In this document: positions 1 through 64,000 of the stretch, in pieces | How the letters are laid out: each line of letters starts with the position of its first letter | Position numbering within the stretch: the first letter of the stretch is position 1 | Virus record (IMG/VR): IMGVR_UViG_3300043391_000853 | Location: 85,818-149,817 of that record | Source: a virus | Lineage: Duplodnaviria; Caudoviricetes | Strand: one strand, 5' to 3' | Length of the DNA: 64,000 nt | Program-made: the position numbers and the translations under genes | The notes under the pieces: generated by a model | Seen by the model: the letters and a program-made list of their open reading frames with translations, nothing else | Databases searched by the model: none | Told to the model about the DNA's origin: nothing

Positions 1-892
1 ACGAACCGAATGTTAATCCAACAAATAGCGTGTTGTCGTTAGCTTTCTCATCGTAAGCATCATCAAAATTGTTTAAATTTGTACCTTTTGTTATACTCAT
101 GTTCGCTCCTGCCTTTATGGAGAAGTTGCCTGACGAGTCGGGCGGTACTCCGTTAATGTACGAGACGATATCTTCACAATCAATATACACTGGATCTAGA
201 AATGGTGTCGAGCAATCAAATCTTAATCCCATACCGTAGCTAATTTCAAGATCGATTAATTCATTTGAAATGTTTACTCTAAAATTATAACCGGCTATGA
301 AAGTGACGTCTCCGGTTAGAGAGGTTAGGGAGTTCTCTAATACGACTTCAAGAGGCAGTATAGGTTTATAGCCATAAGATTCTGTTTTTTTCTCTGGTGT
401 AGTTTTTATAGAGTTTACACCTAGCCACTCATCACTAAATTGACTGTATGTTGAGGGCTCTACAGGCAGTAGGCCTGCGAACTGTTGGTTTATTTGAGCT
501 ACGTTTAAAAAAGTATCTAATCCCTGACCTAACGTAACCAGGCCTTCATTTGTCCTGAAATATAGGGGATACCCGGCTCCTGGATAAGTCTCCAGCTCGA
601 AAGACGCTATCGTGCTGCTAGTTGTACCTACTTCTATCACAGCTTTGTATGTAGCTGTTTTAGTTATCTTTTTTAAGTATACTGGTGAGCTTATCTTAAC
701 AGTTTGTCCACTCTGCAATACCTTGTCTTGTTCTAATGAATGCGAGAAACATACTAGTTGGAAGTCTAGTAAAAAGTTGTCTGGTACACTCCAAGAGTCC
801 TGATTGTTTGCTAGTAGCGTCTTATCGCTATATTCTAGCAAAGGGAACGCCCTTAACTCGTTTTCATTTAGCCAATCTAAAACCTGTTCCAT
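1..892 (-). CDS. Partial (runs off left edge) tail fibre/baseplate adaptor paralog; missing from ORF track
   Basis: Manual translation from ATG at 892: MEQVLDWLNENELRAFPLL...VPDNFLLDF...VSYINGVPPDSSGNF, open to position 1. Shares its N-terminal motif with the four neighbouring genes. Confidence 0.8.
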   Translation of the reverse strand, partial: MEQVLDWLNENELRAFPLLEYSDKTLLANNQDSWSVPDNFLLDFQLVCFSHSLEQDKVLQSGQTVKISSPVYLKKITKTATYKAVIEVGTTSSTIASFELETYPGAGYPLYFRTNEGLVTLGQGLDTFLNVAQINQQFAGLLPVEPSTYSQFSDEWLGVNSIKTTPEKKTESYGYKPILPLEVVLENSLTSLTGDVTFIAGYNFRVNISNELIDLEISYGMGLRFDCSTPFLDPVYIDCEDIVSYINGVPPDSSGNFSIKAGANMSITKGTNLNNFDDAYDEKANDNTLFVGLTFGS

Positions 893-896
893 ATTT

Positions 897-1637
897 TTAA
901 GTGGTAAGTGAAGGTATCGAGAAAGATGAGCTTAAGGTACCAGAAACCAAATCCATTGAAATACCTGCACCGTACACTGAAGATATTTTAATCACATCGT
1001 TTGAAGCCAGATTGATGTTGTTTTTAACTGGTTTAACTAAATTTATTTGTTTGAGCGCATTAGGTCTGCTAGCGCTTTCAGGTACGGCGTGTCCAGTAAC
1101 AGCATTAAAGGTTACGGTGTTTGGTTTGTCTGGAGACGCTAGTGTTTTTTTGGCTGTATTATAAAATATAGTTGTATCGTCCTGAGCTCTAGAAAGAGTA
1201 ACGTCGCCATAGCTTCCATCAAGCAAATAGACAGCGTCTTTAGATGGTATACTTCTGGTTGTGGATGACAGAAAGGGTGTGTTGAATTCTAGAAATCTTC
1301 CTGCATACATCTCCCACAAAAAAAGTGCCCCTTGTCCAAAAGTCACTTGTCCCAAATATCTTGTTTTTGGTTTATTATAGATTCTTAAGCTTCTATACTC
1401 CTCGCCTAAGATATACGCTTCTTTGTAAAAAACTGCCGTAATCGCTCCGTAGTCAAAAAGAAAAGATAGCTCCAGTCTATCGGATTCGACAAGCACGCTG
1501 TTTAGTGTGGGTATAAAAGCATCAAACTGTGTAAACTTAGCATCAACTATAAGATCCATGGGCTCTATATCTAGCGTGAAAGGATAGCTAGATAGCGCGT
1601 TCTCGTTCTGCCAACCTAGAGTATTATATATAGCCAT
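897..1637 (-). CDS. Tail fibre/baseplate adaptor paralog
   Basis: LGWQNENALSSYPF N-terminal motif and LKQINLVKP motif shared with the neighbours; distal tail module position. Confidence 0.6.
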   Translation of the reverse strand: MAIYNTLGWQNENALSSYPFTLDIEPMDLIVDAKFTQFDAFIPTLNSVLVESDRLELSFLFDYGAITAVFYKEAYILGEEYRSLRIYNKPKTRYLGQVTFGQGALFLWEMYAGRFLEFNTPFLSSTTRSIPSKDAVYLLDGSYGDVTLSRAQDDTTIFYNTAKKTLASPDKPNTVTFNAVTGHAVPESASRPNALKQINLVKPVKNNINLASNDVIKISSVYGAGISMDLVSGTLSSSFSIPSLTT

Positions 1638-1642
1638 AACTG

Positions 1643-2860
1643 TTAGGGTTTAGTCCAATATCTTATATCCTGATAATACTCTTCTTTCGCAAACTGAGGC
1701 CAGAAATAATATTCAGGAATTTCAGTGTTGTAGAAGCTGCCTGCGAGTCTTGCGGGTCTAGCTATAGGGTAATTAGGATTGAGCGGGTCAGGATTGCTGG
1801 GTTTGTATGGGTCATACGAAGGTATGGCAGGCTTGCTGTAATACAGGTCTTTAAACATTGGTAGGTTTAAAGAAAACCCAGACACATCTACCGGAGGAAG
1901 CAGCTTACTCTTCTGTGCACACAAACCCTCCATGGTTACTCCTTCTGTCGACACGGCCAATGTGCCTGCACCTGACACAGGTTCCCAGCGAGTTGAATTG
2001 CCTGGGTTTTGATTTTGCTCAGCTATCGTCGGTATTTTACAGATGTAGGGTATTTTTTCGTAGGTGACCGCGTCATTCACAGCGTAGGCTATATCTTTCC
2101 ATACACCTCTCCAATTCATTTGGTTTCCTTGAGTCTTGTAAAATATGACTGGTCGTATGCCTGCGATATAAATGTTGCCGTCGTTCTCGTGATGTGGGTT
2201 TATATCCGCATCTTGCGATATAGAGGACGGTCTAACCCCGTTAATATTTTTAATTAGTGGTGTAGAGCAATTTTGCAGTAGTGAGGACTTGTCAGCTAGA
2301 TTAAACACACTGAGAGGGTTTAAGGCTCTGAGTTTTGTTGTCTTGGCTTGAGGGTCAGAGGTTTTAGTTAAGCCTGTAAGTATACCATAATTTACTACTC
2401 CTCTAAGCTCGCTATTTTTAGCGTCTCGTATGCTGGTTACTTTTGGAGGAGTGTAACAATAAATTACAGACTCCTCAAACTCAGAAGCGTCCGGTTCAAA
2501 ATTTAATATGTTAGGTAAAGAATTCAGTGCTTCTAATGAGCCTATCGTGAGTGTGCCTGATAAGAATCTTTCAAACGGATTAAAATATAACGTTGTATAG
2601 TCTGAAGAAACCGAGCCTTCAAACGTCCCTAAAGTAACATCGTCGAGTATGGATGTTATCGTTATTTTAATCGTACTGTCTATCCTGTGTATTTGTTTAA
2701 TATAAATTCTATGCTTATTAAGCACAGATGTGATACTTGCGTTAACGAGCAAACCGTCAGGCAGAGTAAATCCATCTAAAGCTTTAAGCGATGCGCTTTG
2801 TTTCAGAGGATATTTTCTGAACTGGTTTTTGTTTTCAAAAGATAATGAAATTATTGCCAT
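1643..2860 (-). CDS. Tail fibre/adaptor paralog with inserted CBM5/12-like carbohydrate-binding module
   Basis: LSFENKNQFRKYPL and IKNINGVRP motifs; WRGVWKDIAYAVNDAVTYEKIPYICK...RW segment. Confidence 0.6.
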   Translation of the reverse strand: MAIISLSFENKNQFRKYPLKQSASLKALDGFTLPDGLLVNASITSVLNKHRIYIKQIHRIDSTIKITITSILDDVTLGTFEGSVSSDYTTLYFNPFERFLSGTLTIGSLEALNSLPNILNFEPDASEFEESVIYCYTPPKVTSIRDAKNSELRGVVNYGILTGLTKTSDPQAKTTKLRALNPLSVFNLADKSSLLQNCSTPLIKNINGVRPSSISQDADINPHHENDGNIYIAGIRPVIFYKTQGNQMNWRGVWKDIAYAVNDAVTYEKIPYICKIPTIAEQNQNPGNSTRWEPVSGAGTLAVSTEGVTMEGLCAQKSKLLPPVDVSGFSLNLPMFKDLYYSKPAIPSYDPYKPSNPDPLNPNYPIARPARLAGSFYNTEIPEYYFWPQFAKEEYYQDIRYWTKP

Positions 2861-2871
2861 ATGACTCTAGG

Positions 2872-5800
2872 TTATGGTTGTACTTGTGCCTGCACTACAT
2901 CACTGTAAGGCCCCATCCCGAGGCTATTAATTGCAGCGACTTTTACATATATATGAGAGTTGTAACCTAGCTCCACACCTGAGGCTATAATTTCCGCATC
3001 ATGTAGTGACGCAGGTACAGGCACACCTTCAATTTTCGTTGTTCCTAATTTAGGTACTGTTACGTTCGGTTTTGGTGGGGCTGGAACTGGTGGGTCGAAT
3101 GTACCCCACTGATCCGCTGCAGGCCAACCGGCGTATCCTACGAATCCTGCTTCGCTAGGTATTTGAGGGAATTTAAATACTTTAGGGACAACGGAGAGTG
3201 CTATAGCGTCATCAAGGAAATTTTTTATGGTCGTGCCGGCATTATAACTTAGTGTTGGATATCCTGGTATCCTGTCTCCGGAAATAAACATATTTGGAAT
3301 GTAGCCGTAATCCGCGGCAGGGTCGGACGCAACATAAAGATCCAAGCTCTGCAAAGATGAAAATACAAAGAAACCAGAAAAGTTTACACCGTCGGTCGAG
3401 TAGTTTACGCTATATCCAGTGACGGGTAGATTATCCCTACGTTTCAAGTTGGTGTAAGCGTTAGGAAGCAATACACCAAAACGCATACCCTGTTTGATAG
3501 TGTAAACAGCTATACTAAACTTCCTTGGAAGTGCCGGAGGTAAAACAACATTGAAAGGTCTTGAGGCCTCTCCTGGTGCTAGAATTGTAGAGGCACGCAT
3601 TCTCACGATAAGAGGGTAAGCGTGGTCTCTCAGGCTTAGTGTGGTAGCAGTTGAGAGTATACCTCCCACAAAAGGACCATCATTTAAGCTGAGTTCATAA
3701 CCTGTGACACCTACCGTGCCTGCAGGTACCGGTAAAAAGCTAATAACTGTGGTGGGAATATTGTCGCTATCGAAAGTCGTATTGCTTTCTAATATTGTTG
3801 GGGGAGAGGCACCGTAAGGTAATGTTTTAACTATAATATCATCTGTGGCGACACCTCGCGAATAGTTCAACTTCTCTCCGTCGGGTTTAGCTAGATCTTG
3901 TAGATATTGTACGTAAGCAGCAACCCTGAGTCTTACAGTGTACGTCGATCCTGCTGCCAGTCCTTTAGCTATAATTAAAGGAGTACCGTCAAAACGTAAT
4001 TCTGTTTGGTTGTAACTGACTCCTCCATTTAAAGAATATTCTAACCGATAATCGCTATAAACACCAATAGCGTCCTGACTAAAAGTGTACGGTATACTTA
4101 TATAGTTAACTCCAGATGTGATAGCACTAACATTAACAGTTGGGGCCTGTGCTATAGTAGAATATTCGTAATTCTTTGTTTGTGTTAATGGTGTATTAAG
4201 CCCGTCCCCAAAGCCCACAGCTACGCCAGGGAATTTCACTTTATCGTAGGTGGTATATGCATATTTACCGGTTACAGGATTTATGGTATCTCTGTATAGG
4301 TTAACAAATCCTAGACCTTCTTCTATTTCTGCGAGGTGTTTGTTTGATGGACCCATCATACCATAGGAATTCACCGCCCTTATAGAAATAACAAAAGTTA
4401 TGAGGGCCTCCTGTAAGGTAATTCGGGCAGTCAGTTTGTCGCTATCTATGGAGTCTTCGCTAATATCTGTATAGCCTGCCTCGTAGAGTAACCCAACTGA
4501 TTCTGCGTCATAACCCAGAAGCACCCTATTTTGGCCTGCGGGAGGGTTACTATAGATGGGCTGCATATTTATAGCTGTGATTGCATACTGATATCTAACT
4601 GAAGGAGCCCCTTTGATAATAGGTGCATTAAAAAACACTGTAGCTAATTTGCCTGCGCGTAAAATTTTAATAACTTCCACTTCCGATGGAGGTGTCGGAG
4701 GTTCTGTATATTTTTTAGATGTGTAGCCGATGTTGCCGTTTGCATTTATTGCCCTAATCCTGATGTCGTAATTTACCGTAACTCCAGAGTCTACAGGATC
4801 CACCACTGCAGGAATGTACGCGGTGAGTGGTGAGTCTAAGTCAGTAGCATAGCTTATCTCCGTTGCGCTGTTGGTTTCCAAATAACGCTTTTCATCCGCT
4901 GTGGCTTTTTTGAATGTTTCTCCGCCATCAAAAGAGTATTCGTATGAAGCTATGGCGCTGCCTCCATCAAAATCACAAGGAATGAAATAAATTTGCAGAT
5001 ACCTTTTATTTCCTATATCGTCAATATACGTAGCGTCTCCGTACGCAGCGTCTCCGGTGATACTATTACCACTACTGCTCGGATAAGTTTGATAATTAAG
5101 GTCTTTGCTTACCCTATAAACGGGCACGTATACTAATTCTAACCTGTAAACTGTTGGTGCGCTGGGTGAACCTTGATTCAAAATAAATACATCCGATGGC
5201 AAGCCTGCACCTACCGAGTTTATAGCTCGTACCTGTAGGTTATAGCTCACCTTTTCTTTTAAGTCAGTTATGGCCAGAGGTATATCTGTTCCTGTCTGTA
5301 CAGTTTTCCAGGGTAAATTGGCACCTAAGCGGTACTCGTAATTTTGAACTGGTGTAAGCCAATGAGCATTAGGTGCTTTAAAGTATGCGTTAGCTATAGT
5401 TAGCGATGTGGTAGTACATTCTAATTCTGTAGGTTCCTCAGGTGTACCCCATTTTTTAGTTATTACTCCGGATTCTGCTCCTTTACCTAAAGTTGAGAAC
5501 GCACGTATCTTAAAATAATACTCGGTTCCTACGGTTAAAGAAGCGCTGGGTACGTTTAGTGGTTGCGCTGTTGAATTGACTGTGGTCCAAGTTAAGCCAT
5601 TATTTAGACTATAGTCGTAACCCGTGATGCTATTTGTGCCACTATCGGGTACAGTAAAAGTTATGTGCCCTCCAGGAAGGCTGTAAGTATTTATCTTGAC
5701 GTTTGTCGGCGCTGCAGGAGTTATACCAGGCATAGTTGTATTTTGTGGGTTGGAGGATAGCTCGCCTGTCCCTGCTAAGTTTACAGCAGCTATTCTAACA

Positions 5801-8800
5801 TAATATGGGCTGCCGTTACGTAATGACGATATAGTTAAGGGAGAACTATTTTGGTTTAATGTAAAAAGTGGACCATTATTTAAGCTACATTTATAATCGA
5901 TTATAGGTGACCCTCCTGTTGAGGGTGCTGTAAAACTAACTATTAATTTACCGTCGCCGCTAGCAACATTGATATTTGTGGGAATTCCTGGGACAAGTGC
6001 AGGGTAGGCCGATACTAAGTCTGATTGTTCTCCGTTGCTGGTTGGTCTTTTTGCACGTAAAGCTATACTGTAAAGCTGACCATTATTTAGTCCCGTAATC
6101 GATGTTTTTAAAGTATTCGGAACAGTGCCTAATGTTACCGCTGCGGTGCTCCACGTTAACCCGCCATTAATTGAATATTGGTAACTGACACCCAACCCGA
6201 ATGGTGCATTAGAGGGTGCCGTAAATGTTACATCCAGTCCTTGATCTTTAGATATTATCGGCGTGATTATAGTGGGCGGGGAGTATATCAAATACATTGT
6301 TATACTGATCGCTACACTTGCCAGGCCGTTGCCTGCGGAGTTTACAGCCTTTAACACAACGTTATATGTACTACCTAACGTTAGTCCGGTTACAATAATT
6401 GCGTTTTCTCTAGTTGTTACTTTTGAGCTGTAGGAAACCCCGTTATTGGTGCTATATATATAGCCTGAAATATCTCCGCCGCCATTACTCACAGGAGCTT
6501 GAAAATTAATACGAAAACTAGTCGACGTTAATTGATTGAGGCTGTTGATGTATGGAGCCGTAGGTACCCCTATAGGTGTAAACCTGACCGCTGTTGAAGA
6601 CGGGCTAACGCTTCCGGCGGCGTTAACCGCACGTAATCTTAAAGGGTAGTTGATTCCGTTCGATAGGTTGGCTATTTGAATTCGGCCTGTTCCTCCTGCC
6701 TGCGGAGCAAGTATTGTGGCCACTAACCATGACTCATTTACAGTTAAACTATATTCGTATCGACTTATAGCTGCTCCCCCGGTGCTTGTAGGTGCGTTAA
6801 AATCGAACCGTACACCGCCATTGTAGGTCTCGACAGGAGTGACGATGCTTGGAGGAGAGGGAGGCTCTACAGGACTTTTTACTATAGGTGTAGATATGGC
6901 TCCAACGCCTAGGGAGTTAACGGCTCTAATTCTTATAGAGTAAGACTGTCCGTTATTTAAGTTAGTTATAACAATCAATGATTCTGTAGAATTTGTTGAT
7001 ACAAATGCTCCACCATCTACCGAGTATTGATAACCTGTGATATCATAACCTCCTGTGTTTGCAGGGGGACCAAAAGATATTAACAGTCTCTTACTACCGG
7101 CTCCGACTGATATATTGGTCGGTACTTCGGGTGTTTTGCCGGGTTTAACCAGCAATGAAGTTCCCGTCACAGGCAGTTCTCCATCAATCGTAATAGCTCC
7201 TATATATAACGGATATACTTGACCATTAACCAGGTCTTCGTTTAATGCGTTTTTTGTTATTGTGAAAGAACTTACTGCTCCTGTGGCAGGAGTAATGGTC
7301 GTAAAATTAGCTCCGTTATCGACGCTATATCTGTAATTTAATATAGCTACTCCTCCTGTGTTGACTGGTGGAGTAAAACTAATGGTGACGCTTTTATCTC
7401 CTGGAACATAAGTTACACCTGTAGGAGCCCCTGCAACCTCTGTAGTGATAGTGGTGTCACTTACAGGTGTACCTGAAACGGCTGCAGACGAAGCGCCTAT
7501 GCCTTTGATGTTAGATGCACGGACAACTATAGAGTAAGCTACAGCATTTAACAGCGCAGACGAATCAGACGACTGTTTGTTGATGTTTATCGGACTAGAT
7601 GCTACCCCTGATGAAATGAACGTGGTTCCTCCATCTGTGGAATATTCTAAGTCTGTGGTGGGGGTACCGGCATAAACAGCATTTTCAGTTATGCGTACAA
7701 GTAATTGTTTGTCATAGCCTGCTATAGGAGAAACTATGGTTGGTGCGCCTGGTACCGTGTAGGGTACAGCTGTATATGTCAGGGACGTGACACCTGCTCC
7801 TGTAGCGTTGACTGCCCTAAGTCTTATTGAATAGGTTGTGCCGTTGGTGAGTCCTGTTATATTGACAGGTGAGACAGCTGTTTCTCCTGAAACAAAAGAG
7901 GCTCCATCAAGCGAGTACTCGTAGCGAACAATAGCAGATCCCCCATCACTGACGGGAGCTGTAAACCCCACACTTAGACTTCCGTCATTAGAAGTTATTT
8001 GAATGCTTGTAGGCTCTGTGGGAATTGATGCTGGTGCTGCTGTAAAATTTATACTGCCCAGATTCGCTGCGCCTGCGGAAACACTGTATGTGCTTGGAGA
8101 AAAAGCGAAAAATGCTGAGGATGGGGTGATTACCACACTCTCGTCGTACTCTACATATACAACATAACTTCCATCTGTGTTTGAAGTTGGTGTATTAATG
8201 CCTCCACTCATGGCGGCTCCCTCGATAGGAATACCTGAAGATGTGGTTATGCTACCGCTAATTGTTCTTGCTGGTCCTGTGGCTGTGAAGTTGACTCCGG
8301 TGACATTTGAGCTACCTATTGTAACATTACCTATTGCAGCTATATAATAATTATCTTTCGTGGCAATTAAACTATAGCTGCCAGGAGATAGTGTAGAGAT
8401 CTGATATGTCCCGTCGCTGCCTGTTGTCGCGTACCTTGTCGAGTCTATACTCACTTTCACCCCAGCTACAGGGACGAGCGAAGCTGAGGCTACTCTACCT
8501 GTTATAGAGTAGAGTACTCTTAATACAGCTATATTTAAAAGTATTGCGCTTGTTTCGTAATCTGCGGTACTTGCCGATATTTTAACTAGATACGAGCCTG
8601 TCTGTGTCGGGGTTCCTGCCAGTGTGTTGTTGACTAGTGTTATGCCGGGTGGTAGAGACTCAGCTGTCAATGTAACCGTCGCGTTGTCGTAAGTACTGCA
8701 GGTTAAAATTTGTGCGATGTTTGCATTCGCTTGGTTTATCTGTAAGTTGTAGTTTGTTTCTGTGACAGGAGACACAATACTTATAGGTACAGTAATTGTG

Positions 8801-11800
8801 CAGTTAACCGTGTTGTCACCATCTGCGTTTGATGCGTGCAGCTTTACACTATACTGACGAGCCACTGCAGCGTTCTGTACTGTACCTATGATATAGCCAT
8901 CCGGACTGCAGGTTAACCCTGGGGGTAGATTTTCTGCAGAAAAGCTGGCTGTACCGATGGCAGTTATTCTAAAGAGTGCTGCTTGCTTCGTGTAGGTTTT
9001 ATTTTTACTTACAGTAAACCTGGAGTTTTCAGCAATGTTGTTTATTACAGGTCCGGAGGTAGCACTGAATGTCACACTCAGGTTCAAGGCAGCTCTACCT
9101 ACAGGGTTTGTCACATATACTGTAAAATTGTATTTTTTACTGTAGGCGAACGGAATCTCGGTCGGTATTTCTGTGGAGCTCAGACTACCATATACTTTTC
9201 CTGTGGTAGGTGCAATTTGAAAGCCAGGAGGTAGTCCAGCAGCAGAATAAACATTTCGTGCAGCCTCCGGCAAGTTTGCATCATTTAAATTTGTGCCTCC
9301 TAACGCTTGTGTTGCAGCTACGGTAAATAATGGAGAACTAAGAGTTGTAGTTGAGTATAGCCCTACGTTAAAATTATAAGAACTGACTGGATAAGAAATG
9401 GTAGGAGCAAAACCTACGGTGTAGATTATATCTATAGGTAGTAGGGATGAAGATCCGTACACATTTCTAGCGCTAGCGTACACTGTACGAGAACCTGATG
9501 ATGTTTCGGTAAGTTTTCCTATAACCTGACCTGTTGCATTATTAAAAAGCAAGCCTGTAGGCAGCTCTCCCACTAGCGAATATTCGAATATGGGTGCGTT
9601 AGTTGCCTGTAGCGCTATAAGAGGCGCGCTAGAAGTGTACGTAACTAAATTGGTGATGGCAAAGGAGGGGCCTGGTGTTTGCGCTGAAAACGCTATAACT
9701 GGAGGGTTGTTAGATTTTACTGCTAGGTTTATAACCTGAGGATCGGCCGCTGCTCCTGCACTGTTTGAGCAGCTGAGTAGTATAGAAAACGAGGTGTTAT
9801 CGAGTACTTGGGATCCAAGACTTCCTGTAAGTACTCCTGTCTGTGTATTGAAAACGAGCGCGCCAGGTAGATCTGTAGCGCCAATCATGGAAGCGCTGTA
9901 TACAGCCTGTGTATCCGAAGTCATGTTGGAAGCTATGACCTGTAATAATGGTTCTTCGGCTGTGTATATTGTGTCGCTGGATATGTTTAAAGGAAAACTT
10001 GATGTGTATGACTTGGCGAGAGGAGATAGAATTACCGGCAGTGGTTTATAATTTAGCGTGATTCTATATACAATGCTTCCTACCGTCGTTAGCGCGAACT
10101 TCAAAAAGAAGATGAAGGTTTTGGTTGATGTTTGCGTAGGCCTGCTGGTGATGTTTAGTGTAACAGCGCCTGCACCTACGCCATAATCTATCCAGGACGG
10201 AATGTCGCCATAAGCAGACTGTATACTAGCTAAGTTGGCTACAGTAAATGTTTTTTCAAAGGAGGCCCATGTTCCTTGTGATACGTCGTATGTTACGGAA
10301 CCTCCGGCATTTAATCCCCCATCAGGGCAACCAGCACCATCTATATTAGCTATAGTGTATGTGTCCCCTATCTTTGTGTTGTTTTTTGTAACGTTGAACA
10401 CATCAATGTCTAACTCTCCGTTGTATGTTTCACATTTGATGTAATATACTGCTTCTATAAAGGCGTAATCCCTGCAGCCCAGTGTAACAGACGGTGTGTC
10501 TACAATAGACACAGTTTCTTTGGTTCTAACCTTAAAGTCGCCCTGTCTAGTTAGTGCTGTGGGATTAAAGGCTACAGAAATACCTACAGTTTCTGACGAT
10601 GGATTGAATATAGCTACAGCTAAAGTTAGATAGGTTACGTAGTCTCCAGAAGGAGCATAGGCCTCAGTTGTGGTGTGTTTTACTTTAAAGTAAGGGTTTA
10701 AAATAGTTTCAGTGCCTTGGTTGTAGGCGCTGACAGCACAGTTCATGTTTCCTATGACTCCGTTATCTACGACTCTAAAATACAGATTAGACGCGCCGCC
10801 AAGAGGTTTGTCTACTTTTACAGAGGTCGGGCTCACCACCTCGATAATTTTGAACTCGCGTACGTCACCTACATTAAATTGTACCTGGAGAGTTCTGCCT
10901 TCATGGAAATACTTTTTGAATCCTTCTGTGCTGCAGTGCACATACTCAGGATGGCTAGGGTCGCTACATCTAACAAAAGGGTTGTCTGCGTCTAGTACAC
11001 AAAAGGATGTAGATAATATCGAAGAAGATGTTTCTGAGCATTTTCCTCTTAATTCTGTTGCGCTGAAGGCTATATTAGCTAGCTCCTTTGAGGCGTCTTC
11101 TATTCTGTTCAGGTAATGCGCAAAAGCTCCAAGTATTTCCGGGGCGCATTTAGGTTTACAAAAGTTTTGTAGATAAATGCCATGTCCTGCATGTACCGCA
11201 TCAAAGTTAGCAGTATCACCATCAGGTAGGTTAATTACAAATTCTCTATAAGGATCCAGATATTCCCCAAGTAAGATTTCATCGTTTGCGGTTAATACAT
11301 TTGCCACATAACAGTTTGAAGTCTTGAGAAAAAGAGCTCCTTCTGTATTCGGGAAAACCCGGTTCACCGAGTACACGTCAGTTATTTCTCCCTTCTGTGT
11401 ACATGGATCATATAGTCCTGCACCCAACCCTGGGGCAACATATAGATCACCGACATTTATCGAGGTCAGTATGAAGCTGCTGTTATGTCTCGGGCTTACT
11501 ACGATTGGCAGCTCTGTTAATGACGGGTATGCGGCTACAATAAAAGGTTCGTCGGGAACGTCCTCGTCCCTAGCTCTGACTGTATCGTACGCTTCAAAAT
11601 TTATATTATCTACCCTAGGAGCATTCAGAATTATAGCACCGCTAGACAGCTCTGTTTCAACATAACGGTCCGTCGAAGAATATGAGTATACTTGTGAGAA
11701 CGCATCCTTCTCTACTAGTCCTGCACCAAAAACAAACTTCACGGAAAATCTAGCGAACGAAGCGTACGCAAAACTACTATCCGTGTTTACGCGGTGATTT

Positions 11801-12063
11801 ACTAGATTTTCAGGAGATATGATAATCTCATTGAGGGGCTCTAAATTTTCGAGATTGGTAAATATTACACGCAGCGCTCCTGTGTTTGTCTTCTCTAGCC
11901 TAGAGATGAATACTCTCCTGATCGCGTTATCGTACGATACGAAAAGAATATCGTAGAACCAGTCGTCGCTCAACGGATGGTTAAGTTGCGTAGTGCTTGG
12001 TTGCCTCTTCCTAAAAGGATATGAGGTTAAACTATTTAAAGTTAAATACTCAAGTGCTGCCAT
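2872..12063 (-). CDS. Giant tail fibre/adhesin (3063 aa): adaptor domain, about 5 He_PIG Ig-like, 2 carboxypeptidase-regulatory-like and about 15 fibronectin type III repeats
   Basis: LPxGLxxxxxTGxxxG repeats; YSITGRV...TGSDGTYQISTLSPGSY; repeated GGSAIxxYEYSxDG...LTNGxxYxIRLRAVNxxGxG. Confidence 0.85.
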   Translation of the reverse strand: MAALEYLTLNSLTSYPFRKRQPSTTQLNHPLSDDWFYDILFVSYDNAIRRVFISRLEKTNTGALRVIFTNLENLEPLNEIIISPENLVNHRVNTDSSFAYASFARFSVKFVFGAGLVEKDAFSQVYSYSSTDRYVETELSSGAIILNAPRVDNINFEAYDTVRARDEDVPDEPFIVAAYPSLTELPIVVSPRHNSSFILTSINVGDLYVAPGLGAGLYDPCTQKGEITDVYSVNRVFPNTEGALFLKTSNCYVANVLTANDEILLGEYLDPYREFVINLPDGDTANFDAVHAGHGIYLQNFCKPKCAPEILGAFAHYLNRIEDASKELANIAFSATELRGKCSETSSSILSTSFCVLDADNPFVRCSDPSHPEYVHCSTEGFKKYFHEGRTLQVQFNVGDVREFKIIEVVSPTSVKVDKPLGGASNLYFRVVDNGVIGNMNCAVSAYNQGTETILNPYFKVKHTTTEAYAPSGDYVTYLTLAVAIFNPSSETVGISVAFNPTALTRQGDFKVRTKETVSIVDTPSVTLGCRDYAFIEAVYYIKCETYNGELDIDVFNVTKNNTKIGDTYTIANIDGAGCPDGGLNAGGSVTYDVSQGTWASFEKTFTVANLASIQSAYGDIPSWIDYGVGAGAVTLNITSRPTQTSTKTFIFFLKFALTTVGSIVYRITLNYKPLPVILSPLAKSYTSSFPLNISSDTIYTAEEPLLQVIASNMTSDTQAVYSASMIGATDLPGALVFNTQTGVLTGSLGSQVLDNTSFSILLSCSNSAGAAADPQVINLAVKSNNPPVIAFSAQTPGPSFAITNLVTYTSSAPLIALQATNAPIFEYSLVGELPTGLLFNNATGQVIGKLTETSSGSRTVYASARNVYGSSSLLPIDIIYTVGFAPTISYPVSSYNFNVGLYSTTTLSSPLFTVAATQALGGTNLNDANLPEAARNVYSAAGLPPGFQIAPTTGKVYGSLSSTEIPTEIPFAYSKKYNFTVYVTNPVGRAALNLSVTFSATSGPVINNIAENSRFTVSKNKTYTKQAALFRITAIGTASFSAENLPPGLTCSPDGYIIGTVQNAAVARQYSVKLHASNADGDNTVNCTITVPISIVSPVTETNYNLQINQANANIAQILTCSTYDNATVTLTAESLPPGITLVNNTLAGTPTQTGSYLVKISASTADYETSAILLNIAVLRVLYSITGRVASASLVPVAGVKVSIDSTRYATTGSDGTYQISTLSPGSYSLIATKDNYYIAAIGNVTIGSSNVTGVNFTATGPARTISGSITTSSGIPIEGAAMSGGINTPTSNTDGSYVVYVEYDESVVITPSSAFFAFSPSTYSVSAGAANLGSINFTAAPASIPTEPTSIQITSNDGSLSVGFTAPVSDGGSAIVRYEYSLDGASFVSGETAVSPVNITGLTNGTTYSIRLRAVNATGAGVTSLTYTAVPYTVPGAPTIVSPIAGYDKQLLVRITENAVYAGTPTTDLEYSTDGGTTFISSGVASSPININKQSSDSSALLNAVAYSIVVRASNIKGIGASSAAVSGTPVSDTTITTEVAGAPTGVTYVPGDKSVTISFTPPVNTGGVAILNYRYSVDNGANFTTITPATGAVSSFTITKNALNEDLVNGQVYPLYIGAITIDGELPVTGTSLLVKPGKTPEVPTNISVGAGSKRLLISFGPPANTGGYDITGYQYSVDGGAFVSTNSTESLIVITNLNNGQSYSIRIRAVNSLGVGAISTPIVKSPVEPPSPPSIVTPVETYNGGVRFDFNAPTSTGGAAISRYEYSLTVNESWLVATILAPQAGGTGRIQIANLSNGINYPLRLRAVNAAGSVSPSSTAVRFTPIGVPTAPYINSLNQLTSTSFRINFQAPVSNGGGDISGYIYSTNNGVSYSSKVTTRENAIIVTGLTLGSTYNVVLKAVNSAGNGLASVAISITMYLIYSPPTIITPIISKDQGLDVTFTAPSNAPFGLGVSYQYSINGGLTWSTAAVTLGTVPNTLKTSITGLNNGQLYSIALRAKRPTSNGEQSDLVSAYPALVPGIPTNINVASGDGKLIVSFTAPSTGGSPIIDYKCSLNNGPLFTLNQNSSPLTISSLRNGSPYYVRIAAVNLAGTGELSSNPQNTTMPGITPAAPTNVKINTYSLPGGHITFTVPDSGTNSITGYDYSLNNGLTWTTVNSTAQPLNVPSASLTVGTEYYFKIRAFSTLGKGAESGVITKKWGTPEEPTELECTTTSLTIANAYFKAPNAHWLTPVQNYEYRLGANLPWKTVQTGTDIPLAITDLKEKVSYNLQVRAINSVGAGLPSDVFILNQGSPSAPTVYRLELVYVPVYRVSKDLNYQTYPSSSGNSITGDAAYGDATYIDDIGNKRYLQIYFIPCDFDGGSAIASYEYSFDGGETFKKATADEKRYLETNSATEISYATDLDSPLTAYIPAVVDPVDSGVTVNYDIRIRAINANGNIGYTSKKYTEPPTPPSEVEVIKILRAGKLATVFFNAPIIKGAPSVRYQYAITAINMQPIYSNPPAGQNRVLLGYDAESVGLLYEAGYTDISEDSIDSDKLTARITLQEALITFVISIRAVNSYGMMGPSNKHLAEIEEGLGFVNLYRDTINPVTGKYAYTTYDKVKFPGVAVGFGDGLNTPLTQTKNYEYSTIAQAPTVNVSAITSGVNYISIPYTFSQDAIGVYSDYRLEYSLNGGVSYNQTELRFDGTPLIIAKGLAAGSTYTVRLRVAAYVQYLQDLAKPDGEKLNYSRGVATDDIIVKTLPYGASPPTILESNTTFDSDNIPTTVISFLPVPAGTVGVTGYELSLNDGPFVGGILSTATTLSLRDHAYPLIVRMRASTILAPGEASRPFNVVLPPALPRKFSIAVYTIKQGMRFGVLLPNAYTNLKRRDNLPVTGYSVNYSTDGVNFSGFFVFSSLQSLDLYVASDPAADYGYIPNMFISGDRIPGYPTLSYNAGTTIKNFLDDAIALSVVPKVFKFPQIPSEAGFVGYAGWPAADQWGTFDPPVPAPPKPNVTVPKLGTTKIEGVPVPASLHDAEIIASGVELGYNSHIYVKVAAINSLGMGPYSDVVQAQVQP

Positions 12064-12074
12064 ATATTTAAGCC

Positions 12075-12103
12075 ATTGTAGCAGCTACACCGGACACGCG
12101 CAA
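12075..12103 (-). promoter_or_regulatory. Sigma70-like promoter of the giant fibre gene
   Basis: TTGCGC-N17-TACAAT with TG extension, 11 nt before the ATG at 12063. Confidence 0.55.
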
Positions 12104-12990
12104 TTTGAGTTTATTGTAGAAAGATACGTCGTAAGCTGGTTGTTGACGTTATTATAACTACCTTTGAGGTCTAGGAATTTATTTTCAAGCGATGTCAATC
12201 TACCTGTCAGCTCTTCCAGGTCATTACAACCGGAACACGGCGTGCAGCAGGTGTCTTCTATGTCTAGTGTATATGAAGCTGAGCTATACACTCTTATGCA
12301 GTTTATGCCATACAAACCTACATCTCCAGTAGAAGGATCTGGCGCGACACCGTTGATGGATTTGACACAATTATTTACAGCACACTGCTTACTGAGGCCA
12401 AGGTTATCACCAGCATCCAAAAGCACTCTGTGTACATCCTCGGCATAACTAAATTTAAGATTTGCTCTAGATGTAAGTATCACATCTCCCGACAGTGTGC
12501 TTTCACCGTTCAGTGTGTCGATAAATGTGATTCTATCAATACCCTGCATGGAAGGGATTATAGTTCTAGGTTCAAACTCGGTGGATGCTGGAGTGAATTT
12601 GAAAGAGCCTGCAGGTTGTTTGGATAGGTCTTCAAACGTACCTATTGTTATTTTGCCGTTAGTTCCGGCGTATCTAGGTGAGGCGACTATAAAATAATCG
12701 CTGTCCTGCATATGTGAGGCTCTAGCTATTTCAAAAGTGCCTACACTATTCTGAGAGCCGTCCTGCCGGAGGTCGCTTATTTCTATCGTTACTGCGGTTA
12801 GCTTATTAAAGATTTTAGATATGAAAAACCTTCTAGAGACATCGCTAGATGCGCAGAGAGAAAAGTCTACTATGAAAGTGTCGGGTATCGAGAATACGCC
12901 GTCGTCGCTAGCTGCACTAGTTCCTTCTCTTAAGGGGAATCTGCGTAGCGAGTTTAAGTCTGTCCAATCTAAGCTATCGATCCAGGGCAT
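12085..12990 (-). CDS. Tail fibre/baseplate adaptor paralog with Cys cluster and C-terminal coiled coil
   Basis: LDWTDLNSLRRFPL, SIPDTFIVDF, VKSINGVAPD, CCTPCSGC, heptad segment, CACPV end. Confidence 0.6.
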   Translation of the reverse strand: MPWIDSLDWTDLNSLRRFPLREGTSAASDDGVFSIPDTFIVDFSLCASSDVSRRFFISKIFNKLTAVTIEISDLRQDGSQNSVGTFEIARASHMQDSDYFIVASPRYAGTNGKITIGTFEDLSKQPAGSFKFTPASTEFEPRTIIPSMQGIDRITFIDTLNGESTLSGDVILTSRANLKFSYAEDVHRVLLDAGDNLGLSKQCAVNNCVKSINGVAPDPSTGDVGLYGINCIRVYSSASYTLDIEDTCCTPCSGCNDLEELTGRLTSLENKFLDLKGSYNNVNNQLTTYLSTINSNCACPV

Positions 12991-12999
12991 AGTATTTTA

Positions 13000-15447
13000 T
13001 TATGTTGCTGGGATTTCCCAATATGTGGCCAACAATCCTATATTGCCTGTGTATGAGTTCGCCAGAGGAGAAGTTCTTAATATTTTGAAATTTACTACAG
13101 ACTCTTCCTTTATGTACTGTGCCGGGACAACAAGATCGGTGTGTGATATTCTTCGTGACGTGAAGGGGTTGTAGGCCATTCCTGCATCCATAATATTGAA
13201 CTCTACAGGATTAACCACAGGCGCGTATTTGGTGGTGTTAACTATTGTGTAGTCTGACCTGGTTGCTCCGTTTGAGGCTGTCACAACAGCATATTCAAAT
13301 TGGAAAGCTACAGCTCTATTTAATGAGCTTGTTTGCAGCAATGTGTCTCCAAATATATGGAACACCAGTCTGAGTGGGCGGTTATTCGTATAACCTGCAG
13401 GCAATACAATTTTACCGATTAAACCATAAGGAGTCGCCGATGGTGGAGGCAGTTTGATGTATGAGGACAGCTCCCTGAATTCCAGTCTGGCGTTAATAGG
13501 TTCTATAGAGTCTACTTGTCCTGAAGATCCTTGCGCAGCGTAATTGATTGACCATACACCTGTACCTGGGGTCTGTTCAGTGACGGTTATTCCTCCTGTG
13601 CCTAAGAGTCTTGCCACAACAGAAGTTGTCGCTGCTTTAAACTTGCCTTCAGGTTTTGAATATTTCAGCGCAGCTATTGCACGATTCGAGGTATATGTCT
13701 CTGCTGTATTGAGAGGATATGTGAAGTTTGCGTTGTCCGTATACCCTGCAACGTCGATTTGTGCGTCAATATCTACGAACAAATCTCCTGTGTGGCTTCC
13801 TTTGTAAGTCTCTCCTTCTTTAGTGTAAAATTTTATAAAGTTGGAAGCGTTGGTATTGCCTTCAAGATTGAAGGCTGTTAACGAGCTTACAAGTTGTGTT
13901 CTGAGTGCAGGGTTAAATTTGGAGAAGCTTAAAAATATATTTTTCCTACTGGCTTCCAGATCAGGCTTTATATCGTCTGCCCAATTATGTGGAGATCCCG
14001 TCGTGCTGTTTGTTGGGTACTCCGAAGACCATGGCTGCTCGCCATCTTTATCTGAATGCCACCACAGTCCATACTCGTTAATCGAGTACATTCCATCGAC
14101 GTCATATATGTCACTATAGCGGATCAGTGCACCGTTAATGTATAATTGTACAAAGTTGGCAGGTATAGGTGGTAGATACTTATTAAGCTCTAGAGCTTCG
14201 TCACGTTCAAAATTAACAACCTGTGAGTCAGACTGACCATCGCTAATCAGTTGTGTGTCAAGCCCGGTATCTAAGAGCATTTGCGACTCGGGAGGAATGC
14301 TGTAAAAGAACTTAGCTCCTACAGGTTTCGCCGTATTCGTGTCCCCTACAGGGATCCATCCCAACCTGTTCTTATAGTTGTAAACTGAAAGCGTCCACTT
14401 ACTGCCCAACGTGAAATTGGTGGACCCTGTGAAGTTTAACTTGAGGTTGTTGTTTAGATTAGTGTCTACAAATAATACCTTATCTGCATCCAATCCCACG
14501 TTAGTCTGTTCAATATCTTGATTGTTTTTTTCAGAGCTGATTTTAAACTTGGCTGCTGTTGGAACGCCTCCTGTAGTTACTTCGATTGTGTAAACGTCGT
14601 GATCGACTTTAACTAATGTTGTAGCATTGTTTGCATCTACACCTAGTATGTAGCCTTCGTAAGCAGTAGAGGTATTTGATACAGTGACTCCTGCAACGCT
14701 GCCCGAATCTGCTACATAAGTTGGAGGGCTATTAAAGCTTGTTGTAGTAATACTCCATATATTGCTGCCACTTTTACTCGGGATGCCTGCCACACGATCA
14801 AGTACGTGGTATCTGTAATTTATAAAAAATTGTGAAAACTCATCTACGTTGGTGTGTAGCAAAAATTTTCTTTTACTAATCGCGTAGCCTACATATACAG
14901 GAATACCTGAAGGGTCCCTTGTAATTTTTCCGTTATCTTTAGCTGAAAGGTAGTATGGACCTACCGCAAAAGACTCCCTATTACCTCCAGATTGCTTCTG
15001 TATAAGTCCTCTTACAGGGTCATCTAAATCTACATGTAGTTCACACAAGCCCTCCGTATAGATATCGGCTGTACGGGTCTTTGGATATATTGCCTTAATC
15101 AACCCAAAAGTATAATTTGAGTTGTTTGGCGAGAACATGTTCGATGAGGTGTCAGATGAGAATCCTGTAAGTCCTCGAGCCACACCCTCACCATTATTAT
15201 CACTTTTAAAGTAAACTAGGTTAAGTTCATTTTGTACCAGTGTTTCACCAGGGTGTATAGGCTGACCAAAGCTTATCAGTACGGACTTACCTTGTAGCTC
15301 CTCAAACTTCTCATACAGATGCTGCTCTCTCTGGGTGAGTTGATCAATAGGTACGTTTACGGTGGCCTGGTCAACGGCCTCACCATCTTTTATCTTTCTA
15401 ACTATAGGGAGCCAAGGAGTAATACTCATATTATTAAACTGGTACAA
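13000..15447 (-). CDS. Baseplate/tail-fibre attachment structural protein
   Basis: N-terminal IKDGEAV...NVPIDQLTQREQHL resembles fibre-anchoring N-termini; follows wedge genes; contains a domain shared with the sheath. Confidence 0.5.
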   Translation of the reverse strand: MYQFNNMSITPWLPIVRKIKDGEAVDQATVNVPIDQLTQREQHLYEKFEELQGKSVLISFGQPIHPGETLVQNELNLVYFKSDNNGEGVARGLTGFSSDTSSNMFSPNNSNYTFGLIKAIYPKTRTADIYTEGLCELHVDLDDPVRGLIQKQSGGNRESFAVGPYYLSAKDNGKITRDPSGIPVYVGYAISKRKFLLHTNVDEFSQFFINYRYHVLDRVAGIPSKSGSNIWSITTTSFNSPPTYVADSGSVAGVTVSNTSTAYEGYILGVDANNATTLVKVDHDVYTIEVTTGGVPTAAKFKISSEKNNQDIEQTNVGLDADKVLFVDTNLNNNLKLNFTGSTNFTLGSKWTLSVYNYKNRLGWIPVGDTNTAKPVGAKFFYSIPPESQMLLDTGLDTQLISDGQSDSQVVNFERDEALELNKYLPPIPANFVQLYINGALIRYSDIYDVDGMYSINEYGLWWHSDKDGEQPWSSEYPTNSTTGSPHNWADDIKPDLEASRKNIFLSFSKFNPALRTQLVSSLTAFNLEGNTNASNFIKFYTKEGETYKGSHTGDLFVDIDAQIDVAGYTDNANFTYPLNTAETYTSNRAIAALKYSKPEGKFKAATTSVVARLLGTGGITVTEQTPGTGVWSINYAAQGSSGQVDSIEPINARLEFRELSSYIKLPPPSATPYGLIGKIVLPAGYTNNRPLRLVFHIFGDTLLQTSSLNRAVAFQFEYAVVTASNGATRSDYTIVNTTKYAPVVNPVEFNIMDAGMAYNPFTSRRISHTDLVVPAQYIKEESVVNFKILRTSPLANSYTGNIGLLATYWEIPAT

Positions 15448-16015
15448 TTATTCTTACACCCCAAGTAATTGTAAAATTATAATTTGAATTGTATTGAATA
15501 GGGTTGAAGCTTGTTCTTGAAAACACTGTGTCTCTTGCGGGATTCGAGACATCCGGAGCAGATACCAGTGCCACCTCATACAGCTGACTGGCTGCGTTGA
15601 AGTCGGCACCTCCGGCCTTGGAGGCTGTTGTAATCATTGTAGAAAACAAGACGGTATTTTCGTATGACTCGTACCCTGGAGACGCTAGGTAGTTTGGGGT
15701 AAACGTAAGAGGTTCTCTTAAGTACCCTAGAGGGGCCACGTAGTCTATAAACGGGGATGAGTAGTCTACATCTATGATCGGTGGCGGTGGAGTACCTATA
15801 CCGTTATAGTAGCCCATATACATTCCCCAGATCTTCGCCTCTGGCTTACCTCCTAAGGCATGTGCGATAATTTGCGCACCTCCCTTAAGGATCATGTTCT
15901 GTTTTTCTACGACAAGCTCCGACAATCCTGTAGTTTTGCTTGTTTTCCAGATTTTTATAAACCCGGTAAGCCCTTTACTTGTTGTCAATGTTTCAGTGTT
16001 AGACATAAGGTACAT
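15434..16015 (-). CDS. Baseplate wedge-associated protein
   Basis: GFIKIW...KQNMILKGGAQIIAHAL N-terminus and ITWGVRI end; lies between wedge and fibre genes. Confidence 0.45.
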   Translation of the reverse strand: MYLMSNTETLTTSKGLTGFIKIWKTSKTTGLSELVVEKQNMILKGGAQIIAHALGGKPEAKIWGMYMGYYNGIGTPPPPIIDVDYSSPFIDYVAPLGYLREPLTFTPNYLASPGYESYENTVLFSTMITTASKAGGADFNAASQLYEVALVSAPDVSNPARDTVFSRTSFNPIQYNSNYNFTITWGVRIIVPV

Positions 16016-16030
16016 TATATTTCGTTTTTA

Positions 16031-17893
16031 TTAAAAGTCGATTAATAAGATTGCCGGTATTTCTCTGTTGGAGGGTGTCCTGTATGTTGACTCTCCTGGC
16101 GATCTTACTGAGTCAGGTATCTCGGTTCTTAGCATACCGCTTTTAATCCCTGCTGAGGAACCTGTCTCCGTGGAGTTGTCTGCGCTGATCTCATCCAGGT
16201 TGTCGTATACGTGTAGGGGTGCTTTGGTTGCACTATTTCCCTGTACCGTATTCTTGTAAGGTCCCATAGCCACACAGAAAACTCTGTTTATGTAATCTTT
16301 GTAGTAATTCTCATCTCCTGGAAAGCTGCCTGGGCGTGCCCCTGTAGATGCTATGGCTCCGTCACAACTAAAAACTGTTGACGGATAAGCGTTAAGTTTA
16401 AACGCATTATTCAAATTAGCTAATTGGTCTACAGGTAGCTGCAACTTAAGATAGATCAGAATATATACGTGAGAAGGTAGATATTTTTGTAGTGCTGGTA
16501 ACAAATTAAAGAACAGTGACAACTGCTCAGAGGAGTAAAACTCAAGCTTGAGCAGCAGTGTATTGTTTTTGACAAAATTCTCAAATACGAAGTCTACAGG
16601 ATTTATGTACAACGACGAGGAAGCATCTTTTGTCATATGTAGCTTGCTTAAGATTTCGCTACGTCGGCTTTCCTCGTTTATATAAATCTGAAACGCCTCC
16701 ACATCTTCAGGTCTGCCTTGTACAGGAAATACCAGTCGCTTGTAAGTAGGTTCGTTGTCCCTACCTACAATGTATCGAATCTCTTTAGTGTCATTCTCGA
16801 AAAATAACTGATTTTTATTATCTGCATCAAAAACGTAAGACGCGAACGCGAGTTTTGATGACTGTATTTCAGTTTTCCACCACACAGGATCTACCAGTAC
16901 GTCTGTAACTTTTACATTAGTGCTGATTATTGTCCCGGCCTTCAGCTTGTTGCCTGGAAGGACATCGTCATTCAGCTCTTGGTCTCTAGGTAATCTATAG
17001 ACATTCTTATCAGTTACAACATAAGCGTAATTAGCGTCCTGATAGATATCCTCTACATTTTCAATAGGCTCTATCACTACAGGGGCAGCTGCCAGGGCAG
17101 CAAAAGCTGTACTCAAAGCCGAGATAGTCGGTGCTTCCACAGCCAAGTTCATTAGTGCTTTTAAGATTTCTTTATATGCTTCAGATGTAGGTAATATCAA
17201 ATCGAACAATGTGCCAAAATTCGCATAAAGCGCTTCATTGTCTAACTCAGCATGGTAAATCCAGAGAATTATAAGCTCGTCTTGCTGTATTTTACCTTCC
17301 AGATCTATGAAGGTGGCAGGAACACCTAACTCACCAGCCAGTATTGTTTTTGGTATGTATGGGTTGTTAAATAGGTCGTTGTTGAAGAACAATGTGCCGT
17401 TCTTGAAGAATACATCTACTCCGTGTATCTGTAGTGCTGTAGGCGCAATCAACCTATTTGCAATTAAACTAAACTTCTTTAAGTTGAACTTGGGCGTAAA
17501 GCTGAACGCACTCTTCCCGTCAGTTTGTTTAGAGTAGCCGAACCTAAAAAGCTGGTTAGCGTAAAACTGATCCGACTCAGGCTGTACACCGAACACGGCG
17601 GCGTCTGACTCGAAAACAAAAGGAGCTTTGTTGAATTCGGATTTTTTGATTAATAAGGGTTGCCATTTTTCTCTATGTAATAGAGGGATCTCTTTGACGG
17701 AATATTGCTGCAGTACTTCAGTTAGTTTGTAGTACGCCTGTATAAGCTCTTCAGCCATACCTAGCGTGTAGCCTTGCAGGGCAGTCTTGTCTTGGAATAT
17801 CTGGGTCCAAAAAGATCCTAGCGACCTATAAAGATACTGCCCGTCGGTGACGTCCGCAGCTGGAAACTTGCTGGGTAATAGTGTGATGCTCAT
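16031..17893 (-). CDS. Baseplate wedge subunit (gpI/gp7-like)
   Basis: Directly downstream of the J-like gene; LYRSLGSFW start and LQKYLPSHV motif. Confidence 0.5.
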   Translation of the reverse strand: MSITLLPSKFPAADVTDGQYLYRSLGSFWTQIFQDKTALQGYTLGMAEELIQAYYKLTEVLQQYSVKEIPLLHREKWQPLLIKKSEFNKAPFVFESDAAVFGVQPESDQFYANQLFRFGYSKQTDGKSAFSFTPKFNLKKFSLIANRLIAPTALQIHGVDVFFKNGTLFFNNDLFNNPYIPKTILAGELGVPATFIDLEGKIQQDELIILWIYHAELDNEALYANFGTLFDLILPTSEAYKEILKALMNLAVEAPTISALSTAFAALAAAPVVIEPIENVEDIYQDANYAYVVTDKNVYRLPRDQELNDDVLPGNKLKAGTIISTNVKVTDVLVDPVWWKTEIQSSKLAFASYVFDADNKNQLFFENDTKEIRYIVGRDNEPTYKRLVFPVQGRPEDVEAFQIYINEESRRSEILSKLHMTKDASSSLYINPVDFVFENFVKNNTLLLKLEFYSSEQLSLFFNLLPALQKYLPSHVYILIYLKLQLPVDQLANLNNAFKLNAYPSTVFSCDGAIASTGARPGSFPGDENYYKDYINRVFCVAMGPYKNTVQGNSATKAPLHVYDNLDEISADNSTETGSSAGIKSGMLRTEIPDSVRSPGESTYRTPSNREIPAILLIDF

Positions 17894-17894
17894 A

Positions 17895-19514
17895 CTAAGC
17901 GATAGTCAGCCCTATGTTGTCGATAGGATTAGTCTGTCCGTTTTCAACTCTGTAATAATCGATGAAATACTGCGTTGTTTTAGGAGTTACTCCTTTTTCT
18001 AAGCTATATGGAATGGTCAACATGTCTGTGTCGGTTATATACAGCGTTGTACCGTCAGGGCAAAGGACATTGCCTATCATTTCTATAGGTAGGTCCACTC
18101 TCTTGATGTCGTAATTGTGACACAGATCCACAAGTCTTGAGGCGTGCAGCTCTTCTCCGAAGGGTATAGTATTCACGTATGTAAATATATCTTTCTTCAA
18201 TTGCTGAAGGTTCAGAGATTCGTACGTATCTGTGGTCCTTTTTTTGATCAATGTGATATTTAATGATACCATACAAGGTACGACAGCTTTCACAAGATAG
18301 TCTGCACAAGCGAGCCTTTCTTCGTCCAAAAGCAGCATGTTCTGCATCTCCATTATATTTGGTTGATATGTAGCATGTACCGTGAATAACTGTGTACTTC
18401 CTACTGAATCTGGAGGAGGGCTGTATTTAAAGGATACTGTAGCCTCTTGGTATTTAGTGAACCTAGCATCCGCATTTGTATAAATTTCGTTATATCTTTC
18501 GCCTGGATACATTGCTTTTGTGTATACTGGAGGTGTAAACACCAATGTGCCTCCCAAATTAAGTGTTGTGGATTGCGGTATGATGGCTGTGATGCTGTAG
18601 AAACCGGGGATCTCGTAATTGGCTATGGACATGGTCCATGTATCTGCTCCTGTCTGTACGGCTTGTTTATTCATCAGGTGCTTAATCTCAGGTCCTACGC
18701 TTGATCTCACGTAAACATCAGCTTTACCAAATGTAGATATACCTAACACATTCTTCTTCGCTCTTGTCATTTCTGCGTCATTAGCTCCACATACAGACAA
18801 GGACTGAAACCCTGAAAAGGTGCTACTGAATTTTTTAAAAATACCTGCAGGAGATTCCAGTCTACTGTTGCCGAGGTTATATTTTATCTTGGCTAATAAC
18901 TCTTTATCTGTCTCTACAGCTTTGCCTGATGAGAAATTACCGTAAGCCTCAAGTTTCACTAAATTACTTATAAACTCTTTTGGGGTTAGTACAAAAGCTG
19001 TACCTGAACTTACCTGATAGTCAGGTCCCTCATTTTCGGCCTCTACATCAAGTAAAAAATAATACATGCCGTTGTCAGAATACATCTGAAGTTCTTCCAA
19101 GATAGCGGAGGGCTTTAAGCTTATTCGGACATCTTTGGTTAACACATAGTTTAAAGAGAGTGCAGGTTGAATGAATATAAAGCCTTCGTTAAAAGAGTAT
19201 GTGTCTGCCTCTGTAACGGTAACCTTTATTTTCCCTGTGACTTTTGTTCCCGTATTTCTCGTTGTGTTATAATTTGAGGCAACGAGATCCATTGCTGGAG
19301 AATACGTTTTAGTGCTTGAGGAATTGGCTACCTTGTATAACGTGTTCCCCTGGTCGATTGTCTGAATCGTGTTGTACTGCTCATTTTGAAGTACTGCCGC
19401 AAGTTTAATCAGCAACTCACTAATTACAGAGCCTGGGCCTGTTTCGACATCTGTATAATTCTCTTTTATAAAAGTAGCCAATCGATCTGTAGTGGCTTGA
19501 ATAAGTTCGCTCAT
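17895..19514 (-). CDS. Baseplate J-like wedge protein
   Basis: GPGSVISELL, VEAENEGPDYQV, SSGKAVETDKELLAKI and GKADVYV motifs typical of Baseplate_J. Confidence 0.85.
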   Translation of the reverse strand: MSELIQATTDRLATFIKENYTDVETGPGSVISELLIKLAAVLQNEQYNTIQTIDQGNTLYKVANSSSTKTYSPAMDLVASNYNTTRNTGTKVTGKIKVTVTEADTYSFNEGFIFIQPALSLNYVLTKDVRISLKPSAILEELQMYSDNGMYYFLLDVEAENEGPDYQVSSGTAFVLTPKEFISNLVKLEAYGNFSSGKAVETDKELLAKIKYNLGNSRLESPAGIFKKFSSTFSGFQSLSVCGANDAEMTRAKKNVLGISTFGKADVYVRSSVGPEIKHLMNKQAVQTGADTWTMSIANYEIPGFYSITAIIPQSTTLNLGGTLVFTPPVYTKAMYPGERYNEIYTNADARFTKYQEATVSFKYSPPPDSVGSTQLFTVHATYQPNIMEMQNMLLLDEERLACADYLVKAVVPCMVSLNITLIKKRTTDTYESLNLQQLKKDIFTYVNTIPFGEELHASRLVDLCHNYDIKRVDLPIEMIGNVLCPDGTTLYITDTDMLTIPYSLEKGVTPKTTQYFIDYYRVENGQTNPIDNIGLTIA

Positions 19515-19529
19515 ATAATTTTAAATAAG

Positions 19530-20054
19530 TTATTTCGGTAGCGGTACAATGAAGTCGACAGCATCCCCTGCTTCAGTACTTATAGCTACTTTAAATGCAA
19601 CGTAATCGCCTTGCAGTACAACGTCCAGTAGCTCAGCGTTAGCTATTCGCTCATCCAAGGGTACAATAGCCGCATTATCTATTTGGTAAGCTTTCAATAC
19701 ATTTACTGCCTCATAACTAGCTAACATGAAATACTGCGTGACCAGTAATTTGCCTGTCGGAGATACCCCAGCCTGCAGGTTTGGCATGAAGTCTGTACCA
19801 AAGGCTGCATAGAACGGTTGTGATCCGAGTCCTGTAAGTAAGATTATTGCATATTTCTGTATGAGTTTTTGCACTCCTGCACAATACCTTGTCTGGTTAC
19901 CGAACTTAGGGAACACGGTTTGCCTAGCCTTTAGGGCCTGACTCATAGAGAGTGATGTTACCGACTCGGGCGAAAAAGTAGGATCAGGGTATTGAAGTAT
20001 ACTTATATCCTTACGCCTGCCTGTGTAATCAGAAGTGATGCTTGCTACAGCCAT
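19530..20054 (-). CDS. Baseplate wedge gp25/gpW-like protein
   Basis: GVQKLIQKYAIILLTGLGSQPFYAAFGTDF...ERI; directly upstream of the J-like gene. Confidence 0.7.
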   Translation of the reverse strand: MAVASITSDYTGRRKDISILQYPDPTFSPESVTSLSMSQALKARQTVFPKFGNQTRYCAGVQKLIQKYAIILLTGLGSQPFYAAFGTDFMPNLQAGVSPTGKLLVTQYFMLASYEAVNVLKAYQIDNAAIVPLDERIANAELLDVVLQGDYVAFKVAISTEAGDAVDFIVPLPK

Positions 20055-20058
20055 AAAT

Positions 20059-20478
20059 TTAAGTATTTAAATTCTGTTTGAACTCCCTATGTAGACCTAG
20101 GGCTTGACCTACACTGGCTGTGTTTCGTGCGCCTTTCTGTGACAGATCGTCCCTATAAAAATGCAGCCTTCCTTTATGTCTTTGTACAAAACATTTATTA
20201 AAACTATATAGCGCAGATATCTCTGCCTTTAAAGCACTAATACCTTTTCTAGCTTTGGGTGTTTTTTCTTTGTACCTATCCACATACAGCTCGTTGAGCT
20301 CGTCTCTGTCTGTAACTTCCTTAAGGTCTTCGAGGGTAAGCTTGTCGCTGTATCCTATCTCTTTCAACAGCCACTTGCGTCCATCAGAATCATTCGATCC
20401 TGTCCTTGCGGAAGGTATCGATACTTCAAACCAGGGTCCTAGCTTACCTAATAATTTTTTAAGTGTTGTGATAGCCAT
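20059..20478 (-). CDS. Hypothetical protein
   Basis: 139-aa ORF abutting both neighbours. Confidence 0.6.
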   Translation of the reverse strand: MAITTLKKLLGKLGPWFEVSIPSARTGSNDSDGRKWLLKEIGYSDKLTLEDLKEVTDRDELNELYVDRYKEKTPKARKGISALKAEISALYSFNKCFVQRHKGRLHFYRDDLSQKGARNTASVGQALGLHREFKQNLNT

Positions 20479-21111
20479 TTATTTCCAGCCTTTAGATAGT
20501 GTTGAGTTTATCAATTTTAGTCTATTATTCAGCGTACTGGTAGATAAATTTAATTTCTTCGCTAAAGCGGCATTATCCAATAGCGGTTTGCCTCCAAACC
20601 CTGTCTTGTGTTCAAATATTAATTTGTCTTTATCTGATAGGTCGTGATAAACAAACTGCACCCACTCGTCATTGGCACTGTTAAAAAGCTCCGGAGCCTC
20701 GAACATAGAGGACATACCTGTCACCGACTTTCGGCTACTAAGCATGTTCTGTGTTATCTTCATACTGAACCCAGAGTGATGCGCTAGCTCTTCAAGCGTA
20801 GGGGCGCGCCCCAATGTATGCTCTAAATCTTTTTCTACCTTCTGTACTTTATTGACACCGAACTGAGTGTTTTCAGGTGAGCGTATTACTGCGCCGTACT
20901 TTGTGGAGAGCCTGGATAACTTTTTTAAGTTGTTAACAAGATGCGTACTGAACTTGAATCCTGAGGATGGATTGTAGGTTTTAGCAGCCTCTCTGGCTAG
21001 CTTATATGCCTCAAGCTGTACTGTTATCAGCGGCAGATTTGAGGCATACCTAGAGGCTTCTAGTTCTATAAGTTTTTTATTATCCTTAATCAGCTTCTCG
21101 ATGTCGTTCAT
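20479..21111 (-). CDS. RNA polymerase sigma70-family factor (group 3, FliA/SigB-like architecture)
   Basis: Region 2 AAKTYNPSSGFKFSTHL, AVIRSP, region 3 LGRAPTLEELA, region 4 LSDKDKLIF...LAKKLNLSTSTLNNRL helix-turn-helix. Confidence 0.88.
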   Translation of the reverse strand: MNDIEKLIKDNKKLIELEASRYASNLPLITVQLEAYKLAREAAKTYNPSSGFKFSTHLVNNLKKLSRLSTKYGAVIRSPENTQFGVNKVQKVEKDLEHTLGRAPTLEELAHHSGFSMKITQNMLSSRKSVTGMSSMFEAPELFNSANDEWVQFVYHDLSDKDKLIFEHKTGFGGKPLLDNAALAKKLNLSTSTLNNRLKLINSTLSKGWK

Positions 21112-21113
21112 AA

Positions 21114-22751
21114 TTAAATGGCTCCCATGTCGCTTAGAAAGGAGACTTGTACACCTTCTTCTTTGCCTGTGTTGTAACCTAAAAATTTGTCTTCAGTTGT
21201 ACCTACGGACTCTTTGCCTATTCTTCCACAGGTATAAGACACAGTTGTTATGGCTGTACCGTTACTGGGTGCAGACATATCTATTCTGTGAGTTACACTT
21301 TGCACATAAAACGTAAGCGTGCATTCAGTCTCTCTCACAAACAATGTTCCGCCTGTCCCTGGTACCCAGTATGGATTAAAGTCCATTGTAATAGATCCTT
21401 GTCTGTCCCCGAATCTGACCTGGTAAAATTTTGTCTCTGCGTAGTTCTTGATCACATCTCCGGCGTAAGAAGATAATGATTCCTTTTTTTCTTTAGCCTT
21501 TTCGGCGTGAGCCGTTTGGGTTTCTGAGGCGGATTGTTCCAGACCTTTCTTTTTACCGTACATGGACTCAGATTTTTTATCCATCTTGTCTGCACCTTTA
21601 GCAGAGTCTCCTGCTGATGGAAACTGAGAAGACAGACACATCCATGGGTGTGCTTGTGCCACATATATTCCAGAAGCTTGCGATAGACCTTTTTCTTCCA
21701 TGAAGAAACCTGCTCCTCCTGTTTCCCAGGACAGTCCTCCTAGAGAGGCTCCTCCTACGTAACCGTCTGTAGAGACTACAACACCGGCCACGTCTCTGTA
21801 ACCGTTGTCATTGTAGTGATAACTTACATAGTCTGCCGGTCCTGCTGCGTTAGGCGCAGATTGCAGTTTCCCTTTTGAAGGCGCTCCTCCCTTCTTTTTA
21901 AGTACAGAATTCTCAGGAACTACATAAGCGCTTTCGTTGCTGAAAATCAACGAGCATCCTATAGACGACAGGAAGTGCATATAATGCTCAAGCAGTACGT
22001 TGGGTGCACTTTTCCATGTACGTTCTAGAGAATTAAGTACATCGTTCCTTCCTACAGTTAGGGCTTCTATTGTTCCTCCATTGACTGCAGAGATGTCTAT
22101 ATTCTCTAATATTTTAAGTCCTTCCGTAACGTTCTTTTGATAGCGGTCGTCATTGAAAATTGCTCCAAATGGTGTAGATTTATCTATTACCTTGTCTCTA
22201 CCTACAAAAGTTTCCCACCCACTTTTCTGCTTATTTAAAACTTTTTTAAGTAAATTAGTGTAAAACTCTATTGAGGATACCTCCACATCCTCTCCTTCAG
22301 TAAGAGGTGACCAACTCTTGACTTGTGCTGTTTCAGACTGTCCATTACCCACCAACGCATAAGAGGGATTTCGGTAAACATTAATTCCTGCAGGATGCAT
22401 GCCCGGAGTTAATGTGGTGAGTTCTAGCAAGCGTTGTGCTTTGTTTTTAATGATTGCTTGATAGCTATTCGAGCCTACCGAATTAACCACCGTCATTCCA
22501 TCTAAGAGTCCTTTAAATTCTATGGTTCTAGTTACATGGTCATCCATGCTGCTTACATAAGTCTTAACCTCGATACTTACAGAAGCCTCCTTTCTCTTCA
22601 TGCTGTCGACATCTCCAAACCCTCCTTCGTCTGGTGCTAGGTCTACCGCAGCTGTAGGTATACTACCTACTTGGTATGTTATCGTGCAGCCTACCGGTGT
22701 GCCTCCGGGCATGCCTGAGGCTGTCATTTTTACATCTGTGTGTTTGCCCAT
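21114..22751 (-). CDS. Baseplate hub (gp27/gpD-like)
   Basis: FKGLLDG near the N-terminus; RQGSITMDFNPYWVPG...FYVQSVTHRI near the C-terminus; downstream of the tape measure gene. Confidence 0.6.
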   Translation of the reverse strand: MGKHTDVKMTASGMPGGTPVGCTITYQVGSIPTAAVDLAPDEGGFGDVDSMKRKEASVSIEVKTYVSSMDDHVTRTIEFKGLLDGMTVVNSVGSNSYQAIIKNKAQRLLELTTLTPGMHPAGINVYRNPSYALVGNGQSETAQVKSWSPLTEGEDVEVSSIEFYTNLLKKVLNKQKSGWETFVGRDKVIDKSTPFGAIFNDDRYQKNVTEGLKILENIDISAVNGGTIEALTVGRNDVLNSLERTWKSAPNVLLEHYMHFLSSIGCSLIFSNESAYVVPENSVLKKKGGAPSKGKLQSAPNAAGPADYVSYHYNDNGYRDVAGVVVSTDGYVGGASLGGLSWETGGAGFFMEEKGLSQASGIYVAQAHPWMCLSSQFPSAGDSAKGADKMDKKSESMYGKKKGLEQSASETQTAHAEKAKEKKESLSSYAGDVIKNYAETKFYQVRFGDRQGSITMDFNPYWVPGTGGTLFVRETECTLTFYVQSVTHRIDMSAPSNGTAITTVSYTCGRIGKESVGTTEDKFLGYNTGKEEGVQVSFLSDMGAI

Positions 22752-23686
22752 ACTAAGTTAACCCTTTCTACATACGCCAAGATGAGCCCGACCATTTTAT
22801 AAACGTCATTATGATGCATTTGCCATAAACGCTCATAGGTTAGATTGCACGAGTCTCTTTTATACGTTAGCATGTTATCGACGACGCGACTAGAGATATT
22901 AAGTTCTTTTAGCTTCTCATTGAAGTCAAAAACAAATGGAGCTTCTACTGAAAAACTCCAGCGCTTATCCGCTGTAGACATGAAGTAATCTAAAGGCCCT
23001 GTTATAGAAAAGAACAGGCCGGTGCCTCCAATATAGATTTCCTTTGATACTCGTCCGTCTGACTGTGTTGCTGAAAGCGTGCTCGACATTCCTGCAGGGT
23101 TTTTCGACATTTTGGCTCCCTGCTTGTAGTACATGTTTTGCGTATTAGAATATACAAGCACTTCTCTAGAGTCGTTGACTTGATACACTGTGAAAGTATT
23201 CCTGTAACTATTCGCAGTGATATCGTTCGCGTATTTTCCTGACAGGAGTAATTGATACTCTGTGTTTGTAGGAACGAAATTCGTGGTTTTATTAAATCTA
23301 AAATAATCTTTAATGTCTGAAAGATCATAAGATATTCTACTATCGTAGTTTTTAATCTCTGTACCTCGATCCGTGCTGTCGAGCAGCCTTAAGTAGCTAT
23401 ATAGTAAGAATATCTTGTAGTAGTTCGACGAACCTTCAGGAAACAGTACATTATAAAATTGCTGGAGTTCAGTGGGCAGGTTGAGTTGTACGTAGTTTCT
23501 GTCTATAAGAACGCTGTAAGCTTTTGACTTTGTGTGTACGAGCTCGTAAGCGTCCGTAATTATTGTCTCCATACGGCTGGAGCGTACAGGCAGTATGTTG
23601 CCAATATCTATAGCGTAGTAATCTTTAACGCTACTAGAGTAGTCTAAATTTAAATTGCTTAGCAATGTAGCGAAATGATTTATCAT
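22730..23686 (-). CDS. Hypothetical tail/baseplate protein
   Basis: 318-aa ORF in the tail operon. Confidence 0.55.
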   Translation of the reverse strand: MINHFATLLSNLNLDYSSSVKDYYAIDIGNILPVRSSRMETIITDAYELVHTKSKAYSVLIDRNYVQLNLPTELQQFYNVLFPEGSSNYYKIFLLYSYLRLLDSTDRGTEIKNYDSRISYDLSDIKDYFRFNKTTNFVPTNTEYQLLLSGKYANDITANSYRNTFTVYQVNDSREVLVYSNTQNMYYKQGAKMSKNPAGMSSTLSATQSDGRVSKEIYIGGTGLFFSITGPLDYFMSTADKRWSFSVEAPFVFDFNEKLKELNISSRVVDNMLTYKRDSCNLTYERLWQMHHNDVYKMVGLILAYVERVNLVWANTQM

Positions 23687-23691
23687 AACGG

Positions 23692-24138
23692 TTACAGCTG
23701 GTGATTTACGACTGAGAATGTGAACACAAACTGAGCCATAGTGTCAGGTTCGCTCAGTACGGTTATTTGTGCTGTGGTTAGGATGGCTGTGACTGTTACA
23801 GATCCTACAGTCATGGATTTAGGTTTGCCTCTAAGCGAACTAACAGCTGATGCAAATTTTGGAGCTCCTGGCAAGCTGCTCTTGCAGTCACTATACATGG
23901 TTCCTTGTACCTGTATGGAGCCTACACCCTTACCGAAATGTATATACTTGGTTACGTCGTCAAAGGTTAAGAAGTATTGAATAGTTTCATTCAACATTAG
24001 ACTTACTGAGTCATACACAGCTAGTCCTCCCTTTCCGACAATATTGTCGACCCCAGGAATCTTGATTAGCCCGTCGGCTCCTCCGCCTCCGCTTTTGAAG
24101 AGATCGTTTGATGAGTTGGTGTACATGTAGGCTGCCAT
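23692..24138 (-). CDS. Tail tube-like initiator protein (gp48/gp54-like)
   Basis: 148-aa beta-rich protein directly after the tape measure gene; pattern loosely like the tube protein at 31513. Confidence 0.5.
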   Translation of the reverse strand: MAAYMYTNSSNDLFKSGGGGADGLIKIPGVDNIVGKGGLAVYDSVSLMLNETIQYFLTFDDVTKYIHFGKGVGSIQVQGTMYSDCKSSLPGAPKFASAVSSLRGKPKSMTVGSVTVTAILTTAQITVLSEPDTMAQFVFTFSVVNHQL

Positions 24139-24153
24139 AATATTTATTATCTT

Positions 24154-27100
24154 TTATTTTAAAGCGTCAGCAAGCCTGCCTAGCTGAGTGGCGATATTTC
24201 CGCCTGATTTAATCCCATCTGTCAGCAGTGTGATTATCTTGGCTAACTCTGCCATCGGTCCTCCTGCTGCTCCTCCCGCTCCGTCTCCTCCTGTAGCTGC
24301 GGCCTCGGCTTGAGCTTTCCTTATCGATTCATCTGTCTCGTCTACCTGCTTTTTGATGGCGGCTTTCTCTTTTTCATGTCCTTCTTGATTAAAGTAATTG
24401 GTCTTATCCCCTTTGTTTTCTGGTTTAAGACTTTCGCGATAGGCGGCTATCGTTGCTGATGCATCTCCTCCGTGACCTTTTAGGGCTGCGGCTATGCGAT
24501 CGCTTTCCTCGCCACCGGGACTAGTGCCCTGTTTTTCAAGGTTTTTAGCTAGTTTATCCTCTTCGTTAGCCTTGATTTCACCCATCGCGGACGCGACATT
24601 GGTATTTACTTGGCCTTGCAATACTGCAGCTGCTGCGTCTTTAATCCCCCCTTTCTGTGCACGCTTATATATTTCGTCGTCCTGCAGATGGCCCATTCCA
24701 CTAGCTCTTTTAAGGTGTCCTAGCTCCTCTTTTTCTTCAGCACTTAGACCTTTCTTGTTTTGCAACTCATCTAAGCGAGCTCGGGCTTTTTTAGAAGTAT
24801 CTAATGTGCCTGCAACGTCTTTGAGATACTGTCCTGTTTGCTGGTATTCCTCTCCTGTAAACCCTCCCTGTTTTAGTGTATCTAATGTTTTTTTGGCTTC
24901 TACTTTTTCTGCGGCTGTACCGTTTTGCAGTTTGTCTTCAGCTGCTGTCCTACGAGCCTCAAGTACTTTATTAAGTTCCTTGGCGTAGTTGCCTTCTTTT
25001 ACAAGTTGCTTGTCTGTCTTATCTTCTCCACCCATTCTTGCGAGTTCTCCTCCAGATACTCTGGCCTGCTCCATTATGTCTTTTGACTTCTGGGACATTG
25101 TATCAGTTGTGGCAAGAATGCCTACCATTGCTTCTGCAGTGCCTGCGAAGTCTTTACCTTCCGCTAAAGCACTCACTGCTTGTGTGATGATTGGTGCATG
25201 AGCAGCATCTAATTTTTTAGATACCTTTTTATCTTGCTCGGCTTGTCTTTCTACCTCCGCATCGAACTCTGCTAGTTTAGCTTTTGCCTGTTCAGGATTG
25301 AGACCTTTGGTAATTTTTGATCTCATGAACTGCTGCTGCAGAAAGGGTTTATATTGACTGAATAGTGCCTGTCCCTGTGGGGTAAGGTCTTTAATAATAT
25401 TCTGCGCTGCAAACTCGTCAAACGTACCCTCAAAATCGGCGTACTTAGCCTCCAAGGCTTCTTGTGACGTTTCTCCGTCTTTTCCTCCAAGGTGTCTAAG
25501 TCCTGAGTAGAACCCTTTCACAGCACCTTCTCGTGCAGCTGTACCTGTAACGGCGTCGGATATCTTTTTTTGCCTCATCCCTTCTCTTGCTAAAAGAGGG
25601 TTGCTGCCTGCTCTTACAACGCTATTAATATCCGTCCCGAGAATGTCTGCGATGCCTTGCATCTTGTCTTTATCGTCAAGATCTGCTCCTGTAATGCCTT
25701 TATCGTAAATTGCCTTCAGTTTTTCAAACTGCTCAGGAGTCTTTGCTAAAGCTAGTGTCGCCGCCTGAAATTGCCCCATGCCTGATTGCGCGAAAGCTAA
25801 TGAGGACTTGATATTTTCCGCAGCTATACCTTGATTTGCTCCTGCTGCCCGGTATTCCTCTGGCTTCATGTACTTACCCATTGTGGCTGCAGTACCTAAA
25901 GCCTTCATGGTCATGTCGGTACTGGTACCTGCATTCATGTACTGTAGCTGAGGATTATTTTTGGCTAAATCTTTCGCAGACTCTATGATTTGGAGCATCG
26001 AAGATATACTCACCCCTGCTACCCGTGCAGTAGCCTTAGCTTTTCGTAGAAGCATCTCTACCTCTTCGGAGCCTTTCGCAGAGCTTAGATCTCCTCCTTC
26101 TGAGCCTACGATCGAGCTGATGTCTTGTACAAGCGCACTAGCATCTTTTTTTCCAAAAATAGATCGTGCTGCCGATAGTGCTCCTCCTGCGTTTTTGTAA
26201 AAATCTCCTGTTGCGTCGGCTATGCTGCCTCCTCGTCTGTCACCAGTCATGCGTAGCTCTGAAGCCTTACTGGAAGCTCTTTCAAGCTCGTCAAATTTGA
26301 ACCCTCTGGTGTTCTCAAAATTGATGCTTTTGTAGCGTATGCCTATCTCTTTTGCAGCTTCGGCTGTCTTAAGTTGCGCCTCCAAGGGATCAATTTTTGC
26401 TGACTGATTTATAATTTTACGTGCCTTATCAACGTTAACATTATCGTCTTTGTCCAAAACCTTCTGCTCCCTCAATTGCTCTATAGTCTTGCCGTAGCCT
26501 ACACCAGGAGTTTTGCTTGTAAGTATGTCTTTTAACTTTTTGTTTGCCTTTTCCTTTTCCTTGTCGTCTCCGTCATCGTTAGCTGACTCTAATTCGTCCA
26601 CTGCTCTACGAGCGTTACCAGCTAGTCTGTCCTTAACATACCTATTGGATTTAATTCTCTCCGCTTCTGGATTACTTGAGGCTGTAGGTGTACGAGATTC
26701 TTCAAACTCCTTTAATTTGGTTTGCGCTTTATCGGCATCTAGAAGACCGTCACTTTTTCTCAATTGCGCTAGCTGTTGAGGAGTTACAACTTTATTCTCC
26801 AGAAGCTTCTTTTCAAGCTCCTTGCTGGCTTCTACTTTTTGAGCCTTTTCCTTAGGTGTTTCAATCTTGTCTAGCGCGTTACGTAGTAAATTTGTATCCA
26901 ACAAAGGTGGTTGACCTTTTGGCTTTCCTCTTTCTTGTAGTGCGGCCACGTCTCTGTCGCTCCATTTCTGCTTCTTGAGAGTGGCGCGCATCTCCTTGTC
27001 TGCCGCTTCAATTGCGCTGGGGTCGGCGGCAGGGTTATCCTTCGCCTGTACCAGTTTACTGTAGGCCTCTTCAACTATAGCTCTTCCAGTTCTTCTGTTC

Positions 27101-28158
27101 GGATCCTGTCCCGGCTCTTCTCCGGTTCTAAGTCGCTGTATAGCTCCGTTGACTGTGGCCACCATACTTTTTTTAGCTGCCGCAGCTTCTGCTGTCTCTG
27201 GAGCTGGACCTTTTTCTTCATATCTACTAAACAGCTCTTTAACTTTTTGAGGGTCCATCAGTCCGTTAGATCCTCTTGCCTGTTCTATCTGATCAGAGGA
27301 GGCCACTCTAAAGGCTTTCAATTGCTCCTCGAGTCGAGAATTCAGGGCTTTCTGGATGTCCTTGTCTGACTCGTTGAGCATGTTGGTAACATCGCTTCCT
27401 AACGATGCCGATTTGGATACCCTTTCCTTCTTGATTGCTTCTGAGGCGGACTCTCCTCCTGTGAGGTCATACTTATCAATCTGTGCCGACAGCTCGGATT
27501 GATTTGCGGTCAGATTTCCTTTCTTGTCTTTACTTATCCCTGTGAAGCCTAGTCCCTGCAGATACTCTAGGGACTCTTGTGAGCCTTTATCTAACTCAGA
27601 CCGCAGATGTGTTCGTACATTTTTTTGTATGTCTGTACGTATACCTGTTTGACCTTCTGAGTCCTCCCAGTTTTGAGTTTTATAGAAGTTCTCTCCTGCC
27701 TTCTGCATTGCCTCCATGGTCTCGCCTTCGGTAATGCTGCTAAACCTGCCGAAGTTGCCCATAGTGGCACCTCCAGCCATGCTGGCATACATATGCATGC
27801 TGGCTGCCATGGGATTGCCTCCGATGGCAGGAGATAGTAGGTTCGCGGCAGCGCTATCAGGAGATCCCATCAATCCTCCCATCAATTTAGCTGCCGGTGA
27901 ACCCTCGACACCTAAGCTAGAAAATAGCGGGTTGTTTGCAAAAGACGCACGCTGCAGACTCATGAAATGTCCTGTACGCTCTTTCTGTATCAATGCGTCA
28001 TACATGCTTTGACCGTTTTCCGGCTCAGGCATATAGTTTCTGCTGAAAGCCATGTTGCCCATTATATTTAACAGCGGATTACTTCCGTAGCTTCTCCCCA
28101 TTGGGGAGTAGCGGGAATAACCCCCGAACGGGTTTAGTGGGTCAACGTCGTCTTGCAT
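24154..28158 (-). CDS. Tape measure protein
   Basis: 1334-aa Ala/Lys/Glu/Gln-rich helical protein directly after the frameshifted chaperone pair. Confidence 0.8.
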   Translation of the reverse strand: MQDDVDPLNPFGGYSRYSPMGRSYGSNPLLNIMGNMAFSRNYMPEPENGQSMYDALIQKERTGHFMSLQRASFANNPLFSSLGVEGSPAAKLMGGLMGSPDSAAANLLSPAIGGNPMAASMHMYASMAGGATMGNFGRFSSITEGETMEAMQKAGENFYKTQNWEDSEGQTGIRTDIQKNVRTHLRSELDKGSQESLEYLQGLGFTGISKDKKGNLTANQSELSAQIDKYDLTGGESASEAIKKERVSKSASLGSDVTNMLNESDKDIQKALNSRLEEQLKAFRVASSDQIEQARGSNGLMDPQKVKELFSRYEEKGPAPETAEAAAAKKSMVATVNGAIQRLRTGEEPGQDPNRRTGRAIVEEAYSKLVQAKDNPAADPSAIEAADKEMRATLKKQKWSDRDVAALQERGKPKGQPPLLDTNLLRNALDKIETPKEKAQKVEASKELEKKLLENKVVTPQQLAQLRKSDGLLDADKAQTKLKEFEESRTPTASSNPEAERIKSNRYVKDRLAGNARRAVDELESANDDGDDKEKEKANKKLKDILTSKTPGVGYGKTIEQLREQKVLDKDDNVNVDKARKIINQSAKIDPLEAQLKTAEAAKEIGIRYKSINFENTRGFKFDELERASSKASELRMTGDRRGGSIADATGDFYKNAGGALSAARSIFGKKDASALVQDISSIVGSEGGDLSSAKGSEEVEMLLRKAKATARVAGVSISSMLQIIESAKDLAKNNPQLQYMNAGTSTDMTMKALGTAATMGKYMKPEEYRAAGANQGIAAENIKSSLAFAQSGMGQFQAATLALAKTPEQFEKLKAIYDKGITGADLDDKDKMQGIADILGTDINSVVRAGSNPLLAREGMRQKKISDAVTGTAAREGAVKGFYSGLRHLGGKDGETSQEALEAKYADFEGTFDEFAAQNIIKDLTPQGQALFSQYKPFLQQQFMRSKITKGLNPEQAKAKLAEFDAEVERQAEQDKKVSKKLDAAHAPIITQAVSALAEGKDFAGTAEAMVGILATTDTMSQKSKDIMEQARVSGGELARMGGEDKTDKQLVKEGNYAKELNKVLEARRTAAEDKLQNGTAAEKVEAKKTLDTLKQGGFTGEEYQQTGQYLKDVAGTLDTSKKARARLDELQNKKGLSAEEKEELGHLKRASGMGHLQDDEIYKRAQKGGIKDAAAAVLQGQVNTNVASAMGEIKANEEDKLAKNLEKQGTSPGGEESDRIAAALKGHGGDASATIAAYRESLKPENKGDKTNYFNQEGHEKEKAAIKKQVDETDESIRKAQAEAAATGGDGAGGAAGGPMAELAKIITLLTDGIKSGGNIATQLGRLADALK

Positions 28159-28160
28159 CT

Positions 28161-28538
28161 TTATTTTTTATCTTTATTAAAGCGCTCTTTTGCTGCAGCT
28201 ATAGTAGCCTTCCACTCCTGAATATTCTCAGGAGTCAGCTCCATATCTTTCGATATGCTTTTTTCTTTTATTTTATCTTTTAATCGTGTAGAAGGCAATT
28301 TTATTCCCAGCAGCGTATCCTTGGTCTCATAGATAGGGTCTAGATTTCTACTCTGCATACCGGCACGAAGCACCGTTTCAATAAATAGCTTATGCTCTAG
28401 AGCATCGTGCCATTTAGATTCTTCTATATGCTCGAGAATTAGTTCCTCTCTGAGATATGAGGAGTCTAGAGGATATTTAAAACTGAGCCAGCCTCGCAAG
28501 TAACCTTCAGTGAGGTGTTTTACGCGCTGGCCTTCCAA
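28161..28538 (-). CDS. Tail assembly chaperone C-terminal (GT-type) extension, made by -1 frameshift
   Basis: Has only a TTG start; lies in the -1 frame of the upstream ORF at slippery heptamer A AAT TTT. Confidence 0.75.
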   Translation of the reverse strand: MEGQRVKHLTEGYLRGWLSFKYPLDSSYLREELILEHIEESKWHDALEHKLFIETVLRAGMQSRNLDPIYETKDTLLGIKLPSTRLKDKIKEKSISKDMELTPENIQEWKATIAAAKERFNKDKK

Positions 28539-29047
28539 AAATTTCTGTTCTGTACCTCACGAGTAAGCGTTAGCATTTTGCTCTCAAACTGTTTGAACGC
28601 GTCCAGATATGCGGACAATTTTGGTGTAGCCCAATCAAGCATAGGGCTAGTCCTGGCAAGAATATAGGTGTCCTTGTCCGATGCAGGCTTGAAGGTTCCT
28701 TTTGAGATATCGGAATATGTTACCCCGTTAATTTGTTTTAACGAGACTGCTAGTCTATAGGAAGCAATGGTTACCAGGTAGGCGTCATTTTCTGCGGCGG
28801 TTCCGTTTTTTCTATCCAGTACTATCTGTCCGACAATATCTGAGTTCTCTTGTACTGACATGGCCTGAAACGTCAGTTTCAACTTCCCGTCGAACAGGTT
28901 CACCGTTTCTTCGTAAGGAGAGTCAGACAAAATACTTTTAAAGAAATTTTCTTTGTCTTCTTCAGTAATCTGAGGGATGTAGTTTAACTCAGTATCCATA
29001 TCTACAGATGGATTAATTAGTGTCTCTGTTTCGTTTGATTCGTCCAT
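28520..29047 (-). CDS. Tail assembly chaperone (G-type)
   Basis: Upstream of the tape measure gene; ends NRNFWKASA across the slippery site. Confidence 0.75.
   Translation of the reverse strand: MDESNETETLINPSVDMDTELNYIPQITEEDKENFFKSILSDSPYEETVNLFDGKLKLTFQAMSVQENSDIVGQIVLDRKNGTAAENDAYLVTIASYRLAVSLKQINGVTYSDISKGTFKPASDKDTYILARTSPMLDWATPKLSAYLDAFKQFESKMLTLTREVQNRNFWKASA
28538..28544 (-). promoter_or_regulatory. -1 programmed ribosomal frameshift heptamer AAAUUUU
   Basis: Minus strand AGA AAT TTT TGG fits X XXY YYZ; the -1 frame reads KFLEGQRVKHL, i.e. the next ORF. Confidence 0.8.
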
Positions 29048-29049
29048 AA

Positions 29050-31440
29050 TTAGGATTGTATTTTATATTTTAATAACGAGTCTAGTTTAATTTCGGCGGG
29101 TGCTGAGTCTGAGTCAGCCTTACTGGACCAATCTTGACCTAGATCGTTTTGTTCTAGGTTAACAGGCTCTTCAGTGGAAATATAGAACTTTTCAAATAAA
29201 TCTGCGCCTGGAAATGGGTAGGTATCGTTTACTTTCTTTTCTTCCCATTCGGTTAGCGAGTATAGCCCAGTCAAGCGGTCATCTTGCTGAGCTAAAGTGG
29301 CAGGGATCGCGTCTTTATCTCCTGTTAAGCCTCCTCCGTACTTACTTGATTTTAGATACTTGAACTTGAGTGCGTCCAACTTTGCTTCCTCTTCAAAAAT
29401 CGTGTACTTCAATATGTCTTTCTTGCTTTCTTTTATCTCCTCTAATCCTTCAGTGAGTGCAGAGACCTCTATTATCCCCTTCAAAGGATCTACAAACGGA
29501 TTATCTGTATCGTAACCGATGGCCAACATCTGATCCTTTTGACCTATGGCTGTTGTTCCTGACCCTGCCAGGATGACTGTGCTGTCTGATAATACTTGTG
29601 TTACTTGCGCGGAGTGTAGGAATAAACTCGTGTTGGCAAGTACCCTTGTAGCTGTAGCGCTGAGTAAATTAATCTCCGTCCCGGACACTATGTCTGTGTT
29701 CGTCAGGGACTGTAGCAGTATTCTTTTTTTGGCATAATTAACAATATCTTTCTGCGCATAGTTGTATATGCCTAGCTTTGATTTTAGAACTATACCTCCT
29801 ACATAGTCGATAGCTTCTTTTTCTGGATCAGGGGACCCTGGCGTATCTGTTGATCCGTTAGCCTCTACCACGAAGCCTCCCTCCTTACTATAGAAGTATT
29901 GACTTTTTTCTGACTTCATACGGAACCCTTCCTCGGTAGAGGATAGATCGATATGCTTTTTGCAGGCCATATTTATATTTCCACCTGCTTTTACAATGTT
30001 GTTTCTTAGGGGTTGCGAGATCAGATCTTTAGCTGGCTGGATGTATACGTTGCCTCCCTCCATTACAATGGCTGAATTCCAGGCGTCCCTGATCGTTATA
30101 CCTCCGTTAGGCATCAGGTATATGCCTGCTGTACGAAGCTTGTATTCTTGCAGGGATAGGGATGTCTCAGCGTCTATTTGACCGAATTCGCTAATCTTGT
30201 TTTCTTTATTGATGTCGTCGTTAACGTAAAAATCTTTTTCGTGACTTTTAAAGTTTTGGTAGCCTAGCTTCTCGTTCACATACGCTACATAATCCCGTAT
30301 CTGTAGAGCATAAGCGAAGGGATTACTTTTGTACTTAAAGTCGTTTTTGAACTCAAAAGGGACCTTAGGTTCGTAAGACAAGGTCTCGGCATCGTCTCCT
30401 TTAGGATCGTCAGGAAATGACTTTCTAAGAGGTACACGGATCCAGTTTGTTTTTTCTAGGAAGACTTCTTTGACGCTTCGTATGTGTAATCCTCCATCTG
30501 TACCTACGTGAAAGTCGAATAGCCCTGTGTCTGGTTTTGATACGTCCCCTTCAGGGTCATTGACCCGCACCTCTGTCGGGTCAGGTCTTACCAAAAGAAT
30601 ACGTAAAAAGTCTCCGACGCTACCTAAAAAAATCTTAAATCGTTCTACGGCTTTTATGCGCTCGTCTTCTGAAAACTTGTAAAAGTCTGCTTTGTCGTCG
30701 GAAGTGTGCGTGTCCTCTTCCTCAAATATAGGTTGGTTTCCCTCGTCCTCTACAGCAGGCCTACCATACGACTCCCCTGGCTTGTGTGTTGCTCCGAACT
30801 CAGCCATCAACCTTTTACCGTCGTGATAAATATTATACTCACCTATCGCGGTGTAGTGTTGAAAATTGTGGCTTATGATCCTGACTAAGTCATCTAACAG
30901 AAAACACTGAACTTGTGCAAGCTCGGAGGCCTTAAGATTAGCTAGCTGTTGGTACAGTCCAAGTAATACACCAAACTCGTTAGCTACAACGTATTCGCCG
31001 TCCACGACATCTCCAGGCCTACGATTTTCGTAAATAGAGTAAGTGTTGTCCGCATGACCTACTCTATTGGCTTCATCATTTAGAGCGTTTTTAGCTCCGA
31101 GCATAGCTCTTCCTGGAAGATCTGAAAAGCCATGAGTCTCTTGAGGGATCACTCCCAAGATATATGTATGCGACGACGACTCGGATACACATACCACTCT
31201 GGTGCCTGGTTGTGGTAAAGAGCAGTCTTTAAACCCTAGAAAATTGGATAAGACTGATGTGACTACAACCCCTTGAGTCATGTAGCCTAAGCCTCCTTCC
31301 GTACCCATCCCGTAGCCTTCTCTGGCTACTGTCACTGTTCGTGAGCCTGCATTAGAGGTCACTACGACTCCTACAAATATTTTAGACGTTTGTGCCTGCC
31401 TGTGTTCTTTGTCTGCCTTTGTTTCTTTATGAATTGCCAT
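29050..31440 (-). CDS. Baseplate central spike (gp5/gpV/VgrG-like)
   Basis: OB-fold-like GVVVT...LPQPGTRVVCV...YILGVIP followed by beta-helix-like repeats (GGITIRD, GGNVYIQ, GGNINM). Confidence 0.7.
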   Translation of the reverse strand: MAIHKETKADKEHRQAQTSKIFVGVVVTSNAGSRTVTVAREGYGMGTEGGLGYMTQGVVVTSVLSNFLGFKDCSLPQPGTRVVCVSESSSHTYILGVIPQETHGFSDLPGRAMLGAKNALNDEANRVGHADNTYSIYENRRPGDVVDGEYVVANEFGVLLGLYQQLANLKASELAQVQCFLLDDLVRIISHNFQHYTAIGEYNIYHDGKRLMAEFGATHKPGESYGRPAVEDEGNQPIFEEEDTHTSDDKADFYKFSEDERIKAVERFKIFLGSVGDFLRILLVRPDPTEVRVNDPEGDVSKPDTGLFDFHVGTDGGLHIRSVKEVFLEKTNWIRVPLRKSFPDDPKGDDAETLSYEPKVPFEFKNDFKYKSNPFAYALQIRDYVAYVNEKLGYQNFKSHEKDFYVNDDINKENKISEFGQIDAETSLSLQEYKLRTAGIYLMPNGGITIRDAWNSAIVMEGGNVYIQPAKDLISQPLRNNIVKAGGNINMACKKHIDLSSTEEGFRMKSEKSQYFYSKEGGFVVEANGSTDTPGSPDPEKEAIDYVGGIVLKSKLGIYNYAQKDIVNYAKKRILLQSLTNTDIVSGTEINLLSATATRVLANTSLFLHSAQVTQVLSDSTVILAGSGTTAIGQKDQMLAIGYDTDNPFVDPLKGIIEVSALTEGLEEIKESKKDILKYTIFEEEAKLDALKFKYLKSSKYGGGLTGDKDAIPATLAQQDDRLTGLYSLTEWEEKKVNDTYPFPGADLFEKFYISTEEPVNLEQNDLGQDWSSKADSDSAPAEIKLDSLLKYKIQS

Positions 31441-31453
31441 ACGTGTAGATAAT

Positions 31454-31488
31454 AAAAGACCTCAGCCTTAATATATAAGACTGAGGTC
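31454..31488 (-). terminator. Intrinsic terminator after the tail tube gene
   Basis: Minus strand GACCTCAGTCTTA-TATAT-TAAGGCTGAGGTC followed by TTTT. Confidence 0.8.
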
Positions 31489-31512
31489 CTTTAGCAAGTT
31501 AATTAGATTAAC

Positions 31513-31929
31513 TTACGCGGTCAACTGCATGAAGTCGATTACCACATTGTCCATAACGGTAAGACTTTCTGCTTCCGCTGACACAGAGAACTGACTGACA
31601 ACTGCGCCTGTAGCAGTGAACTTTCCGCCGCCGCCTTTACAACCACCTAATTCAAAGGTGACGGTTGCAGGACTACATGCAGACCATCCATCGCCACCAT
31701 AAGATCCTCCTTCAAGGATCATGCGTTGAATGGTTGCTTGGCCCTGAGGCTGGGATCCCCATAAGAGAGCTTCTTTGTTACCTATAGTACGTCTACGGTT
31801 GATCTGTTGCTGGTAAGAGATCTGTACCTGGAGAGCAGTTGCGATGGGACCATTAAAGCTAATGATACACCTATCTGCTGTTACTGGTGCCTTGGGGTTT
31901 ACATCTGTGAATCCGAATAAATCTGCCAT
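31513..31929 (-). CDS. Tail tube protein
   Basis: 138 aa, LQVQISYQQQINRRRTIG...GQATIQR...VSQFSVS; own promoter, RBS and terminator; near the sheath gene. Confidence 0.8.
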   Translation of the reverse strand: MADLFGFTDVNPKAPVTADRCIISFNGPIATALQVQISYQQQINRRRTIGNKEALLWGSQPQGQATIQRMILEGGSYGGDGWSACSPATVTFELGGCKGGGGKFTATGAVVSQFSVSAEAESLTVMDNVVIDFMQLTA

Positions 31930-31961
31930 ATGTTTTTATCCTGTTAGTTGTTTCTGATTTA

Positions 31962-31990
31962 ATTATATCTAAACTGAGCCAGAGTTACAA
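31962..31990 (-). promoter_or_regulatory. Sigma70-like promoter of the tail tube gene
   Basis: TTGTAA-N17-TATAAT; AGGA RBS downstream. Confidence 0.7.
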
Positions 31991-32003
31991 TAAGATCTTT
32001 AAA

Positions 32004-32207
32004 TTATTCTGCTAAACCTAACATCTTTACCATATCTTCAAAATTAGCATCTTCTCCTTTGGTGTATCTCACCCAGCCTTTACCATCACCAACAATCCTA
32101 TAGATTACATTGGGTCTGCCTTCGTCTGAGCTTATTAAGATACCTGTAGCTCTATCTGTATCCAATAATACCGGTTCTCTAAAATCTCCTGTAACTAGAA
32201 CTTTCAT
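32004..32207 (-). CDS. Small hypothetical protein
   Basis: 67-aa ORF with TAATG coupling to the upstream gene. Confidence 0.6.
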   Translation of the reverse strand: MKVLVTGDFREPVLLDTDRATGILISSDEGRPNVIYRIVGDGKGWVRYTKGEDANFEDMVKMLGLAE

Positions 32208-32443
32208 TATACTGCGATTTGTTTACTACCTGCAGTCATCTGCTGATCAATCAAATCTTGTTTAAGCAGCTCCGCCAGTACAGAAATGTCTTCATGGGAC
32301 TCATTCTGATCTTCTGGAAGCTCTTTAAACATAGTTTGAGCGGCAGGATGCTCCATTGCGCGCTTAAATACGTGGGCTGCTGCTTCTGGAGCCAGCCCAC
32401 ACTCTTCAGCGTATTTAATAAACCCTGCTTCGAGCGAAGTCAT
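32207..32443 (-). CDS. Small protein with the shared GFxKxAxExG module
   Basis: LEAGFIKYAEECGL...VFKRAM. Confidence 0.65.
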   Translation of the reverse strand: MTSLEAGFIKYAEECGLAPEAAAHVFKRAMEHPAAQTMFKELPEDQNESHEDISVLAELLKQDLIDQQMTAGSKQIAV

Positions 32444-32451
32444 ACTGCTAA

Positions 32452-35400
32452 CTATGCCACGAACAACGTCAGGTTGATGTAGTTGAGTGGGTAAGGTACG
32501 TTGAGGTTGACATCTACAATGATTCTATCTTTGTAGAAAGGATCAGATTCGATTCTGAGGATGTCGTCCTTAGGGGTAAAGCTAAGTAACTGGTTACCTG
32601 CTCTAGCTGTGTACGTATTGGTAGCCTTATCTCTCAGTACCCCAACAACAGTCTTATAGACTTCGTGGATAGTTCCTGGGTTGATGTTGTAACGACCAAT
32701 GTACGGGGCGAGTGCCGCTTTCAGTGTGTAGCTGATATTGTCGACGTTTGTAGTGATCGAATCTTCTCGAGTATTTAGACTGCGTTCATCTGTTGTTATC
32801 TGATGACGTACATACGCAGTAGCACCGATCACTTCCTGTGTAATGAGCCATATACCTTGTTCAGCCATCACGTTCAGGTCGTCTTGATTGAATTCAATTA
32901 CAACCTTACTCAAGTCGTCGACACCTAGGAATTCTGAGTTGGTCAATCCTTGATGCGGCACTACACCGGAACGTAACCCTGCTAATCCTGCAGCAGCGAA
33001 GTAACCTTGCTTGGTGACGCCACCGTACTTGTAGGTGTCAGGAAACACTACACGTACGCGACGGTTGTTGTAATCACCTCCGATATGTGCAATGTTGTTC
33101 GCTCTTTCTGACTTCGTATAGTTTCTGACCACTTCAACCTTGACCGGTACAGCGATCTGGGCTGTTAAGGTCTTGGTAATAGTCAGGGTTGTATTGGAGC
33201 GTACATGGTCTACAAAATACTCATCAGCGATAATGTCCCCCTTTGGGTCGAGTCTGAAGTTTAACTTAATGCTATCACCAGGTCTTACTCCGTCCTCTAC
33301 AAACTTGGCTCCTTCAATGGTGACCAACTTGAATTGTGTGTTTGATACCTGAGGGTCGTCTGTAATGGTGGCCTTGTAATTTTCACCATTTTCCTTTAGA
33401 GAGTACATTGTGCGTGTCTTCACGTCCTGTACAGACAACCAGGCGATTCTCCAGCGACCTACTTCCTTGGTGCTGTAGGCGTTCACATGTCCTACGACAG
33501 CGTCTTGAATGGTTCTATCAAAAGTAAGAGGTACGAAGCTATAAACTTTATCGCTCTTCTCTGCAATTTTGATTGCCTGGGTATAACCTACCAGGTCGTT
33601 CGTCTGCACACCCAAGAAGTATACAATTTGATTCGCTGAATTGAGTACTGCGTCGTACACACCTTGAGCCAAAGGGTTATCAGGGTGGATTACACCGAGC
33701 TTAGTTGTAACGTCAGCCAAACTTCTGAGAGAGTCGATGGCTACTACGTTGTCCTGTAGTAGGTCACGATGTTCTACGAAAAGCTTGCCTGACTTAACAG
33801 GCAGGGTGACACTGTTTCCTTCTACCACAAGGGCCTGATCATTGATGGCGATTCCTGCCAAAATACCGATGTAGGAATCTTCCTGTACCCAGTTATATTT
33901 ATTGCTCTCGGAATAAAGATCTCTGAGCTGCGGAATCTCTACGGAAGGCTTCGTTAACAGCAACTTCGCGGTCTTGCCTGTAGAGGCCACCGTCAACATT
34001 AACGGAGGAAGGTTTTCGGAGAGTTCGACGGTGTGATATGCTCCTAATTTGGCTGCTGTTACAGGAATGTAATAAACGTCGCCGACGATCAATCCATCAT
34101 TATTGGAGCCTGTTGCGAAGGAAGCTCTCACTCCAAACTTACCTACATTGAATGATGTTGCAGAATAGGGCAACACGTCTGAAGGTGTATCGATGTCTGA
34201 AGCAGATACACGGAGCCTTGCGCAAGTGTCTGCGTTGTTTCCGTTGTAAAACTTACCTCCGCGCTCGACTACGATCTTATAGACCATATCCGATGGACCT
34301 GTGTATGTGCCGCTTGTTGTCGGTTCAACTTGAGCCGTAGGAGCAGTAACAGTTAGGGTCCATTGAGTACCTCTCACAAACGCAGTAACGTCTGAAAAGT
34401 CGAGGACGACTTCATTATCTCCTGTGGAGTCAACGTCTAGCAAATAATCGCCGCCTACTTCATCTAGAATGAGATCTGTTTGAGGGGCGAACGAACCGCT
34501 TTGAGACTCAACAGAGAAGGTTACGGATGCTTTACTGCTGGTGTTGTCGCTTGTGACTGTGATGGTGTAAACATCCGAAAAGACTCCTGTTGCAGCGTTT
34601 CCTTTGTACGCGGTACTAGGATTGGTGGGACTTCCTCCTGCGGTGCTTCCGGTGCCTCCTACATGTACGACAGCGTTGTTGTAATCTTCTGTTGCGAAGC
34701 CTACGTTACCTAGGTCGTTGTATACTCCACCGATGCGGAAGGTATATGTACCTGAGGACTTCACAGGAACAATGGTGTCGACCAGCAGCGTATGGCTGTC
34801 TACAAACCCTATGATTTTGCGTACACCCAGACCAGTGATCTGCAGGTATTTGCCTACAACCTCGTCCTTAACGAAGGTGGCCGAAGCCGAAGTGAATCTA
34901 TTCACCGTAGCGTGACCGACTCCGTCTGCTTTAAAAAAGTCTCCCGTCGACAGCTCGACCTCTGCACCTATAGTGGATGCAAGATCAGAGTTCTCGCGGT
35001 ACGTATCTGCAACAAGAGCAGTCACTCGTGCTCTGAAGGTCATATCAAGGTCGTCAACAACCTCGATGATATCTCCTACAGCAACATCACGCTTGGATAA
35101 AAACGCTGTAGAGCGCTCGAAGCCGTTACCTGTCTTGAGTAGAACCTCAGGAAATCTCAAGCGATTTTGAATTGTGTTACCGGATTCCCCTACAACAGTC
35201 TCTACACCGGCATCCTCATTGGTTGCATCGCCAAGAGCGACAAGAGGGAAATACTGCGCTTCGACAGACTCCATGTATACCTTGGTATAGGATTGGTCAA
35301 CATCGCCGCCTGTAGCTACATGAGGGAAGTCATAGCGTACACCTGTGTACTGGCTACTATTCAGAGTAATACTGGCCCCTGTAGGAGAGTAGTTATTGGC

Positions 35401-35577
35401 AGCATCTAAAGCTATACCATCGAGCGTACCCACCATAGTCAGAGCTTTTTCACTAGGCTCGGAATAGCGCCTGAGCGAAAACTGAGGGCCTATGATGAAG
35501 GCTGGTAACGGGAACTCGGCGTAAACCGGTACCTGAAGGAACTCTTGCTGAATTAATACTCTGGGTGTGATGTACAT
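32452..35577 (-). CDS. Tail sheath protein with large inserted domains
   Basis: MYITPRVLIQQ...PAFIIGP start; C-terminal AAAGLAGLRSG...GLTN, VRHQIT, EDSITTNVDNI, YIGRYNI, VPYPLNYINLTL. Confidence 0.9.
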   Translation of the reverse strand: MYITPRVLIQQEFLQVPVYAEFPLPAFIIGPQFSLRRYSEPSEKALTMVGTLDGIALDAANNYSPTGASITLNSSQYTGVRYDFPHVATGGDVDQSYTKVYMESVEAQYFPLVALGDATNEDAGVETVVGESGNTIQNRLRFPEVLLKTGNGFERSTAFLSKRDVAVGDIIEVVDDLDMTFRARVTALVADTYRENSDLASTIGAEVELSTGDFFKADGVGHATVNRFTSASATFVKDEVVGKYLQITGLGVRKIIGFVDSHTLLVDTIVPVKSSGTYTFRIGGVYNDLGNVGFATEDYNNAVVHVGGTGSTAGGSPTNPSTAYKGNAATGVFSDVYTITVTSDNTSSKASVTFSVESQSGSFAPQTDLILDEVGGDYLLDVDSTGDNEVVLDFSDVTAFVRGTQWTLTVTAPTAQVEPTTSGTYTGPSDMVYKIVVERGGKFYNGNNADTCARLRVSASDIDTPSDVLPYSATSFNVGKFGVRASFATGSNNDGLIVGDVYYIPVTAAKLGAYHTVELSENLPPLMLTVASTGKTAKLLLTKPSVEIPQLRDLYSESNKYNWVQEDSYIGILAGIAINDQALVVEGNSVTLPVKSGKLFVEHRDLLQDNVVAIDSLRSLADVTTKLGVIHPDNPLAQGVYDAVLNSANQIVYFLGVQTNDLVGYTQAIKIAEKSDKVYSFVPLTFDRTIQDAVVGHVNAYSTKEVGRWRIAWLSVQDVKTRTMYSLKENGENYKATITDDPQVSNTQFKLVTIEGAKFVEDGVRPGDSIKLNFRLDPKGDIIADEYFVDHVRSNTTLTITKTLTAQIAVPVKVEVVRNYTKSERANNIAHIGGDYNNRRVRVVFPDTYKYGGVTKQGYFAAAGLAGLRSGVVPHQGLTNSEFLGVDDLSKVVIEFNQDDLNVMAEQGIWLITQEVIGATAYVRHQITTDERSLNTREDSITTNVDNISYTLKAALAPYIGRYNINPGTIHEVYKTVVGVLRDKATNTYTARAGNQLLSFTPKDDILRIESDPFYKDRIIVDVNLNVPYPLNYINLTLFVA

Positions 35578-35619
35578 AGTCTTGTTTTCTCCTGTGTATA
35601 CTCTATCTAGTCTTGTTTA

Positions 35620-35648
35620 ATTTTAAATTAAATTTAAGCTGTCTGCAA
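35620..35648 (-). promoter_or_regulatory. Sigma70-like promoter of the sheath gene
   Basis: TTGCAG-N17-TAAAAT; AGGAG RBS downstream. Confidence 0.65.
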
Positions 35649-35668
35649 CATTTTTTAACCTTTTTTTG

Positions 35669-36364
35669 TTAGTTTATAAAAGCGGACTCTAGGCAGCCTG
35701 TAAATACTGAGTATGTTACTGTCTTAAGTTTGAGGTCGTCTCCCTTAACTACAGTACCCATATCAAAAGCAGCTTCAAGCAGAACATTAACTACAAAGTG
35801 ATCTTTACTCTCCAAGTATAGTGTAGGTTGTCCTAGGTTTACCAGCTTAAATTGACGAAAGCAAAAGTCGTTTCTGATATTTTCCTGATGATACAGAAAT
35901 ATCTTGAAGATATACTCTGCAAGTTGCTCGGCAAAGCCTACATTTGTACCTACTACAGCAATGTTTAGAGGTAAGCGTATAATGCTGTTTTTTGTCTTTT
36001 CTGATTCTTTGACATTGATACCTACCATTTGATTGAGTGTAGGAAAACCGAAAGCTGCCTCTCCTCTGGAGACATATATGCCTGGCCTTTTTTGAATTAC
36101 ATCATCCTTGTAGTGATATGCGATCTGTAACGAGATTCCTGTAACCAGCTCATCGGGGTCATACACTTGTGTGAACCTGTACCCTAGGGACTGAGGGGTA
36201 TTTGCTATCATGTAGTTCTTTATTACCTCATAACAGATGTTCTGCACCGTCCAGGGAGTAAGAACAAGCACTCTCTCATCTCTCTCCTCAATAGCTCTAT
36301 TTTCTGCAGATACGAAGGCAGTATCAGGATAGTTGCAATATAGATCTCTAGGGTCTTGTGTCAT
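35669..36364 (-). CDS. Tail terminator/completion protein
   Basis: KRPGIYVSRG and AEQLAEYIF motifs; directly upstream of the sheath gene. Confidence 0.55.
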   Translation of the reverse strand: MTQDPRDLYCNYPDTAFVSAENRAIEERDERVLVLTPWTVQNICYEVIKNYMIANTPQSLGYRFTQVYDPDELVTGISLQIAYHYKDDVIQKRPGIYVSRGEAAFGFPTLNQMVGINVKESEKTKNSIIRLPLNIAVVGTNVGFAEQLAEYIFKIFLYHQENIRNDFCFRQFKLVNLGQPTLYLESKDHFVVNVLLEAAFDMGTVVKGDDLKLKTVTYSVFTGCLESAFIN

Positions 36365-36373
36365 AGTGTGAAA

Positions 36374-37198
36374 TTATAACAGGGCAGGTATAGGTATAGA
36401 ATACGCTGTATCTGTAGGAGGAATCAGATTCAAGTTAGCCTTCTGTATAAGGGTAATGTTGGTGCCTGGAAATTGCTTGGCGTTTCTAGACTGTATACTA
36501 TAGCGGTAGCCGTCCTTTGCTTCGCATACAATATCTCTGACCTCTATTATAGGGTAGCCTGGCATACGTACGATTTGGGTGTAGTTCTCTTTTACCCCTA
36601 TACCCTGCTGATCCAGCTGTTTGTCCTGCTGCCCTTGTTCGGTGTAAAAAACACAAGGTACAGGCGCATAGTAACCTCCGTCCACCCCTACACCGTAATC
36701 TTCATGTTTAATGTCAGCTATAGGTACACCTGATACAGGGTCTATGTTCTGGTTAGTTATAACATTACTTTGCTTACCTATACTCTTTCTCCTGAGTAGC
36801 CATGCTTCTGTTCCTGCATACCTAGCTAGAAGTATTTCCTTTCTTAGGACTTCTGCAGCCATTGCGTATTTGCGTTGATCGTGTCTTGACGATCCGAAGA
36901 TCACTGGAGTTGAGTAATACTTCCTGTTGTCTGATGTTTGTAGGCCTATACGATAGGAATAGTTGGCTGCCCATGATTGCTTTATCTTGGTGTCGTCGAC
37001 CACAAAAAATACGTCACCAAGATCATTCTTGGCTGCAAGCAATTCAGAAAAATCTGAAGTTGCGGAGATCTCTAATGAGAAATTGTAAGGCCTAACGCCA
37101 TTGAAAAATGGATCTAGCTTCCATTGTATAAAATGCCCTGCGTCCCAATTGGGAATAACGTCCACACGTTTAAAGGCTTTTTTTGTACTATTAAGCAT
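36374..37198 (-). CDS. Neck/head-closure protein
   Basis: GTEAWLLRRK...GGYYAP...PIIEVRDIVCE...RY pattern; between head and tail genes. Confidence 0.55.
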   Translation of the reverse strand: MLNSTKKAFKRVDVIPNWDAGHFIQWKLDPFFNGVRPYNFSLEISATSDFSELLAAKNDLGDVFFVVDDTKIKQSWAANYSYRIGLQTSDNRKYYSTPVIFGSSRHDQRKYAMAAEVLRKEILLARYAGTEAWLLRRKSIGKQSNVITNQNIDPVSGVPIADIKHEDYGVGVDGGYYAPVPCVFYTEQGQQDKQLDQQGIGVKENYTQIVRMPGYPIIEVRDIVCEAKDGYRYSIQSRNAKQFPGTNITLIQKANLNLIPPTDTAYSIPIPALL

Positions 37199-37392
37199 TA
37201 ATGTTTATGTGGTTTAGATGGGTCTTCATCTTTCTTGTGTCCTCCGTGCAGAAGACTGTTAATCATCTTTTTAGTTTTATGCAGCGCCAGCTTGATTTTA
37301 ACTCTAGCTATAAAGAATGGTCTATGCCTACATAACTCTAACTCCGCCATGACCCTTTTAGACGCTCCTATTAAGTCTTCTGGTGAGGGCAT
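37198..37392 (-). CDS. Small basic hypothetical protein
   Basis: 64-aa ORF filling the gap, coupled to the next gene. Confidence 0.5.
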   Translation of the reverse strand: MPSPEDLIGASKRVMAELELCRHRPFFIARVKIKLALHKTKKMINSLLHGGHKKDEDPSKPHKH

Positions 37393-37395
37393 AAA

Positions 37396-37842
37396 TTAAT
37401 AGCGCCTCCTGTAAATGTATTCGGAATATTTGGTTCCATAGACTTGGGCAATGTTCTGATTCATTTTAATTTGTTGCCCTAGCTCTTTGAAGTCCTGTTG
37501 CATGGCTTGTGCTAGAGACATGAATATTTGAGCTTTGTCCTTATCGTTGACCTGTACACCGTCAGCTGAATAACTTAATTGATTGGCTGCCTCATTAATT
37601 GCCCCTGATCTTAAAAGGTAGGACGCTGCCCCTAGTAGCAACAATGATCTGAACGGGAATTCTTCCACAGAGTACATGACACCTGTAGGGGGATTCATGA
37701 GGTTATAGTAATCCACCGTATTGATCATGGCTTGCTCGATCATCTCCGTGGTGAATCTAATCCCTAAAAGTAATGGATTAAGCTCCTTCCTATCTTGAAG
37801 GAACAGCCTAATTTCTTCGCTGGTAAGAATTGGTGTAGCCAT
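37396..37842 (-). CDS. Head-tail adaptor/neck protein
   Basis: EEIRLFLQD...LLLLGAASYLL...QLSYSADGVQV helical adaptor pattern downstream of the capsid gene. Confidence 0.6.
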   Translation of the reverse strand: MATPILTSEEIRLFLQDRKELNPLLLGIRFTTEMIEQAMINTVDYYNLMNPPTGVMYSVEEFPFRSLLLLGAASYLLRSGAINEAANQLSYSADGVQVNDKDKAQIFMSLAQAMQQDFKELGQQIKMNQNIAQVYGTKYSEYIYRRRY

Positions 37843-37847
37843 CTTAA

Positions 37848-38075
37848 TTAGAACTTTATCTGCTGTAGTGGTTTGCTTGTGTTTGTGACTGGCTTAGCTC
37901 CTGTGGAAGCTCCTGGGGTGTTCTGGGAAACTGCAGGATTATTCAATACACCTGTCTGCGATACGCGGGCTTCGTTTTGTCCGGTTCCCGGTTGTTGGTC
38001 CACAGGTGCAGAGTTGTACATTGCAGATTTTTGTATATAGCGCTGAAACATGTGCAGGATATTTTCGTTACTCAT
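37848..38075 (-). CDS. Small low-complexity protein with KxA site
   Basis: YIQKSAM followed by a Q/P/T-rich tail; has its own promoter. Confidence 0.55.
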   Translation of the reverse strand: MSNENILHMFQRYIQKSAMYNSAPVDQQPGTGQNEARVSQTGVLNNPAVSQNTPGASTGAKPVTNTSKPLQQIKF

Positions 38076-38082
38076 ACTTTAT

Positions 38083-38111
38083 ATTATAAAGCGAAGCGGT
38101 CGACTTATCAA
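38083..38111 (-). promoter_or_regulatory. Sigma70-like promoter, probably leaderless
   Basis: TTGATA-N17-TATAAT; ATG 7 nt after the -10. Confidence 0.7.
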
Positions 38112-38128
38112 GGTCGTTATATACAAAC

Positions 38129-38155
38129 AAAAAGGGGACCCGAAGGTCCCCTTTT
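38129..38155 (-). terminator. Intrinsic terminator after the major capsid gene
   Basis: Minus strand AAAAGGGGACC-TTCG-GGTCCCCTTTTT, with a C(UUCG)G tetraloop. Confidence 0.9.
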
Positions 38156-38177
38156 ATTATCTGCTTTCTGCTTTGGG

Positions 38178-39137
38178 TTAGCCGTTGAAGTCGACCCTCA
38201 CAACACCCTTCACGTTGCCGATGGCAAGCGAGAGGTTCATGTACTGGAAGTACTCGAGGAAGTAGGCTTCGTTCTTCATGAACACTGTGAGCGGCTGCAG
38301 TCTGTAGTACTTGCCGAAGAATTCTTCGGAAGAGAACAGGTAGATGACGCCGTCAGGTACGAGATCACGCTTGATGGTGTAGACAGGCTTCACACCCAAG
38401 AGAGTCTTGGAAGGAAGACCATTGACCCACATTTCCTGAGCGAGATCGCCGCCAACTTCACTACGGCTCATCTTGACGAAGTCGTCAGCCGTAACGTTGT
38501 TCATGAGCATCACACCCTTGGTTTCGCCGCCATCTGGCTGCGCAGGACCGAAGGGTACTCTGAGCCGCTTGATGACCTTGAATGCTTCAGCGACGTTCTC
38601 GCGAGTGATACCACCAGAGATGGTAACATTCTGAGGAAGACCGAGACCGTTCAGGGTGTTGGCTGTGTTGACAGTACCGATAATGCTGTCCACCTTGTTG
38701 ATGAAACGCGTATCGATTTCAGTGGCGATGTCCTTGGTGGAGAGCTCCAACATGATCGCACGGATGTCGTAATCGTAGCTTCTGAGCTGGTCGATATCCT
38801 TGTTGTACTTCGGACTCGTAATACGGGTGAAGTAGGAAGGATAACGAGTTCCATTGAACTGGAACATGTCAGGCACAACGCCGAGAGGGATAGTTACAGC
38901 AGGAGCTGTATCAGGCTCACGATCATTCCACTTAACAAGAAGCTCAGGATTCTCAGCCTTGTCGAGGTCATCATTGCTGATGTCGATAGGGGTGATAATC
39001 TTCTCAGTGAAGCTTTCTTCACGGAGTTTATTCCGAGTAAAAGACTGCGCGGACACCGCGGCCTTCTTTTCTTCGCCAGCCTTAACCATTTCAACGAATG
39101 TGTCGTTGAATACTCTCTGATTTGCAATTTTTTCCAT
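38178..39137 (-). CDS. Major capsid protein (HK97 fold)
   Basis: 319 aa; KLREESF, RITSPKYNKDIDQLRSYDYDI...KDIATEIDTRF, LLGVKPV, LSLAIGNVKGVVRVDF; AGGAGG RBS, strong codon bias, strong terminator. Confidence 0.85.
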   Translation of the reverse strand: MEKIANQRVFNDTFVEMVKAGEEKKAAVSAQSFTRNKLREESFTEKIITPIDISNDDLDKAENPELLVKWNDREPDTAPAVTIPLGVVPDMFQFNGTRYPSYFTRITSPKYNKDIDQLRSYDYDIRAIMLELSTKDIATEIDTRFINKVDSIIGTVNTANTLNGLGLPQNVTISGGITRENVAEAFKVIKRLRVPFGPAQPDGGETKGVMLMNNVTADDFVKMSRSEVGGDLAQEMWVNGLPSKTLLGVKPVYTIKRDLVPDGVIYLFSSEEFFGKYYRLQPLTVFMKNEAYFLEYFQYMNLSLAIGNVKGVVRVDFNG

Positions 39138-39160
39138 AATGTTATATTCCTCCTAGTTAA

Positions 39161-39718
39161 TTAGATGGCGAGCTTGATACAGACGACAGTTGCGTCAGTC
39201 TGGTACTGAACACCGTTAAGTGTTGCAGTGACCTTGCCTGGAAGGGACCTGGAGGCTTCCACAACTTGTCCGATGATCTTCTGTCCAGTGGTGGCGGAGG
39301 TAGGACCTCCTGTCTGCGTAACCACAGCGCCGGGATCGGCTACAATAACAAGGTTACCGTTAACGTCGGCACTGACATACTTGCCTGGAACGAACCCTGC
39401 TGACCCAGCTCCTGTGGAGCCGCCTGCAGTGTTTGTGAACTTGTCTGTCTCGATGACGCTTGCACCGTCGAGGGCGTAAACACCAATCTTACCGGATTCG
39501 ATAACGTCTCCAGCAGATTGACTGTTGATAGCGAATCCGTAGATCGCTGAGCCGTCGGCAGCTTCTGTGTCATTGGCTGCGAAGCCCTTATAGACTTTGC
39601 CGTCTGCCTGAATACGTACTACATGACCGGCTTCGATGCCTGTTACACCGGAACCAGGGGCAGCTACATAGTTTACTTGATGCAAACTAAGAGCGGGGCC
39701 TTTCTTGAAATTAATCAT
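39161..39718 (-). CDS. Capsid decoration/cement protein
   Basis: Gly-rich beta protein directly upstream of the capsid gene with AGGAG RBS; GHVVRI...GFAIN...GKYVSADVNGNL...IIGQV pattern. Confidence 0.65.
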   Translation of the reverse strand: MINFKKGPALSLHQVNYVAAPGSGVTGIEAGHVVRIQADGKVYKGFAANDTEAADGSAIYGFAINSQSAGDVIESGKIGVYALDGASVIETDKFTNTAGGSTGAGSAGFVPGKYVSADVNGNLVIVADPGAVVTQTGGPTSATTGQKIIGQVVEASRSLPGKVTATLNGVQYQTDATVVCIKLAI

Positions 39719-39835
39719 AATAAGTTACTCCTATTTATTTGTTGTTGATTTTGATTGGGTTATTACCCGTGTTGTTTTGCACCCCGATTGCCGATCAAGG
39801 CTGTTTCGGAAATGGTCCACGAAAGTTATATTAAT

Positions 39836-39864
39836 ATTGTCGCTAATACGTAGTACCAAGTCAA
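39836..39864 (-). promoter_or_regulatory. Sigma70-like promoter of the decoration/capsid operon
   Basis: TTGACT-N17-GACAAT, followed by a leader of about 110 nt. Confidence 0.5.
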
Positions 39865-39876
39865 CGATATTTTAAA

Positions 39877-40491
39877 TTATTTTTTAGCCTGCTTAGAAGG
39901 CTTGCTCTTCCTGGCGGCTGGCGCGGGCTCTTGCTCAGGTGCGGGTTCGTCTGAAGACCTGTCTACGCGACGACCTATCATTCCTCCTAAACCTCTACCC
40001 AGTACAGCTCCACCTGCAGCCATGAGGGGGTTGCGTGTAATCCCTCCACCCACTAAGCCTAACAATGTTCCTAGAGATTGTCCTCTCGATTGATGTGTGT
40101 CGGCGTCTAATTTGTTTTCCGCTATACGCTTACGAATTTCTAACTCATCCGGGGCTGGAGCGATACGCTCCTTGGGTCCTCTGTGATCTAGATAACTACC
40201 ATATGTGCGACCTACTCCAGACCCAACCATGGCTCCGAAGGGTATTGTTAACCCCATACCTGGACGTCCCCGCTTGGCTGCCAATGCAGCTAATCCTCCA
40301 ACAATTCCACCTATTCCTGTGCCTGCTGTGCGATAACTGTTGTTGGTGTAGTCGTCTTCAGCTTGCTGCTGCTCAGCTAAATAATCTTCGTAACCTTTAC
40401 CTGCATACTTTAAAAGATCAGGACTAGGTGTATAGCCGTGTTCCATTGCTCTCTTTACGAATCCTTCGATATATGCTTGTTGTGTGTTCAT
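39877..40491 (-). CDS. Putative internal head/ejection protein: shared module plus glycine zippers
   Basis: YIEGFVKRAMEHGY...LLKYAG; GTGIGGIVGGLA, GAMVGSGVG, GTLLGLVGG, GGAVLGRGLGGMIG. Confidence 0.6.
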   Translation of the reverse strand: MNTQQAYIEGFVKRAMEHGYTPSPDLLKYAGKGYEDYLAEQQQAEDDYTNNSYRTAGTGIGGIVGGLAALAAKRGRPGMGLTIPFGAMVGSGVGRTYGSYLDHRGPKERIAPAPDELEIRKRIAENKLDADTHQSRGQSLGTLLGLVGGGITRNPLMAAGGAVLGRGLGGMIGRRVDRSSDEPAPEQEPAPAARKSKPSKQAKK

Positions 40492-40492
40492 A

Positions 40493-40885
40493 CTAGTCTT
40501 CTAAAAGATTGTAATTACTGTCGTAGCCAAAAGCTCTGCGCATCACAGGATCTTCCGCATGGTTGGATGCTTTGACTGTAGCTACTTTACCCATATAAGC
40601 TACGTCTGCAGCGTTACACACACGTTCTACGACTTTCGCCAGGTACTCGACGTCTTCTCTGGCTTTCTTTACGAATAGTGCCTTTTCATCTTCATCGTTG
40701 ATGAAATCTGCACTGTACATAGCTTCTGCAGCCTTCTTGAGTGCGTTATCCAAAGATCTGTCGCTGGCGACTTTTTCTTCTGCCTGTTGGCTTTGAAGGG
40801 TAGTGACCTGCTGCTTAAGCTCTGATATCTCAGATAAAGCGACTTTAACAAAATTTTCAATCTTATGTAGCGCCTGTTTGGTCAT
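40493..40885 (-). CDS. Scaffold/core-like coiled-coil protein, KxA-rich
   Basis: KQA, KVA (x3), KKA (x2) and KAA in 130 aa. Confidence 0.6.
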   Translation of the reverse strand: MTKQALHKIENFVKVALSEISELKQQVTTLQSQQAEEKVASDRSLDNALKKAAEAMYSADFINDEDEKALFVKKAREDVEYLAKVVERVCNAADVAYMGKVATVKASNHAEDPVMRRAFGYDSNYNLLED

Positions 40886-41018
40886 GTTTAGCTTCCTCTA
40901 AATGTACTAAGCTTTGAATATACTTGAGCACTTTGTGTTTGTCTTCGTCACTTAAGTGCTCTAAAGCTGCTATAGCCTGCCGCTCTACAGAATACTGCTC
41001 TGGAGAGTCGGCAGGCAT
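40863..41018 (-). CDS. Small 51-aa protein missing from ORF track
   Basis: Manual translation MPADSPEQYSVERQAIAALEHLSDEDKHKVLKYIQSLVHLEEAKHDQTGAT fills the gap. Confidence 0.5.
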   Translation of the reverse strand: MPADSPEQYSVERQAIAALEHLSDEDKHKVLKYIQSLVHLEEAKHDQTGAT

Positions 41019-41041
41019 ATAACGTAATAAAACTGCAGCTA

Positions 41042-41998
41042 CTAGTCTTGGGTGTTCGAGTATGCGACTTCAGCCTTAAGCTTGTTCAAGACTGTTTCCG
41101 CTACAGAAGAGGCGAGCTTCTCTTGCACTTCCTGTGCGGTTTTTTCTGCCTCCACCTGGAGGAAGAAGTTTTCGTACTCGGCAACCTTGGCGGCAAGCTT
41201 TTCATTCGTCTCAAGCGCTTCCTGCAAAGCGGCCTGCTTTAACACTTCGTCAAAGTATTCGGCTCCGGCTTGCTCGGCAGCCTGCTTTTCATACTCTTCC
41301 TGCTCAGCTGCTTCCTTTTCTACGTGCTGCAGATCTTCTGCAGCTTCAGCGATCAAAAGATCGAAATCTCTACGTCCGGCTTCCTTGAACATCTCGAGCT
41401 CCTCTGCGGCTTCAGCTTCCTTTTGGAAGTCTTCTTCGTAGTCTTCGCTGTAGTCGTCACCGGCTGCCTTGAGGAGAGCAGCACAAAACTGGCGACCCAA
41501 CTCATAAGAGGCTACCTTCGCAGCCAATTCTTCTACCTGAGCCTTCTTGGCCCCAGTCAAAGGCTCAGCTTCGTCAGAAGAACCCTTCTGAGAATAGTCT
41601 TGCTTGTTGTTCTCAGGCTTGATGCTGTTCTTGTCAGTCTTTTCCTTGTCGTCGCCCACGCTCTCAGACCTGACATCACCTGGCTTGCCAGAAACACTGT
41701 CCTGTGCGTTGGCTTGCTTACGGATAAGATCGAGAATTTCGGCACCCAGATCGTTGGCTGTCTTCGCCTTAGCGAGAGGTTCAGAACCGTCATCAGAAGG
41801 CTTCTGGTGGTATCCTTGAGCGACGTTTTCCGGTCCTACGGAATTCTTGTTATGTGACTCATGTTCGTCACCAACGCTGACGGACCTGACGTCGCCGCCT
41901 GGAGCTCCAGAGATATTCTTCTGGGCGTCTTCTGCTTGCTTCTTCACCATGGAATGAAGCTGATTGAGTACTTCTGCGTGTTTTGTCAACTTAGCCAT
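41042..41998 (-). CDS. Prohead scaffold/core protein
   Basis: Acidic helical protein between protease and capsid genes; AGGAG RBS; 16 KxA motifs; internal ~60-aa duplication. Confidence 0.7.
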   Translation of the reverse strand: MAKLTKHAEVLNQLHSMVKKQAEDAQKNISGAPGGDVRSVSVGDEHESHNKNSVGPENVAQGYHQKPSDDGSEPLAKAKTANDLGAEILDLIRKQANAQDSVSGKPGDVRSESVGDDKEKTDKNSIKPENNKQDYSQKGSSDEAEPLTGAKKAQVEELAAKVASYELGRQFCAALLKAAGDDYSEDYEEDFQKEAEAAEELEMFKEAGRRDFDLLIAEAAEDLQHVEKEAAEQEEYEKQAAEQAGAEYFDEVLKQAALQEALETNEKLAAKVAEYENFFLQVEAEKTAQEVQEKLASSVAETVLNKLKAEVAYSNTQD

Positions 41999-42047
41999 AT
42001 TTTTCTCCTAATTCTTTAAGTGTTAATTGTTTATGTGCTGTATGGAA

Positions 42048-43337
42048 TTACTTCTTCTTTGAGTCTTTATCTTTTGAGCCTTTGCTTTCTGAGTCTTTGC
42101 TGTCTTTACGTGAAGCACGTCCAGCAGCTACGCCAGCGAGACCGGCAGCGGTAGCGCTGAGCTTGCCTCTGTGTTCGTATACCTTTTTGCCTACACTGTC
42201 AGCCACTCCTGCGGCAGCTACCGAAGGGCCAGCGAGATGCTTTTTTGCAAAGCGCTTGACCGGTTCAGCGATATACTTTTCAGCTAAATCTTTTGCTCCG
42301 GAAACCTTGCTCAAGGTTTCATGTACAATCTGAACTGCTTCATCTTCACTAAAACCATACTCAATGGCACTCTTAAAGATCCCTTCGCAGTAAGCGGCAG
42401 TTTTTGCCTCGTCTGCGTTTTCCTTCTTTTTACCTGACAGTGCATATGCTCCTGCTCCTGTAGCAGCTAGACCTGCTGCGGCGATTCCTGCTGCCCGACC
42501 GGGCCTTGTTCGGATGTACTGACCTGCGCGCCTGGCACGCTCTCCTGCTTGTCTTGCAAAGTTGCCTGCAGCTTCAGAGGCTCTGGAGGTGGCTGTCGCC
42601 TTACCTCCACGAACCAAGGTTCCGCTAGATTGTGGAGCTGATTTTGGAGCTGATTTTGGAGCTGATTGCGCTTTAGTGTCGTTTGAAGATCTTTCTACAA
42701 GAGCCAAGGCTCTGCTGGATTTTGGGGCTTCTTGTGCTTTAGCTGCTGCCTCTCTGGCTCTTCTTGCTTTACGTCCGCCGGCGGCAGTTTTCGATAAAGC
42801 TTCGACAGTTTCCGTAAGTGCCTGGTCGTACAAATCGACAGCCTGCTTAACGCTGATACCATTTACAAGCGCCTGGTTAATGAATCCTTCGATGTACGAG
42901 GCAGATTTAATCATATCGAAGGCGGCGGCTTTTTCTGGAGGCATCCCTGGAGCAGTCATCGCTTCTGGGTTTTCTCCTAGATGTCCTTGAATCGCCTGCG
43001 CAAGATGGGCTACATCTTCTCCTCCTTCGTGTTGCTCCGGGTTCTGCATTTCTCCGGACAATGCCTGTGCGAGTTGCTCTAGTTCTTCAGGAGACAACTG
43101 AGCCAGTAATTCCTCTACGCCTCCACCTTCTCCACCTTCATGCTCACCCTCACCCATCCCGTACTCAGACCCACCCATAGCATGCTCAAGCATTTCTGTA
43201 TCTGGAGACTCTGCAGCTTCGTGACCTTCATCTTCTGGCATCCCTCCGGGCATTCCTCCGGGCATTTCTCCGGGCATTTCAGCAGATTGTTTATTGAGGT
43301 AGTGAGCTATCACTGCGTTTACGTATGGGTTAGTCAT
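42048..43337 (-). CDS. Putative internal head polyprotein
   Basis: Acidic M/P/G/E/H-rich N-part, two copies of the shared module, each followed by a basic Gly/Ala-rich segment; MPGx and SAPK micro-repeats. Confidence 0.55.
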   Translation of the reverse strand: MTNPYVNAVIAHYLNKQSAEMPGEMPGGMPGGMPEDEGHEAAESPDTEMLEHAMGGSEYGMGEGEHEGGEGGGVEELLAQLSPEELEQLAQALSGEMQNPEQHEGGEDVAHLAQAIQGHLGENPEAMTAPGMPPEKAAAFDMIKSASYIEGFINQALVNGISVKQAVDLYDQALTETVEALSKTAAGGRKARRAREAAAKAQEAPKSSRALALVERSSNDTKAQSAPKSAPKSAPQSSGTLVRGGKATATSRASEAAGNFARQAGERARRAGQYIRTRPGRAAGIAAAGLAATGAGAYALSGKKKENADEAKTAAYCEGIFKSAIEYGFSEDEAVQIVHETLSKVSGAKDLAEKYIAEPVKRFAKKHLAGPSVAAAGVADSVGKKVYEHRGKLSATAAGLAGVAAGRASRKDSKDSESKGSKDKDSKKK

Positions 43338-43360
43338 AGTTGGTTCCTGTATATTTTTAA

Positions 43361-43389
43361 ATGTTAACTTAAATTTTCTGCTTGTCCAA
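43361..43389 (-). promoter_or_regulatory. Sigma70-like promoter
   Basis: TTGGAC-N17-TAACAT; AGGA RBS downstream. Confidence 0.55.
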
Positions 43390-43396
43390 GTCTTTT

Positions 43397-44845
43397 TTAC
43401 CTATTCTGTATTAAAACATTAAAAATAGTGTCTTCGTCAAGCTTGTTTTGAGAATCCATATATCTTAATGCTGCCAGCTTATATGCTGTGTATTGTTTTG
43501 CTAGTGTTTTAACTGCTGCTTCTTTTGAGAGTTCTTTTTCGTTTGTTTTTCTGTGCAACTTACCTGTGGGAAGTTTTTTGATTATAGTGATCTTCATTAT
43601 CCTTCCGTGTACAGGTTTGTCAAATAGAGAGTGGTCGTCGAAAAGGTTTTTAACCATACTCAACAGTCCTTTGGGTAGAATGTCAGATCCCGATGGCTCA
43701 AACTTATCGTCATTAATCTCCTGGTCTCCGTCCTCCTCCATGTCAGAAAACATTGACGGTAAATGCTTTTTGACTTTACTGGATAATTCTTCCGCATTGG
43801 ATCCGATTGACTTGCCTCCAAAAGAATATTTGATAAAGTCTTTTGGAGAAAACACTATACCGTTGTCTGCTAGTGCACGTAACAACTTAGAGGGTTCATG
43901 TTTTCGCAGTTCTTCGATAACATCGTCTGGTATGTCGTCAGCATGGTTGATCTTTGATTTCTGCTCCACGTCATACTTGTCCTTCGATGTTTTGGGTCCG
44001 TCTTGGATCACTCCTTCGAGGTGCTTTTCGATGGCTGCTAACTTTTTAACCAGGCTACGCTTTTCTGCAGCATGCTTACTAATGCGTAAAAGATTGTCCT
44101 CGTCGTCAGGTACCACAAAGCCTGGATAGATGGTTTTGTAGTCGTTGGCAGTTTTAATGTATCCGTTATCGGCTGCAAGCTTTAGGCTCATACCGATTCT
44201 ATCGGCAGGTCTACCTACAATAGATAACTCGAACCACTTGGGGTCGATATTGTCCATGCTGCACATCTCACCTTGTTTGTTAATTTCTCCAAGCTTCTTA
44301 GGTATGTGCTCGCAACGGTGATTGTCTGTTTTAGCTTCGTGACCGCACCAGGTGCATTTATCGTAAGCCACCTTCGCAGCCATACTCACGTTGATCTGCT
44401 TGCCTTCTGCAAGCTTCTGGATTTCTTCAGCGCACTTGTCGTTATCCATACCAATAACGAGCTCAATACGCTTCATCTTATGATTGTAGGTAGCAGCCTT
44501 AATGTTTCCATACTTAGGGTCGGTAGGCTTGTTTTTATGATGCCTATTAAGTGCCCGTCCATCGTATTTATCATCCTTCTTGCTGCCGGATTTAATGAAG
44601 GTCTTATAGTGCTTTAAACAGGAAGCTTCCTTAAAGATGTCTCCATTTCTGTTGGCTCCTGTGCCTTCGTAGGCTCCTAGTGCAATTACAAGTGCGTCTG
44701 TTTGTCCTGCAGTCTTCTCAACGCGAAGTTCAGAGTTATCAGAACCTGCCTTGGTTAATGTGTTAACATTATGAATCAGCTGTACTGGGTCAATGTCCCA
44801 ATTCCAGTCGTCTGTAGCACTAAATTTAATTAATCCTTTATACAT
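43397..44845 (-). CDS. Prohead maturation protease (HK97/assemblin-type) with CxxC...CxH insert and C-terminal extension
   Basis: NRNGDIF, LNRHHKN (His), VSMAAKVAYDKCTWCGH...CEHI (Ser and Zn ligands), FELSIVGRPAD. Confidence 0.85.
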   Translation of the reverse strand: MYKGLIKFSATDDWNWDIDPVQLIHNVNTLTKAGSDNSELRVEKTAGQTDALVIALGAYEGTGANRNGDIFKEASCLKHYKTFIKSGSKKDDKYDGRALNRHHKNKPTDPKYGNIKAATYNHKMKRIELVIGMDNDKCAEEIQKLAEGKQINVSMAAKVAYDKCTWCGHEAKTDNHRCEHIPKKLGEINKQGEMCSMDNIDPKWFELSIVGRPADRIGMSLKLAADNGYIKTANDYKTIYPGFVVPDDEDNLLRISKHAAEKRSLVKKLAAIEKHLEGVIQDGPKTSKDKYDVEQKSKINHADDIPDDVIEELRKHEPSKLLRALADNGIVFSPKDFIKYSFGGKSIGSNAEELSSKVKKHLPSMFSDMEEDGDQEINDDKFEPSGSDILPKGLLSMVKNLFDDHSLFDKPVHGRIMKITIIKKLPTGKLHRKTNEKELSKEAAVKTLAKQYTAYKLAALRYMDSQNKLDEDTIFNVLIQNR

Positions 44846-44847
44846 AT

Positions 44848-46992
44848 TTATTGTACTTGGTTGGCGGCATCAAACTCTCCTCTTGACTGGAGTAATGTCT
44901 TTTTCCAGTCTTTTTTCTGGTCGTCTGAGAAAGCGCGGTTTTGTATCGCTTTAATTAGATGGTATAACCCTGTTCCTCCTGCGGCTATGGCTCCTCCTGC
45001 GATTACAGGGGTCCTATACCTCGACCAGGCCTTTCTGAGATTGGAACCCTGAAGGGCTTTGTTTTGAAGGTCTTTTAAAGTACTGTCTAGAAAAGCCTTC
45101 CCTTTTGGGTCGCGGGCAGCGCTGAAGTCTCCTCCTTGGCGATACTCATGGACGATTTTCTTGATCAGATCCTCATCAAATCCTGTGTGAGCTCCAGTTA
45201 TTTTGTTTTTTTCAAAAATATCTCCAATCTCCGCATGCATGTTTGGAGCTATGTGATCGGCAATAAAGTCTCCTGCTCCCCAAAACTTGCCTCTTAACTT
45301 ATGTAGCGACTCACCTATTTGTCCCTTCAAGCCTCCCTTTGCGGAGGCGTTTTGCAGAGATTGATGCGCATCTGCGTATCCTCTAAGCTTCGCCATAGAG
45401 GGAGAACTTTTAGCCTTAGCAATTATTTTCTTTTTAAGCTCTGCCTCGTTAGGATGACCTGCGAGGCTGCGGTATTCCTCCAACAATCCTCCGGTTGTTG
45501 TGCCTTCAAGCTTGTCCAATATACCCAAGCGTTTTTCGACATTGCCGTCGAAATCTCCGAAAACTCGAGATATGTCAGGGCGGGCTCTTCCTGCAGGGTC
45601 CAAAAGCTCCGCTGAATTTGTCTTGTCAAATTTTCGATTACCTTCCCTCGCATCACTAGCATTTTGAATCTTTTTGGCGTTATCCCATCGGCGTAGAATA
45701 TCTGTGCCTATACCTCCCGCTGCTACTGCTGCACCAATCTCAGGAGATTTCCCTAGCAGGTCTGTTGCTACGGCTTGTGTAGGATGTTTGTCGTAAAACG
45801 TTTCTCCTGTGTTGCTTTTCAGTCCTGTCATATACTCAAGCCCTACTAAACCCTTTCTGACTTGATCTCTGAGTGCTTCAGTCCTGGCGACTTCATGTTT
45901 AGGTTGCGGGGAACTGTCCCCAGACGAAATTAGAGGGGATACGGCTCTGTACAAATCAGATTGTGTACCAGTGTTCGCGTCTTCTAAATCTTTCTTAAAT
46001 TGTGATAGTGCTGTTTTTTTCATATGTTCACTCTGTTTGATCACTTCCTGACCTTGAGGTTGGGGTTGAACGGCTGTGGTTGGAGGATAGGATATGTTGG
46101 GCGCAATATTAGATGGCTGAGGGGCGTTTGATGGTCGGATGGTATTGCGTGTGCGTCTTGTGCTAGGTTCTGGTCCACCCACGACGTTACCTTGAGCGTC
46201 AAACATTGTTCCCTGTGCCTCCTGTCTTTGACGATCATTAGCTCGGTTGTTCATCTGCTTAGCCAACTCACTATTGGCACTCAAATTATTGAAGACATCT
46301 CTACCTGTATTTATTGTATCGGTAACGAAGCCTATAGCTTGACCAGCTCCAGGCAGCATGGCTGTTGAGGCTGCTATCCCATCTAACCCTGCACCTATAT
46401 AATCGTTTCTGCCTAGTCTATCGACTGCGCTTGCTGCTGACGATGCTGCCATTAATGGTGGAACTAATTTATTGGCTGCAAAATTTGCGCCACGCATGAT
46501 AGGGTTTCTAGCTAGATTACCTGCCTGGTTGATCGCCCTGTTTGTGGCCCGCTCAATCGCAGGAGGTTTAATTAATTTGCTTGCTCCGTATGCGGCAGCT
46601 CCTCCACCTGCACTCAAGGCTGCGTTACCATATTCTCCATTCGCTAGATTAGTTGCTGCGTTAACCGCTCCTACTGCCGCTCCCCCTCTAAGTGCTCCTC
46701 TCGTTAGCATTTTTCCTACAGGCTTTAATGCCTGTGGTGTTAATGCCTGGGGTGTTATAGGTACCCTTCCTGTAAGTAAGGGACTATGCCTGTTTGCACC
46801 GTATTCTAGCGCCCCGAAAGCTGCGTCTGCGGCTGCCGGTACGTATTGTGGATCCCAATCAATATTTTCATCTCTATTTGTAACATTTTTGGCAGCATTC
46901 ATTGCGCCTCGTGCAGCTCCTAGGTAATTGACAGGACCAGGCAGTCCGGCAGCTAACTTGCTCAATATACTGTTACGATCAGGTAATCCCAT
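44848..46992 (-). CDS. Putative internal head/ejection protein with several Gly/Ala-rich hydrophobic segments
   Basis: LSKLAAG near the start, internal KKTAL; GGAAVGAV, GAGLDGIAA, IAGGAIAAGGTGLY. Confidence 0.5.
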   Translation of the reverse strand: MGLPDRNSILSKLAAGLPGPVNYLGAARGAMNAAKNVTNRDENIDWDPQYVPAAADAAFGALEYGANRHSPLLTGRVPITPQALTPQALKPVGKMLTRGALRGGAAVGAVNAATNLANGEYGNAALSAGGGAAAYGASKLIKPPAIERATNRAINQAGNLARNPIMRGANFAANKLVPPLMAASSAASAVDRLGRNDYIGAGLDGIAASTAMLPGAGQAIGFVTDTINTGRDVFNNLSANSELAKQMNNRANDRQRQEAQGTMFDAQGNVVGGPEPSTRRTRNTIRPSNAPQPSNIAPNISYPPTTAVQPQPQGQEVIKQSEHMKKTALSQFKKDLEDANTGTQSDLYRAVSPLISSGDSSPQPKHEVARTEALRDQVRKGLVGLEYMTGLKSNTGETFYDKHPTQAVATDLLGKSPEIGAAVAAGGIGTDILRRWDNAKKIQNASDAREGNRKFDKTNSAELLDPAGRARPDISRVFGDFDGNVEKRLGILDKLEGTTTGGLLEEYRSLAGHPNEAELKKKIIAKAKSSPSMAKLRGYADAHQSLQNASAKGGLKGQIGESLHKLRGKFWGAGDFIADHIAPNMHAEIGDIFEKNKITGAHTGFDEDLIKKIVHEYRQGGDFSAARDPKGKAFLDSTLKDLQNKALQGSNLRKAWSRYRTPVIAGGAIAAGGTGLYHLIKAIQNRAFSDDQKKDWKKTLLQSRGEFDAANQVQ

Positions 46993-47004
46993 AGGTATAA
47001 TGAG

Positions 47005-47370
47005 CTATTCAGGATATTGTTGCGGCGTGGGTTCAAACTTATTAGCTATACTGTCTGCAGCCATATTTATTGGGTGCGTCACTAGAGGCATCGCGCCAAA
47101 GTTAATTGCCGCACCACCTAAACTGAAAGGATTTCTTAACTTTTTATGTGTCCATCTAGCTGCATCTCCTACTGTTTTACGCATACCTGTAGCGTTGACG
47201 GGAGTACTTTTGGCTATACCCAGCAACGCTCTTCGTATTCCCATATCCCCTAGGATCATTCCACCGACTCTAATCGCTGTAGGCAAAAAGGCTTCCTTGG
47301 TGATGCCGTATTCCTCGGCTCTTTTCTGCATACCTGCCATGAAACATTGTTCGTATTCTTCAGGACTCAT
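47005..47370 (-). CDS. Small protein with the shared module plus a basic amphipathic segment
   Basis: FMAGMQKRAEEYGITKEAFL. Confidence 0.6.
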   Translation of the reverse strand: MSPEEYEQCFMAGMQKRAEEYGITKEAFLPTAIRVGGMILGDMGIRRALLGIAKSTPVNATGMRKTVGDAARWTHKKLRNPFSLGGAAINFGAMPLVTHPINMAADSIANKFEPTPQQYPE

Positions 47371-47380
47371 ATAATTGATA

Positions 47381-48772
47381 TTAAGGGGCTACGTTAATAG
47401 TTAGAGAGCTTGAACCTGTTCCTCCTGCGTTGGTAGCACCGATAGTTACCGTGACTGCTCCAGGATCTGTAGGTGTTCCTAATAGTTCTCCGGTAGCAGT
47501 GTCTATATCCAACCATGTGGGTAGGTTGGTGGTGCTGTAAGCTGTGGGCGTATTAGATGCAGTGATCTGATATGTGAACAAAGAGCCTACAGTAGCACTG
47601 GCTGTAAGTAGGCTAGTAATTACTGGCGCAATCACGGCTGCAGCTGTCGTAATAGTTAGAGAGCTTGAACCTGTTCCTCCTGCGTTGGTAGCACTGATAT
47701 TTACTGAGGCTGTACCTGCTGAGGTAGGTGTTCCTGTGATTGCTCCTGTAGTGGTGTTGATACTGAGTCCTGACGGTAAGCCTGTAGCATTGTACGATGT
47801 AGGTGTATTAGATGCAGTGATCTGGTATGTGAACGCTGTGCCTGCAGTAGCACTAGCTGTAGGTGAACTGCTAATTACTGGAGCTACAACCACCAATATG
47901 GTGGTGATAACTAGCGAAGCTGTTGTTGTTCCTGCTGCATTAGTCGCTCTAATAGTTGTCGTAGTTATTGCGGCTGAGGTAGGTGTTCCTGTGATTGCTC
48001 CTGTAGTGGTGTTGATACTGAGTCCTGACGGTAAGCTTGTGGCACTATAGGCTGTAGGGGTATTGGTAGCTACAATCTGGTATGTGAACGCTGTGCCTAC
48101 GGTAGCACTAGCTGTGAGTAGGCTAGTAATTACAGGAGCTGCGATTGTCGTAATAACAATCGAAGCTGAGCCAGTGCCGGCAAGGTTAATTGCGCCGATA
48201 GTTACTGAGGCTGTACCTGCTGAGGTAGGTGTTCCTGTGATTGCTCCTGTGGTGGTGTTGAGTGTTAGCCCTGTAGGTAAATTTGTTGCCACGTACGATT
48301 CAGGCGCGTTGGACGCGACAATCTGGTATGTGAACGCTGTGCCTGCAGTAGCGCTAGCGGTGAGTAAGCTAGTAATTACAGGAGTAATAGGTGTGGTAGT
48401 TATAACATTGTAGATTTCCTCACCTGTAAATGTATCAGCCTTCATCCTGAGTGCTGTGAAGGCTCGAGCATAAGCTGCTTTAAACGCGGTCTGATATGCT
48501 TCTGCTTTTGTTTGAATGTTTGTGACAAACAGGGGAGATTTAGAATCAAACTCCTGAGTATATGGTAAGTCTGATTTAACTCGTATCCATTTATCTGGAA
48601 GAATGTAATCGTCCGGTGCGATACCGAAGGTTCCCCCTGCATTCAACTGAGGTTCTCCAAATTTACGTATCAGCTCCTTATCACTCTCAGGTAGAGTGGT
48701 TAAATCTATGGAAAACTGAATTTTCCAGACGTCGTTCTCAATCGTTCTTTTTATTTTTAGTGCGACAGGCAT
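47381..48772 (-). CDS. Ig-repeat (4x He_PIG) surface protein, possibly Hoc-like
   Basis: Unique N-domain of about 125 aa plus four PVITS..TASAT.GTAFTYQI.A.N.P..Y....LP.GL....TTGAITGTP repeats. Confidence 0.8.
   Translation of the reverse strand: MPVALKIKRTIENDVWKIQFSIDLTTLPESDKELIRKFGEPQLNAGGTFGIAPDDYILPDKWIRVKSDLPYTQEFDSKSPLFVTNIQTKAEAYQTAFKAAYARAFTALRMKADTFTGEEIYNVITTTPITPVITSLLTASATAGTAFTYQIVASNAPESYVATNLPTGLTLNTTTGAITGTPTSAGTASVTIGAINLAGTGSASIVITTIAAPVITSLLTASATVGTAFTYQIVATNTPTAYSATSLPSGLSINTTTGAITGTPTSAAITTTTIRATNAAGTTTASLVITTILVVVAPVISSSPTASATAGTAFTYQITASNTPTSYNATGLPSGLSINTTTGAITGTPTSAGTASVNISATNAGGTGSSSLTITTAAAVIAPVITSLLTASATVGSLFTYQITASNTPTAYSTTNLPTWLDIDTATGELLGTPTDPGAVTVTIGATNAGGTGSSSLTINVAP
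47384..48390. repeat. Four ~250-bp tandem Ig-domain repeats with identical DNA blocks
   Basis: 47718-47781 equals 47973-48036; 47395-47439 equals 47650-47694; 47701-47749 equals 48202-48250. Confidence 0.9.
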
Positions 48773-48777
48773 AGTAA

Positions 48778-50241
48778 TTATAATCTGAAGTTTTGATGTT
48801 CACCTTTATTAAATTCCATCGTGGCTACACGACGCTTTAACATTCCTGTATCCAGCTTAGTCATTAAATCTGCGTCAAACTTACTAAGTGCTTGAGTAGC
48901 CATCATGGCTCTCAACTCAGCTCTAACCACTTCTTTCTCTTTTGAGATCTCTGGAGACAGCCTCAATATTTGTTCAAACGCCCTGGCAACTTTGGCTGGG
49001 TTGTGCTTTGACAAGATGGGGTCCGTAATCATCAGCTCTTGCAATAGGAGTTTACGCTCCATATTATCAAGAGTCAGGTTGGGCTTGGCTGGAGGCTTTC
49101 TGAAAATGGATGAAAAGCTTTCCTTAAGAGGTTCTTGCAGTAAGTCGCTAAAAACTTTACCAAAACCAAAAGCTTCCTTCTCCATGGCTTGAGCTAGTAC
49201 AGGATCGCCTGCGTGCTTGGAGGCTAACGAGTACTCAGGATCTGAGGCTTTTTTTTTAATCTCTGCAATTACAGGATCTTCGCTTTCCTCGTCAGAGGAA
49301 GCTTCTGTTTTTTCGCTGTCGTGTGAACACTCGCAGTCTTTTTTAGCGCTATTAAGCGTGCAGCCGCAATTTGAACATTTCGCTGCAGATTGTTTCCCCA
49401 TTAGCTTGCACGTCTCTTTTAGGTAAGCGGTTTCGAAGTTTAAATCAGCTTGCACGTCTTCTGCTGTCTTTGCAGAGCTTAAGTAGAGTTCTGCCGCCTT
49501 CATCAAGTTGTCAAACATCAAGGCTTCCTTGCAGGAGTCGAACATCATATAAGCCGAGTCGTGTACGCCTCTCTCTTCCTTTTGACCAGATGACTTATAG
49601 AGTAAATCGATATAAGGCGTAGCTGCTTCTCCGTGTTTTGCAAAAACTTGAGACTCAAATTCTTCAAAAGATGTCCGGTAGCTCGCCTCTTTTTTAAACT
49701 CGTCAGCAAGTTCAGAGAACCTGTAGTTTAAATCTATCTCAGCTGCCACTTTATCTACTTCTGCTGCGTCTGCCTGCTTGTGCAGCTTCTGAACATAATT
49801 TGCAGACTTTTCATAAACTGTATTGAGTGTGGTAGAGAATGAGTCGTTGGTTTCTCTCGCCTCGTTAATCTCCAGAAAGGCTTTCTTGTATATAGGATTA
49901 CTAAGCATCCTATTATAGTTAAACACGGTCTCGTGAGCTTCGTTGCCTGAAAAATTGTCCGAAGCGTATTCTGCCGAGGTTTTCTCGGTACGAGAAAAAA
50001 CATCTTCAATCACTTGGGGAATGTCGGCGATTTCAAAGTCGACAGAGCGATCGGAGGCTGTCTTGAAATGTTTGTAGTGCAACGCAACATTTAAAGCTTC
50101 CCCAGTTCTCTGGATATAGTTTGGATTAAGATCCATTTCGCTAGCAACCTTACTGAGAGCGGCGGTCGGAGACAGCCCTTCGTTAACTCTTTGTACAGCT
50201 TCGCTGAGGGCGGATTTGATGAGAATATTTGGCTCGTCCAT
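48778..50241 (-). CDS. Putative head core protein, KxA-rich
   Basis: About 14 KxA motifs; CSNCGC...CEC cluster; helical. Confidence 0.55.
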   Translation of the reverse strand: MDEPNILIKSALSEAVQRVNEGLSPTAALSKVASEMDLNPNYIQRTGEALNVALHYKHFKTASDRSVDFEIADIPQVIEDVFSRTEKTSAEYASDNFSGNEAHETVFNYNRMLSNPIYKKAFLEINEARETNDSFSTTLNTVYEKSANYVQKLHKQADAAEVDKVAAEIDLNYRFSELADEFKKEASYRTSFEEFESQVFAKHGEAATPYIDLLYKSSGQKEERGVHDSAYMMFDSCKEALMFDNLMKAAELYLSSAKTAEDVQADLNFETAYLKETCKLMGKQSAAKCSNCGCTLNSAKKDCECSHDSEKTEASSDEESEDPVIAEIKKKASDPEYSLASKHAGDPVLAQAMEKEAFGFGKVFSDLLQEPLKESFSSIFRKPPAKPNLTLDNMERKLLLQELMITDPILSKHNPAKVARAFEQILRLSPEISKEKEVVRAELRAMMATQALSKFDADLMTKLDTGMLKRRVATMEFNKGEHQNFRL

Positions 50242-50254
50242 ATGATTACTTATA

Positions 50255-50283
50255 GTTATAGCACTCTTTGGTTATTATTTCAA
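50255..50283 (-). promoter_or_regulatory. Sigma70-like promoter (weaker match)
   Basis: TTGAAA-N17-TATAAC with TG extension. Confidence 0.4.
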
Positions 50284-51417
50284 TTCAGTAATTATCTTAT
50301 ATTCAGGTAAAACGTTTTCCTTTAATGCAAGCTGAGATATCAGCTCCATGGCGATGATGTCATCTTCCTGAAGATTGGCGTGATAATCGACACGGTCATT
50401 CACAATCCTGGCGGTACTGGCATCTAGATGTCTAACTTTTGATCTGTAGTAGTTAATCTCTTCTCTCTTAATGAAGAACGAGGCGAGATTATTAATTACG
50501 GAGTTATAGGCTAGAGCGTCCTTTTTATCCTCTATGGAGAAGTACAGGGATGTGACGTTGTCTACCATCGTGTCTGCCAGATAGGCATTAAGCCTGTCTT
50601 TTTCTTCCAGTGTTAGGCTTGAGGGATCTGCCTCAGCTTTCAGGCCAAGCTCTCCAAGCGAGCCTATAATTTTAAAGTACCTACGATCTACATCACTGAT
50701 TATTTGATTGTCCGTCAATTGGGTAAAGTACGCTGCTCGTGCAACTACATCTGTCGGAGCGTTGGTAAAGTCAAAAAACAGTTCTCTCAATGCTCTAACT
50801 TGAGATCTATGTAGCTTATGCCTATACGCTATCGTGGTGTCACTCAGTCCTGCAAAAATACTATAACCTATCACGCAAAAATTACGCTGATGCTCTTTCG
50901 AGTTTCTGAATTTAACTGCGAAATCATAGTCTTTATTGTGCTTTATTTTAGCTACATGGTATAAGAACTCCCGCAATGGTTGGTCTGTTATCAGCTTAAT
51001 GTACTTTGCACTCCAAACCTCCACCTTCTCTTCCTTGTAGGACGGCGTGAATATTTTCTTGTCGTTTTGTTTTTTAAGTTTTTTATTAAACAGTTTAAAA
51101 AACAAGTCTTTTTCTTCCAGATCCAGGGAACTCAAGACCTTCAATAAGAATGGGGTGAAGGTGAACTGCACAGCTGCACCGTCTGCTATTTCTTTGTGCT
51201 CTTGCATGTAGCGCGCAAGAGCGGAATCCCCATCCTTCAATTTTCTTCTGCAGTGGGCCAAATTGGCGCGGTTAGGCTCCAGATATACAAGGTATCTCCA
51301 GTTAGGAAAATTGTAAAATGAACCTACTTGGTTAAGCCTGATTGGTGCGTCTTGCTTCTTGATCATCTGCCGGTAATTGCTTGGTAAGTCCTCCTGCAAG
51401 AGCGCCTGCTCCTGCAC
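50275..51417 (-). CDS. Hypothetical protein (true start may be ATG at 51366)
   Basis: Long ORF in the head module; no family recognised. Confidence 0.55.
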   Translation of the reverse strand: MQEQALLQEDLPSNYRQMIKKQDAPIRLNQVGSFYNFPNWRYLVYLEPNRANLAHCRRKLKDGDSALARYMQEHKEIADGAAVQFTFTPFLLKVLSSLDLEEKDLFFKLFNKKLKKQNDKKIFTPSYKEEKVEVWSAKYIKLITDQPLREFLYHVAKIKHNKDYDFAVKFRNSKEHQRNFCVIGYSIFAGLSDTTIAYRHKLHRSQVRALRELFFDFTNAPTDVVARAAYFTQLTDNQIISDVDRRYFKIIGSLGELGLKAEADPSSLTLEEKDRLNAYLADTMVDNVTSLYFSIEDKKDALAYNSVINNLASFFIKREEINYYRSKVRHLDASTARIVNDRVDYHANLQEDDIIAMELISQLALKENVLPEYKIITELK

Positions 51418-52393
51418 CCCACTTTCCTGCAGTCATTAGGTCTTTTTTCAGGTTAGCTGTGAAAGCCTCCCTCACACCCGCCAGGGTTTTGGAGGGTTGC
51501 AGTTTATCTAAACCCATATATCTCCCTGCTCCTGCAAGTGCTCCTTTCCCTCGACTCATTTTATTCCAAAGGGCGGCACCGGCATTTGCTCCTACATTGC
51601 CTAGCATTGTTCCAGCGGCGTTCATTACTGAAGGAAAAACTCCCCCTTCAACCCCTAGGGCTAAACCTACCCCTGCTCCGCCAGCTATGTTTTTTAATTT
51701 TCTAATTGCGGCTGAGTCGTTGCTCGCCTCATCTCTCCGCATACTCATCATCTCTGCAACAGGAAGACCTGTTAGCTGAGGTTGTTCTTCCATAACCTTT
51801 CTTGCATCCTCTAGAGATTTATCAGATATATGATAGCTGTGCGCCGATAGTGGTACAGCTCCTCCGTGTAATCCTGCCAAAGTAGTACCCATAGCTCCTT
51901 CAAGTAAGGAATCTTTCAGGAAGTGTTTGGCTGTATCCTTAGAGGAAAATATGTGCTTTATAGTATTAACAGGGTCTATAGGTAGCTGGAACTTGGTTTT
52001 CCCGTTAGGTAGTGTTTTCTTCAGCCCCCTCATCCCTAAAGAATGTACGATACCTGCTATGAGTGTGGCTGGTAATGCTGCAGATGCGGCAGCACTGCCT
52101 GCGCTAGATAATACTTCCGGTATGATCGATTTCTTGGAGTTGGTGGTACTTTTTATTTTATCTATCGCCGTCTGTATTTGCTTTTTCCGTTCTTCAGGAT
52201 CCTTGGATATGATCACCTGACTAGGTAGTACGTTTTTGAATATGGGCGCTACAGCTCTTGCGGCACCAGGCAAGTCTTCGACAACGTCTGACCAACTCAA
52301 CTCCTTAGGCTTAGACAGGAGTATGTTTTCCCGAATAAGCCTAAGGGCGGCTAGTCTATTTACATATGAGTTATCTTGTTCTTCTGCTGGCAT
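51332..52393 (-). CDS. Putative internal/ejection protein with glycine-zipper segments
   Basis: GAMGTTLAGLHGGA, GGAGVGLALGVEGG, GKWGAGAGALAGG. Confidence 0.5.
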   Translation of the reverse strand: MPAEEQDNSYVNRLAALRLIRENILLSKPKELSWSDVVEDLPGAARAVAPIFKNVLPSQVIISKDPEERKKQIQTAIDKIKSTTNSKKSIIPEVLSSAGSAAASAALPATLIAGIVHSLGMRGLKKTLPNGKTKFQLPIDPVNTIKHIFSSKDTAKHFLKDSLLEGAMGTTLAGLHGGAVPLSAHSYHISDKSLEDARKVMEEQPQLTGLPVAEMMSMRRDEASNDSAAIRKLKNIAGGAGVGLALGVEGGVFPSVMNAAGTMLGNVGANAGAALWNKMSRGKGALAGAGRYMGLDKLQPSKTLAGVREAFTANLKKDLMTAGKWGAGAGALAGGLTKQLPADDQEARRTNQA

Positions 52394-52402
52394 AAAATAA
52401 CA

Positions 52403-54661
52403 TTATAAATCCATGCCGTCACCTCTGCTCATATTGATGGATAATTCTGGAGACTTACGCTTAAGGAAGATTATAAGATCTCCAATATTCTTCAAGACGT
52501 TCGTTACCAGCTCTACCAGCTCAGGCAAATCTCCTCTACCGTACATCTCCTTAAACTTGTCTGTTTCCCAATGCAATAAAAACAGAATTCTGCCAAGTCG
52601 ATCCATAGCCTCGACCATAGACGGCAAATACTCGGATACCTTGTCGCCTACCGACACATACTTAGCCAAAGCTCCAATCATCTGCGTGTCGAAGATCTCT
52701 TTCTGTCCGTTCTGAGCCATGCGTACAGCGTCGTTAACATATTTGGGGTCGACTCCCTTAATTTCAGGCATCGTACCCAAGTCTTGACGAGTCGGGTTTC
52801 CTGTATAGCTATCCATGGTAGGTAGCGAGTTTTCTTGCCCTATACCTGCACTGGTGGACTGTCCAAACTCGTTAGTGTACGGCTGCTCCTCAAAGGGTTG
52901 AGGATATATGTCTCCGGTATAAGCCAATTTAACGTGACCTTTTTTTGAGAAGCCGGGGACAAGGCTATCGATGAGTGATGCCCCTTCTTTTTCGTCTAGC
53001 CCGATATCCGTAACCATCGCAATCTTGGCTTGAAGAGGGTCGTCGTATCTCTTCTTTGCTCCGTCTATATCAACGAAGTACTCACTACCGTTGGTGTGTA
53101 CAGTCATTGGGAAAATATTCTTATCTCTCAACATCCCGTGCAAGGTGCTTGGATACCCTGGTTCGCCTTTCACGAGTCTTTCTTTTTCCTCTTCAGCGTC
53201 GCGCTTCCGCTTGTCTACGTCTTCCTTCTCTTGTCTTGTAGACTTCGGGGAATTAAACGGATATAAAGGCATTTCGCAACGAAGATGAGACGCTGGAGAA
53301 ATCTTTAGTAGTTTATACCCGGCAGGTACATAAATCATCTTGTCCTTGTACTCAAGACGATCGCCCTGCTTCTTGGTCATCACCAGAATGACTTCCTGCA
53401 TTTTTTTAGGGTGATCGTAAAAGTTGCCTCTAGGTAGATCATGCACGCTTCCTGGCCTATCCCACTTACCTCCCATGTCACCTCTATCTTTCCAGTTGGC
53501 TTCAGTATAGGGCTCTACACTAATCCTACGAATACCTGAAGCATCCTTAAAATTGGCATTGATCCTAAATGGCTGCGTAGCTTTTAAGTTTTCATTGATC
53601 AATATGTACGTATTAGTGTACCCAGGCTTACCTTCGGCGGCATCTACCATCATCTTGTGGATGGTGGAGTAATCTTGTACCTTAATCTGGTCTTTAACAA
53701 AAACACCTTTATGGTCTTTGATGTAAGTTGTGCCGTCCTTAGAGTCGAGGTCGACAACTAGAGTGTCGTCTGTTGCAAAATCTTGCTGCAATTGCTTCGG
53801 TCTTACGAGCAATAGACCGTAGCGCAATCCTCCTAATCTCGTCACATAAGAATAGAAGCCTGACTCAGCAGGATTTATAAATTTCTTGAGATAGTCTACA
53901 GCACCAAAAGTCGACTTCTGGTCTGGTGCTCGATCGTCTACGATTACATAGCCTTGAGTTAGTAATGTTTCTTTGTCAGATTGGTTAAGCTTTTTGGCTT
54001 CTTCCTTGTCTGAGGTTTTCACTACCTTGACTAGATTTATCTTTTTTGTGGCTTTATCGGACTTGCGATACTTATCCCCGTCTTCAAGAGTAATGGCCTC
54101 GGCCACTTTTTCCATGGGGTAGAAACGTAGAACGGACTCGCAAAATTCTGAGTTTTTTTCAAGTAGGTCTGTAAAAGCCTGCTTTGTTACGTTGTCTGAT
54201 TCTTTGACGTAATCAATCACCGAGGCTATCGCATACCTTCCTGTTCTAGGAGGTACACTCATTTGCCGGTAATCTCCCTGGGTAGCATCCCGTAAAATAT
54301 CTGTTCTGCTTTCTTTGGAGTTTTCACCCAAACCTAAGAGTTCATCTTTAATAAACATCTCAGCAAAATCCTCGTTAAGAGGGTAAAACTGTTCGTTGTT
54401 CTTACTATAGAGCAAGTCTAGGTTTTTAACTTTACCGTTAATAAAAAAAGCAGGAACAAAGAGAATTTGTCCGCTCCTGGACCTAAAACCAAACACACCC
54501 AGAGCTTTCGTATTATCCTCATTCTTTTTTACAATTTCAAACCCTACCAGATAAGGAATTAAGTTTTTTAAAGTGTCCTGTAGTCGCTGATAAGCCAACT
54601 GAAAGAACGCTCCTTCAATTTGGTCGTCTGCCGCTTGTTTGGGTAAGAATGTATTGCGCAT
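52403..54661 (-). CDS. Large hypothetical head-module protein
   Basis: 752 aa, starts FLPKQAADD; also KQA, KVA, KIA, KLA sites; own promoter. Confidence 0.55.
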   Translation of the reverse strand: MRNTFLPKQAADDQIEGAFFQLAYQRLQDTLKNLIPYLVGFEIVKKNEDNTKALGVFGFRSRSGQILFVPAFFINGKVKNLDLLYSKNNEQFYPLNEDFAEMFIKDELLGLGENSKESRTDILRDATQGDYRQMSVPPRTGRYAIASVIDYVKESDNVTKQAFTDLLEKNSEFCESVLRFYPMEKVAEAITLEDGDKYRKSDKATKKINLVKVVKTSDKEEAKKLNQSDKETLLTQGYVIVDDRAPDQKSTFGAVDYLKKFINPAESGFYSYVTRLGGLRYGLLLVRPKQLQQDFATDDTLVVDLDSKDGTTYIKDHKGVFVKDQIKVQDYSTIHKMMVDAAEGKPGYTNTYILINENLKATQPFRINANFKDASGIRRISVEPYTEANWKDRGDMGGKWDRPGSVHDLPRGNFYDHPKKMQEVILVMTKKQGDRLEYKDKMIYVPAGYKLLKISPASHLRCEMPLYPFNSPKSTRQEKEDVDKRKRDAEEEKERLVKGEPGYPSTLHGMLRDKNIFPMTVHTNGSEYFVDIDGAKKRYDDPLQAKIAMVTDIGLDEKEGASLIDSLVPGFSKKGHVKLAYTGDIYPQPFEEQPYTNEFGQSTSAGIGQENSLPTMDSYTGNPTRQDLGTMPEIKGVDPKYVNDAVRMAQNGQKEIFDTQMIGALAKYVSVGDKVSEYLPSMVEAMDRLGRILFLLHWETDKFKEMYGRGDLPELVELVTNVLKNIGDLIIFLKRKSPELSINMSRGDGMDL

Positions 54662-54684
54662 AATATTTATCTGCTATTTACTTC

Positions 54685-54713
54685 ATTTTATAAATTTTTT
54701 TCTTGTATATCAA
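54685..54713 (-). promoter_or_regulatory. Sigma70-like promoter
   Basis: TTGATA-N17-TAAAAT. Confidence 0.7.
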
Positions 54714-54726
54714 GAACCATCTCAGA

Positions 54727-56577
54727 TTAACTCTTTTCTCCGAAGCCTACACCGTAGGCTAGCCCTGGGATAGGGCTTGGTCCCTTTACATCTGAGGTCG
54801 CGCCTTTGTTAACCATATTTACAAACCTCTTGGCTAAATTGGTGCTGTTTAGTACATGCATCCAATCATCGTGATGTTCAGGAATGTCTACCAACCTAAC
54901 CATCACAGGCTCGAAGTTGGGAGGGTTATCGTGAACCAGTATCGACTCTATTCCATGTTCTTTCAGCTCATTTATAACTGCCGAGGTCACTTTCGTACCT
55001 ATTGTATAGTGCAGCTCTGTACGCTCCAGGTACTTCCCGTAAGCCAAGTCTAGGCGTAACTCCTTTGCTGCAGCTCTTGGGGTGTAATCCTTCTCTATAG
55101 CAGAGTATGACACTATTTGGTCGTGTGTATAATCTCCTAGACCTTCAGGGTCAGTAATTTTGACGTGATCTATTGCAGCTTTAGCGATAAGTTCAAAATT
55201 TCTTCTATTCACAGGAAGACCACTGTCGTCGAAGGCTTTTTTCATCGCCTGCATATAGTACTTCCTACCTTCTCCGATTCCTTTATATTTAACTACTTCT
55301 CTCGGATCCACCAAACCAGAACTAAGAGTCTGTCCTTGTTCGACCCTATCGCCTAGTTTCACGCCAGGTTCTTGCTCAATACCGATGTAGTGCTCTGTGT
55401 TGTTTACGGAGATGAAGTGTCCTCCTGCAGAGGCAGGCTCTAACTTTGTTATAAATCCGTCCTCCTGAGCTAGAGGGGCTCTACCTATAAAGGTTTTCGG
55501 TATGTTCGCCAGCTGATTAATCAGCTTGAATCCTTGCTGTCCTCCTAATGATGTTGCTGCTCCGCCTGAGTGTCTAGCCTTCATCGCGCTTTCCGTGAGC
55601 GGCTCTGCTACCGCTGTGCCTGCGACTAAGCCTATATAACTATCCATTGCAGCCATACCCTTTTCGCGGCGACCCACACACATCTGACAAAGACCTCCAG
55701 CATGGTGTTTCTTGTTAGACTGGCAGGTCATTGGGGACCTTATCATGATCTGCGTTATGTTTTTGCTAGCTAGATCGTTTAGCATTTTAGCAGAAACTTC
55801 GTTGTTCCTGTTGTAGCCTGCAACTGCTTTAGCCAGGAACGCCCCAATAGACTCTCTGTCTTTCACATCCAAGGTTATCCCGTTGAGTGTTTCGCAGTCG
55901 GATTCTATAATCTGCAGAGGCATCAAAGCTCTGGCGAACTGCTTCGACCCATAACCTCCTTGAGCTACCGATATTTTTTTAAGTACTTCTCCTGACCTGG
56001 TACCGAAAGAGGTGGCTAAGTACTCAGGCAACGTTAGACCTTCGGCATAAGAACTCTTGATGGGGATATCCATTTTAGGTTTCCCTTCCGCATCAACCAC
56101 AAATCCCTGAGTAGTTATAGTTCCTCTATATTGTGCAGGTGTCCCTCTAGAGCCGGCTAGAATAATTTTGGCTAGCGATTTATTTTGCTTTAACCCCTCA
56201 CCTAGAATTTCTTTCTCTATCAAAGACATCATGTCGTTGTAGTTATCGAAAATCTTTTTATCTTTAACTCCTTGAGTGTCGCTACCCTTTTCGACGGTTA
56301 CTTTAAAGCTCTCAAATTTATTCCAGAGCTTATCTTTATCTATAGGAGAAACCAGATCCTTGAGCGTTAGTGACGTCCCCTGTCTTGTAGCTACTTCGAA
56401 GCCTACCTTGGTGAGGTCGGATACTATCTGTGCGTAGTGCTCGGGAGCCTTCTCTGAAAGCTCAGCAAAAAGCTTGGCTATGCCCTTTTTGTCTAGAGTG
56501 ACATCTTCAACCAAAGCATGAAATTGTACGGGAGTAAAAAACTTTAATAACACCCGACCTACGGTGGTTATAGCCAT
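54727..56577 (-). CDS. rpoC: Phage multisubunit RNA polymerase, beta' C-terminal half
   Basis: TTVGR, AGSRG, PIKSSYAEGLTLPEY, bridge helix GTRSG...GGY, DCET and RSPMTC...LCQMC Zn site, trigger loop AEPLTESAMKARHSGG. Confidence 0.92.
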   Translation of the reverse strand: MAITTVGRVLLKFFTPVQFHALVEDVTLDKKGIAKLFAELSEKAPEHYAQIVSDLTKVGFEVATRQGTSLTLKDLVSPIDKDKLWNKFESFKVTVEKGSDTQGVKDKKIFDNYNDMMSLIEKEILGEGLKQNKSLAKIILAGSRGTPAQYRGTITTQGFVVDAEGKPKMDIPIKSSYAEGLTLPEYLATSFGTRSGEVLKKISVAQGGYGSKQFARALMPLQIIESDCETLNGITLDVKDRESIGAFLAKAVAGYNRNNEVSAKMLNDLASKNITQIMIRSPMTCQSNKKHHAGGLCQMCVGRREKGMAAMDSYIGLVAGTAVAEPLTESAMKARHSGGAATSLGGQQGFKLINQLANIPKTFIGRAPLAQEDGFITKLEPASAGGHFISVNNTEHYIGIEQEPGVKLGDRVEQGQTLSSGLVDPREVVKYKGIGEGRKYYMQAMKKAFDDSGLPVNRRNFELIAKAAIDHVKITDPEGLGDYTHDQIVSYSAIEKDYTPRAAAKELRLDLAYGKYLERTELHYTIGTKVTSAVINELKEHGIESILVHDNPPNFEPVMVRLVDIPEHHDDWMHVLNSTNLAKRFVNMVNKGATSDVKGPSPIPGLAYGVGFGEKS

Positions 56578-56978
56578 TATTTTTTAAGTTTTTTGATTAA
56601 GAGCTCGTAAAATGATGCCTGCTTTTGGTTTTGAGCATTATCACCAAACGACTGGGTCGTGGCCATATTCATATTCTTGTCCTTGGACCTTCCTGGAAGG
56701 AGCACATCCTCCTTTTCTTCTTCCAGCTTATTCATCACATCAAGCTCTTTAAACGCTCCTTCCATTATATCGCCTTCGGTATTGCTCTGCGTTTGCTGCT
56801 TCGAAGTGGACATGGTGACATCAGTGTCTTCCAGGTTTTCTTCTTCTCCGTTGTTTACGGTTGCTGTATCATTTAGATCTTGAGCAATCTTTCTTTTGAT
56901 GTAGCAGGCCAAGTCGTAGCTTTTCTCTCCTTTTTCAAAAGAGTTTAAATAAGCTGCAAGTTTTGTGAACTGTCCCAT
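56577..56978 (-). CDS. Acidic hypothetical protein with KxA motifs
   Basis: TKLAA, RKIAQ, QKQAS; TAATG coupling to the beta' C-half gene. Confidence 0.6.
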   Translation of the reverse strand: MGQFTKLAAYLNSFEKGEKSYDLACYIKRKIAQDLNDTATVNNGEEENLEDTDVTMSTSKQQTQSNTEGDIMEGAFKELDVMNKLEEEKEDVLLPGRSKDKNMNMATTQSFGDNAQNQKQASFYELLIKKLKK

Positions 56979-56990
56979 ATTATGTATAAA

Positions 56991-57932
56991 TTAGCCTCCC
57001 ATAGGGGCAGAGTATATACCTCCTCCGCCCATCATTCCTTGTTGGGCTTCCTGTGCTTGTTGCTGCTGTTCCTGTGTCTGCTTTTGTTGTTCGGACTCGG
57101 CTTTTGCTTTGGTCTGATCCATCTTTTGCTTATGCGTGTCTGCAAGCTGTTTGACCTTGAGTAGTGAGGCGGTAGCTGATCCTTTACCTATAAGATCTAA
57201 CAACTCTCTAACAGACAATGTCACCTTGACGTTATCTAGTTCGTTTTTGGCTTCTATAGCTGAAGCCTCTGCTTGCTGGGCGTCTTCGGCTGCCGGATCT
57301 TGTGGAGGGGTAGGCATTTCTTCTTGTCCTCCTAGCGCACCTAATCCTTGCTGCTGTGCAGCGGCGTACAGATCTTCGTCTGCTGCCTGGGCTTCCATTC
57401 CAGGTGGTTGTTGCGGTCCTCCCATACCCTGTTGGCCTCCCATGCTTTGTTGTAGCTCCTGTAACAGCTCGGACAGATGTTGCTCTCTCTGCTCTGTGGG
57501 CATGTTTTGTAATTTCGCTAGAATTGGAGCAATCTGTTGCTGAGCCTCAGGAGGCATCTGTTGTACAGCTGCCATTATTTCAGCCAGCAGTCCGTCGCTT
57601 GCGTCCCCTTGCCCTTGCTGTGGAGGCGCTCCTTGCGGCGGGGCTTGCTGTTGTGCAGCTTGAGGATCCTGGGGCGGCGCTCCTTGAGGAGGTGCCTGCT
57701 GTGGAGGGGCTCCTTGAGGAGGTGCTTGCTGTTGTGCAGCCTGGGGATCCTGTGGAGGAGGTGCTTGTTGCTGTTGTGCAGCTTGTGGATCCTGGGGAGG
57801 CGCTCCTTGCGGCGGGGCTTGCTGTTGAGCAACTGCAGGGTTAGGAACAAATGCACGCTTTTCTTTGGCTGTTTTGTTCAGGCCTCTGTTTGTTATTTTG
57901 TCGTAGTCTGCAAGCAAGTCAGCGATTTTCAT
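56991..57932 (-). CDS. Gln/Pro-rich low-complexity protein with N-terminal KxA cluster
   Basis: MKIAD...NKTAKEKRAF followed by QQAPPQGAPPQDPQAA repeats. Confidence 0.7.
   Translation of the reverse strand: MKIADLLADYDKITNRGLNKTAKEKRAFVPNPAVAQQQAPPQGAPPQDPQAAQQQQAPPPQDPQAAQQQAPPQGAPPQQAPPQGAPPQDPQAAQQQAPPQGAPPQQGQGDASDGLLAEIMAAVQQMPPEAQQQIAPILAKLQNMPTEQREQHLSELLQELQQSMGGQQGMGGPQQPPGMEAQAADEDLYAAAQQQGLGALGGQEEMPTPPQDPAAEDAQQAEASAIEAKNELDNVKVTLSVRELLDLIGKGSATASLLKVKQLADTHKQKMDQTKAKAESEQQKQTQEQQQQAQEAQQGMMGGGGIYSAPMGG
57615..57830. repeat. Coding tandem repeats (QQAPPQGAPPQDPQAA)
   Basis: Recurrent ggatcctgggg, gctccttg and gcttgctgttgtgcagc units. Confidence 0.85.
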
Positions 57933-58135
57933 GTGGCGTTTTCCAGTTCTATTATTTTAAAAATATTTGCTTCTAGTTCTTTTTTAATCTCCGGCAATCT
58001 GCCTTGCTGAGAGGTTTTGCTTAATTCATGCAGGCCTTTTTCTAATTGGAGTATTTCATGCAAATATGTACGCATCTCAGCAATTTTTTCATCCTCGCTG
58101 AGATGTGTCCATATATTTTCATCAAGCATAACCAA
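57929..58135 (-). CDS. Small helical hypothetical protein
   Basis: About 66-68 aa; ATGA overlap with the next gene. Confidence 0.55.
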   Translation of the reverse strand: MVMLDENIWTHLSEDEKIAEMRTYLHEILQLEKGLHELSKTSQQGRLPEIKKELEANIFKIIELENAT

Positions 58136-58194
58136 AAAAAGGGTAGAGATAAAGACTATTGTTGCGTGTGTTGGCGATGCGCTGCAACTTACAG

Positions 58195-61188
58195 TTATAC
58201 GTCTACTCGGTCTCCGACCGCAAGCTTTCCCGATAAAAAATCTTTGACTACTTCTTGAGCAGAAGAATACTTGATAGGTTTATTTTTATTGTCTTCAAAG
58301 CTGGCCGCGAACAGTCCCGTGGCTGCCTCGTTAGATGGAGTGAATATCGGGCTAAACGTCCTGTGGTAAATTAAGTTTTTACTCGGGAGCAGTTTTTCCT
58401 TCACTTCTTCTTTGGCTTCGTCGGAAGCAGGAAGCTGTACATTCAATTGGTCTCCGTCGTTATCTGCGCCGTAACCCTTGAAAACTAGGGGGTTCATTTT
58501 GATAGAGAAGTCCTTGGGATCAGGATTCATCTTTAAATACATCCCCTGAAAGTTGTACTTGGATAACTGCGGATCTCTAGTGACGATACCTGGGCGATCG
58601 GCCATCTCTTCATTTAGGGCCGTAAGAGCTAGTGGATGCTTGTGTTCAAGGTACTCCTTGGCTTTTGTTGCAGGTACACCCTGACGTACAAGTCTCCGTA
58701 CTATGAACGGTGAAAAAATACTCCAGGCTACCTGTTGAGGTATACTGGACTCATTTAGACCTAGTTGAGAGTCAGGCAGCAGCACAGCTCTTCCGACGAG
58801 GTCGATAGGTTTGTTGACCACCTTTGCCTGAAACATTGACTCTTTCGCTGATCCTCCTTGAAGTCCTAGAGCTGATGCCAGAAGTCCCTTGTATCCCTTC
58901 TCTACACTCTTCTGTGCCACAGGTTCGCCGAGACCATAAACAGCCTTAACACCATTATATATCTGTTTTCTGGCGGTGTTAAGAAGCTCCGGGTCCATGT
59001 CTTTGGAATCCTTTGCCTCTCCATAAGACTTATTAACCAGCATTAAATCTTTGTATAATTCGTTAACGTCAGCCGTGAGGGCCTGGTCTCCCTGGATCAT
59101 CACCGGCCTGTACTGTGCCGGAATAATTGGAACTTTAGATAAAAGCATGTCCTCAGGCTTTAGCCCGTTATGCTTTAGCATGGTTAGAAAGCTTAGGGCT
59201 TTAATTGCGTCATCCCTACCAGTCTTTCTTTTTGATTTTGCTGTGGCTGTAAGCTCTGCAATCTTTTTATCTAGATCAATATTTTTTAATTCTTTCTCAA
59301 GCCTTCCTGAAGCTATCGCCTCCTCATAAGCGACTTTTGTCATCTTTAAAAGCTTCCTTAAATGATCTTCAGCCATCGGATTGGCTATTCTGTGATGTAA
59401 GGCTATATGGTTGAAACTGTCACCGTGTATTCCTACAAGGGTAGGGTCAAATAGACCTCCGTCCTCTGCAATGATCTCATCCTTCTTTAATTTGTATGTG
59501 AGAGGTTCTTTAATCTCGCCATTGGACATGGCTACAACATCTTTGTCTGTCTGGGGCAGTACATGGAATTTTGAGCCTTCCTGTACAACATTAACTCCGG
59601 AGCCTTTAAGATGACCTATGAACTTATCAAAAATAAATGGTACCTTTGGTGTGGGGGGTGTGTGTCCTAATTTTACAGCTGTCCAGTATTCGTCATTCTT
59701 TGTTGCCCTGATCGTGGCTATATCTCTCAGTACGGCCTTGGCGTCATTTGACAAGGCTACCGTGGTAGCAAGATTCCCTATCCTTTTAGCTTTTTCGTGC
59801 GAGCCTGCCTTGGACGGCTGCATATTAATATCGTAGGATGTTGCAGCTGATCTGGCGGATATTTTGTCTTCGGCAATGTGGTGCAGTCTGTTGAAGTAGA
59901 GCGGGCCTGTAAGCACGTCAATGTGCCTGCCTGAAGTCGGATCGTACAGCTTCTCGGTTTCACTAACTCCATGTTTTTCTAGCACGTCGATCACCTTTTG
60001 AATAGATGAGCCTTCTGTGAAGGCTGTGCTGTGTATGGTTGTACCTAGCTTTTCAGCGAGCTTGCCTAGACCTATGGTACTGACCATGCCAGGGGCTACA
60101 CGAGATGTAATACTCATAGTATTGAGAAGTACATCTACAGGTTTACCGGAAGCGTCTTGAGGCATCTGTGTGTCTGGAACTATACGCACAACTCCCTTTG
60201 CACCGAAGGGCATATTGAGCTTATCTGCATTACTCATAGGTCTGCGCGTTTTGATCGTTACCGCAAGCATCTTGCCTCCTGCGGATACGTCTGTAACTTC
60301 GCCGTCGTACTCATACTCCCATGGAACGGATATGTCGGTATAGGCGTTACGGATGACCTTCGCCAGCTTGCCTAGCTGAATATCTAGAGACTTTAATGTT
60401 TTTGGCTGCATCGCCAGTATCACAGGATCGCCATGCTTGAGTATCGTGCCTTTCTTGACTACCCCGTTGCTGGAGATGTTGCCGAGTTGGTCGTTGTAGT
60501 ACTTGTTAGGGAACAGTGAGATAAACTTATCCTTGTCGGTCTCTACGCCTCTGCCTGTCTCCATACGTACAGGAATGATCTGCTCTCCTTCAAGCTTCTT
60601 GGCTGCCGTCTCGGAAATGACTAGAGCATCTTCAAAGTTCAGAGAACGATAGGGCATGATGGCTGTCTTGAGATTCATTCCCAAGGCCAATGTACCTTCA
60701 GAGTCTGAGTGATTCGAAGTGGCCAGTAGCCCTCCTTCCTTCACTTTGTCTCCGACCTTTACAGTAGACGTATGGTGCAAGAAGCTGTCTCGACCTATGA
60801 TGTAATTATTATATTTGTCGTGAAGATGGTCGTTACCTTCCTTGTCCTTGATAGTGATGTGGTCTTCGCTGATACCAGAGACTGTCCCGGCTAGTCTGGA
60901 GTTTACAGTAACAAGCTTGCCGAATTGTTGATTAAAGCTTTCTTTTGCTCCTTTGGCTGCCGCCTGGATCAATGGAGCTTCTCTATTTACAAGGGTCATT
61001 GCCTGGAGTGAGGCCTTGTCTCCGATAAGTACACGGGCACCTGACACAGAACTGAGGTTAGGTATGAGGTTGGTGACAGGGCTGAAAAACTGGGAAGGAT
61101 CCAGGATGGTATACTTGGCCTTTAGCGAGCTCGGTACCTTTTTAAGCTTTCCTTCAACAAGTGCGAACTTTTGTTTATTTATCGACAT
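58195..61188 (-). CDS. rpoBC: Phage multisubunit RNA polymerase: beta C-terminal half fused to beta' N-terminal half
   Basis: Beta motifs NLIP, LALGMN...NFEDA, ADK...GAKGVV, VDVLLN...SR, LHHIAEDKISAR; then beta' motifs SNGEIKEP, GGLFD, PIIPAQYRP, GRAV, TRDPQL, GADNDGDQ. Confidence 0.93.
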   Translation of the reverse strand: MSINKQKFALVEGKLKKVPSSLKAKYTILDPSQFFSPVTNLIPNLSSVSGARVLIGDKASLQAMTLVNREAPLIQAAAKGAKESFNQQFGKLVTVNSRLAGTVSGISEDHITIKDKEGNDHLHDKYNNYIIGRDSFLHHTSTVKVGDKVKEGGLLATSNHSDSEGTLALGMNLKTAIMPYRSLNFEDALVISETAAKKLEGEQIIPVRMETGRGVETDKDKFISLFPNKYYNDQLGNISSNGVVKKGTILKHGDPVILAMQPKTLKSLDIQLGKLAKVIRNAYTDISVPWEYEYDGEVTDVSAGGKMLAVTIKTRRPMSNADKLNMPFGAKGVVRIVPDTQMPQDASGKPVDVLLNTMSITSRVAPGMVSTIGLGKLAEKLGTTIHSTAFTEGSSIQKVIDVLEKHGVSETEKLYDPTSGRHIDVLTGPLYFNRLHHIAEDKISARSAATSYDINMQPSKAGSHEKAKRIGNLATTVALSNDAKAVLRDIATIRATKNDEYWTAVKLGHTPPTPKVPFIFDKFIGHLKGSGVNVVQEGSKFHVLPQTDKDVVAMSNGEIKEPLTYKLKKDEIIAEDGGLFDPTLVGIHGDSFNHIALHHRIANPMAEDHLRKLLKMTKVAYEEAIASGRLEKELKNIDLDKKIAELTATAKSKRKTGRDDAIKALSFLTMLKHNGLKPEDMLLSKVPIIPAQYRPVMIQGDQALTADVNELYKDLMLVNKSYGEAKDSKDMDPELLNTARKQIYNGVKAVYGLGEPVAQKSVEKGYKGLLASALGLQGGSAKESMFQAKVVNKPIDLVGRAVLLPDSQLGLNESSIPQQVAWSIFSPFIVRRLVRQGVPATKAKEYLEHKHPLALTALNEEMADRPGIVTRDPQLSKYNFQGMYLKMNPDPKDFSIKMNPLVFKGYGADNDGDQLNVQLPASDEAKEEVKEKLLPSKNLIYHRTFSPIFTPSNEAATGLFAASFEDNKNKPIKYSSAQEVVKDFLSGKLAVGDRVDV

Positions 61189-61194
61189 ATACAG

Positions 61195-61223
61195 ATGCTA
61201 CATTACACAGGTTAAAATATCAA
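61195..61223 (-). promoter_or_regulatory. Sigma70-like promoter of the RNAP gene, probably leaderless
   Basis: TTGATA-N17-TAGCAT; ATG 6 nt after the -10. Confidence 0.6.
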
Positions 61224-61237
61224 TAGTATGAAAAGGT

Positions 61238-61549
61238 TTAGGTGTCTATAGAGTCTTTCTGCTGCAGCTCATCGCTAAAACGTAGTCCGCACCTCCATAG
61301 CACCTCCGCCATATCATCCGAGATCTCGTCAACTATCTCGTTTTGAATTTCCCATATAGCGCAATGTATCAGTTCGTCGATGAGGGTAGCCAGCAACTTC
61401 TTGCCACTCTCTCTAGAATCTATATAAACTGTTTTATTCTTGGTTTTGGGATGGTCGCACAACCCTCTAACCGATCTCAGTTTCTTGACGCTGAAGTTGT
61501 ACCTACGGCCTCTCATTTTAATTGTTTTTATTTTCTCTATAGGTCTCAT
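61238..61549 (-). CDS. Small zincin-like (SprT/ImmA-type) protein with DExxH in place of HExxH
   Basis: GLCDHP...VYID...LLATLIDELIHC. Start moved to ATG 61549 because the TTG at 61585 is the -35 box. Confidence 0.55.
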   Translation of the reverse strand: MRPIEKIKTIKMRGRRYNFSVKKLRSVRGLCDHPKTKNKTVYIDSRESGKKLLATLIDELIHCAIWEIQNEIVDEISDDMAEVLWRCGLRFSDELQQKDSIDT

Positions 61550-61556
61550 AGCTACA

Positions 61557-61585
61557 AGTGTAGCAGATCTACAGGCTGTAATCAA
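61557..61585 (-). promoter_or_regulatory. Sigma70-like promoter, probably leaderless
   Basis: TTGATT-N17-TACACT with TG extension; ATG 7 nt downstream. Confidence 0.6.
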
Positions 61586-61709
61586 CCCCGCCCACGGATG
61601 AGGGTACCCAACCCCAGGTAATTAATTCGATAGATAGAGAATATACCCCCCTATTGAATGCTAACGTACATACGACTCATAGGTCAGCATACATAGACAC
61701 CTAGAGCAC

Positions 61710-62972
61710 ATGATCTCCCCTCTAACCCTACTAAACGACTACGAAGAAAACGAAGCTGAGCGGCTGGAAGCCTACAGGCACCAAGTGGCCAGTATCTTTG
61801 AAGACAAGGAGGACGAGTTCGATTGCAGATTCGAGCGTAGCTTAAACATACCTAAACCATCTGAGGCTGCTGTAGACAAATTCAGAGAAACCCACTTCCT
61901 CCTGTCCTCTTTCGGCTCGCTAGAGCGTAGAGCTGAAGGAGTGCAACATAAAGGAGACATCAACTGGTGCAGCATAGACGACTACATAGACAACTGGCAT
62001 CTGCTCTCTAAAGAAGATCAGTTGAGTCTTCGCTCTCTCTGCCTATCTGACCTAAAAGGTAACGCCAACCGGTATGGTGTAAAAAAGCTAAACCTAGAAT
62101 CTCACCTACTACTACACATAGGCTGTGATACTACAAACATCGTCAACAACGGTAGAGATGCTGTAGCCAGCAACTTGAGAAATCCTAAAACCAGAGACTA
62201 TTCAAAGTTCTGCCTTGAGGATCGCACTGTAGATCCCAGAACCTGTCGCAGGGTCTATTCAAAATTCCACAAAGACCACGATCTAGGTCTATTGTTCAAA
62301 TCTGGCTTTGTCTGCTATCAAGCTGTGGTGGTTGCTGACGAGTCCTACAAGACTCTAGGATCATCTCCAGAAGAGGCAAAAGAGCGTATCCACAAGTTCT
62401 TCAAAGAAAACAGTACGGAGTTCAGCCGCTTGAGCAACAAAAAGAAAAAGATCTATTCCTATCTCTACAGCAACGAAATCAGCGTAGACTCTATTCTATC
62501 TGGGAAGTACCGTCCTCATACTCACATCATCTTCTTTCTTCCCAAAGCTATGCTTGTGTCTGAGCAGCAGGAGAGTGTCGAGAGACTGGAGGAAAGGTTC
62601 AACTCTCGCTTCTCTGATAGGGTCATGCGTGTGCAAAGAAGCGAATACGACAGCAGGATGCTTCCTACCATGGTGGACTCTTTCGAAGACATAGCAAACA
62701 GCGTGAACTATCTCTTCAGGGCCTACAGCCTGTCAGATCAATATATCCGGGAGGCTAGATCCACAAACATACGCGAGCTCAACAAGGCTACTGTAGAATG
62801 CTACAGAAATCTCATATGGCTGTTCAAACCCACAGAAAAAGGAGAGGGCATTCACCATTCAAGACACAGTCGTATTCCCAAGACTGGTCAAGGGGATAAC
62901 TACATACATCCGCTATTGCAAAAGAATAAAAAAAGATCTACAATGAAAAAGACTAGCTGTATTCAATCTTAA
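61710..62972 (+). CDS. HUH-superfamily, rolling-circle Rep-like protein
   Basis: YLYSNEISV...YRPHTHIIFF resembles Rep_1 motif II; VNYLFRA is a candidate catalytic-Tyr motif III. Confidence 0.6.
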   Translation: MISPLTLLNDYEENEAERLEAYRHQVASIFEDKEDEFDCRFERSLNIPKPSEAAVDKFRETHFLLSSFGSLERRAEGVQHKGDINWCSIDDYIDNWHLLSKEDQLSLRSLCLSDLKGNANRYGVKKLNLESHLLLHIGCDTTNIVNNGRDAVASNLRNPKTRDYSKFCLEDRTVDPRTCRRVYSKFHKDHDLGLLFKSGFVCYQAVVVADESYKTLGSSPEEAKERIHKFFKENSTEFSRLSNKKKKIYSYLYSNEISVDSILSGKYRPHTHIIFFLPKAMLVSEQQESVERLEERFNSRFSDRVMRVQRSEYDSRMLPTMVDSFEDIANSVNYLFRAYSLSDQYIREARSTNIRELNKATVECYRNLIWLFKPTEKGEGIHHSRHSRIPKTGQGDNYIHPLLQKNKKRSTMKKTSCIQS

Positions 62973-62976
62973 AGAT

Positions 62977-64000
62977 ATGCCAAAACGTATGGTTCAGAAC
63001 AATCAAGTGGAAGAAATCCTGGAGAGCCTTCAAAAAAAGGCCATCTTCGGCATGAAGAGAAGAGCTGCAGCCCGGAACGCTGACCCTGAAGGTGTACAGC
63101 AAGAGATGGCTGCCATGCGGGCCAGAGGCATGAACCCTCAGCAAATGAACCAAGAGTTCGAGCAGAGGCATCTTCAACGCGAAGAGGAGAGAAAAACCTT
63201 CGATCGGGACATGAGCAACATGCAGGCTCAGAGGAACAATCCACTCTATTCAATGAGTCCTCAGGGGAGAAATGCTGCACTAGGTCGGTCGGTAGATCAA
63301 CAGCTCCTGCAGGAGAAGGTAGACGCTCAAAATCAACAGGTACAAAACATACAAAAGGAACGAGCTCTTGCACAGCAGATGAGAGCTCAGGGAAACAACT
63401 CCTTTGCCAATACAGTAGACCGAAACATGGGCGTCTCTAACGAGCAGATTGGTAGACAGCAGCCTCAAAGCCAACAGCAGGTCGCACAAGCAACCAACCA
63501 GCGTACACAGGACTACAACCAGGCGAAGGCTGACCTGGTGAAGATGAATCCTAATCTTGGTGTTGCAGGTCATGAAGATAACACCAAGTTCATAGCCAGT
63601 CTCAAATCCACTTACGGCGACAACTATCGAGAGCATCTTCAGCAAAATCCTCAGCAGCTGATGCAGCACTATACTTCGATGCAGCCTCAGGCTAATCCTC
63701 AGCAGACTGCATCGAATAATCCACCGGCAGCAGCACCAACGACTGCTCCAGGTCAACCTGTGGCGGCAACAAATCTTCCCCAGCCTGCACCTCAACCACA
63801 GAATCCTCTACTTAACGGACCTGCAACAAACAACACATTCGCAGGCAAAACATCTCTTAGTTTAGGTGGTTCTACTCCAACCCCAACACCTACTCCGCCT
63901 CCAGCTCCTGGGGCTGCGCCAGCTCAACCTACAGCACAAACGGGAGCTCCTGGAGAAAAGAAAGCTTCTCTCTTAAAAACCTCAGAAGAGGTGTATCTCA
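62977..64000 (+). CDS. Partial Gln/Pro-rich protein with KxA motifs (runs off right edge; missing from ORF track)
   Basis: Manual translation MPKRMVQNNQVEEILESLQKKAIFG...APGEKKASLLKTSEEVYL, open to the window end. Confidence 0.75.
   Translation, partial: MPKRMVQNNQVEEILESLQKKAIFGMKRRAAARNADPEGVQQEMAAMRARGMNPQQMNQEFEQRHLQREEERKTFDRDMSNMQAQRNNPLYSMSPQGRNAALGRSVDQQLLQEKVDAQNQQVQNIQKERALAQQMRAQGNNSFANTVDRNMGVSNEQIGRQQPQSQQQVAQATNQRTQDYNQAKADLVKMNPNLGVAGHEDNTKFIASLKSTYGDNYREHLQQNPQQLMQHYTSMQPQANPQQTASNNPPAAAPTTAPGQPVAATNLPQPAPQPQNPLLNGPATNNTFAGKTSLSLGGSTPTPTPTPPPAPGAAPAQPTAQTGAPGEKKASLLKTSEEVYL

Follow-up and report, generated by a model that had tools for sequence, protein, structure and literature searches.

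The window, a stretch of 64,000 nucleotides, spans positions 85,818 to 149,817 of the 149,817-bp viral record IMGVR_UViG_3300043391_000853 (Caudoviricetes). It encodes a major capsid protein, a prohead protease and two scaffold-like proteins, together with four genes whose products share a short module (Table 1). The capsid protein aligned with the major capsid protein of Salmonella phage Arash at 27% identity over 97% of the query (E 2e-25) and was 94-95% identical to its counterparts in related viral genomes. The protease gave tblastn matches to Arash structural protein gp222, Vibrio phage D69 and Bacillus phage G gp19, and a search of PDB sequences revealed no detectable match to a solved structure. 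As for the module genes, the one for the 78-aa protein lies between the sheath gene and the tube-like gene, and its product ends in an acidic tail. The 204-aa module gene begins 1 nt past the stop of the 130-aa scaffold-like gene; behind the module its product carries Gly-zipper segments (Gly-zipper_Omp, E 3.8e-5) followed by a basic C-terminus. The 121-aa protein is encoded between an Ig-repeat protein and a 714-aa Gly-rich protein and has a hydrophobic tail after the module. The 429-aa protein, which holds two copies, is the neighbor of the protease.

Table 1. Module copies and neighboring structural genes (positions in the window).
Feature	Position	Strand	Evidence
Tube-like gene	31513-31929		
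Divergent module copy, N-terminus of 78-aa protein (gene 32207-32443)	32351-32443	-	External HMM, 13.9 bits
Sheath gene	32452-35577		
Major capsid protein, 319 aa	38178-39137	-	tblastn to Arash major capsid protein
Canonical N-terminal module, 204-aa protein (gene 39877-40491)	40390-40485	-	External HMM, 39 bits
Scaffold-like protein, 130 aa	40493-40885	-	Weak Phage_scaffold match, E 0.063; K-x-A-rich
Scaffold-like protein, 318 aa, acidic, helical	41042-41998	-	K-x-A-rich
Internal module B, 429-aa protein (gene 42048-43337)	42309-42404	-	External HMM, 41 bits
Internal module A, 429-aa protein (gene 42048-43337)	42813-42908	-	External HMM, 48.6 bits
Prohead (head maturation) protease, 482 aa	43397-44845	-	phrog_18299 'head maturation protease', E 3.7e-9
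Divergent module copy near N-terminus, 121-aa protein (gene 47005-47370)	47260-47355	-	External HMM, 13.5 bits

Eight clear copies of the module in seven genes, and one degenerate copy, were found in the whole record. The five copies in four minus-strand ORFs described in an earlier note on this DNA were all present in the ORF translations where that note had placed them. A regular expression run over the record in six frames added three copies outside the window (genome positions 2-190, 198-1724 and 1768-1953); all eight were in minus-strand ORFs and there was no other match. An HMM built from these eight scored them at 48-61 bits, the next six-frame match reaching 8 bits. With an external HMM, made from 222 foreign domains of which none came from this record, six of the copies scored 39-54 bits, while the two in the 78-aa and 121-aa proteins were detected at E about 0.004 and about 0.007, respectively; the best reversed-sequence control reached 4.8 bits. 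Three of the five copies listed in the earlier note are solid and two, those of the 78-aa and 121-aa proteins, are divergent. We consider the divergent copies confirmed since their orthologues carry a clearer module, in four of four related genomes for the 78-aa protein, with K-x-A at the module end, and in two of four for the 121-aa protein, with helix 1 kept.

The size of the module had been put at about 14 residues. Our data did not bear this out: the conserved unit is really about 32 residues long and comprises two helices. It was predicted as a helix-turn-helix (AF2 pLDDT 88-94), a hairpin that carries invariant charged and aromatic residues, and its net charge is slightly acidic, with a mean of -0.9. 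In the 429-aa protein, pLDDT was 82-95 across residues 107-200, around module A, which forms one continuous high-confidence helical region with the two preceding helices; module B had a pLDDT of 86-91. The helix-Gly-helix pattern suggested a SAP/HeH-like DNA-binding motif, a candidate that we rejected as there was no Pfam match and the module is slightly acidic. Prediction of a complex between an N-type module and residues 100-146 of the 429-aa protein gave a score of 0.02 (mark 0.32), which speaks neither for nor against binding.

A profile search of public metagenomes, covering 1.84 billion representatives, returned 551 protein clusters at E ≤ 1e-3 and 98 at E ≤ 1e-10. For the locus search alignment A2 was used in place of A1, which was too diverse for a pattern scan. 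Among 102 single-copy matches, 97 had a module that started no later than residue 8, and its start is typically fixed at residue 3-4. Related viral genomes of 184-204 kb contained 9-12 copies each; where two genomes share 94-95% identity in the capsid protein, their module proteins share 29-51%. Database searches placed the module only in viral or metagenomic DNA: no carrier was found among the cultured phages and cellular genomes searched, and the module profile had no match in Salmonella phage Arash and Vibrio phage D69, which are more distant cultured relatives by protease and capsid. In Pfam, 71 members of the family gave no hit over the module itself, the matches (EF-hand and Gly-zipper) falling in the tails only, and PHROGs held nothing recurrent for it. 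The best match of the module profile among PDB sequences (E 0.15) was not significant, Foldseek with a 61-aa model against PDB found nothing meaningful (best E 3.4), and the ESM Atlas had no usable match to the 61-aa protein. In a literature search, two short strings of the module motif had 0 occurrences and a third matched ordinary words only. The module is a real, new domain family.

The proteins behind the module had been described as otherwise unrelated. This was confirmed on a larger scale, with 94 tails falling into 56 similarity groups and 98.7% of tail pairs being unrelated, which supports the view that the module is portable. Tails are mostly basic (median pI 9.7), short, disordered and fast-evolving, and many contain Gly-zipper segments typical of membrane-active proteins. 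In some proteins the cargo precedes the module, as in a 508-aa protein and in DUF3008-like extensions. It is extremely improbable that these are ordinary paralogues in which only the N-terminus is constrained, or that they reflect a chance likeness of amphipathic helices. Common descent and recombination do contribute, as the 73-88% nucleotide identity of the N-terminal copies of the record across their first 48 nt indicates. This reading is nevertheless already contradicted by the number of clusters at both thresholds, by the reversed control (at most 4.8 bits, compared with 13.5-54 bits for the copies), by the unrelatedness of the tails and by the fixed position of the module. A match to a known non-virion domain, or an equally good one to random helices, had been named in advance as evidence against a packaging role; neither was seen, and reversed sequences scored far lower.

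The earlier note had also remarked on a second KxA shortly after most copies. This proved to be a family-wide trait: in 91% of N-terminal copies, K-x-[A/S] stands 23 residues past a conserved Tyr, exactly where similarity among module proteins stops. Internal copies have K-x-A in the 8 upstream residues in 107 of 117 cases, in 101 of the 117 in one fixed register, compared with 13.5% of background 8-mers. N-terminal copies lack this upstream K-x-A, which is therefore not needed for the fold, and a further K-x-A in the middle of helix 1 is invariant among them. In the 429-aa protein, module A directly follows K-S-A, and module B directly follows K-T-A and a Gly/Ala-rich hydrophobic segment; in family alignment A4, hardly any variation is seen at K144, S145, A146, K312 and A314. 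The motif is also abundant in the neighboring proteins, with 12 occurrences in the protease (4.9 expected), 16 in the 318-aa scaffold-like protein (4.8 expected from shuffles) and 7 in the 130-aa one (1.9 expected). Over five scaffold-like and protease proteins K-x-A was the top a-x-b pattern, at this spacing only (65 versus 18.4 expected), with a z of 10.9 that is inflated because the five had been picked for their high K-x-A rank. In the same scan A-x-E reached a z of 2.1 (28 versus 19.0), and the A/S/G-x-E dominance of giant phages was not found. At the candidate site P1 is Ala, P1' is frequently Ser, Glu or Ala, and the residue two before the Lys is hydrophobic. New here are the fixed-register K-x-A before internal copies, the K-x-A/S at the module end and the K-x-A enrichment in scaffold-like proteins; the bracketing and the enrichment are consistent with removal of the module by the prohead protease.

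The placement of the genes bears on where the tagged proteins might act. Within the head and tail operons, four module genes keep conserved synteny, with the protease, scaffold-like and capsid genes as neighbors; they abut adjacent genes so closely that separate promoters would not fit, and a k-mer search for a common promoter upstream of module and head genes found nothing. In related genomes a protein with two or three modules constantly adjoins the protease gene. These genomes also contain tandem arrays of 4-8 small module genes with HNH genes interspersed, which come immediately downstream of a pair of genes for holin-like membrane proteins, near fibre-like genes and away from the head genes. 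One might argue from the arrays that the module has no virion role and instead steers phage proteins inside the cell to a single target of host or phage origin (the lysis machinery, the membrane, a chaperone or a protease, for example), and that it sits in structural operons only incidentally; the short, disordered, fast-evolving tails, like those of many host-takeover proteins, would be in line with this. We regard such a role as quite unlikely in view of the syntenic genes that abut structural genes, the invariable position of the multi-module protein beside the protease, and the K-x-A bracketing, by which the module is connected with a motif that scaffold-like proteins contain in excess. 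An import tag for a phage nucleus was rejected, phiKZ gp054 (chimallin) having found nothing at E ≤ 1 in the record and two complete relatives in a single-sequence search, which is a weak test.

The explanation to which we give nearly an even chance is that the module is an N-terminal leader that takes cargo into the assembling virion and is cut at K-x-A by the prohead protease. A helix-turn-helix of ~32 residues would thereby bring varied, fast-evolving proteins, either mostly basic and disordered or of a Gly-zipper membrane type, most likely into the prohead core. The protease would cut at hydrophobic-x-K-x-A before internal copies, within the module and at its end, and so free the cargo. 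The 429-aa protein would be a polyprotein, in which an acidic scaffold-like domain precedes two module-headed units with sites between them; a cut at the upstream K-x-A would turn each internal copy into an N-terminal one. Virion incorporation, cleavage at K-x-A, a binding partner and ejection of cargo into the host are all steps that we infer from sequence. Several observations do not sit easily with this leader: the K-x-A midway along helix 1 might just as well serve structure or binding, a conserved copy is flanked by the sheath and tube genes, the arrays accompany holin-like and fibre-like genes instead of head genes, and some cargoes precede the module. Moreover, the module is three times as long as a T4-type capsid-targeting sequence (CTS), confidently folded and very conserved, and may thus act in the mature protein.

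This last point leads to another reading, which we consider rather unlikely: the module would stay on the mature virion-internal or ejected protein as a docking or oligomerisation hairpin, which might for example fasten the tails to one another or to the portal, tail lumen or capsid wall, or assemble in the host envelope once ejected, and K-x-A cuts would only part the polyprotein units ahead of the modules. The confidently predicted hairpin with its invariant charged and aromatic residues fits such a function, as do the continuity of module A with the two helices before it and the Gly-zipper segments on many tails, and a unit freed by cutting before an internal copy would indeed begin with the module. 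An excision site is, however, the simpler account of a K-x-[A/S] that closes 91% of N-terminal copies where similarity stops.

Should the module be a packaging leader, it would be a portable capsid-targeting tag independent of the T4 CTS, and its profile, with hundreds of natural cargo fusions, would allow packaging rules to be read from sequence. It would also show which proteins an uncultured lineage of phages probably ejects, among them candidates for anti-defence or membrane-active roles, and would predict the protease specificity, a cut after K-x-A, and a polyprotein route to internal proteins. A bolder version, possible but doubtful, is that in uncultured phages of 150-200 kb the protease-flanked 32-residue domain serves as a universal capsid-entry ticket for a large, fast-changing arsenal ejected into the host, that polyproteins of the 429-aa type are cut into module-headed units, and that hydrophobic-x-K-x-A is the cleavage code; the module would then be a packaging tag that is ready-made and defined by sequence, and the code would be new for prohead proteases. 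Whatever its function, the module defines an unannotated domain family of 551 clusters that databases now label hypothetical.

The CTS of T4, a peptide of only some 10 residues, offers a close parallel in several respects. As in T4, where the gp21 prohead protease removes the CTS from IPI-III and Alt, a conserved N-terminal leader stands on highly diverse and often basic proteins of one phage, a prohead protease and scaffold-like proteins are encoded alongside, and a short motif of the P3-x-P1 type, here a candidate site only, closes the leader. In T-even phages, too, the internal proteins are diverse while the CTS in front of them is conserved (PMC3012670). The module differs in its ~32 residues and predicted helix-turn-helix, in its candidate hydrophobic-x-K-x-A instead of L/I-x-E, and in that some copies are internal, in a protein that resembles a polyprotein. 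Experiments have established packaging and cleavage only for T4; for the module both are proposed. In SPN3US, N-terminal propeptides with several motif copies are cut into pieces by the prohead protease (PMC10052503). Like the module proteins, the substrates of SPN3US gp245 and phiKZ gp175 belong to large myoviruses with RNA polymerase genes in the structural region, and combine an N-terminal leader bearing a three-residue motif (a candidate one here) with paralogous families of ejection proteins. The SPN3US motif, however, is A-x-E, and its propeptides of 20-254 residues share no one portable module, whereas here one domain family heads dozens of unrelated tails; unlike in phiKZ, no homologue of the nuclear shell was found in this lineage by the single-sequence search. 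Herpesvirus scaffold proteins are cut after Ala. The candidate site resembles those of herpesvirus assemblin, (V/L)-x-A|S, in its Ala at P1, the frequent Ser, Glu or Ala at P1' and the upstream hydrophobic residue; the Lys at P3 is peculiar to this lineage, and the protease here is, unlike assemblin, without a detectable sequence match to a solved structure. Encapsulin cargo-loading peptides, finally, are mostly C-terminal, lack structure, attach directly to the shell protein and are kept on, which sets them apart from the proposed leader, but they too are short portable tags on varied cargo for an HK97-fold shell, the kind of loading that we propose for the module.

The record is a single viral contig of 149,817 bp (completeness 76%, CheckV), and the window makes up its final 64 kb. 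The motif strings reported by the earlier note in four ORFs were each confirmed in the translation of their ORF. Scanning the whole record in six frames with a permissive regular expression recovered these five copies and three additional ones, and nothing beyond them; all eight lie in minus-strand ORFs. The motif itself was present, but the proposed length of about 14 residues was too short: alignment of the copies revealed a second conserved helix beyond it and a conserved unit of about 32 residues, the module. In the genome scan that the note had proposed, an eight-copy HMM separated the copies (48-61 bits) from the next six-frame match (8 bits). Since an HMM scoring its own copies is circular, it was remade from 222 foreign domains, none from this record. 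Six copies then scored 39-54 bits, and the divergent ones in the 78-aa and 121-aa proteins, whose module is clearer in orthologues from related genomes, scored 13.9 and 13.5 bits. Reversed sequences reached at most 4.8 bits.

Structural genes of the window and further module copies of the record
Feature	Position	Strand	Remarks
RNA polymerase beta/beta' pieces	window 54727-61188	minus (structural strand)	adjoin portal candidate
Portal candidate, 752 aa	window	minus
Gly-rich proteins	window	minus
Prohead protease	window 43397-44845	minus	phrog_18299, E 3.7e-9; tblastn matches: Arash gp222, Vibrio phage D69, Bacillus phage G gp19
429-aa two-module protein	window 42048-43337	minus
Acidic scaffold-like proteins	window	minus
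204-aa module protein	window 39877-40491	minus
Major capsid protein	window 38178-39137	minus	E 2e-25 to Arash capsid protein
Sheath-like protein, 1041 aa	window	minus	weak Pfam match
78-aa module protein	window 32207-32443	minus
Tube-like gene	window	minus
Additional module copies (locus L001, opposite contig end)	genome 2-190, 198-1724, 1768-1953	minus	regular expression match
Ninth module copy, degenerate	genome 13581-14645, outside window	minus	E about 0.01-0.03; within ~310-aa protein, then Gly-zipper segment

Searched against 1.84 billion representative proteins, the eight-copy profile matched 551 clusters with E <= 1e-3, of which 98 also passed a cut-off of 1e-10. Among 156 proteins (the best profile matches and the record's own), 102 carried a single copy, which in 97 of them began no later than residue 8, most often at residue 3 or 4. 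Two or three copies were found in 54, the majority resembling the 429-aa protein. The 94 tails following N-terminal modules fell into 56 similarity groups, 39 of which hold a single tail, with similarity of any kind in just 57 of 4371 pairs. Plain paralogy or chance similarity is contradicted by the cluster counts, by scores of 13.5-54 bits for the copies against those of reversed sequences, and by the diversity of the tails; we consider it highly improbable. Pfam, PHROGs and the PDB held no curated family over the module, and all database members are labelled hypothetical. The module is a new domain family. It was not found in the 50,697 cultured-phage records searched, nor with a single strict peptide pattern in prokaryotes (185,579 species, one genome each), and two specific motif strings did not occur in indexed papers.

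The tails are Ala/Gly/Pro-rich and basic (median pI 9.7, above 8.5 in 84%), some with Gly-zipper or EF-hand-like segments. An EF-hand-like calcium-binding loop recurs just after the module in the related proteins P0078, P0091, P0118, P0119 and P0140, and also in the linkers between modules in A4, the alignment of the family to which the 429-aa protein belongs; Pfam EF-hand families matched 4 of 71 members. The 508-aa protein of L001:198-1724 (minus strand) has a complete N-type module, Met included, at about residue 352. The 350-residue domain ahead of it has a Gly-rich loop reminiscent of kinases, and Pfam gave no match for the protein. It looks like a gene fusion with the cargo placed ahead of the module.

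AlphaFold2, run on a 71-row alignment, predicted two helices (residues 3-17 and 22-33) joined by a four-residue turn at the invariant Gly, with pLDDT values of 88-94 across the module. In the 429-aa protein, residues 107-200 (two conserved helices and module A; pLDDT 82-95) and module B (86-91) were confidently modelled, and the remainder was low. Judged from the sequence pattern, the hydrophobic stripe on helix 1 is wider than helix 2 could cover, which suggests a possible docking surface. A docking domain retained on virion-internal proteins is a reading that we consider rather unlikely.

In A4, the Lys and Ala directly preceding each internal module are nearly invariant. Over all matches, 107 of 117 internal copies had K-x-A in the 8 upstream residues, 101 of them in a fixed register one residue ahead of the conserved Tyr, against a background of 13.5% of 8-mers in the same proteins. 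In N-terminal copies, Met-Asn/Thr-Thr-Gln-Gln replaces K-x-A at that position, so the fold is independent of it. These copies had K-x-[A/S] within helix 1 in 100% and at the module end, exactly where similarity ends, in 91%; the second KxA noticed earlier behind the motif is thus a property of the family. Internal copies had K-x-[A/S] 20-42 residues downstream in 97%.

The minus strand of the window carries a set of structural operons (see the table). Gaps between module genes and their upstream neighbours are 1, 8 and 9 nt, and the module genes are therefore most likely co-transcribed with structural genes. Many structural gene starts between window positions 31929 and 61188 have A/T-rich upstream regions without a recognisable Shine-Dalgarno sequence, and AGGAG precedes a few; this mixed picture may be a hint of the host group. 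In virion preparations of Salmonella phage Arash, the nearest cultured relative, RNA polymerase subunits belonged to the most abundant proteins detected, and the protease homologue has neighbours that are likewise virion-associated (PMC10585845). The module is absent from Arash, whose proteome hence tells nothing direct about it.

K-x-A counts were tested against within-protein shuffles and exceeded expectation in the 318-aa (16 observed, 4.8 expected) and 130-aa (7, 1.9) scaffold-like proteins, the 487-aa protein (15, 5.2), the protease (12, 4.9) and a 355-aa protein upstream of the window (15, 2.5). Among all a-x-b pairs in these five, K-x-A ranked first (65 against 18.4; z 10.9, runner-up 4.1), a z-score inflated by the choice of proteins for high K-x-A rank, which leaves the spacing specificity unaffected: the excess was confined to spacing 2. 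Further enriched patterns had a hydrophobic residue two positions ahead of Lys. Within the first 15 residues, K-x-A occurred in 25 genes of the record, 12 of them in the window's structural region. K-x-A is a candidate prohead-protease code. Early carriers include the capsid protein, the portal candidate, the 714-aa and 487-aa proteins and an RNA polymerase piece. The enrichment in scaffold-like head proteins spans window 36374-61188 and genome 80985-82070; sites usually have a hydrophobic residue two positions before Lys and Ser/Glu/Ala-Asp/Glu after Ala.

Of five related IMG/VR records, four are 184-204 kb long and 94-100% complete; each of the five had 6-12 profile matches, and the four structural module genes recur in all of this set in conserved order. 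Identity between genomes was 94-95% for the capsid protein, 72-79% for the protease, 37-51% for the 78-aa and 29-34% for the 121-aa protein; the module proteins thus change far more quickly than the particle does. In the related records, small genes with an N-terminal module also stand in tandem arrays of 4-8. HNH or other endonuclease genes are scattered among them, and the arrays lie between genes for holin-like membrane proteins and fibre-like genes; the counterpart of these arrays in this record is the group of three genes with which the contig begins. A targeting domain acting outside the virion also seems to us rather unlikely. N-type modules of this record share 73-88% nucleotide identity across their first 48 nt, and such alike starts together with endonuclease genes could give recombination a handle by which cargo is shuffled. 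The arrays also contain a conserved Cys-rich endonuclease-like gene (L001:1957-2484, L004:11311-11760, L005:10552-11001, L008:7988-8434). At four loci (L005:11293-11649, L007:11783-12229, L008:10618-11385, L013:41-862) a DUF3008-like N-terminal extension is followed by K-K-A and the module. In the record behind L008 (G003:C1:169915-172470), the protease gene carries an in-frame interruption: a single open frame of 876 aa holds matches to residues 1-173 and 162-482 that stand about 1 kb apart; this may be an intein or other in-frame insertion.

The simplest model fitting all observations, and one we put forward tentatively as quite possible, takes the module as a removable leader at the N-terminus, by analogy with the capsid targeting sequence (CTS) of T4. 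Its proposed key steps would be entry into the virion, binding to a receptor and cleavage. The 429-aa protein would then be a polyprotein in which module-headed Gly/Ala-rich units follow an acidic scaffold-like domain. T-even internal proteins are diverse and have only the conserved CTS in common, which directs entry to the scaffolding core (PMC3012670), and giant-phage propeptides are cleaved at a three-residue motif and then chopped up themselves (PMC10052503). The module would resemble both in its proposed way of working. It differs from them in being a folded 32-residue domain, in its candidate motif, K-x-A instead of L/I-x-E or A-x-E, and in occurring as internal copies too, and is for these reasons not assignable to either the CTS or the propeptide family.

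Follow-up and report, generated by a model that had tools for sequence, protein, structure and literature searches.

The tripeptide K-x-A is probably (at roughly 75%, by our estimate) the motif that the prohead protease of this phage recognizes and cleaves. The enzyme would read a hydrophobic side chain at P5, Lys at P3, and Ala at P1 and cut after the Ala. From the sequences we infer both cleavage as such and the fate of the fragments, while the position of the scissile bond is proposed purely by analogy, to the P3-x-P1 reading of the T4 and phiKZ enzymes and to the Ala-Ser bond cut in herpesviruses. Lys-x-Ala would probably be a new variant of the x-x-Glu system of T4 and phiKZ, one that recalls the herpesvirus site. 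An earlier note on the window (the whole 64,000-nucleotide stretch of DNA analyzed here) had proposed that this protease cuts K-x-A. That proposal, with cleavage as a prediction, is supported by composition-corrected counts, by the relatives, by a site just past the catalytic domain of each of the 92 aligned proteases, and by a T4 control.

K-x-A is enriched in a small set of head proteins

We scanned the 179 open reading frames (ORFs) of the 149.8-kb contig for all 400 residue pairs at gaps of 0 to 3. In this unbiased gapped-dipeptide scan, K-x-A took ranks 1, 3, and 10. Composition was corrected for with shuffles (2,000 for the scaffold-like protein) and Poisson tests, and K-x-A exceeded the composition expectation 3- to 6-fold in four window proteins. 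The proteins that we treat as enriched are five: the scaffold-like protein, the 487-aa and 130-aa proteins, the protease (Table 1), and a 355-aa protein encoded beyond the window (15 K-x-A versus 2.4 expected). When these five were pooled, the +2 offset alone was raised (65 versus 18.9 expected), and all other Lys-to-Ala offsets from -4 to +5 were at expectation. The remaining ORFs of the contig contain 228 K-x-A against ~250 expected. In the five enriched proteins, the codons at K-x-A sites are mixed, the proteins are not paralogous to one another, and the enrichment acts at the protein level. The phage itself is uncultured, with a genome of ~200 kb, and K-x-A is dense in its own head-assembly proteins.

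Residue preferences extend to both sides of the motif, with Ser, Ala, or Gly favored directly after the Ala. The preferences follow an i, i+2, i+4 periodicity corresponding to P5, P3, and P1, a spacing consistent with a segment bound as a strand in the cleft of a protease and not with a helix. Neither [LI]-x-E nor [SAG]-x-E departed from expectation in the five proteins, in what is a motif enrichment test only.

Table 1. Features of the window considered in the analysis (K-x-A counts are observed versus expected)
Coordinates	Strand	Length (aa)	Feature	Details
32452..35577	-	1,041	Sheath	3 vs 3.3
37848..38075	-	75	ORF	QKSAM at residues 15-19; single site, no statistical weight
38178..39137	-	319	Major capsid protein (MCP)	27% identity to annotated Arash MCP, E 2e-25
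39877..40491	-	204	Protein starting with module QQAYIEGFVKRAMEHGY	K-x-A at residues 13 and 28
40493..40885	-	130	Head-module protein	7 vs 1.9, shuffle p 0.0005
41042..41998	-	318	Scaffold-like acidic protein	Lies between protease and capsid genes
42048..43337	-	429	Gly/Ala/Pro-rich protein	8 vs 6.2; one site within shared module AYCEGIFKSAIEYGF
43397..44845	-	482	Prohead (capsid maturation) serine protease	PHROG 18299, fold, conserved Ser/His; 12 vs 4.6
44848..46992	-	714	Ala-rich protein	K-x-A-depleted, 2 vs 6.8
48778..50241	-	487	Head-module protein	15 vs 4.9, z 5.1
52403..54661	-	752	Virion protein	N-terminal L-x-K8-x-A10; weak homologue of Arash gp218
56577..56978	-	133	Protein	K6-L-A near N-terminus; 3 vs 1.1
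56991..57932	-	313	Pro/Gln/Ala-rich protein	K2-I-A, K20-T-A, K25-R-A; 3 vs 2.5, not enriched
62977	+		ORF	QKKAI near N-terminus

The protease carries a conserved K-x-A just past its catalytic domain

The protease matches the PHROG 18299 family "head maturation protease" (E 3.7e-9). At E up to 0.01 it matches nothing in Pfam, Peptidase_S77 and S78 included, and its family profile reached only E 0.32 against T4 gp21 and E 0.48 against HK97 gp4. The catalytic domain spans approximately residues 1 to 215, with a Cys-rich insertion following the catalytic Ser, and is succeeded by a ~260-aa helical C-terminal extension. An AF2 model of residues 1 to 260 has a pLDDT of 82.8, with residues 214 to 238 below 50 and thus predicted to be disordered. 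The best solved fold for this model is T4 gp21 (5jbl; Foldseek probability 1.00, E 1.5e-3; VIA Z 12.8, rmsd 3.3, 149 of 165 residues aligned), and the next unrelated structures fall below Z 5. Herpesvirus proteases score Z 6.3 (VZV), 5.0 (HCMV), and 2.6 (KSHV), in the tool's middling range. The earlier note had mentioned the HK97-type protease fold as one shared by herpesvirus assemblins; for the window protease, the nearest solved fold is that of T4 gp21 and not of HK97 gp4. Among the homologues, H103 is kept in 91 of 92 and S154 and S208 in 92 of 92, and H103 and S154 are the putative catalytic pair, assigned by conservation rather than by superposition on gp21.

Two of the K-x-A in the protease (K222-L-A and K231-T-A) lie in the linker right past the domain, and further ones follow at K257, K268, K441, and K456. 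In 92 of 92 aligned homologues, a K-x-A stands just after the RPAD motif, with the consensus L-x-K-V-A-S. Its Lys is 6 to 7 residues past PAD in 77 of 89 proteases, and its Ala is directly followed by Ser in 59 of 89, the scissile bond there being a prediction. T4-type and herpesvirus proteases self-release just after the catalytic domain, and because K-x-A occupies this place throughout the family, its position argues that the protease cuts at the motif. SPN3US gp245 and phiKZ gp175 are documented to cleave themselves C-terminally at their own motifs (PMC5694885). Six further conserved K-x-A lie inside the folded catalytic domain, one of them adjoining the catalytic Ser (SMAAKVA), and there the motif cannot be simply a free cleavage site. 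At the place where 89 of 92 relatives have an N-terminal K-x-A, the window protease has K-A-G, which counts against the proposed code.

Scaffold-like and other multi-site proteins stay enriched across homologues

The head module runs in the order protease, 429-aa, 318-aa, 130-aa, 204-aa, and 185-aa proteins and MCP, and the order is likewise found in relatives, Arash and D69. The 318-aa protein has no family match in PHROG or Pfam and is termed scaffold-like from its position and composition. Ala stands at +2 of 16 of its 32 lysines (4.7 expected; z 6.0), a count reached by 0 of 2,000 shuffles, and all 11 consecutive lysines from K161 to K294 are K-x-A. It also contains two repeats of ~55 aa, each with a terminal EPLxxAK(T/K)A. 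Its 13 homologues have 12 to 16 K-x-A versus 4.3 to 5.8 expected. The Lys and Ala of individual K-x-A in this protein show no higher conservation than those outside the motif, a point against the cleavage reading. If the protein were cut at every K-x-A, the computed fragments would have a median length of 15 aa and a maximum of 59 aa.

Homologues of the 130-aa protein have 5 to 9 K-x-A (1.5 to 2.4 expected), and those of the 487-aa protein, a candidate internal or core protein, have 12 to 19 (3.8 to 6.2 expected). In the latter, conservation of Lys and Ala is 0.82 and 0.77 within sites versus 0.57 and 0.57 elsewhere. Our recount reproduced the figures of the earlier note exactly for the scaffold-like protein (16 of 32, 11 consecutive) and for the sheath (about 3), and it gave 15 and 7 sites for the 487-aa and 130-aa proteins, for which about 14 and about 7 had been reported. 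The enrichment survives when observed/expected K-x-A is calculated per ORF with correction for Lys and Ala content, and it persists in relatives down to ~28% protease identity, the two checks that the note had suggested.

Capsid protein and N-terminal sites

In the window MCP, K-x-A is limited to K3-I-A5 and K24/K25-x-A26/27, which suggests a short N-terminal propeptide. Nearly all K-x-A in 116 MCP homologues fall at residues ~3 to 7 and 24 to 30, with one recurrent exception near residue 310 (37 of 116), and the place matching the window site holds K27-E-A29 in the MCPs of Arash and D69. This limitation of MCP sites almost entirely to the first ~30 residues is a further reason to think that the protease cuts K-x-A. 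In the 752-aa protein, whose weak Arash homologue gp218 is a virion protein by mass spectrometry (MS) (PMC10585845), 8 homologues all have K8 and A10, with Q, I, Y, or A between them; all 6 of its K-x-A are 100% conserved versus 0.84 and 0.76 for other Lys and Ala. Fixed Lys and Ala around a free residue point to motif-type evolution, and so do K-x-A that move by 1 to 3 columns among relatives with the count constant at 14 to 16.

The 429-aa protein is not enriched when taken alone, and its sites are conserved at 0.72 (Lys) and 0.72 (Ala) versus 0.35 and 0.46 elsewhere. The module QQAYIEGFVKRAMEHGY of the 204-aa protein is a candidate head-targeting leader ending in K-x-A. In a regular-expression search of all ORFs, the module (AYIEGFVKRAxExGY) is N-terminal only in the 204-aa protein and internal in the 429-aa protein and in two ORFs outside the window. 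Ten homologues of the 714-aa protein contain 21 K-x-A in total versus 48 expected.

All sites that the earlier note had listed were located, both the N-terminal ones (MEKIA, EKKAA, PKQAA, SKLAA, TKLAA, KIA/KTA/KRA, QKSAM, and QKKAI) and those of the protease (KLA222, KTA231, KHA257, and KLA268, all past the catalytic domain). Its wider statement, that the motif marks head-packaged proteins, is clear for multi-site proteins. For N-terminal sites it is less so: a single such site is enriched only ~2-fold among head-module ORFs (9 of 17 versus 4.5 expected), and some sites are not conserved, as with SKLAA of the 714-aa protein among its homologues. Several K-x-A lie 2 to 6 residues from the N-terminus, where cutting would have no obvious use, and 8 ORFs outside the head set carry them as well.

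The motif follows the protease lineage

K-x-A enrichment was present in every relative examined. Across 91 protease homologues (28 to 55% identity), there are 1,032 K-x-A versus 323 expected, and +2 is the only strongly enriched offset. Neighboring genes in Arash and D69 encode K-x-A-rich proteins without detectable similarity to window proteins, and K-x-A is the top gapped dipeptide in three further lineages. Bacillus phage G gp19 keeps K-x-A; Rhodococcus phage Finch gp17 has R-x-A in its place. The enrichment follows the protease lineage and not the substrate sequences. The K-x-A-rich Arash proteins gp220, gp223, and gp225 were detected by MS in a virion preparation, the one virion proteome of a relative (PMC10585845), which weighs against their cleavage.

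The protease clade comprises over 2,400 clusters at 50% identity. We consider it somewhat better than an even bet that a large, mostly uncultured clade of big phages, with Bacillus phage G, Salmonella phage Arash, Vibrio phages, and Finch (Arg for Lys) among its named members, shares a basic-x-Ala head-maturation code with cutting after Ala. If so, no T4-gp21-type phage protease before it would have had Ala as its P1 specificity, and the code would form a functional bridge to the Ala-Ser site of assemblin. Cultured members include Arash, phage G, and Vibrio phage D69, and raw virion MS data exist for two.

Comparison with known systems

T4 gp21 cuts after (L/I)-x-E in the gp22 scaffold, gp23, gp24, gp68, and internal proteins with capsid-targeting sequences. 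As a positive control, [LI]-x-E was counted in T4, giving 16 versus 5.8 expected in gp22 and 7 versus 2.6 in gp21; the reciprocal motifs (T4 proteins versus window proteins) were flat. That a proven cleavage motif shows the same statistics in gp22 and gp21 again argues for cutting at K-x-A. The two systems share the fold, a Ser/His enzyme whose gene neighbors those for scaffold and capsid, a code of three residues that has its determinants at P3 and P1 and is ~3-fold enriched in scaffold and protease, and a scaffold that is here predicted to be cut to small peptides. They differ in the determinants, which are Lys and Ala here and Leu/Ile and Glu in T4, whose motif type is unenriched here, and in the 482-aa length, C-terminal extension, and Cys-rich insertion of the window protease, which has no sequence-level similarity to gp21.

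Herpesvirus assemblin release and maturation sites have the form (V/L/I)-x-A followed by S. The fold of assemblin (VZV 1vzv, HCMV 8j3s) may be related to that of the window protease, with a weak match (Z 6.3 and 5.0), and the sequence at the site right after the domain, here K-V-A-S in most homologues, would give Ala at P1 and Ser at P1' if the predicted bond is the one cut. Unlike in assemblin, the main upstream determinant would be the P3 Lys, together with a hydrophobic P5, and there are dozens of sites per substrate versus two per herpesvirus precursor. HK97 gp4 (Peptidase_S78) belongs to the same superfamily; it too is a prohead serine protease, and its gene precedes that of the capsid protein, but the window protease has no Pfam S78 match. 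HK97 itself shows no K-x-A enrichment (gp4, 4 versus 1.5; gp5 delta domain, 1 versus 1.1). The proteases phiKZ gp175, SPN3US gp245, and that of 201phi2-1 cut after (S/A/G)-x-E. These are also large myoviruses whose heads hold many internal proteins and RNA polymerase subunits, with multiple motif copies in propeptides and C-terminal protease autocleavage (PMC5694885, PMC10052503), the latter being a prediction here. In contrast to them, the predicted P1 is Ala rather than Glu, [SAG]-x-E is unenriched, and no sequence relation is detectable.

Alternative explanations

K-x-A might instead be a docking or assembly motif, bound without cutting in contacts with the protease, inner shell, or core, or the end of a head-targeting helix, with cleavage elsewhere or none. 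We regard this as unlikely. It would accommodate the module ending in K-x-A that is common to four or five unrelated proteins, the conserved K-x-A inside the folded protease domain, and the presence of K-x-A-rich Arash proteins in the virion preparation, but it leaves unexplained the invariant site in the disordered linker past the catalytic domain, the limitation to the first ~30 MCP residues, and the statistical match with the proven T4 motif. Targeting and cutting are, moreover, compatible, as in T4, where capsid-targeting sequences end in the cleavage motif. Less likely still is that the protease cuts within the motif at a different bond, such as the one after Lys or the one between x and Ala. 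The statistics fix Lys and Ala rather than the scissile bond, the preferences lie on both sides, and HK97 gp4 cuts gp5 after Lys103; HK97 head proteins, however, lack K-x-A enrichment, and the preference for Ser, Ala, or Gly after the Ala mirrors the herpesvirus Ala-Ser site. In T4, phiKZ, and SPN3US, enzymes with this fold recognize the P3 and P1 residues and cleave directly behind P1 (PMC5694885, PMC12991175).

It is quite improbable that K-x-A marks a Lys in head-internal proteins for covalent modification or cross-linking, for example by methylation, acylation, or an isopeptide bond. The invariant position is a reactive one, Lys, and the motif is limited to proteins that meet inside the procapsid, yet we noticed neither a transferase nor a cross-linking partner in the module, the motif covaries with the protease lineage, and the Arg in Finch argues against Lys chemistry. 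A chance origin in helical proteins rich in Lys and Ala deserves almost no weight. The proteins are indeed rich in Lys, Ala, and Glu, but shuffles, Poisson tests, and the other offsets at expectation rule this origin out, and T4 gp22, of similar richness, has only 6 K-x-A versus 3.4.

Proposed maturation pathway and its significance

If K-x-A is the cleavage motif, a Ser/His protease of the T4 gp21/assemblin fold would be built into the procapsid with the scaffold-like and several internal proteins. Once active, it would bind substrate as an extended strand and read alternate side chains (hydrophobic P5, Lys P3, Ala P1), with preferences for Val or Thr at P2, Ser, Ala, or Glu at P1', and Asp or Glu at P2', and cut after the Ala. 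The catalytic domain would release itself at L-x-K-V/L-A, before S/A, in the disordered linker past residue ~215. A propeptide of ~26 residues would be taken off the capsid protein, the N-termini of a few virion proteins trimmed, and the 318-, 130-, 487-, and 355-aa proteins chopped to peptides of ~15 to 25 residues, which could exit the shell or remain inside it as internal peptides.

The cleavage code of the prohead protease has been established in only a few phages, and the T4-type enzymes all cut after Glu (PMC5694885). CBASS CD-NTases sense phage T4 via an I/L-x-E-containing loop cut by gp21, which makes prohead-protease specificity relevant to antiphage defense (PMC12991175). If our reading is true, proteases of one fold have come to use another P3/P1 pair, which resembles the herpesvirus Ala-Ser site, and sequence alone would predict the mature form of capsid proteins, what becomes of the scaffold, and which proteins are internal to the head or ejected in thousands of uncultured large phages.

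K-x-A sites are concentrated in five proteins

The earlier note had proposed, from the sequence alone, that the candidate prohead protease encoded in the window cuts head proteins after the motif K-x-A (Lys, any residue, Ala). We counted this motif in every translated ORF and compared each count with a composition-based expectation and with 2000 shuffles of the same protein. All of the individual statements on K-x-A sites were correct on recount, and an excess over composition was found in four window proteins, with shuffle z values of 3.9 to 6.0, the sheath being at expectation (see the table). A fifth enriched protein, of 355 aa, is encoded 3.8 kb upstream of the window and away from the head module (Poisson p 5e-8). 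It is the richest in K-x-A of the whole genome, with 15 of its 28 lysines in sites and ~20-25 residues between successive sites. A weak match of this protein to DUF6582, below the Pfam cut-off, was the sole family lead among the substrate proteins; Pfam and PHROG searches otherwise assigned them to no family.

Features discussed in the text (window positions unless marked as contig positions)
Feature	Position (strand)	Length (aa)	K-x-A sites, observed vs expected	Shuffle z	Shared ~17-residue module
Scaffold-like protein	41042-41998 (-)	318	16 vs 4.7	6.0	
487-aa protein	48778-50241 (-)	487	15 vs 4.9	5.1	
Protease	43397-44845 (-)	482	12 vs 4.6	3.9	
130-aa protein	40493-40885 (-)	130	7 vs 1.9	4.2	
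355-aa protein	contig 80982-82049 (-)	355	15 vs 2.4		
Sheath		1041	3 vs 3.3		
Ala-rich protein	44848-46992 (-)	714	2 vs 6.8		
752-aa protein	52403-54661 (-)	752			
429-aa protein	42048-43337 (-)	429			residues 314-331
Module-bearing ORF	39877-40491				residues 5-22
Module-bearing ORF	contig 198-1724				residues 356-373
Module-bearing ORF	contig 13578-14618				residues 166-183
RNA polymerase beta' and beta pieces	54727-56577 (-) and 58195-61188 (-)				

The motif also emerged without being specified: an unbiased scan of all residue pairs at gaps of 0 to 3 across all 179 ORFs of the contig placed K-x-A in enriched proteins at ranks 1, 3, and 10. Across the five enriched proteins, Ala occurs at +2 from Lys 65 times versus 18.9 expected, with no deviation from expectation at the other offsets from -4 to +5. 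In these proteins Lys is not replaced by Arg, and Ala hardly by Ser or Gly. The remaining ORFs together hold 228 sites versus ~250 expected.

Three other origins of the excess were considered and rejected. A bias at the DNA level is opposed by the mixed codons at the sites, where every codon for Lys (two) and for Ala (four) is in use, and by the presence of at least 14 different residues at x; the codon mixture indicates that the signal acts at the protein level. Paralogy or shared repeats among the five proteins is opposed by their pairwise blastp comparisons, the lowest E value of which is 0.088. Nor is K-x-A a generic feature of scaffolds rich in Lys and Ala, given that T4 gp22 has 6 sites versus 3.4 expected and the HK97 delta domain 1 versus 1.1. 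The head proteins of T4 have no significant K-x-A excess, and HK97 shows no enrichment. [LI]-x-E, the T4 motif established by experiment, gives the same picture of enrichment in T4 as K-x-A does here (gp22, 16 versus 5.8; gp21, 7 versus 2.6; gp68, 5 versus 2.0), and in the five enriched proteins of this genome the motifs of T4 and phiKZ are flat.

The motif is retained in distant relatives

The window is the final 64 kb of a linear IMG/VR virus contig of 149.8 kb that is ~76% complete; IMG/VR relatives have genomes of 165-204 kb. Nearly all window genes are on the minus strand. Their content is that of a phage with a contractile tail: it includes a sheath of 1041 aa and a protein of 3063 aa, and pieces of RNA polymerase beta' and beta lie within the structural module. 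The closest cultured phages are Salmonella phage Arash (180.8 kb) and Vibrio phages D69, D148, and D181, at ~28-30% identity for the protease and 26-27% for the capsid protein; a megablast search of the head-module DNA against 50,697 phage records returned no match. In Arash, the homologous RNA polymerase subunits rank with the most abundant proteins of a virion preparation (PMC10585845), which suggests that an RNA polymerase is packaged, as happens in phiKZ-like phages.

All four window proteins keep a ~3-fold K-x-A excess across 13 IMG/VR relatives. The 355-aa protein has 14-16 sites versus 2.3-2.9 expected in 18 relatives; nine sites are present in 19/19 sequences, and others shift by 1-3 alignment columns at a constant count. 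Lys and Ala within sites are more conserved than other Lys and Ala in the protease and in the 487-, 752-, and 429-aa proteins. The scaffold-like protein lacks this difference in conservation but holds its number of sites. At the N-terminal site of the 752-aa protein, L, K, and A are invariant, with Q, I, Y, or A at x. The 429-aa protein evolves very fast: among relatives with proteases at 57-80% identity to the window's, it gives partial alignments at 33-66% identity. It carries MPGE/MPGG repeats near its N terminus, zipper-like stretches rich in Ala and Gly, and a tail rich in Lys, Ser, and Asp.

A full HMMER search against 1.84 billion cluster representatives yielded 2451 relatives of the protease, of which 183 scored below 1e-30. 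In the 91 full-length homologues from the best 150, at 28-55% identity, we counted 1032 K-x-A sites against an expected 323. It is the +2 offset that stands out; the sole other rise, a small one at +3 (418), is expected if the residue after Ala is often also Ala. Arash and D69 show enrichment in the protease and three neighboring genes (e.g., Arash gp220, 10 versus 3.0, and gp225, 7 versus 1.8); between the products of these neighbors and the proteins of the window, no similarity was detectable. K-x-A likewise heads the gapped dipeptides of the protease and of the downstream scaffold-like gene in three further metagenomic lineages (16 versus 4.0, 12 versus 3.9, and 8 versus 3.2), and Bacillus phage G gp19 has 8 sites versus 2.5. 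In gp17 of the high-G+C Rhodococcus phage Finch, an actinophage (989 aa; sequence L056), the protease is fused to a long acidic region and the top gapped pair is R-x-A (17 versus 6.5); the basic motif position seems to follow genome composition.

The protease resembles T4 gp21 and carries conserved sites of its own

The sole family match of the protease was PHROG 18299, "head maturation protease"; Pfam gave no family, and searching PDB sequences with a profile produced no relevant hit. A first AlphaFold2 model of the full protein, built with 13 close relatives, had a pLDDT of 44 in the catalytic domain, and the modeling was redone with 92 diverse homologues. Residues 1-213 were then confident (pLDDT of 82.8 over residues 1-260; <50 at 214-238). 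T4 gp21 (5jbl) was the only real Foldseek match (probability of 1.00) and led an exhaustive structural alignment (Z of 12.8 over 149 residues), followed by the proteases of VZV (6.3) and HCMV (5.0). H103 is kept in 91/92 sequences and S154 in 92/92.

All 92 sequences have a K-x-A site directly past RPAD, the motif at the end of the catalytic domain; the Lys of this site is 6-7 residues beyond PAD in 77/89. The consensus is L-x-K-V-A-S, with Ser (59), Gly (10), or Ala (8) after the Ala. The window's site, K222-L-A-A, falls within the stretch predicted to be disordered; the corresponding sequences are ...GADRQAKILEKVAS in phage G and ...HARKAS in Finch. A second site, (L/F/M)-x-K-x-A-(S/A), is found near residue 32 in 89/92, the window's clade having K-A-G instead, and six conserved sites lie inside the folded domain. 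In SPN3US gp245 and phiKZ gp175, the C-terminal part is autocleaved at the enzyme's own motif (PMC5694885).

A conserved C-x2-C ... C-x-H cluster follows the catalytic Ser (C164, C167, C178, and H180; CTWCGH...RCEH, residues 164-180) and recurs in phage G gp19 and Finch gp17; it looks like a zinc knuckle. Many relatives' protease genes are lengthened to 750-1270 aa by the insertion of one or two inteins (Hint plus LAGLIDADG; e.g., L007:8342-10954 (+) and proteins P0002, P0009, and P0019). The alignment breaks related to them fall ~0-20 residues past S154, inside the Cys-rich stretch. The gene in the window is itself free of inteins.

N-terminal sites and a depleted neighbor

Among 116 major capsid protein homologues, nearly all K-x-A sites lie at residues ~3-7 and ~24-30, with one recurrent exception, a site near residue 310 in 37; Arash and D69 have K27-E-A29 at the equivalent place. 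A site within the first 35 residues is found in 9 of 17 head-module ORFs versus 4.5 expected (10 of 18 once the capsid protein, missed in ORF calling, is added) and in 25 of 162 other ORFs versus 25.6. Single sites can be weak evidence: the N-terminal SKLAA of the Ala-rich protein encoded just upstream of the protease is not conserved, and eight non-head ORFs likewise have a site within 6 residues of the start. This Ala-rich protein is depleted of K-x-A, consistently so across its homologues (21 sites versus 48 expected in total), and has no counterpart adjoining the Arash protease. It has possibly been selected to resist the protease.

K-x-A as a probable cleavage code

At the 65 sites of the five enriched proteins, P5 is hydrophobic (I/L/V/F/M) in 35, P2 is preferentially Val or Thr, P1' Glu, Ser, or Ala, and P2' Asp or Glu. 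Determinants at i, i+2, and i+4 would match an extended strand in a protease cleft rather than helical periodicity. A hypothetical cut after every site leaves fragments with medians of 15-23 residues and a maximum of 72, sizes that fit the clearance of a scaffold or core.

The scaffold-like protein contains two diverged ~55-residue tandem repeats (residues ~28-82 and ~100-154; GxPGxDVRSxSVGD...KNSxxPEN...EPLxxAK(T/K)A), each ending in a K-x-A site. Four otherwise unrelated proteins share a ~17-residue module that includes K-x-A, (Q)QAY(I/C)(E/N)GF(V/I)K(R/S)A.(E/Q).G(Y/F); it is N-terminal in only one of them and may be a head-targeting helix.

We consider it probable (roughly 0.75) that K-x-A is the cleavage code of the prohead protease, because the motif is real, acts at the protein level, is restricted to proteins assembling with the protease, is kept across a huge clade even where the substrates have diverged beyond recognition, and stands exactly where this enzyme class releases itself. 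Placement of the cut after Ala is somewhat favored, by analogy: T4, phiKZ, and SPN3US follow a P3-x-P1 rule, and the herpesvirus site is Ala|Ser. All characterized T4-type enzymes cut after Glu (PMC5694885, PMC12991175). The Arash virion proteome includes K-x-A-rich proteins, in a preparation that also holds ribonucleotide reductase and other nonstructural enzymes (PMC10585845), and the phage G multi-omics study, which used strict tryptic searches, reports no processing (PMC12484599). The accessible literature, which leaves out most subscription journals, nowhere described Lys-x-Ala as a cleavage motif of a phage. Prohead-protease maturation is a well-known kind of system; the Lys-x-Ala code would be new.

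Follow-up and report, generated by a model that had tools for sequence, protein, structure and literature searches.

A beta(C)-beta'(N) fusion in the re-partitioned bacterial-type RNA polymerase of a freshwater phage

The locus described here raises the question of how a phage RNA polymerase is built when the second half of beta and the first half of beta' appear in a single reading frame, the rest of beta' in another, and the beginning of beta nowhere nearby. It lies in the window, a term used here for the whole 64,000-nucleotide stretch of DNA analysed, which comes from a freshwater phage and covers positions 85,818 to 149,817 of the record IMGVR_UViG_3300043391_000853. This record is an incomplete metagenomic contig of 149.8 kb (CheckV completeness 76%), and its end coincides with window position 64000. 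The polymerase genes stand on the minus strand at the head of a co-directional block of approximately 61 kb that includes tail and prohead-protease genes, and the direction of the genes switches at 61.6-61.7 kb.

The two-barrel chain and the separate beta'(C) gene

The 997-aa ORF (58195-61188, minus strand) covers beta from about E. coli residue 627 through the C-terminus and passes without a linker into beta' (residues ~20-550). In its beta(C) part (residues 1 to ~539; 59572..61188, minus strand), Pfam identified Rpb2_6 at residues 136-460 (E 4e-44), a PDB sequence search aligned residues 10-533 with residues 644-1182 of bacterial beta (7l7b_C, E 2.5e-41), and the NCBIfam rpoB model PRK00405 was covered from position 545 to 1092 of 1096. 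The beta'(N) part (residues ~540-997 and the stop codon; 58195..59571, minus strand) carries Rpb1_1 (654-729) and Rpb1_2 (865-931), matches beta' in the PDB search over residues 620-997, and covers positions 143-532 of rpoC_TIGR. The NCBIfam equivalog cut-offs were not reached for either subunit (rpoB, 165 bits vs. 801; rpoC, 150-185 bits vs. 963). In Salmonella numbering, which equals that of E. coli, residue 23 of the fusion is beta 649 and residue 960 is beta' 511, in agreement with the limits originally predicted for this frame (beta ~630 and beta' ~550). The junction alignment shows the end of beta (...GSGVNVVQEGS) passing seamlessly into beta' at about residue 20, KFHVLPQTDKDVVAMSNGEI.

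The beta(C) part holds the beta double-psi barrel, the NFED motif, and the K..GAKG loop, and the beta'(N) part holds the clamp helices and the catalytic barrel. The four-Cys zinc-binding domain of beta' is absent through a deletion of approximately 33 residues that removes all four Cys and is common to every family member in the alignment. An AlphaFold2 model of the whole fusion chain reached a mean pLDDT of 87.8 and a pTM of 0.78, and the best structural matches of this single-chain model were bacterial beta chains (E 5e-37). The placement of both catalytic barrels on one chain through a genuine beta(C)-beta'(N) fusion, as originally predicted, is confirmed at the level of sequence comparison by the Pfam domains and the PDB matches. 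In the catalytic loop GADNDGD (residues 907-913; 58450..58470, minus strand; motif table), all three Asp residues of the triad are kept, with Gly in place of the Asn before them. This substitution, together with the variant motifs PFGAKG and TRDPQLS, is limited to relatives with at least 66% identity, whereas other family members retain N[AL]DxDGD, RHGNKG, and NRAPTLH; such residues near the active centre are unusual, and activity in the subclade may be altered or reduced.

The separate beta'(C) gene (54727..56577, minus strand) encodes 616 aa beginning with MAITTVGR, the resumption point that had been read from the sequence. It spans E. coli beta' from about residue 569, its residue 4 corresponding to beta' 572 (PDB beta' chains, E 1e-33), carries Pfam Rpb1_5, and covers positions 549-1062 of rpoC_TIGR. 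The bridge helix, the trigger loop, and the second (four-Cys) zinc site are all located in this protein, and the trigger loop ends in ...MKARH, with the His kept. Its residue 27 aligns with cyanobacterial beta' residue 14, which places the cut some 13 residues ahead of the one between cyanobacterial gamma and beta'. Compared with a phage of 99% identity, codon differences are 73 synonymous to 6 non-synonymous in the fusion gene and 35 to 5 in the beta'(C) gene, and both polymerase genes of the window are thus under strong purifying selection. No RNA run was listed with these genes; one wastewater run labelled as RNA-Seq probably contains DNA.

The fusion and beta'(C) genes are not adjacent, being separated by 1.6 kb that hold three ORFs. 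The ORF at 57929..58135 (minus strand) encodes 66 aa from an ATG or 68 aa from a TTG; this small protein is conserved, with homologues at the same place in relatives at 67% identity (E 1e-17) and 55% identity (E 3e-8), and had no match in Pfam. The next ORF (56991..57932, minus strand) encodes a Gln/Pro-rich low-complexity protein of 313 aa, in which a C-terminal segment is conserved and positions 57679-57831 form an internal tandem repeat; it differs from the 99% relative by 29 synonymous and 2 non-synonymous codons, and it had no Pfam, PHROG, or atlas match (all atlas scores <0.8). Contigs from other runs end within the region of this gene. The third (56577..56978, minus strand) encodes an acidic low-complexity protein of 133 aa, conserved in position and 38% identical to L036_115 (E 5e-18), without a Pfam or PHROG family match. 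Next downstream of beta'(C), a 752-aa gene (52403..54661, minus strand) encodes a homologue of Arash gp218, annotated in the Arash record as a structural protein, and of Vibrio D69_0266; the match to the N-terminal part of gp218 has a blastp E of 6e-11, those to D69_0266 are weak, and homologues 43-63% identical occupy the same position in relatives. On the other side, directly upstream of the fusion gene and at the head of the block, a conserved small ORF (61238..61585, minus strand) encodes 103 aa from an ATG at 61549 or 115 aa from a TTG at 61585. The 103-aa version was also called as a gene in two independent contigs, and the product is 51% identical to L036_101 in the relative of 67% identity, without a match in Pfam or PHROG searches.

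The start of the fusion frame had been regarded as real on account of a promoter directly upstream, an argument that did not hold: the promoter-like site (61223-61195) scores 9/12, and such sites are no more frequent than expected by chance (14 found vs. 9.5 +/- 3.7 in shuffles). Support for the start comes instead from the homologues, of which more than 100, with lengths of 995-999 aa, share the same starting point.

The detached beginning of beta and the remaining subunits

The absence of beta(N) noted in the original prediction holds for the window and for the whole 149.8-kb record, where none was found by tblastn and phmmer, whether the query was the N-terminus of the Arash or D69 protein, the Rpb2_3 model of Pfam, or beta-N1 and beta-N2 of relatives. 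It does not extend to the phage type, since beta(N) is missing from the record because the record is truncated. On the 190,016-bp contig of the 99%-identical phage, beta(N) is present as two genes encoding 220 and 230 aa, both upstream of the fusion gene, at distances of 8.5 and 14.7 kb, and the same two genes were seen in six other relatives. The proposed search of the rest of the genome was accordingly negative in the record and positive in this near-identical phage. Beta-N1 (~220 aa) corresponds to E. coli beta ~25-340 and aligns to Arash gp206 residues 36-143; beta-N2 (230 aa) corresponds to beta ~340-620, fork domain included, and aligns to gp206 residues 240-469 (E 4e-23), with the fusion chain beginning at Arash residue 480. 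The pieces fall in the same order on NCBIfam rpoB, beta-N1 at positions 59-209 and beta-N2 at 314-472, ahead of the fusion. Rpb2_3 was detected in the ~230-aa ORF of all five relatives searched, and a profile including both beta-N pieces matched the bacterial beta N-terminus with an hhalign probability of 99.7% (E 3e-25). In a complete genome of this phage type, the four polymerase genes are spread across approximately 22 kb on both strands, and all four pieces are kept in every near-complete relative examined. The window contains two of the four core genes of the phage polymerase; the other two are expected beyond the end of the record, beta-N1 at about +5.7 kb and beta-N2 at about +11.9 kb past window position 64000.

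Several other candidates for beta(N) were rejected. A 478-aa ORF downstream of the portal gene is a DUF1501 protein, and the 66/68-, 313-, and 133-aa ORFs have no similarity to beta(N), being low-complexity and conserved in position. Split inteins at the cut sites were also discarded, as the termini of the pieces align within about 10 residues of the neighbouring piece and therefore leave no space for intein halves. Insertions in five relatives (P0147, P0157, P0204, P0230, and P0262) do not represent an intein at the fission site, for they occur at approximately beta-N2 residues 125-180, inside the fork domain and at least 50 residues ahead of the cut. Most public annotations name the 997-aa chain and the two beta fragments of 220 and 230 aa either 'hypothetical' or 'biotin carboxyl carrier protein'.

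The statement that neither alpha nor omega is visible was upheld beyond the window, as Pfam searches found neither in four relatives of 94-100% completeness; PF01000 and PF01192 had no match in relatives G000-G004, and matches were obtained in all of the 14 genomes used as controls. Alpha or omega analogues that have diverged beyond the reach of Pfam may be present. The relatives carry one beta' catalytic copy per genome, hence one polymerase set, and an ECF-type sigma with regions 2 and 4 is encoded in the same genome.

Relationship to other fused and split polymerases

By sequence comparison, the nearest relatives are the fusion proteins of the type found in Salmonella phage Arash (gp206 with gp216; OQ632216; PMC10585845) and in the Vibrio phages D69, D148, and D181, and the split of beta appears as a derived state inside that family. 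These phages show the same seamless junction and the same zinc-domain deletion, a beta'(C) that is likewise a separate gene (~606-616 aa) starting at the position equivalent to TTVGR, and a homologous gene for a large structural protein near beta'(C). However, identity to the window protein is only 31-32%, the active-site motifs of Arash and D69 are nearer to canonical, and their chain of 1525-1527 aa still has beta(N) attached. In the window phage type, beta(N) is instead detached from the chain as two genes placed elsewhere. The Arash proteins are annotated simply as beta and beta', and the fusion is not described in that paper (PMC10585845); no paper describing the beta(C)-beta'(N) layout was found in the literature searched.

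Phages with this layout form a large family that has hardly been studied. A chain with both catalytic barrels occurs in at least 150 clusters at 50% identity, and more than 120 clusters of 995-999 aa share the architecture of the window protein at 52-99% identity. In trees made up of proteins of this phage family and of bacteria only (18, from approximately nine phyla), the Arash, D69, and metagenomic fusion proteins and the window protein group apart from the bacteria with an SH-aLRT of 100 in both trees. The phage family and the bacteria are cleanly separated by a long, fully supported branch; the proteins thus lie outside all sampled bacterial clades, and the nesting within a cellular clade against which the prediction was to be checked was not observed. 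The 997-aa type forms one clade inside phage proteins of ~1450 aa that carry the whole of beta together with beta'(N), which marks the separation of beta(N) from the chain as a gene fission of derived character. The same start site is also found in a second, separate clade (P0243, P0244, and P0259). Other variants include one single chain of 2032 aa, additions of AAA or SET/2H, and, in P0243, a fusion chain that ends in lysozyme and LysM domains.

In the RpoBC proteins of Helicobacter and Wolbachia, the beta C-terminus is likewise covalently joined to the beta' N-terminus, and the best-scoring NCBIfam models for the 997-aa protein are PRK09603 and PRK14844 (196 bits vs. a cut-off of 5372); those proteins, however, contain full-length beta and full-length beta' within a cellular alpha2-beta-beta'-omega enzyme, whereas here both ends of the fusion are cut into separate genes. 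The rpoC1/rpoC2 genes of cyanobacteria and plastids cut beta' at nearly the same place, and positions 6-345 of TIGR02388 were matched, but cyanobacterial gamma is a free subunit in an otherwise canonical enzyme and its equivalent here is joined to beta. The cut in beta falls about 30 residues from the start of the B' model of archaeal B''/B' (approximate, extrapolated from TIGR03670 and PRK08565). In jumbo phages of the phiKZ/AR9 type the polymerases are split as well, and those of the phiKZ type are carried in the virion and assemble from several pieces of beta and beta' homologues without alpha or omega (PMC7598289, PMC7824862). The phiKZ-type phages have two polymerase sets, no sigma, and no beta-beta' fusion (PMC7824862), as opposed to the single set, ECF sigma, and fusion of the window phage type, and the best 60 PDB sequence matches were all bacterial-type beta, beta', or gamma chains, with no phiKZ-type chain among them. 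There is about an even chance that the two-barrel chain is the constant core of a very large phage polymerase family that lacks alpha and omega and has been repeatedly re-cut at the permissive sites that archaea and cyanobacteria use.

A putative four-chain enzyme and its possible place in the virion

The reading favoured here, at a probability of roughly 85%, is that the phage encodes a single working bacterial-type multisubunit polymerase built of four polypeptides. These would be beta-N1, beta-N2, the 997-aa two-barrel chain, and beta'(C) with the bridge helix and trigger loop, assembling non-covalently in the manner of the split beta and beta' of archaea, cyanobacteria, and phiKZ-like phages. 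The covalent link between beta and beta' would take over the role of the alpha dimer in assembly, and the phage sigma may guide the enzyme to phage promoters. The enzyme may also be packaged in the virion and begin early transcription, a part of the proposal that is favoured by a little over even odds.

An assembly artefact, in which a chimeric join at about 61.2-61.7 kb would have created both the apparent 997-aa start and the missing beta(N), is extremely improbable. The record is indeed an incomplete metagenomic contig, and the direction of the genes changes at this point, but the succession of a 420-aa divergent gene, the 103-aa ORF, and the 997-aa ORF is repeated in the 190-kb ENA contig and in a Logan contig from another run. 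The three assemblies are colinear across the region at 97.5% nucleotide identity, contigs from independent studies span the upstream junction with no joints reported, and the length and start are the same in the many homologues. As independent assemblies bridge it, the region that the prediction had marked for a check is not mis-assembled. A decaying remnant, with the polymerase broken up and inactive and the fusion ORF kept for another, for example structural, role, can be considered very unlikely, although beta is in pieces with the genes scattered over both strands, there are changes at positions whose counterparts in E. coli RNAP touch the incoming nucleotide, and the zinc-binding domain of beta' is gone. 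Against it stand the strong purifying selection on both genes, the conservation of the four pieces among near-complete relatives, and the retention of the Asp triad, NFED, the beta lysines, the trigger-loop His, and the second zinc site; the loss of the zinc domain is family-wide and includes members with canonical active-site motifs. The original prediction had also suggested that the phage may belong to a deep-branching lineage of tailed phages described from metagenomes. Taken as the mReC lineage (Weinheimer and Aylward 2020), this would make the genes an ancient sister group to the polymerases of all bacteria. The mReC phages are likewise metagenomic tailed phages with bacterial-like beta and beta' outside cellular clades (PMC7481178), the present family forms one side of the long branch described above, and the best PHROG matches of the fusion are families of ~1200 positions. 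However, mReC contigs carry separate genes for beta (~1000-1400 aa) and beta' (~900-1200 aa), and their selection required each subunit to have at least 800 aa and beta' to contain NADxDGD (PMC7481178), which is absent from the window protein with its fused layout and GADNDGD. The comparison with mReC covered layout and selection criteria, and on trees without a known root a long branch would also be expected from fast evolution after capture from a bacterium; membership of this lineage, which the differing layout does not support, is doubtful.

Another possibility, less favoured than packaging but of appreciable weight, is that the four-piece enzyme works but is not packaged, being made after infection to transcribe middle or late genes and leaving the early ones to the host polymerase. 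The phage sigma could equally redirect the host polymerase, and there is no second, non-virion polymerase set, unlike in phiKZ-type phages. The particle proteome of Arash bears on both sides of this question. Among its 116 proteins, gp206 gave the most spectra of all, and gp216, the sigma gp10, and the neighbouring helicase gp217 were also detected (PMC10585845), the helicase being SNF2-type according to Pfam. However, clearly non-structural enzymes such as ribonucleotide reductases were found in the same preparation, and its authors consider the carry-over of abundant intracellular proteins possible (PMC10585845). Packaging of the four-chain enzyme would be further in keeping with the position of the genes, which lie among virion genes here and, unlike here, directly behind the portal gene in Arash and D69, with the gp218 homologue encoded next to beta'(C), and with the chain of one relative that is fused to lysozyme and LysM domains.

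In the usual view, bacterial RNA polymerase depends for its assembly on the alpha dimer, the platform on which beta and beta' come together. This phage family apparently manages without alpha or omega and has its two catalytic barrels covalently joined, while the remainder of beta and beta' is cut, re-cut, or re-fused depending on the lineage, providing a natural map of tolerated breaks. If the two-barrel chain is indeed the constant core of such a family, a covalent link would replace the alpha-dimer platform, and its polymerases, minimal and re-partitioned in various ways, would make up a natural series, with virion delivery in some cases. The family also offers candidates for a minimal polymerase of bacterial type with only a few genes to express. 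Since Salmonella phage Arash and the Vibrio phages D69, D148, and D181 are cultured members, these questions can be tested at the bench. Delivery in the virion together with a phage sigma would give these phages host-independent transcription by a route unlike those of N4/T7-type and phiKZ-type phages.

Architecture of the split and fused polymerase

The RNA polymerase genes of this phage are rearranged, as originally predicted: a 997-aa ORF (58195-61188, minus strand) with Pfam Rpb2_6, Rpb1_1 and Rpb1_2 domains joins the C-terminal part of beta, beta(C), to the N-terminal part of beta', beta'(N), and a separate 616-aa ORF (54727-56577, minus strand) with an Rpb1_5 domain encodes beta'(C). The top PDB sequence matches were bacterial beta (E 2.5e-41) and bacterial beta' (E ~1e-34). 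Numbered as in Salmonella/E. coli, the fusion chain covers beta from ~627 to its end and then beta' from ~20 to ~550, and beta'(C) starts at beta' ~569, in agreement with the proposed fusion and split points (~630, ~550 and the TTVGR motif). The alignment places the conserved beta' start straight after the final beta residues, without a linker, and beta' has lost its four-Cys zinc-binding domain in this protein and in all relatives examined. AlphaFold2 modelled the entire fusion chain confidently (pLDDT 87.8, pTM 0.78), with bacterial beta chains as the closest structures. The motifs GADNDGD (the catalytic Asp loop), PFGAKG and TRDPQLS were found only in relatives at least 66% identical, other family members being near canonical.

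The fusion layout is not an assembly artefact. Mis-assembly at 61.2-61.7 kb was checked and not found: contigs from independent freshwater studies span this region with no joints reported; a 190,016-bp ENA contig, from a phage with a 99%-identical fusion protein, and a Logan contig of another run share the gene order and are colinear with window positions 54000-63382 at 97.5% nucleotide identity; and the same architecture (995-999 aa, 52-99% identity) occurs in more than 120 clusters (90% identity clustering), on contigs of 170-220 kb. Compared with the 99%-identical copy, the fusion gene has 73 synonymous and 6 non-synonymous codon differences, and the beta'(C) gene 35 and 5, respectively.

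The 1.6-kb gap between the two polymerase genes is occupied by ORFs of 66/68, 313 and 133 aa, which gave no family match and are kept at the same place in relatives with 67% and 55% identical fusion proteins. The 313-aa protein is rich in Gln and Pro, and its gene is under purifying selection (29 synonymous vs 2 non-synonymous codon differences). It contains a tandem repeat (periods 15 and 42; 57645-57831) at which contigs of other runs break; this repeat is likely an assembly weak point and is a candidate site of length variation, the ORF ranging from 203 to 313 aa in relatives. Directly ahead of the fusion gene lies a conserved 103/115-aa ORF (61238-61585, minus strand), also without a family match, whose invariant segment LIDE..HCA.WE..NE.VD.ISDD.A..LWRCGLRF is present in a relative 51% identical over the ORF. 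A promoter directly upstream of the fusion gene was not confirmed: 9/12 is the score of the sigma-70-like site at 61223-61195, and the region shows no enrichment of sites of this kind.

Genes for the N-terminal half of beta

The apparent absence of beta(N) reflects the end of the source record, which is linear, 149,817 bp long and 76% complete (CheckV), the window being its final 64 kb and position 64000 its end. A ~230-aa ORF with Pfam Rpb2_3, beta-N2, was found in five IMG/VR relatives at 78-79% identity, of which four are 94-100% complete. It lies upstream of the fusion gene by 12.7-16.5 kb and aligns to residues 240-469 of gp206, the fusion chain of Salmonella phage Arash. A ~220-aa ORF, beta-N1, on the opposite strand and ~8 kb upstream, corresponds to gp206 residues 1-224. 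In the 99%-identical phage, the 190-kb contig carries beta-N2 (63746-64438, plus strand), beta-N1 (69947-70609, minus), the fusion gene (79134-82127, plus) and beta'(C) (83745-85595, plus); carried over to window coordinates, beta-N1 and beta-N2 would map to ~69.7-70.4 kb and ~75.9-76.6 kb, beyond the record end. A profile including beta-N1 and beta-N2 matches the first 620 residues of bacterial beta at 99.7% probability, the four pieces tile the NCBIfam rpoB and rpoC models in order, and no intein remnants were found at either cut.

In the 99%-identical phage, a SET-domain gene (L009:413-814, minus strand) directly follows beta-N1 (L009:814-1476) with overlapping stop and start codons, and another lies just downstream of beta-N1 in G001, the genome of another relative (L024:10919-11326, minus). 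A distant family member, P0131, has SET, DUF5661 and 2H phosphoesterase domains fused to the N-terminus of its polymerase chain. That SET adjoins beta-N1 in one lineage and is fused to the polymerase in another suggests that a methyltransferase and this polymerase are functionally linked.

The wider family and known polymerases

Beta(C) and beta'(N) share one chain in all of the best 150 representatives (50% identity clusters). Relatives at 35-40% identity are mostly ~1450 aa or longer, and the 997-aa protein aligns from their residue ~455-500, which indicates that they still carry beta(N), as do Arash gp206 (1525 aa) and the chain of Vibrio phage D69 (1527 aa). Many members are lengthened by inteins. 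Of P0080, P0102, P0147, P0157, P0204, P0230 and P0262, three have LAGLIDADG or intein-splicing Pfam matches, and several of the insertions lie in the beta fork domain, at ~residues 125-180 of beta-N2. Other variants include P0260, whose one chain of 2032 aa comprises the whole of beta and beta' and has near-canonical motifs, and fusion chains ending in phage lysozyme and LysM (P0243) or an AAA domain (P0259).

A 47-sequence tree groups the 997-aa type as one clade (support 100) nested among the ~1450-aa forms, and a second clade (P0243, P0244 and P0259) starts independently at the same site. In an unrooted tree with 18 bacteria of ~nine phyla, a partial sampling, a long branch with full support separates the phages from the bacteria, so that the fusion proteins nest within none of the cellular clades sampled. 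In L116, a Vicinamibacterales MAG contig (1-7188), the rpoC frame is open ~1000 codons further upstream, over the rpoB region, which uses a different frame; high GC keeping the frame open, rather than a fusion, is the probable cause.

Membership of the published mReC phage lineage, also proposed originally, disagrees with the layout, since in mReC phages beta and beta' are encoded by separate genes. In contrast to the part-length fusion described here, Helicobacter-type RpoBC is a full-length fusion, and the split subunits of phiKZ-type phages come in two sets, with neither sigma nor fusion; the cyanobacterial beta' is cut ~13 residues after the cut in this phage. The Arash paper names its proteins beta and beta' (PMC10585845), and among the papers searched none was found to describe a beta(C)-beta'(N) fusion with this split layout.

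Polymerase components and a possible virion role

Catalytic beta' is present in one copy per genome, and neither alpha nor omega was detected by Pfam in the genomes searched. Outside the window, the source record encodes an ECF-type sigma of 182 aa that has regions 2 and 4 (G000:C1:56965-57513, minus strand); its top NCBIfam matches, to ECF families of the Bacteroidota type, give a weak hint of the host. DNA of this phage was found in freshwater, lake and estuary metagenomes of nine studies.

An SNF2-type helicase adjoins the polymerase genes in the 55% relative (L035:7500-9290, minus strand) and in Arash (L002:18732-20150, plus), where it is gp217, assigned by Pfam; phiKZ-type polymerases likewise have a linked helicase. 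No gp217 homologue was matched in the source record (tblastn, E up to 0.01).

Nearly all window genes up to 61.6 kb lie on the minus strand, in a block that ends there and encodes tail proteins and a prohead protease. Beyond it, a divergently transcribed 420-aa gene (61710-62972, plus strand) has a weak, below-cut-off Pfam match to a replication-associated ORF2/G2P domain (E 4.5e-4). The gene next after beta'(C) encodes a 752-aa homologue of Arash gp218, annotated as a structural protein. In the Arash particle proteome, the fusion chain has the highest spectrum count of all proteins, and beta'(C), a sigma and the neighbouring helicase were also recovered (PMC10585845). Metabolic enzymes were likewise present in that preparation (PMC10585845), which limits what it can say about virion carriage. 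Taken with the gp218 homologue, the lysozyme-LysM variant and the place of the polymerase genes at the start of the virion gene block, the Arash proteome favours, at somewhat better than even odds, a polymerase that would be carried in the virion.

Follow-up and report, generated by a model that had tools for sequence, protein, structure and literature searches.

Three residues of RNA polymerase (RNAP), R425, N458 and Q929 in the numbering of E. coli β′, have been termed the universally conserved ribose contacts of multisubunit enzymes (PMC7862312). In E. coli, R425 is the major 2′-OH discriminator, N458S costs only ~4-fold in selectivity, and Q929M has mixed effects, with GTP/2′dGTP binding selectivity decreasing 30-fold (PMC7862312). 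At the equivalent positions of yeast Pol II Rpb1, Q1078E (the counterpart of Q929E), Q1078A and Q1078N are inviable and N479S produces a strong loss of function, Q1078, N1082 and N479 being reported as functionally interdependent (PMC3325174). Among phage enzymes, the RNAP of Salmonella phage Arash (OQ632216) consists of a β-β′N fusion (gp206), a separate β′C (gp216) and the sigma proteins gp10/gp196; gp206, gp216 and gp10 are abundant in purified virions, where gp218 is also detected (PMC10585845). The virion and non-virion RNAPs of jumbo phages such as phiKZ and AR9 are likewise phage-encoded, derived from β/β′ and split in non-cellular ways, with one set present in virions (PMC7598289). A search of the literature for the active site of the Arash-like family found no paper.

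The window here analysed is the whole stretch of 64,000 nt covering positions 85,818–149,817 of IMG/VR record IMGVR_UViG_3300043391_000853 (Caudoviricetes), from an uncultured phage of ~190 kb whose contig is 76% complete. Two of its genes appear to encode the large catalytic chains of a bacterial-type DNA-dependent RNAP (Table 1). In the fusion P0001, the C-terminus of β is joined in frame to a β′ N-half that ends past the catalytic loop, β′C being separate. Its Pfam scores (Rpb2_6, 151.7 bits; Rpb1_2, 54.8; Rpb1_1, 39.5) and that of β′C for Rpb1_5 are to be read against cut-offs of 23.4 bits for Rpb2_6, 25.3 for Rpb1_2 and 28.5 for Rpb1_5. In phmmer searches of PDB chains, the β part of the fusion gave an E value of 2.5e-41 and the β′ matches 3.5e-35 and 9e-34, the latter for the 616-aa β′C. 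Identity to Arash gp206 is 31.6% across 98% of P0001, and that of β′C to gp216 is 26.7%. A Sigma70_r2 ORF (43.1 bits) provides a putative sigma partner. The ORF downstream of β′C was regarded as syntenic context, since its Arash homologue gp218 was found in virions (PMC10585845); Pfam and PHROG searches of neighbouring ORFs gave no informative match.

Table 1. Coordinates of the polymerase genes, their active-site elements and further ORFs; positions are those of the window except where G000 is named.
Feature	Position	Strand	Support
752-aa ORF downstream of β′C, weak homologue of Arash gp218	52403..54661	-	tblastn, E 2.7e-9 and 7.7e-7
616-aa subunit, C-half of β′, containing the bridge helix, the trigger loop and the cysteines of the second zinc site	54727..56577	-	Pfam Rpb1_5, 53.9 bits
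Trigger-loop N-terminal arm, EPLTESAMKARH	55570..55605	-	BLASTP, phmmer
Bridge-helix region, β′C residues ~191-216, aligned to E. coli β′ 777-802 but divergent	55930..56007	-	
Sigma70_r2 ORF, putative sigma (coordinates in G000)	57280..57465		Pfam, 43.1 bits
997-aa β(C-half)-β′(N-half) fusion subunit, P0001, with both double-psi β-barrels	58195..61188	-	Pfam, phmmer, BLASTP
Catalytic Mg loop GADNDGD, residues 907-913 (E. coli β′ N458-D464)	58450..58470	-	BLASTP
Arg loop TRDPQLS, residues 870-876 (β′ N424-H430)	58561..58581	-	BLASTP
N812, in the column of E. coli β′ H364	58753..58755	-	
β motif PFGAKG (E. coli RHGNKG)	60193..60210	-	BLASTP
β E186-D187 (E. coli E813-D814, Mg-B/NTP site)	60628..60633	-	BLASTP

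Family membership and general layout are those of Arash and of Vibrio phages D69, D148 and D181, and the polymerase of the window is a member of this very large Arash-like family, of which Arash is the one studied member, by proteomics. As in the window, Arash has a separate β′C, a sigma region-2 protein and a following gp218-like neighbour, and it has also lost Asn458 (AADYDGD). On the contrary, in Arash the whole of β is fused (1525 aa), while in the window's lineage the N-part of β is a separate small gene, and Arash retains NRAPTL(M), the trigger-loop Gln (EVLTQ) and a Tyr at 461. In complete relatives, an Rpb2_3 ORF of 237-270 aa lies upstream, ~14-15 kb from the fusion gene; the corresponding position here falls past the contig end, and the contig gave no match to the β N-half, whether searched by tblastn using the N-terminus of Arash gp206, by phmmer using E. 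coli β 1-660, or with Pfam Rpb2_1/Rpb2_3. In relative locus L045, the 236-aa ORF immediately upstream of the fusion gene is not this β piece. The complete relatives show one Rpb2_6 match each, so that there is one RNAP set per genome. In this they differ from phiKZ and AR9, which have two paralogous sets and lack a sigma, while here a single set accompanies a sigma-like ORF; enzymes of the phiKZ/AR9 type are also far more distant, with PHROG matches of 1e-8 to 1e-17 as compared with 1e-44 for unnamed families. That the enzyme might be a DNA polymerase was thought unlikely, the phage having a separate family-A-like DNA polymerase ORF.

The residue register was set by BLASTP against E. coli K-12 RpoC/RpoB, phmmer against PDB chains, and MAFFT/hmmalign alignments, all of which pair four motifs column by column and free of gaps with NRAPTLH, NADFDGD, GRHGNKG and EPGTQLTMRTFH. 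The equivalences thus derive from deterministic homology alignment and not from a chance motif match. Within the β′ loop, G907 corresponds to N458, D909/D911/D913 to D460/D462/D464 and N910 to F461; within the Arg loop, R871 to R425, Q874 to T428 and S876 to H430; within the β′C trigger loop, E329 to Q929, M332 to M932, K333 to R933 and H336 to H936; and within β, K331 to K1073, K323 (just upstream, in DKLN) to K1065, and P327/F328 to R1069/H1070. These readings reproduce those of the preliminary description, which had proposed a catalytic loop with its three Asp intact, an Arg loop with its Arg kept, a trigger loop keeping Met and His with Gln changed to Glu, and a β subunit retaining both lysines and the ED pair, and which had named a shifted alignment as its possible refutation; no shift was found through the four motifs by any of these alignments.

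The best PDB matches are bacterial, and the phage chains share with the E. coli and T. thermophilus enzymes the two-barrel site, the Asp triad of the DxDGD metal loop, the β Lys and ED pairs, R425, R731, the bridge helix and the trigger-loop Met and His. They differ from them in how the chains are cut and joined, in the absence of the β′ N-terminal zinc finger, and in the replacements N458→G, F461→N, H430→S, T428→Q, Q929→E, R933→K and β R1069/H1070→P/F. Regarding the canonical ribose triad, Arg425 is kept (R871), while Asn458 (G907) and Gln929 (E329) are not.

Conservation among relatives separates the catalytic core from its surroundings. The Asp triad is invariant in the family, as are R871 (252/252 aligned sequences), K323 (237/237), K331 (252/252) and β D187 (235/235), with β E186 being Glu in 225 of 235; the window's enzyme also retains β R678/R1106/H1237/K1242, β′ R731 and the Met and His of the trigger loop. 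Altogether, metal-binding, phosphate-binding and base-stacking residues, together with R425, are invariant or nearly so in ~250 relatives of 35-100% identity, which is in line with the earlier suggestion that the enzyme is probably active. The bridge helix has diverged, as have several second-shell residues.

The preliminary description also stated that two of the three sugar contacts differ, and proposed checking by homolog alignment whether the changes are clade-wide. Both residues do differ, but across the sequences compared they behave in unlike ways. Position 458 (residue 907) is hypervariable (G140/N81/T13/A13/S4), with at least 48 state changes on the 233-sequence family tree, on which position 430 shows at least 8, so Gly at 458 is a tolerated state and no specific adaptation. 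It is found in 75 of 77 subclade sequences, is variable in the wider family, and elsewhere in the family the varied residue co-occurs with Gln at 929. The Asn beside the catalytic aspartates thus appears dispensable in the Arash-like family. Position 910 (=F461) also varies (F82/S68/N30/L26/H19).

Position 929 behaves otherwise, with only 2 changes on a tree of 116 sequences. Among 120 near clusters its states are E109/Q9/N2; Arash-side clusters carry Gln in 119 of 120, none of the nine nearest outgroup clusters has Glu, and Gln is kept in the cultured-phage enzymes checked (AR9, EP_H11, Carin-5, RP13, YerA41 and Arash). For jumbo phages in particular, the trigger-loop Gln is present in AR9 gp154 and NADFDGD in PhiPA3 gp054. 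This distribution indicates that Q929E arose once, as a single, old and stably maintained change of the window's subclade. It is co-fixed there with H430S, T428Q and an Asp-to-Asn change at residue 812, a signature carried by 75-77 of its 77 sequences. Fixation of Q874 and S876 is confined to the subclade, and residue 812 is Asn in 75/77 subclade sequences and Asp in 130/135 other family members. In paired loci, S876 always accompanies E329 and H876 always Q329, the 458/430/929 pairing resting family-wide on ~25 paired loci or contigs from few independent lineages, and the related-locus scans of IMG/VR having yielded 8 and 17 loci, most of them closely related. A Glu at 929 is not obviously neutral, given the inviability of yeast Q1078E and the 30-fold loss of binding selectivity in E. 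coli Q929M; at the positions of Pol II Q1078 and N479, this phage subclade carries Glu and Gly.

Considering these data, the chains probably constitute the single, bacterial-type, Arash-like RNAP of the phage, active and rNTP-using, with sugar selection led by Arg871 and a rebuilt ribose pocket. An adaptive reading, in which the trigger-loop Glu, the absence of Asn458 and Gln874/Ser876 together alter sugar selectivity, is doubtful, even though two of three contacts called universal are replaced and Q-to-E is unique to the subclade, old and strictly kept with co-fixed partners, resembling selection rather than drift; on this reading, the lethality of Q-to-E in Pol II (PMC3325174) would require an adjusted pocket context. 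Such a pocket could relax or tighten 2′-dNTP discrimination, or change the handling of 3′-deoxy or 2′-modified nucleotides, for example as a fit to infected-cell nucleotide pools or as resistance to a nucleotide-analogue defence. However, R425, to which the E. coli enzyme owes most of its discrimination, is invariant, a Glu can serve as acceptor for the same hydrogen bonds from the OH groups as a Gln, and residue 458 changes freely in other parts of the family that have Gln at 929. It is unlikely that the subclade reads the NTP ribose through Arg, trigger-loop Glu and the new Arg-loop Gln, without the canonical Asn and Gln, with a measurably different selectivity.

The high abundance of the homologue in Arash virions (PMC10585845), the divergence of second-shell residues and bridge helix, and the loss of the β′ zinc finger might also fit a virion protein of RNAP descent that has lost catalysis and serves a structural or DNA-binding role. 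This is nevertheless very improbable, since the first-shell catalytic residues are invariant in ~250 sequences of 35-100% identity and this is the sole RNAP set in complete relatives. Furthermore, relatives carry inteins inserted in the polymerase active-site motifs, and such motifs of essential enzymes are the typical lodging site of inteins. Finally, that the substitutions are an alignment artefact, with the real counterparts of N458 and Q929 located elsewhere, is hardly conceivable in view of the gap-free concordance of BLASTP, phmmer and MAFFT/hmmalign through the four motifs.

The enzyme is therefore, judging from its residues, most likely an ordinary rNTP-using RNAP with a remodelled ribose pocket. 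It would work with the phage sigma-like protein, and it is probably carried in the virion, by analogy with its 31%-identical Arash homologue. Catalytically competent on rNTPs, it would select the sugar mainly via Arg871, the remainder of the pocket having presumably been rebuilt in the window's subclade. There, the most plausible role of E329 is that of hydrogen-bond acceptor for the NTP 3′/2′-OH, as the Gln amide is, within a setting of four changes co-fixed with it, namely T428Q, H430S, replacement of F461 by a small polar side chain, and D812N.

Mechanistic studies of sugar selection take R425, N458 and Q929 to be universal; in this family, natural enzymes replace Asn458 freely, and a large, successful subclade swapped the trigger-loop Gln for Glu along with a few co-fixed neighbours. 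The Glu-type and Gln-type enzymes, ~50-55% identical, form a natural pair for testing each contact and the compensation of Q-to-E. Should the subclade indeed use a different residue set with different selectivity, nature would have supplied an exception to the triad held to be universally conserved, and the different residue set would itself show how an enzyme can live with a change that kills Pol II. The enzymes concerned occur in great abundance in metagenomes, with 1433 representative clusters found at E < 1e-30, and are probably injected with the DNA.

The active-site motifs that the preliminary description had reported for P0001, the RNAP fusion subunit, and its beta'C partner (GADNDGD, TRDPQLS, PFGAKG and the trigger-loop motif) were recovered in full by motif search at the positions claimed, and their register holds, with a gap-free BLASTP alignment to E. 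coli K-12 RpoB/RpoC and no shift. The residue map against E. coli likewise upholds the retention of the Asp triad, Arg425, the beta lysine pair, the ED pair and the trigger-loop Met and His, as well as the replacement of Gln929 by Glu; further NTP-binding residues that had gone unmentioned (beta R678, R1106, H1237 and K1242, and beta' R731) are also kept. Across the family, first-shell residues are invariant, namely R425 (252/252), the Asp triad, K1065, K1073, D814, R678, R1106 and the trigger-loop His, the exceptions at the triad being intein junctions. A catalytically dead enzyme is very unlikely, and so is an artefact of the alignment.

Features of the RNAP genes, their surroundings and their active-site residues (nucleotide positions are those of the window unless a record or locus is named)
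Feature	Position	Strand	Match or E. coli equivalent
P0001, 997 aa	58195-61188	minus	Rpb2 domain 6, Rpb1 domain 1, Rpb1 domain 2 (Pfam)
Shortened beta' N-terminus, P0001 residues ~540-636	59280-59570	minus	
beta'C chain, 616-aa ORF	54727-56577	minus	Rpb1 domain 5 (Pfam)
313-aa ORF	56991-57932		no family match
133-aa ORF	56577-56978		no family match
481-aa ORF of a relative	L010, 13020-14465	plus	DUF7487, weak Mom-family match
185-aa ORF, outside the window	G000:C1:57280-57465	minus	sigma-70 region 2, 43 bits
916-aa ORF, outside the window	G000:C1:54854-55786	minus	two sub-threshold family-A DNA polymerase matches
Arg loop, P0001	R871, S876		R425, H430
Catalytic loop, P0001	G907, D909/D911/D913, N910		N458, D460/D462/D464, F461
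Beta lysines, P0001	K323, K331		K1065, K1073
Beta RH of RHGNKG, P0001	P327, F328		R1069, H1070
Beta ED pair, P0001	E186-D187		E813-D814
Trigger loop, 616-aa chain	E329, M332, K333, H336		Q929, M932, R933, H936
Region of the R933 position	55594-55596		

Two of the three E. coli sugar contacts had been described as changed. After alignment of 267 homologues of P0001 to the family profile, and of 120 + 120 homologues on the beta'C side, the Gln929 change stands as a subclade-specific derived state, while the N458 position proves variable. The latter reads G140/N81/T13/A13/S4 among homologues of P0001 and underwent at least 48 state changes on a 233-sequence tree, on which the neighbouring F461 and A459 positions changed at least 45 and at least 44 times. 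NADFDGD is retained in PhiPA3 and Rhizobium phages, whereas the window has GADNDGD, Vibrio phage 1.031.O NADHDGD, YerA41 NLDYDGD, and Arash and D148 AADYDGD. Outside the subclade, Gly, Ala, Ser and Asn at 458 each occur with the canonical trigger-loop Gln; judging from this coexistence and from the frequent changes, Gly replacing Asn458 is a tolerated variant in the Arash-like family, the loss of Asn being evidently harmless there.

On the contrary, position 929 reads E109/Q9/N2 in the 120 nearest beta'C clusters, with just two changes on the tree. Gln occupies it in 9/9 clusters at 50-56% identity, in three loci at 44-47% identity, in 119/120 clusters on the Arash side, and in the beta'C of AR9 (gp154), Escherichia phage EP_H11, Cobetia phage Carin-5, Ralstonia phage RP13 and YerA41; among the cultured-phage enzymes checked, none has lost it. 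Since Gln is thus kept in outgroups, on the Arash side and in cultured phages, Glu at 929 is, on this phylogenetic distribution, one derived state of the window's subclade, whose members are at least 64% identical to P0001. At the R933 position the subclade has Lys, where outgroups and Arash have Asn, Ser or Gly, so that this phosphate contact is also unconserved in the family.

Scored in 77 sequences, the subclade signature is nearly invariant. It comprises the Arg loop T870-R-D-P-Q874-L-S876 (T428Q and H430S), Y906, G907 (75/77), Gly or Ala at 908, and Ser, Cys or Asn at 910, together with N812, a position held by Asp in 130/135 other family members. The two chains are matched, S876 occurring with E329 and H876 with Q329 in every contig or locus readable for both, while one lineage pairs N876 with N329. 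These pairings suggest that residues 876 and 329 co-evolved, and do no more than suggest it, as the paired loci represent few independent events.

R425, N458 and Q929 have been termed three universally conserved residues able to contact the 2'-OH, and in assays of single E. coli substitutions with GTP versus 2'dGTP, R425 was identified as the main selectivity determinant (Mäkinen et al., PMC7862312). Selectivity was lowered 17-fold at binding and 25-fold at incorporation by R425K; it was ~4-fold lower at binding and 1.5-fold higher at incorporation for N458S, and 30-fold lower and 4-fold higher, respectively, for Q929M (PMC7862312). Among yeast Pol II alleles, Q1078E, Q1078A and Q1078N are inviable and N479S survives with strong defects; Q1078, N1082 and N479 are reported to be functionally interdependent (PMC3325174). 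Altered sugar selectivity in the subclade enzyme, as the preliminary description had contemplated, is the less likely reading, though a live one. As the Arg is retained, the bulk of discrimination against 2'-dNTPs would be expected to persist. Hydrogen bonds from the hydroxyls of the ribose could still be accepted by Glu329, which would, however, place an extra negative charge next to the triphosphate and the metals; the loss of an Asp by D812N, and other co-fixed neighbour changes, might tentatively be seen as compensation. The enzyme is probably an active RNA polymerase with ordinary use of rNTPs and a remodelled second shell.

The window makes up the final 64 kb of a 149,817-bp IMG/VR phage contig with a CheckV completeness of 76%. 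With phmmer against all PDB chains, the best matches of P0001 are bacterial beta (E 2.5e-41) and beta' (E 3.5e-35), and the 616-aa protein matches beta' (E 9e-34). By BLASTP alignment, P0001 starts at about E. coli beta residue 649, extends to the beta C-terminus and ends, in its beta' part, near beta' residue 550. Homology resumes near beta' residue 572 with the 616-aa chain, which bears the bridge helix and trigger loop. The beta' N-terminus of P0001 is shortened to ~100 residues versus ~190 and has no cysteine, indicating that the N-terminal zinc finger is gone, and the second zinc site of beta'C (C228, C285, C297, C300) is retained and invariant across alignment A1. Two ORFs lie between the RNAP genes; the DUF7487 ORF with a weak Mom-family match that is inserted between those of relative L010 is absent there. 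A beta N-terminal part was not found on this contig. In the complete relatives G001-G003 this part is an ORF of only 237-270 aa (L011-L013) that bears an Rpb2_3 fork domain, far shorter than the ~640 bacterial beta residues preceding the P0001 start. It is located upstream of the fusion gene at a distance of 14-15 kb; the corresponding site here would fall beyond the contig end.

Inteins with LAGLIDADG and Hint domains occupy four active-site spots in family members (P0070, P0079, P0106; P0076, P0101; P0321, P0332, P0353 and others): after residue 324, just before the PFGAKG lysine motif, and after residues 909-915, in the DxDGD loop, of P0001 relatives; and, in beta'C relatives, immediately behind the His of the trigger loop (ARH|C) and within the bridge helix (GGYG|C). 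Their insertion most probably explains why ~22/150 family representatives lack an uninterrupted DxDGD. The annotation of AR9 gp270 (L031), a non-virion beta'N, splices two segments that flank an HNH homing-endonuclease ORF near the catalytic-loop region, and the motif scan returned no match in it because of this split.

The family is very large in metagenomes. A full HMMER scan (E < 1e-30) gave 1433 representative clusters, many of 1450-2900 aa through fusion of whole beta, intein insertion or both; more than 120 metagenomic clusters (90% identity) have the 997-aa layout and an identity of at least 52%, their contigs measuring 150-290 kb. The closest cultured relative is Salmonella phage Arash, followed by Vibrio phages D69, D148 and D181. 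Arash gp206 aligns to 98% of P0001 with 31.6% identity, and gp216 matches the 616-aa chain; the window's enzyme belongs with the Arash RNAP. An enzyme of phiKZ/AR9 type was rejected: unlike those phages with two RNAP sets, each complete relative has just one Rpb2_6 match and thus one set, with a sigma-like partner (a sigma-70 region-2 ORF, also on this contig) and a far closer likeness to bacterial enzymes. The sigma-like ORF of this contig adjoins the 916-aa ORF, a divergent, family-A-like DNA polymerase ORF distinct from the RNAP set, whose sub-threshold family-A matches recur in two complete relatives. In purified Arash particles, gp206 yields the most spectra of any protein, with gp216 and a sigma factor abundant as well (PMC10585845). 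Considering this abundance, and that a 752-aa ORF adjoining beta'C shows weak homology to gp218, a protein of the Arash virion, packaging of the window's RNAP in the virion is plausible.

No paper was found on the active site of the Arash-like phage RNAP family, and Q929E with its co-fixed partners went unmentioned in the literature found. Q929E falls at a site conserved even in AR9, and the equivalent substitution is lethal in yeast.
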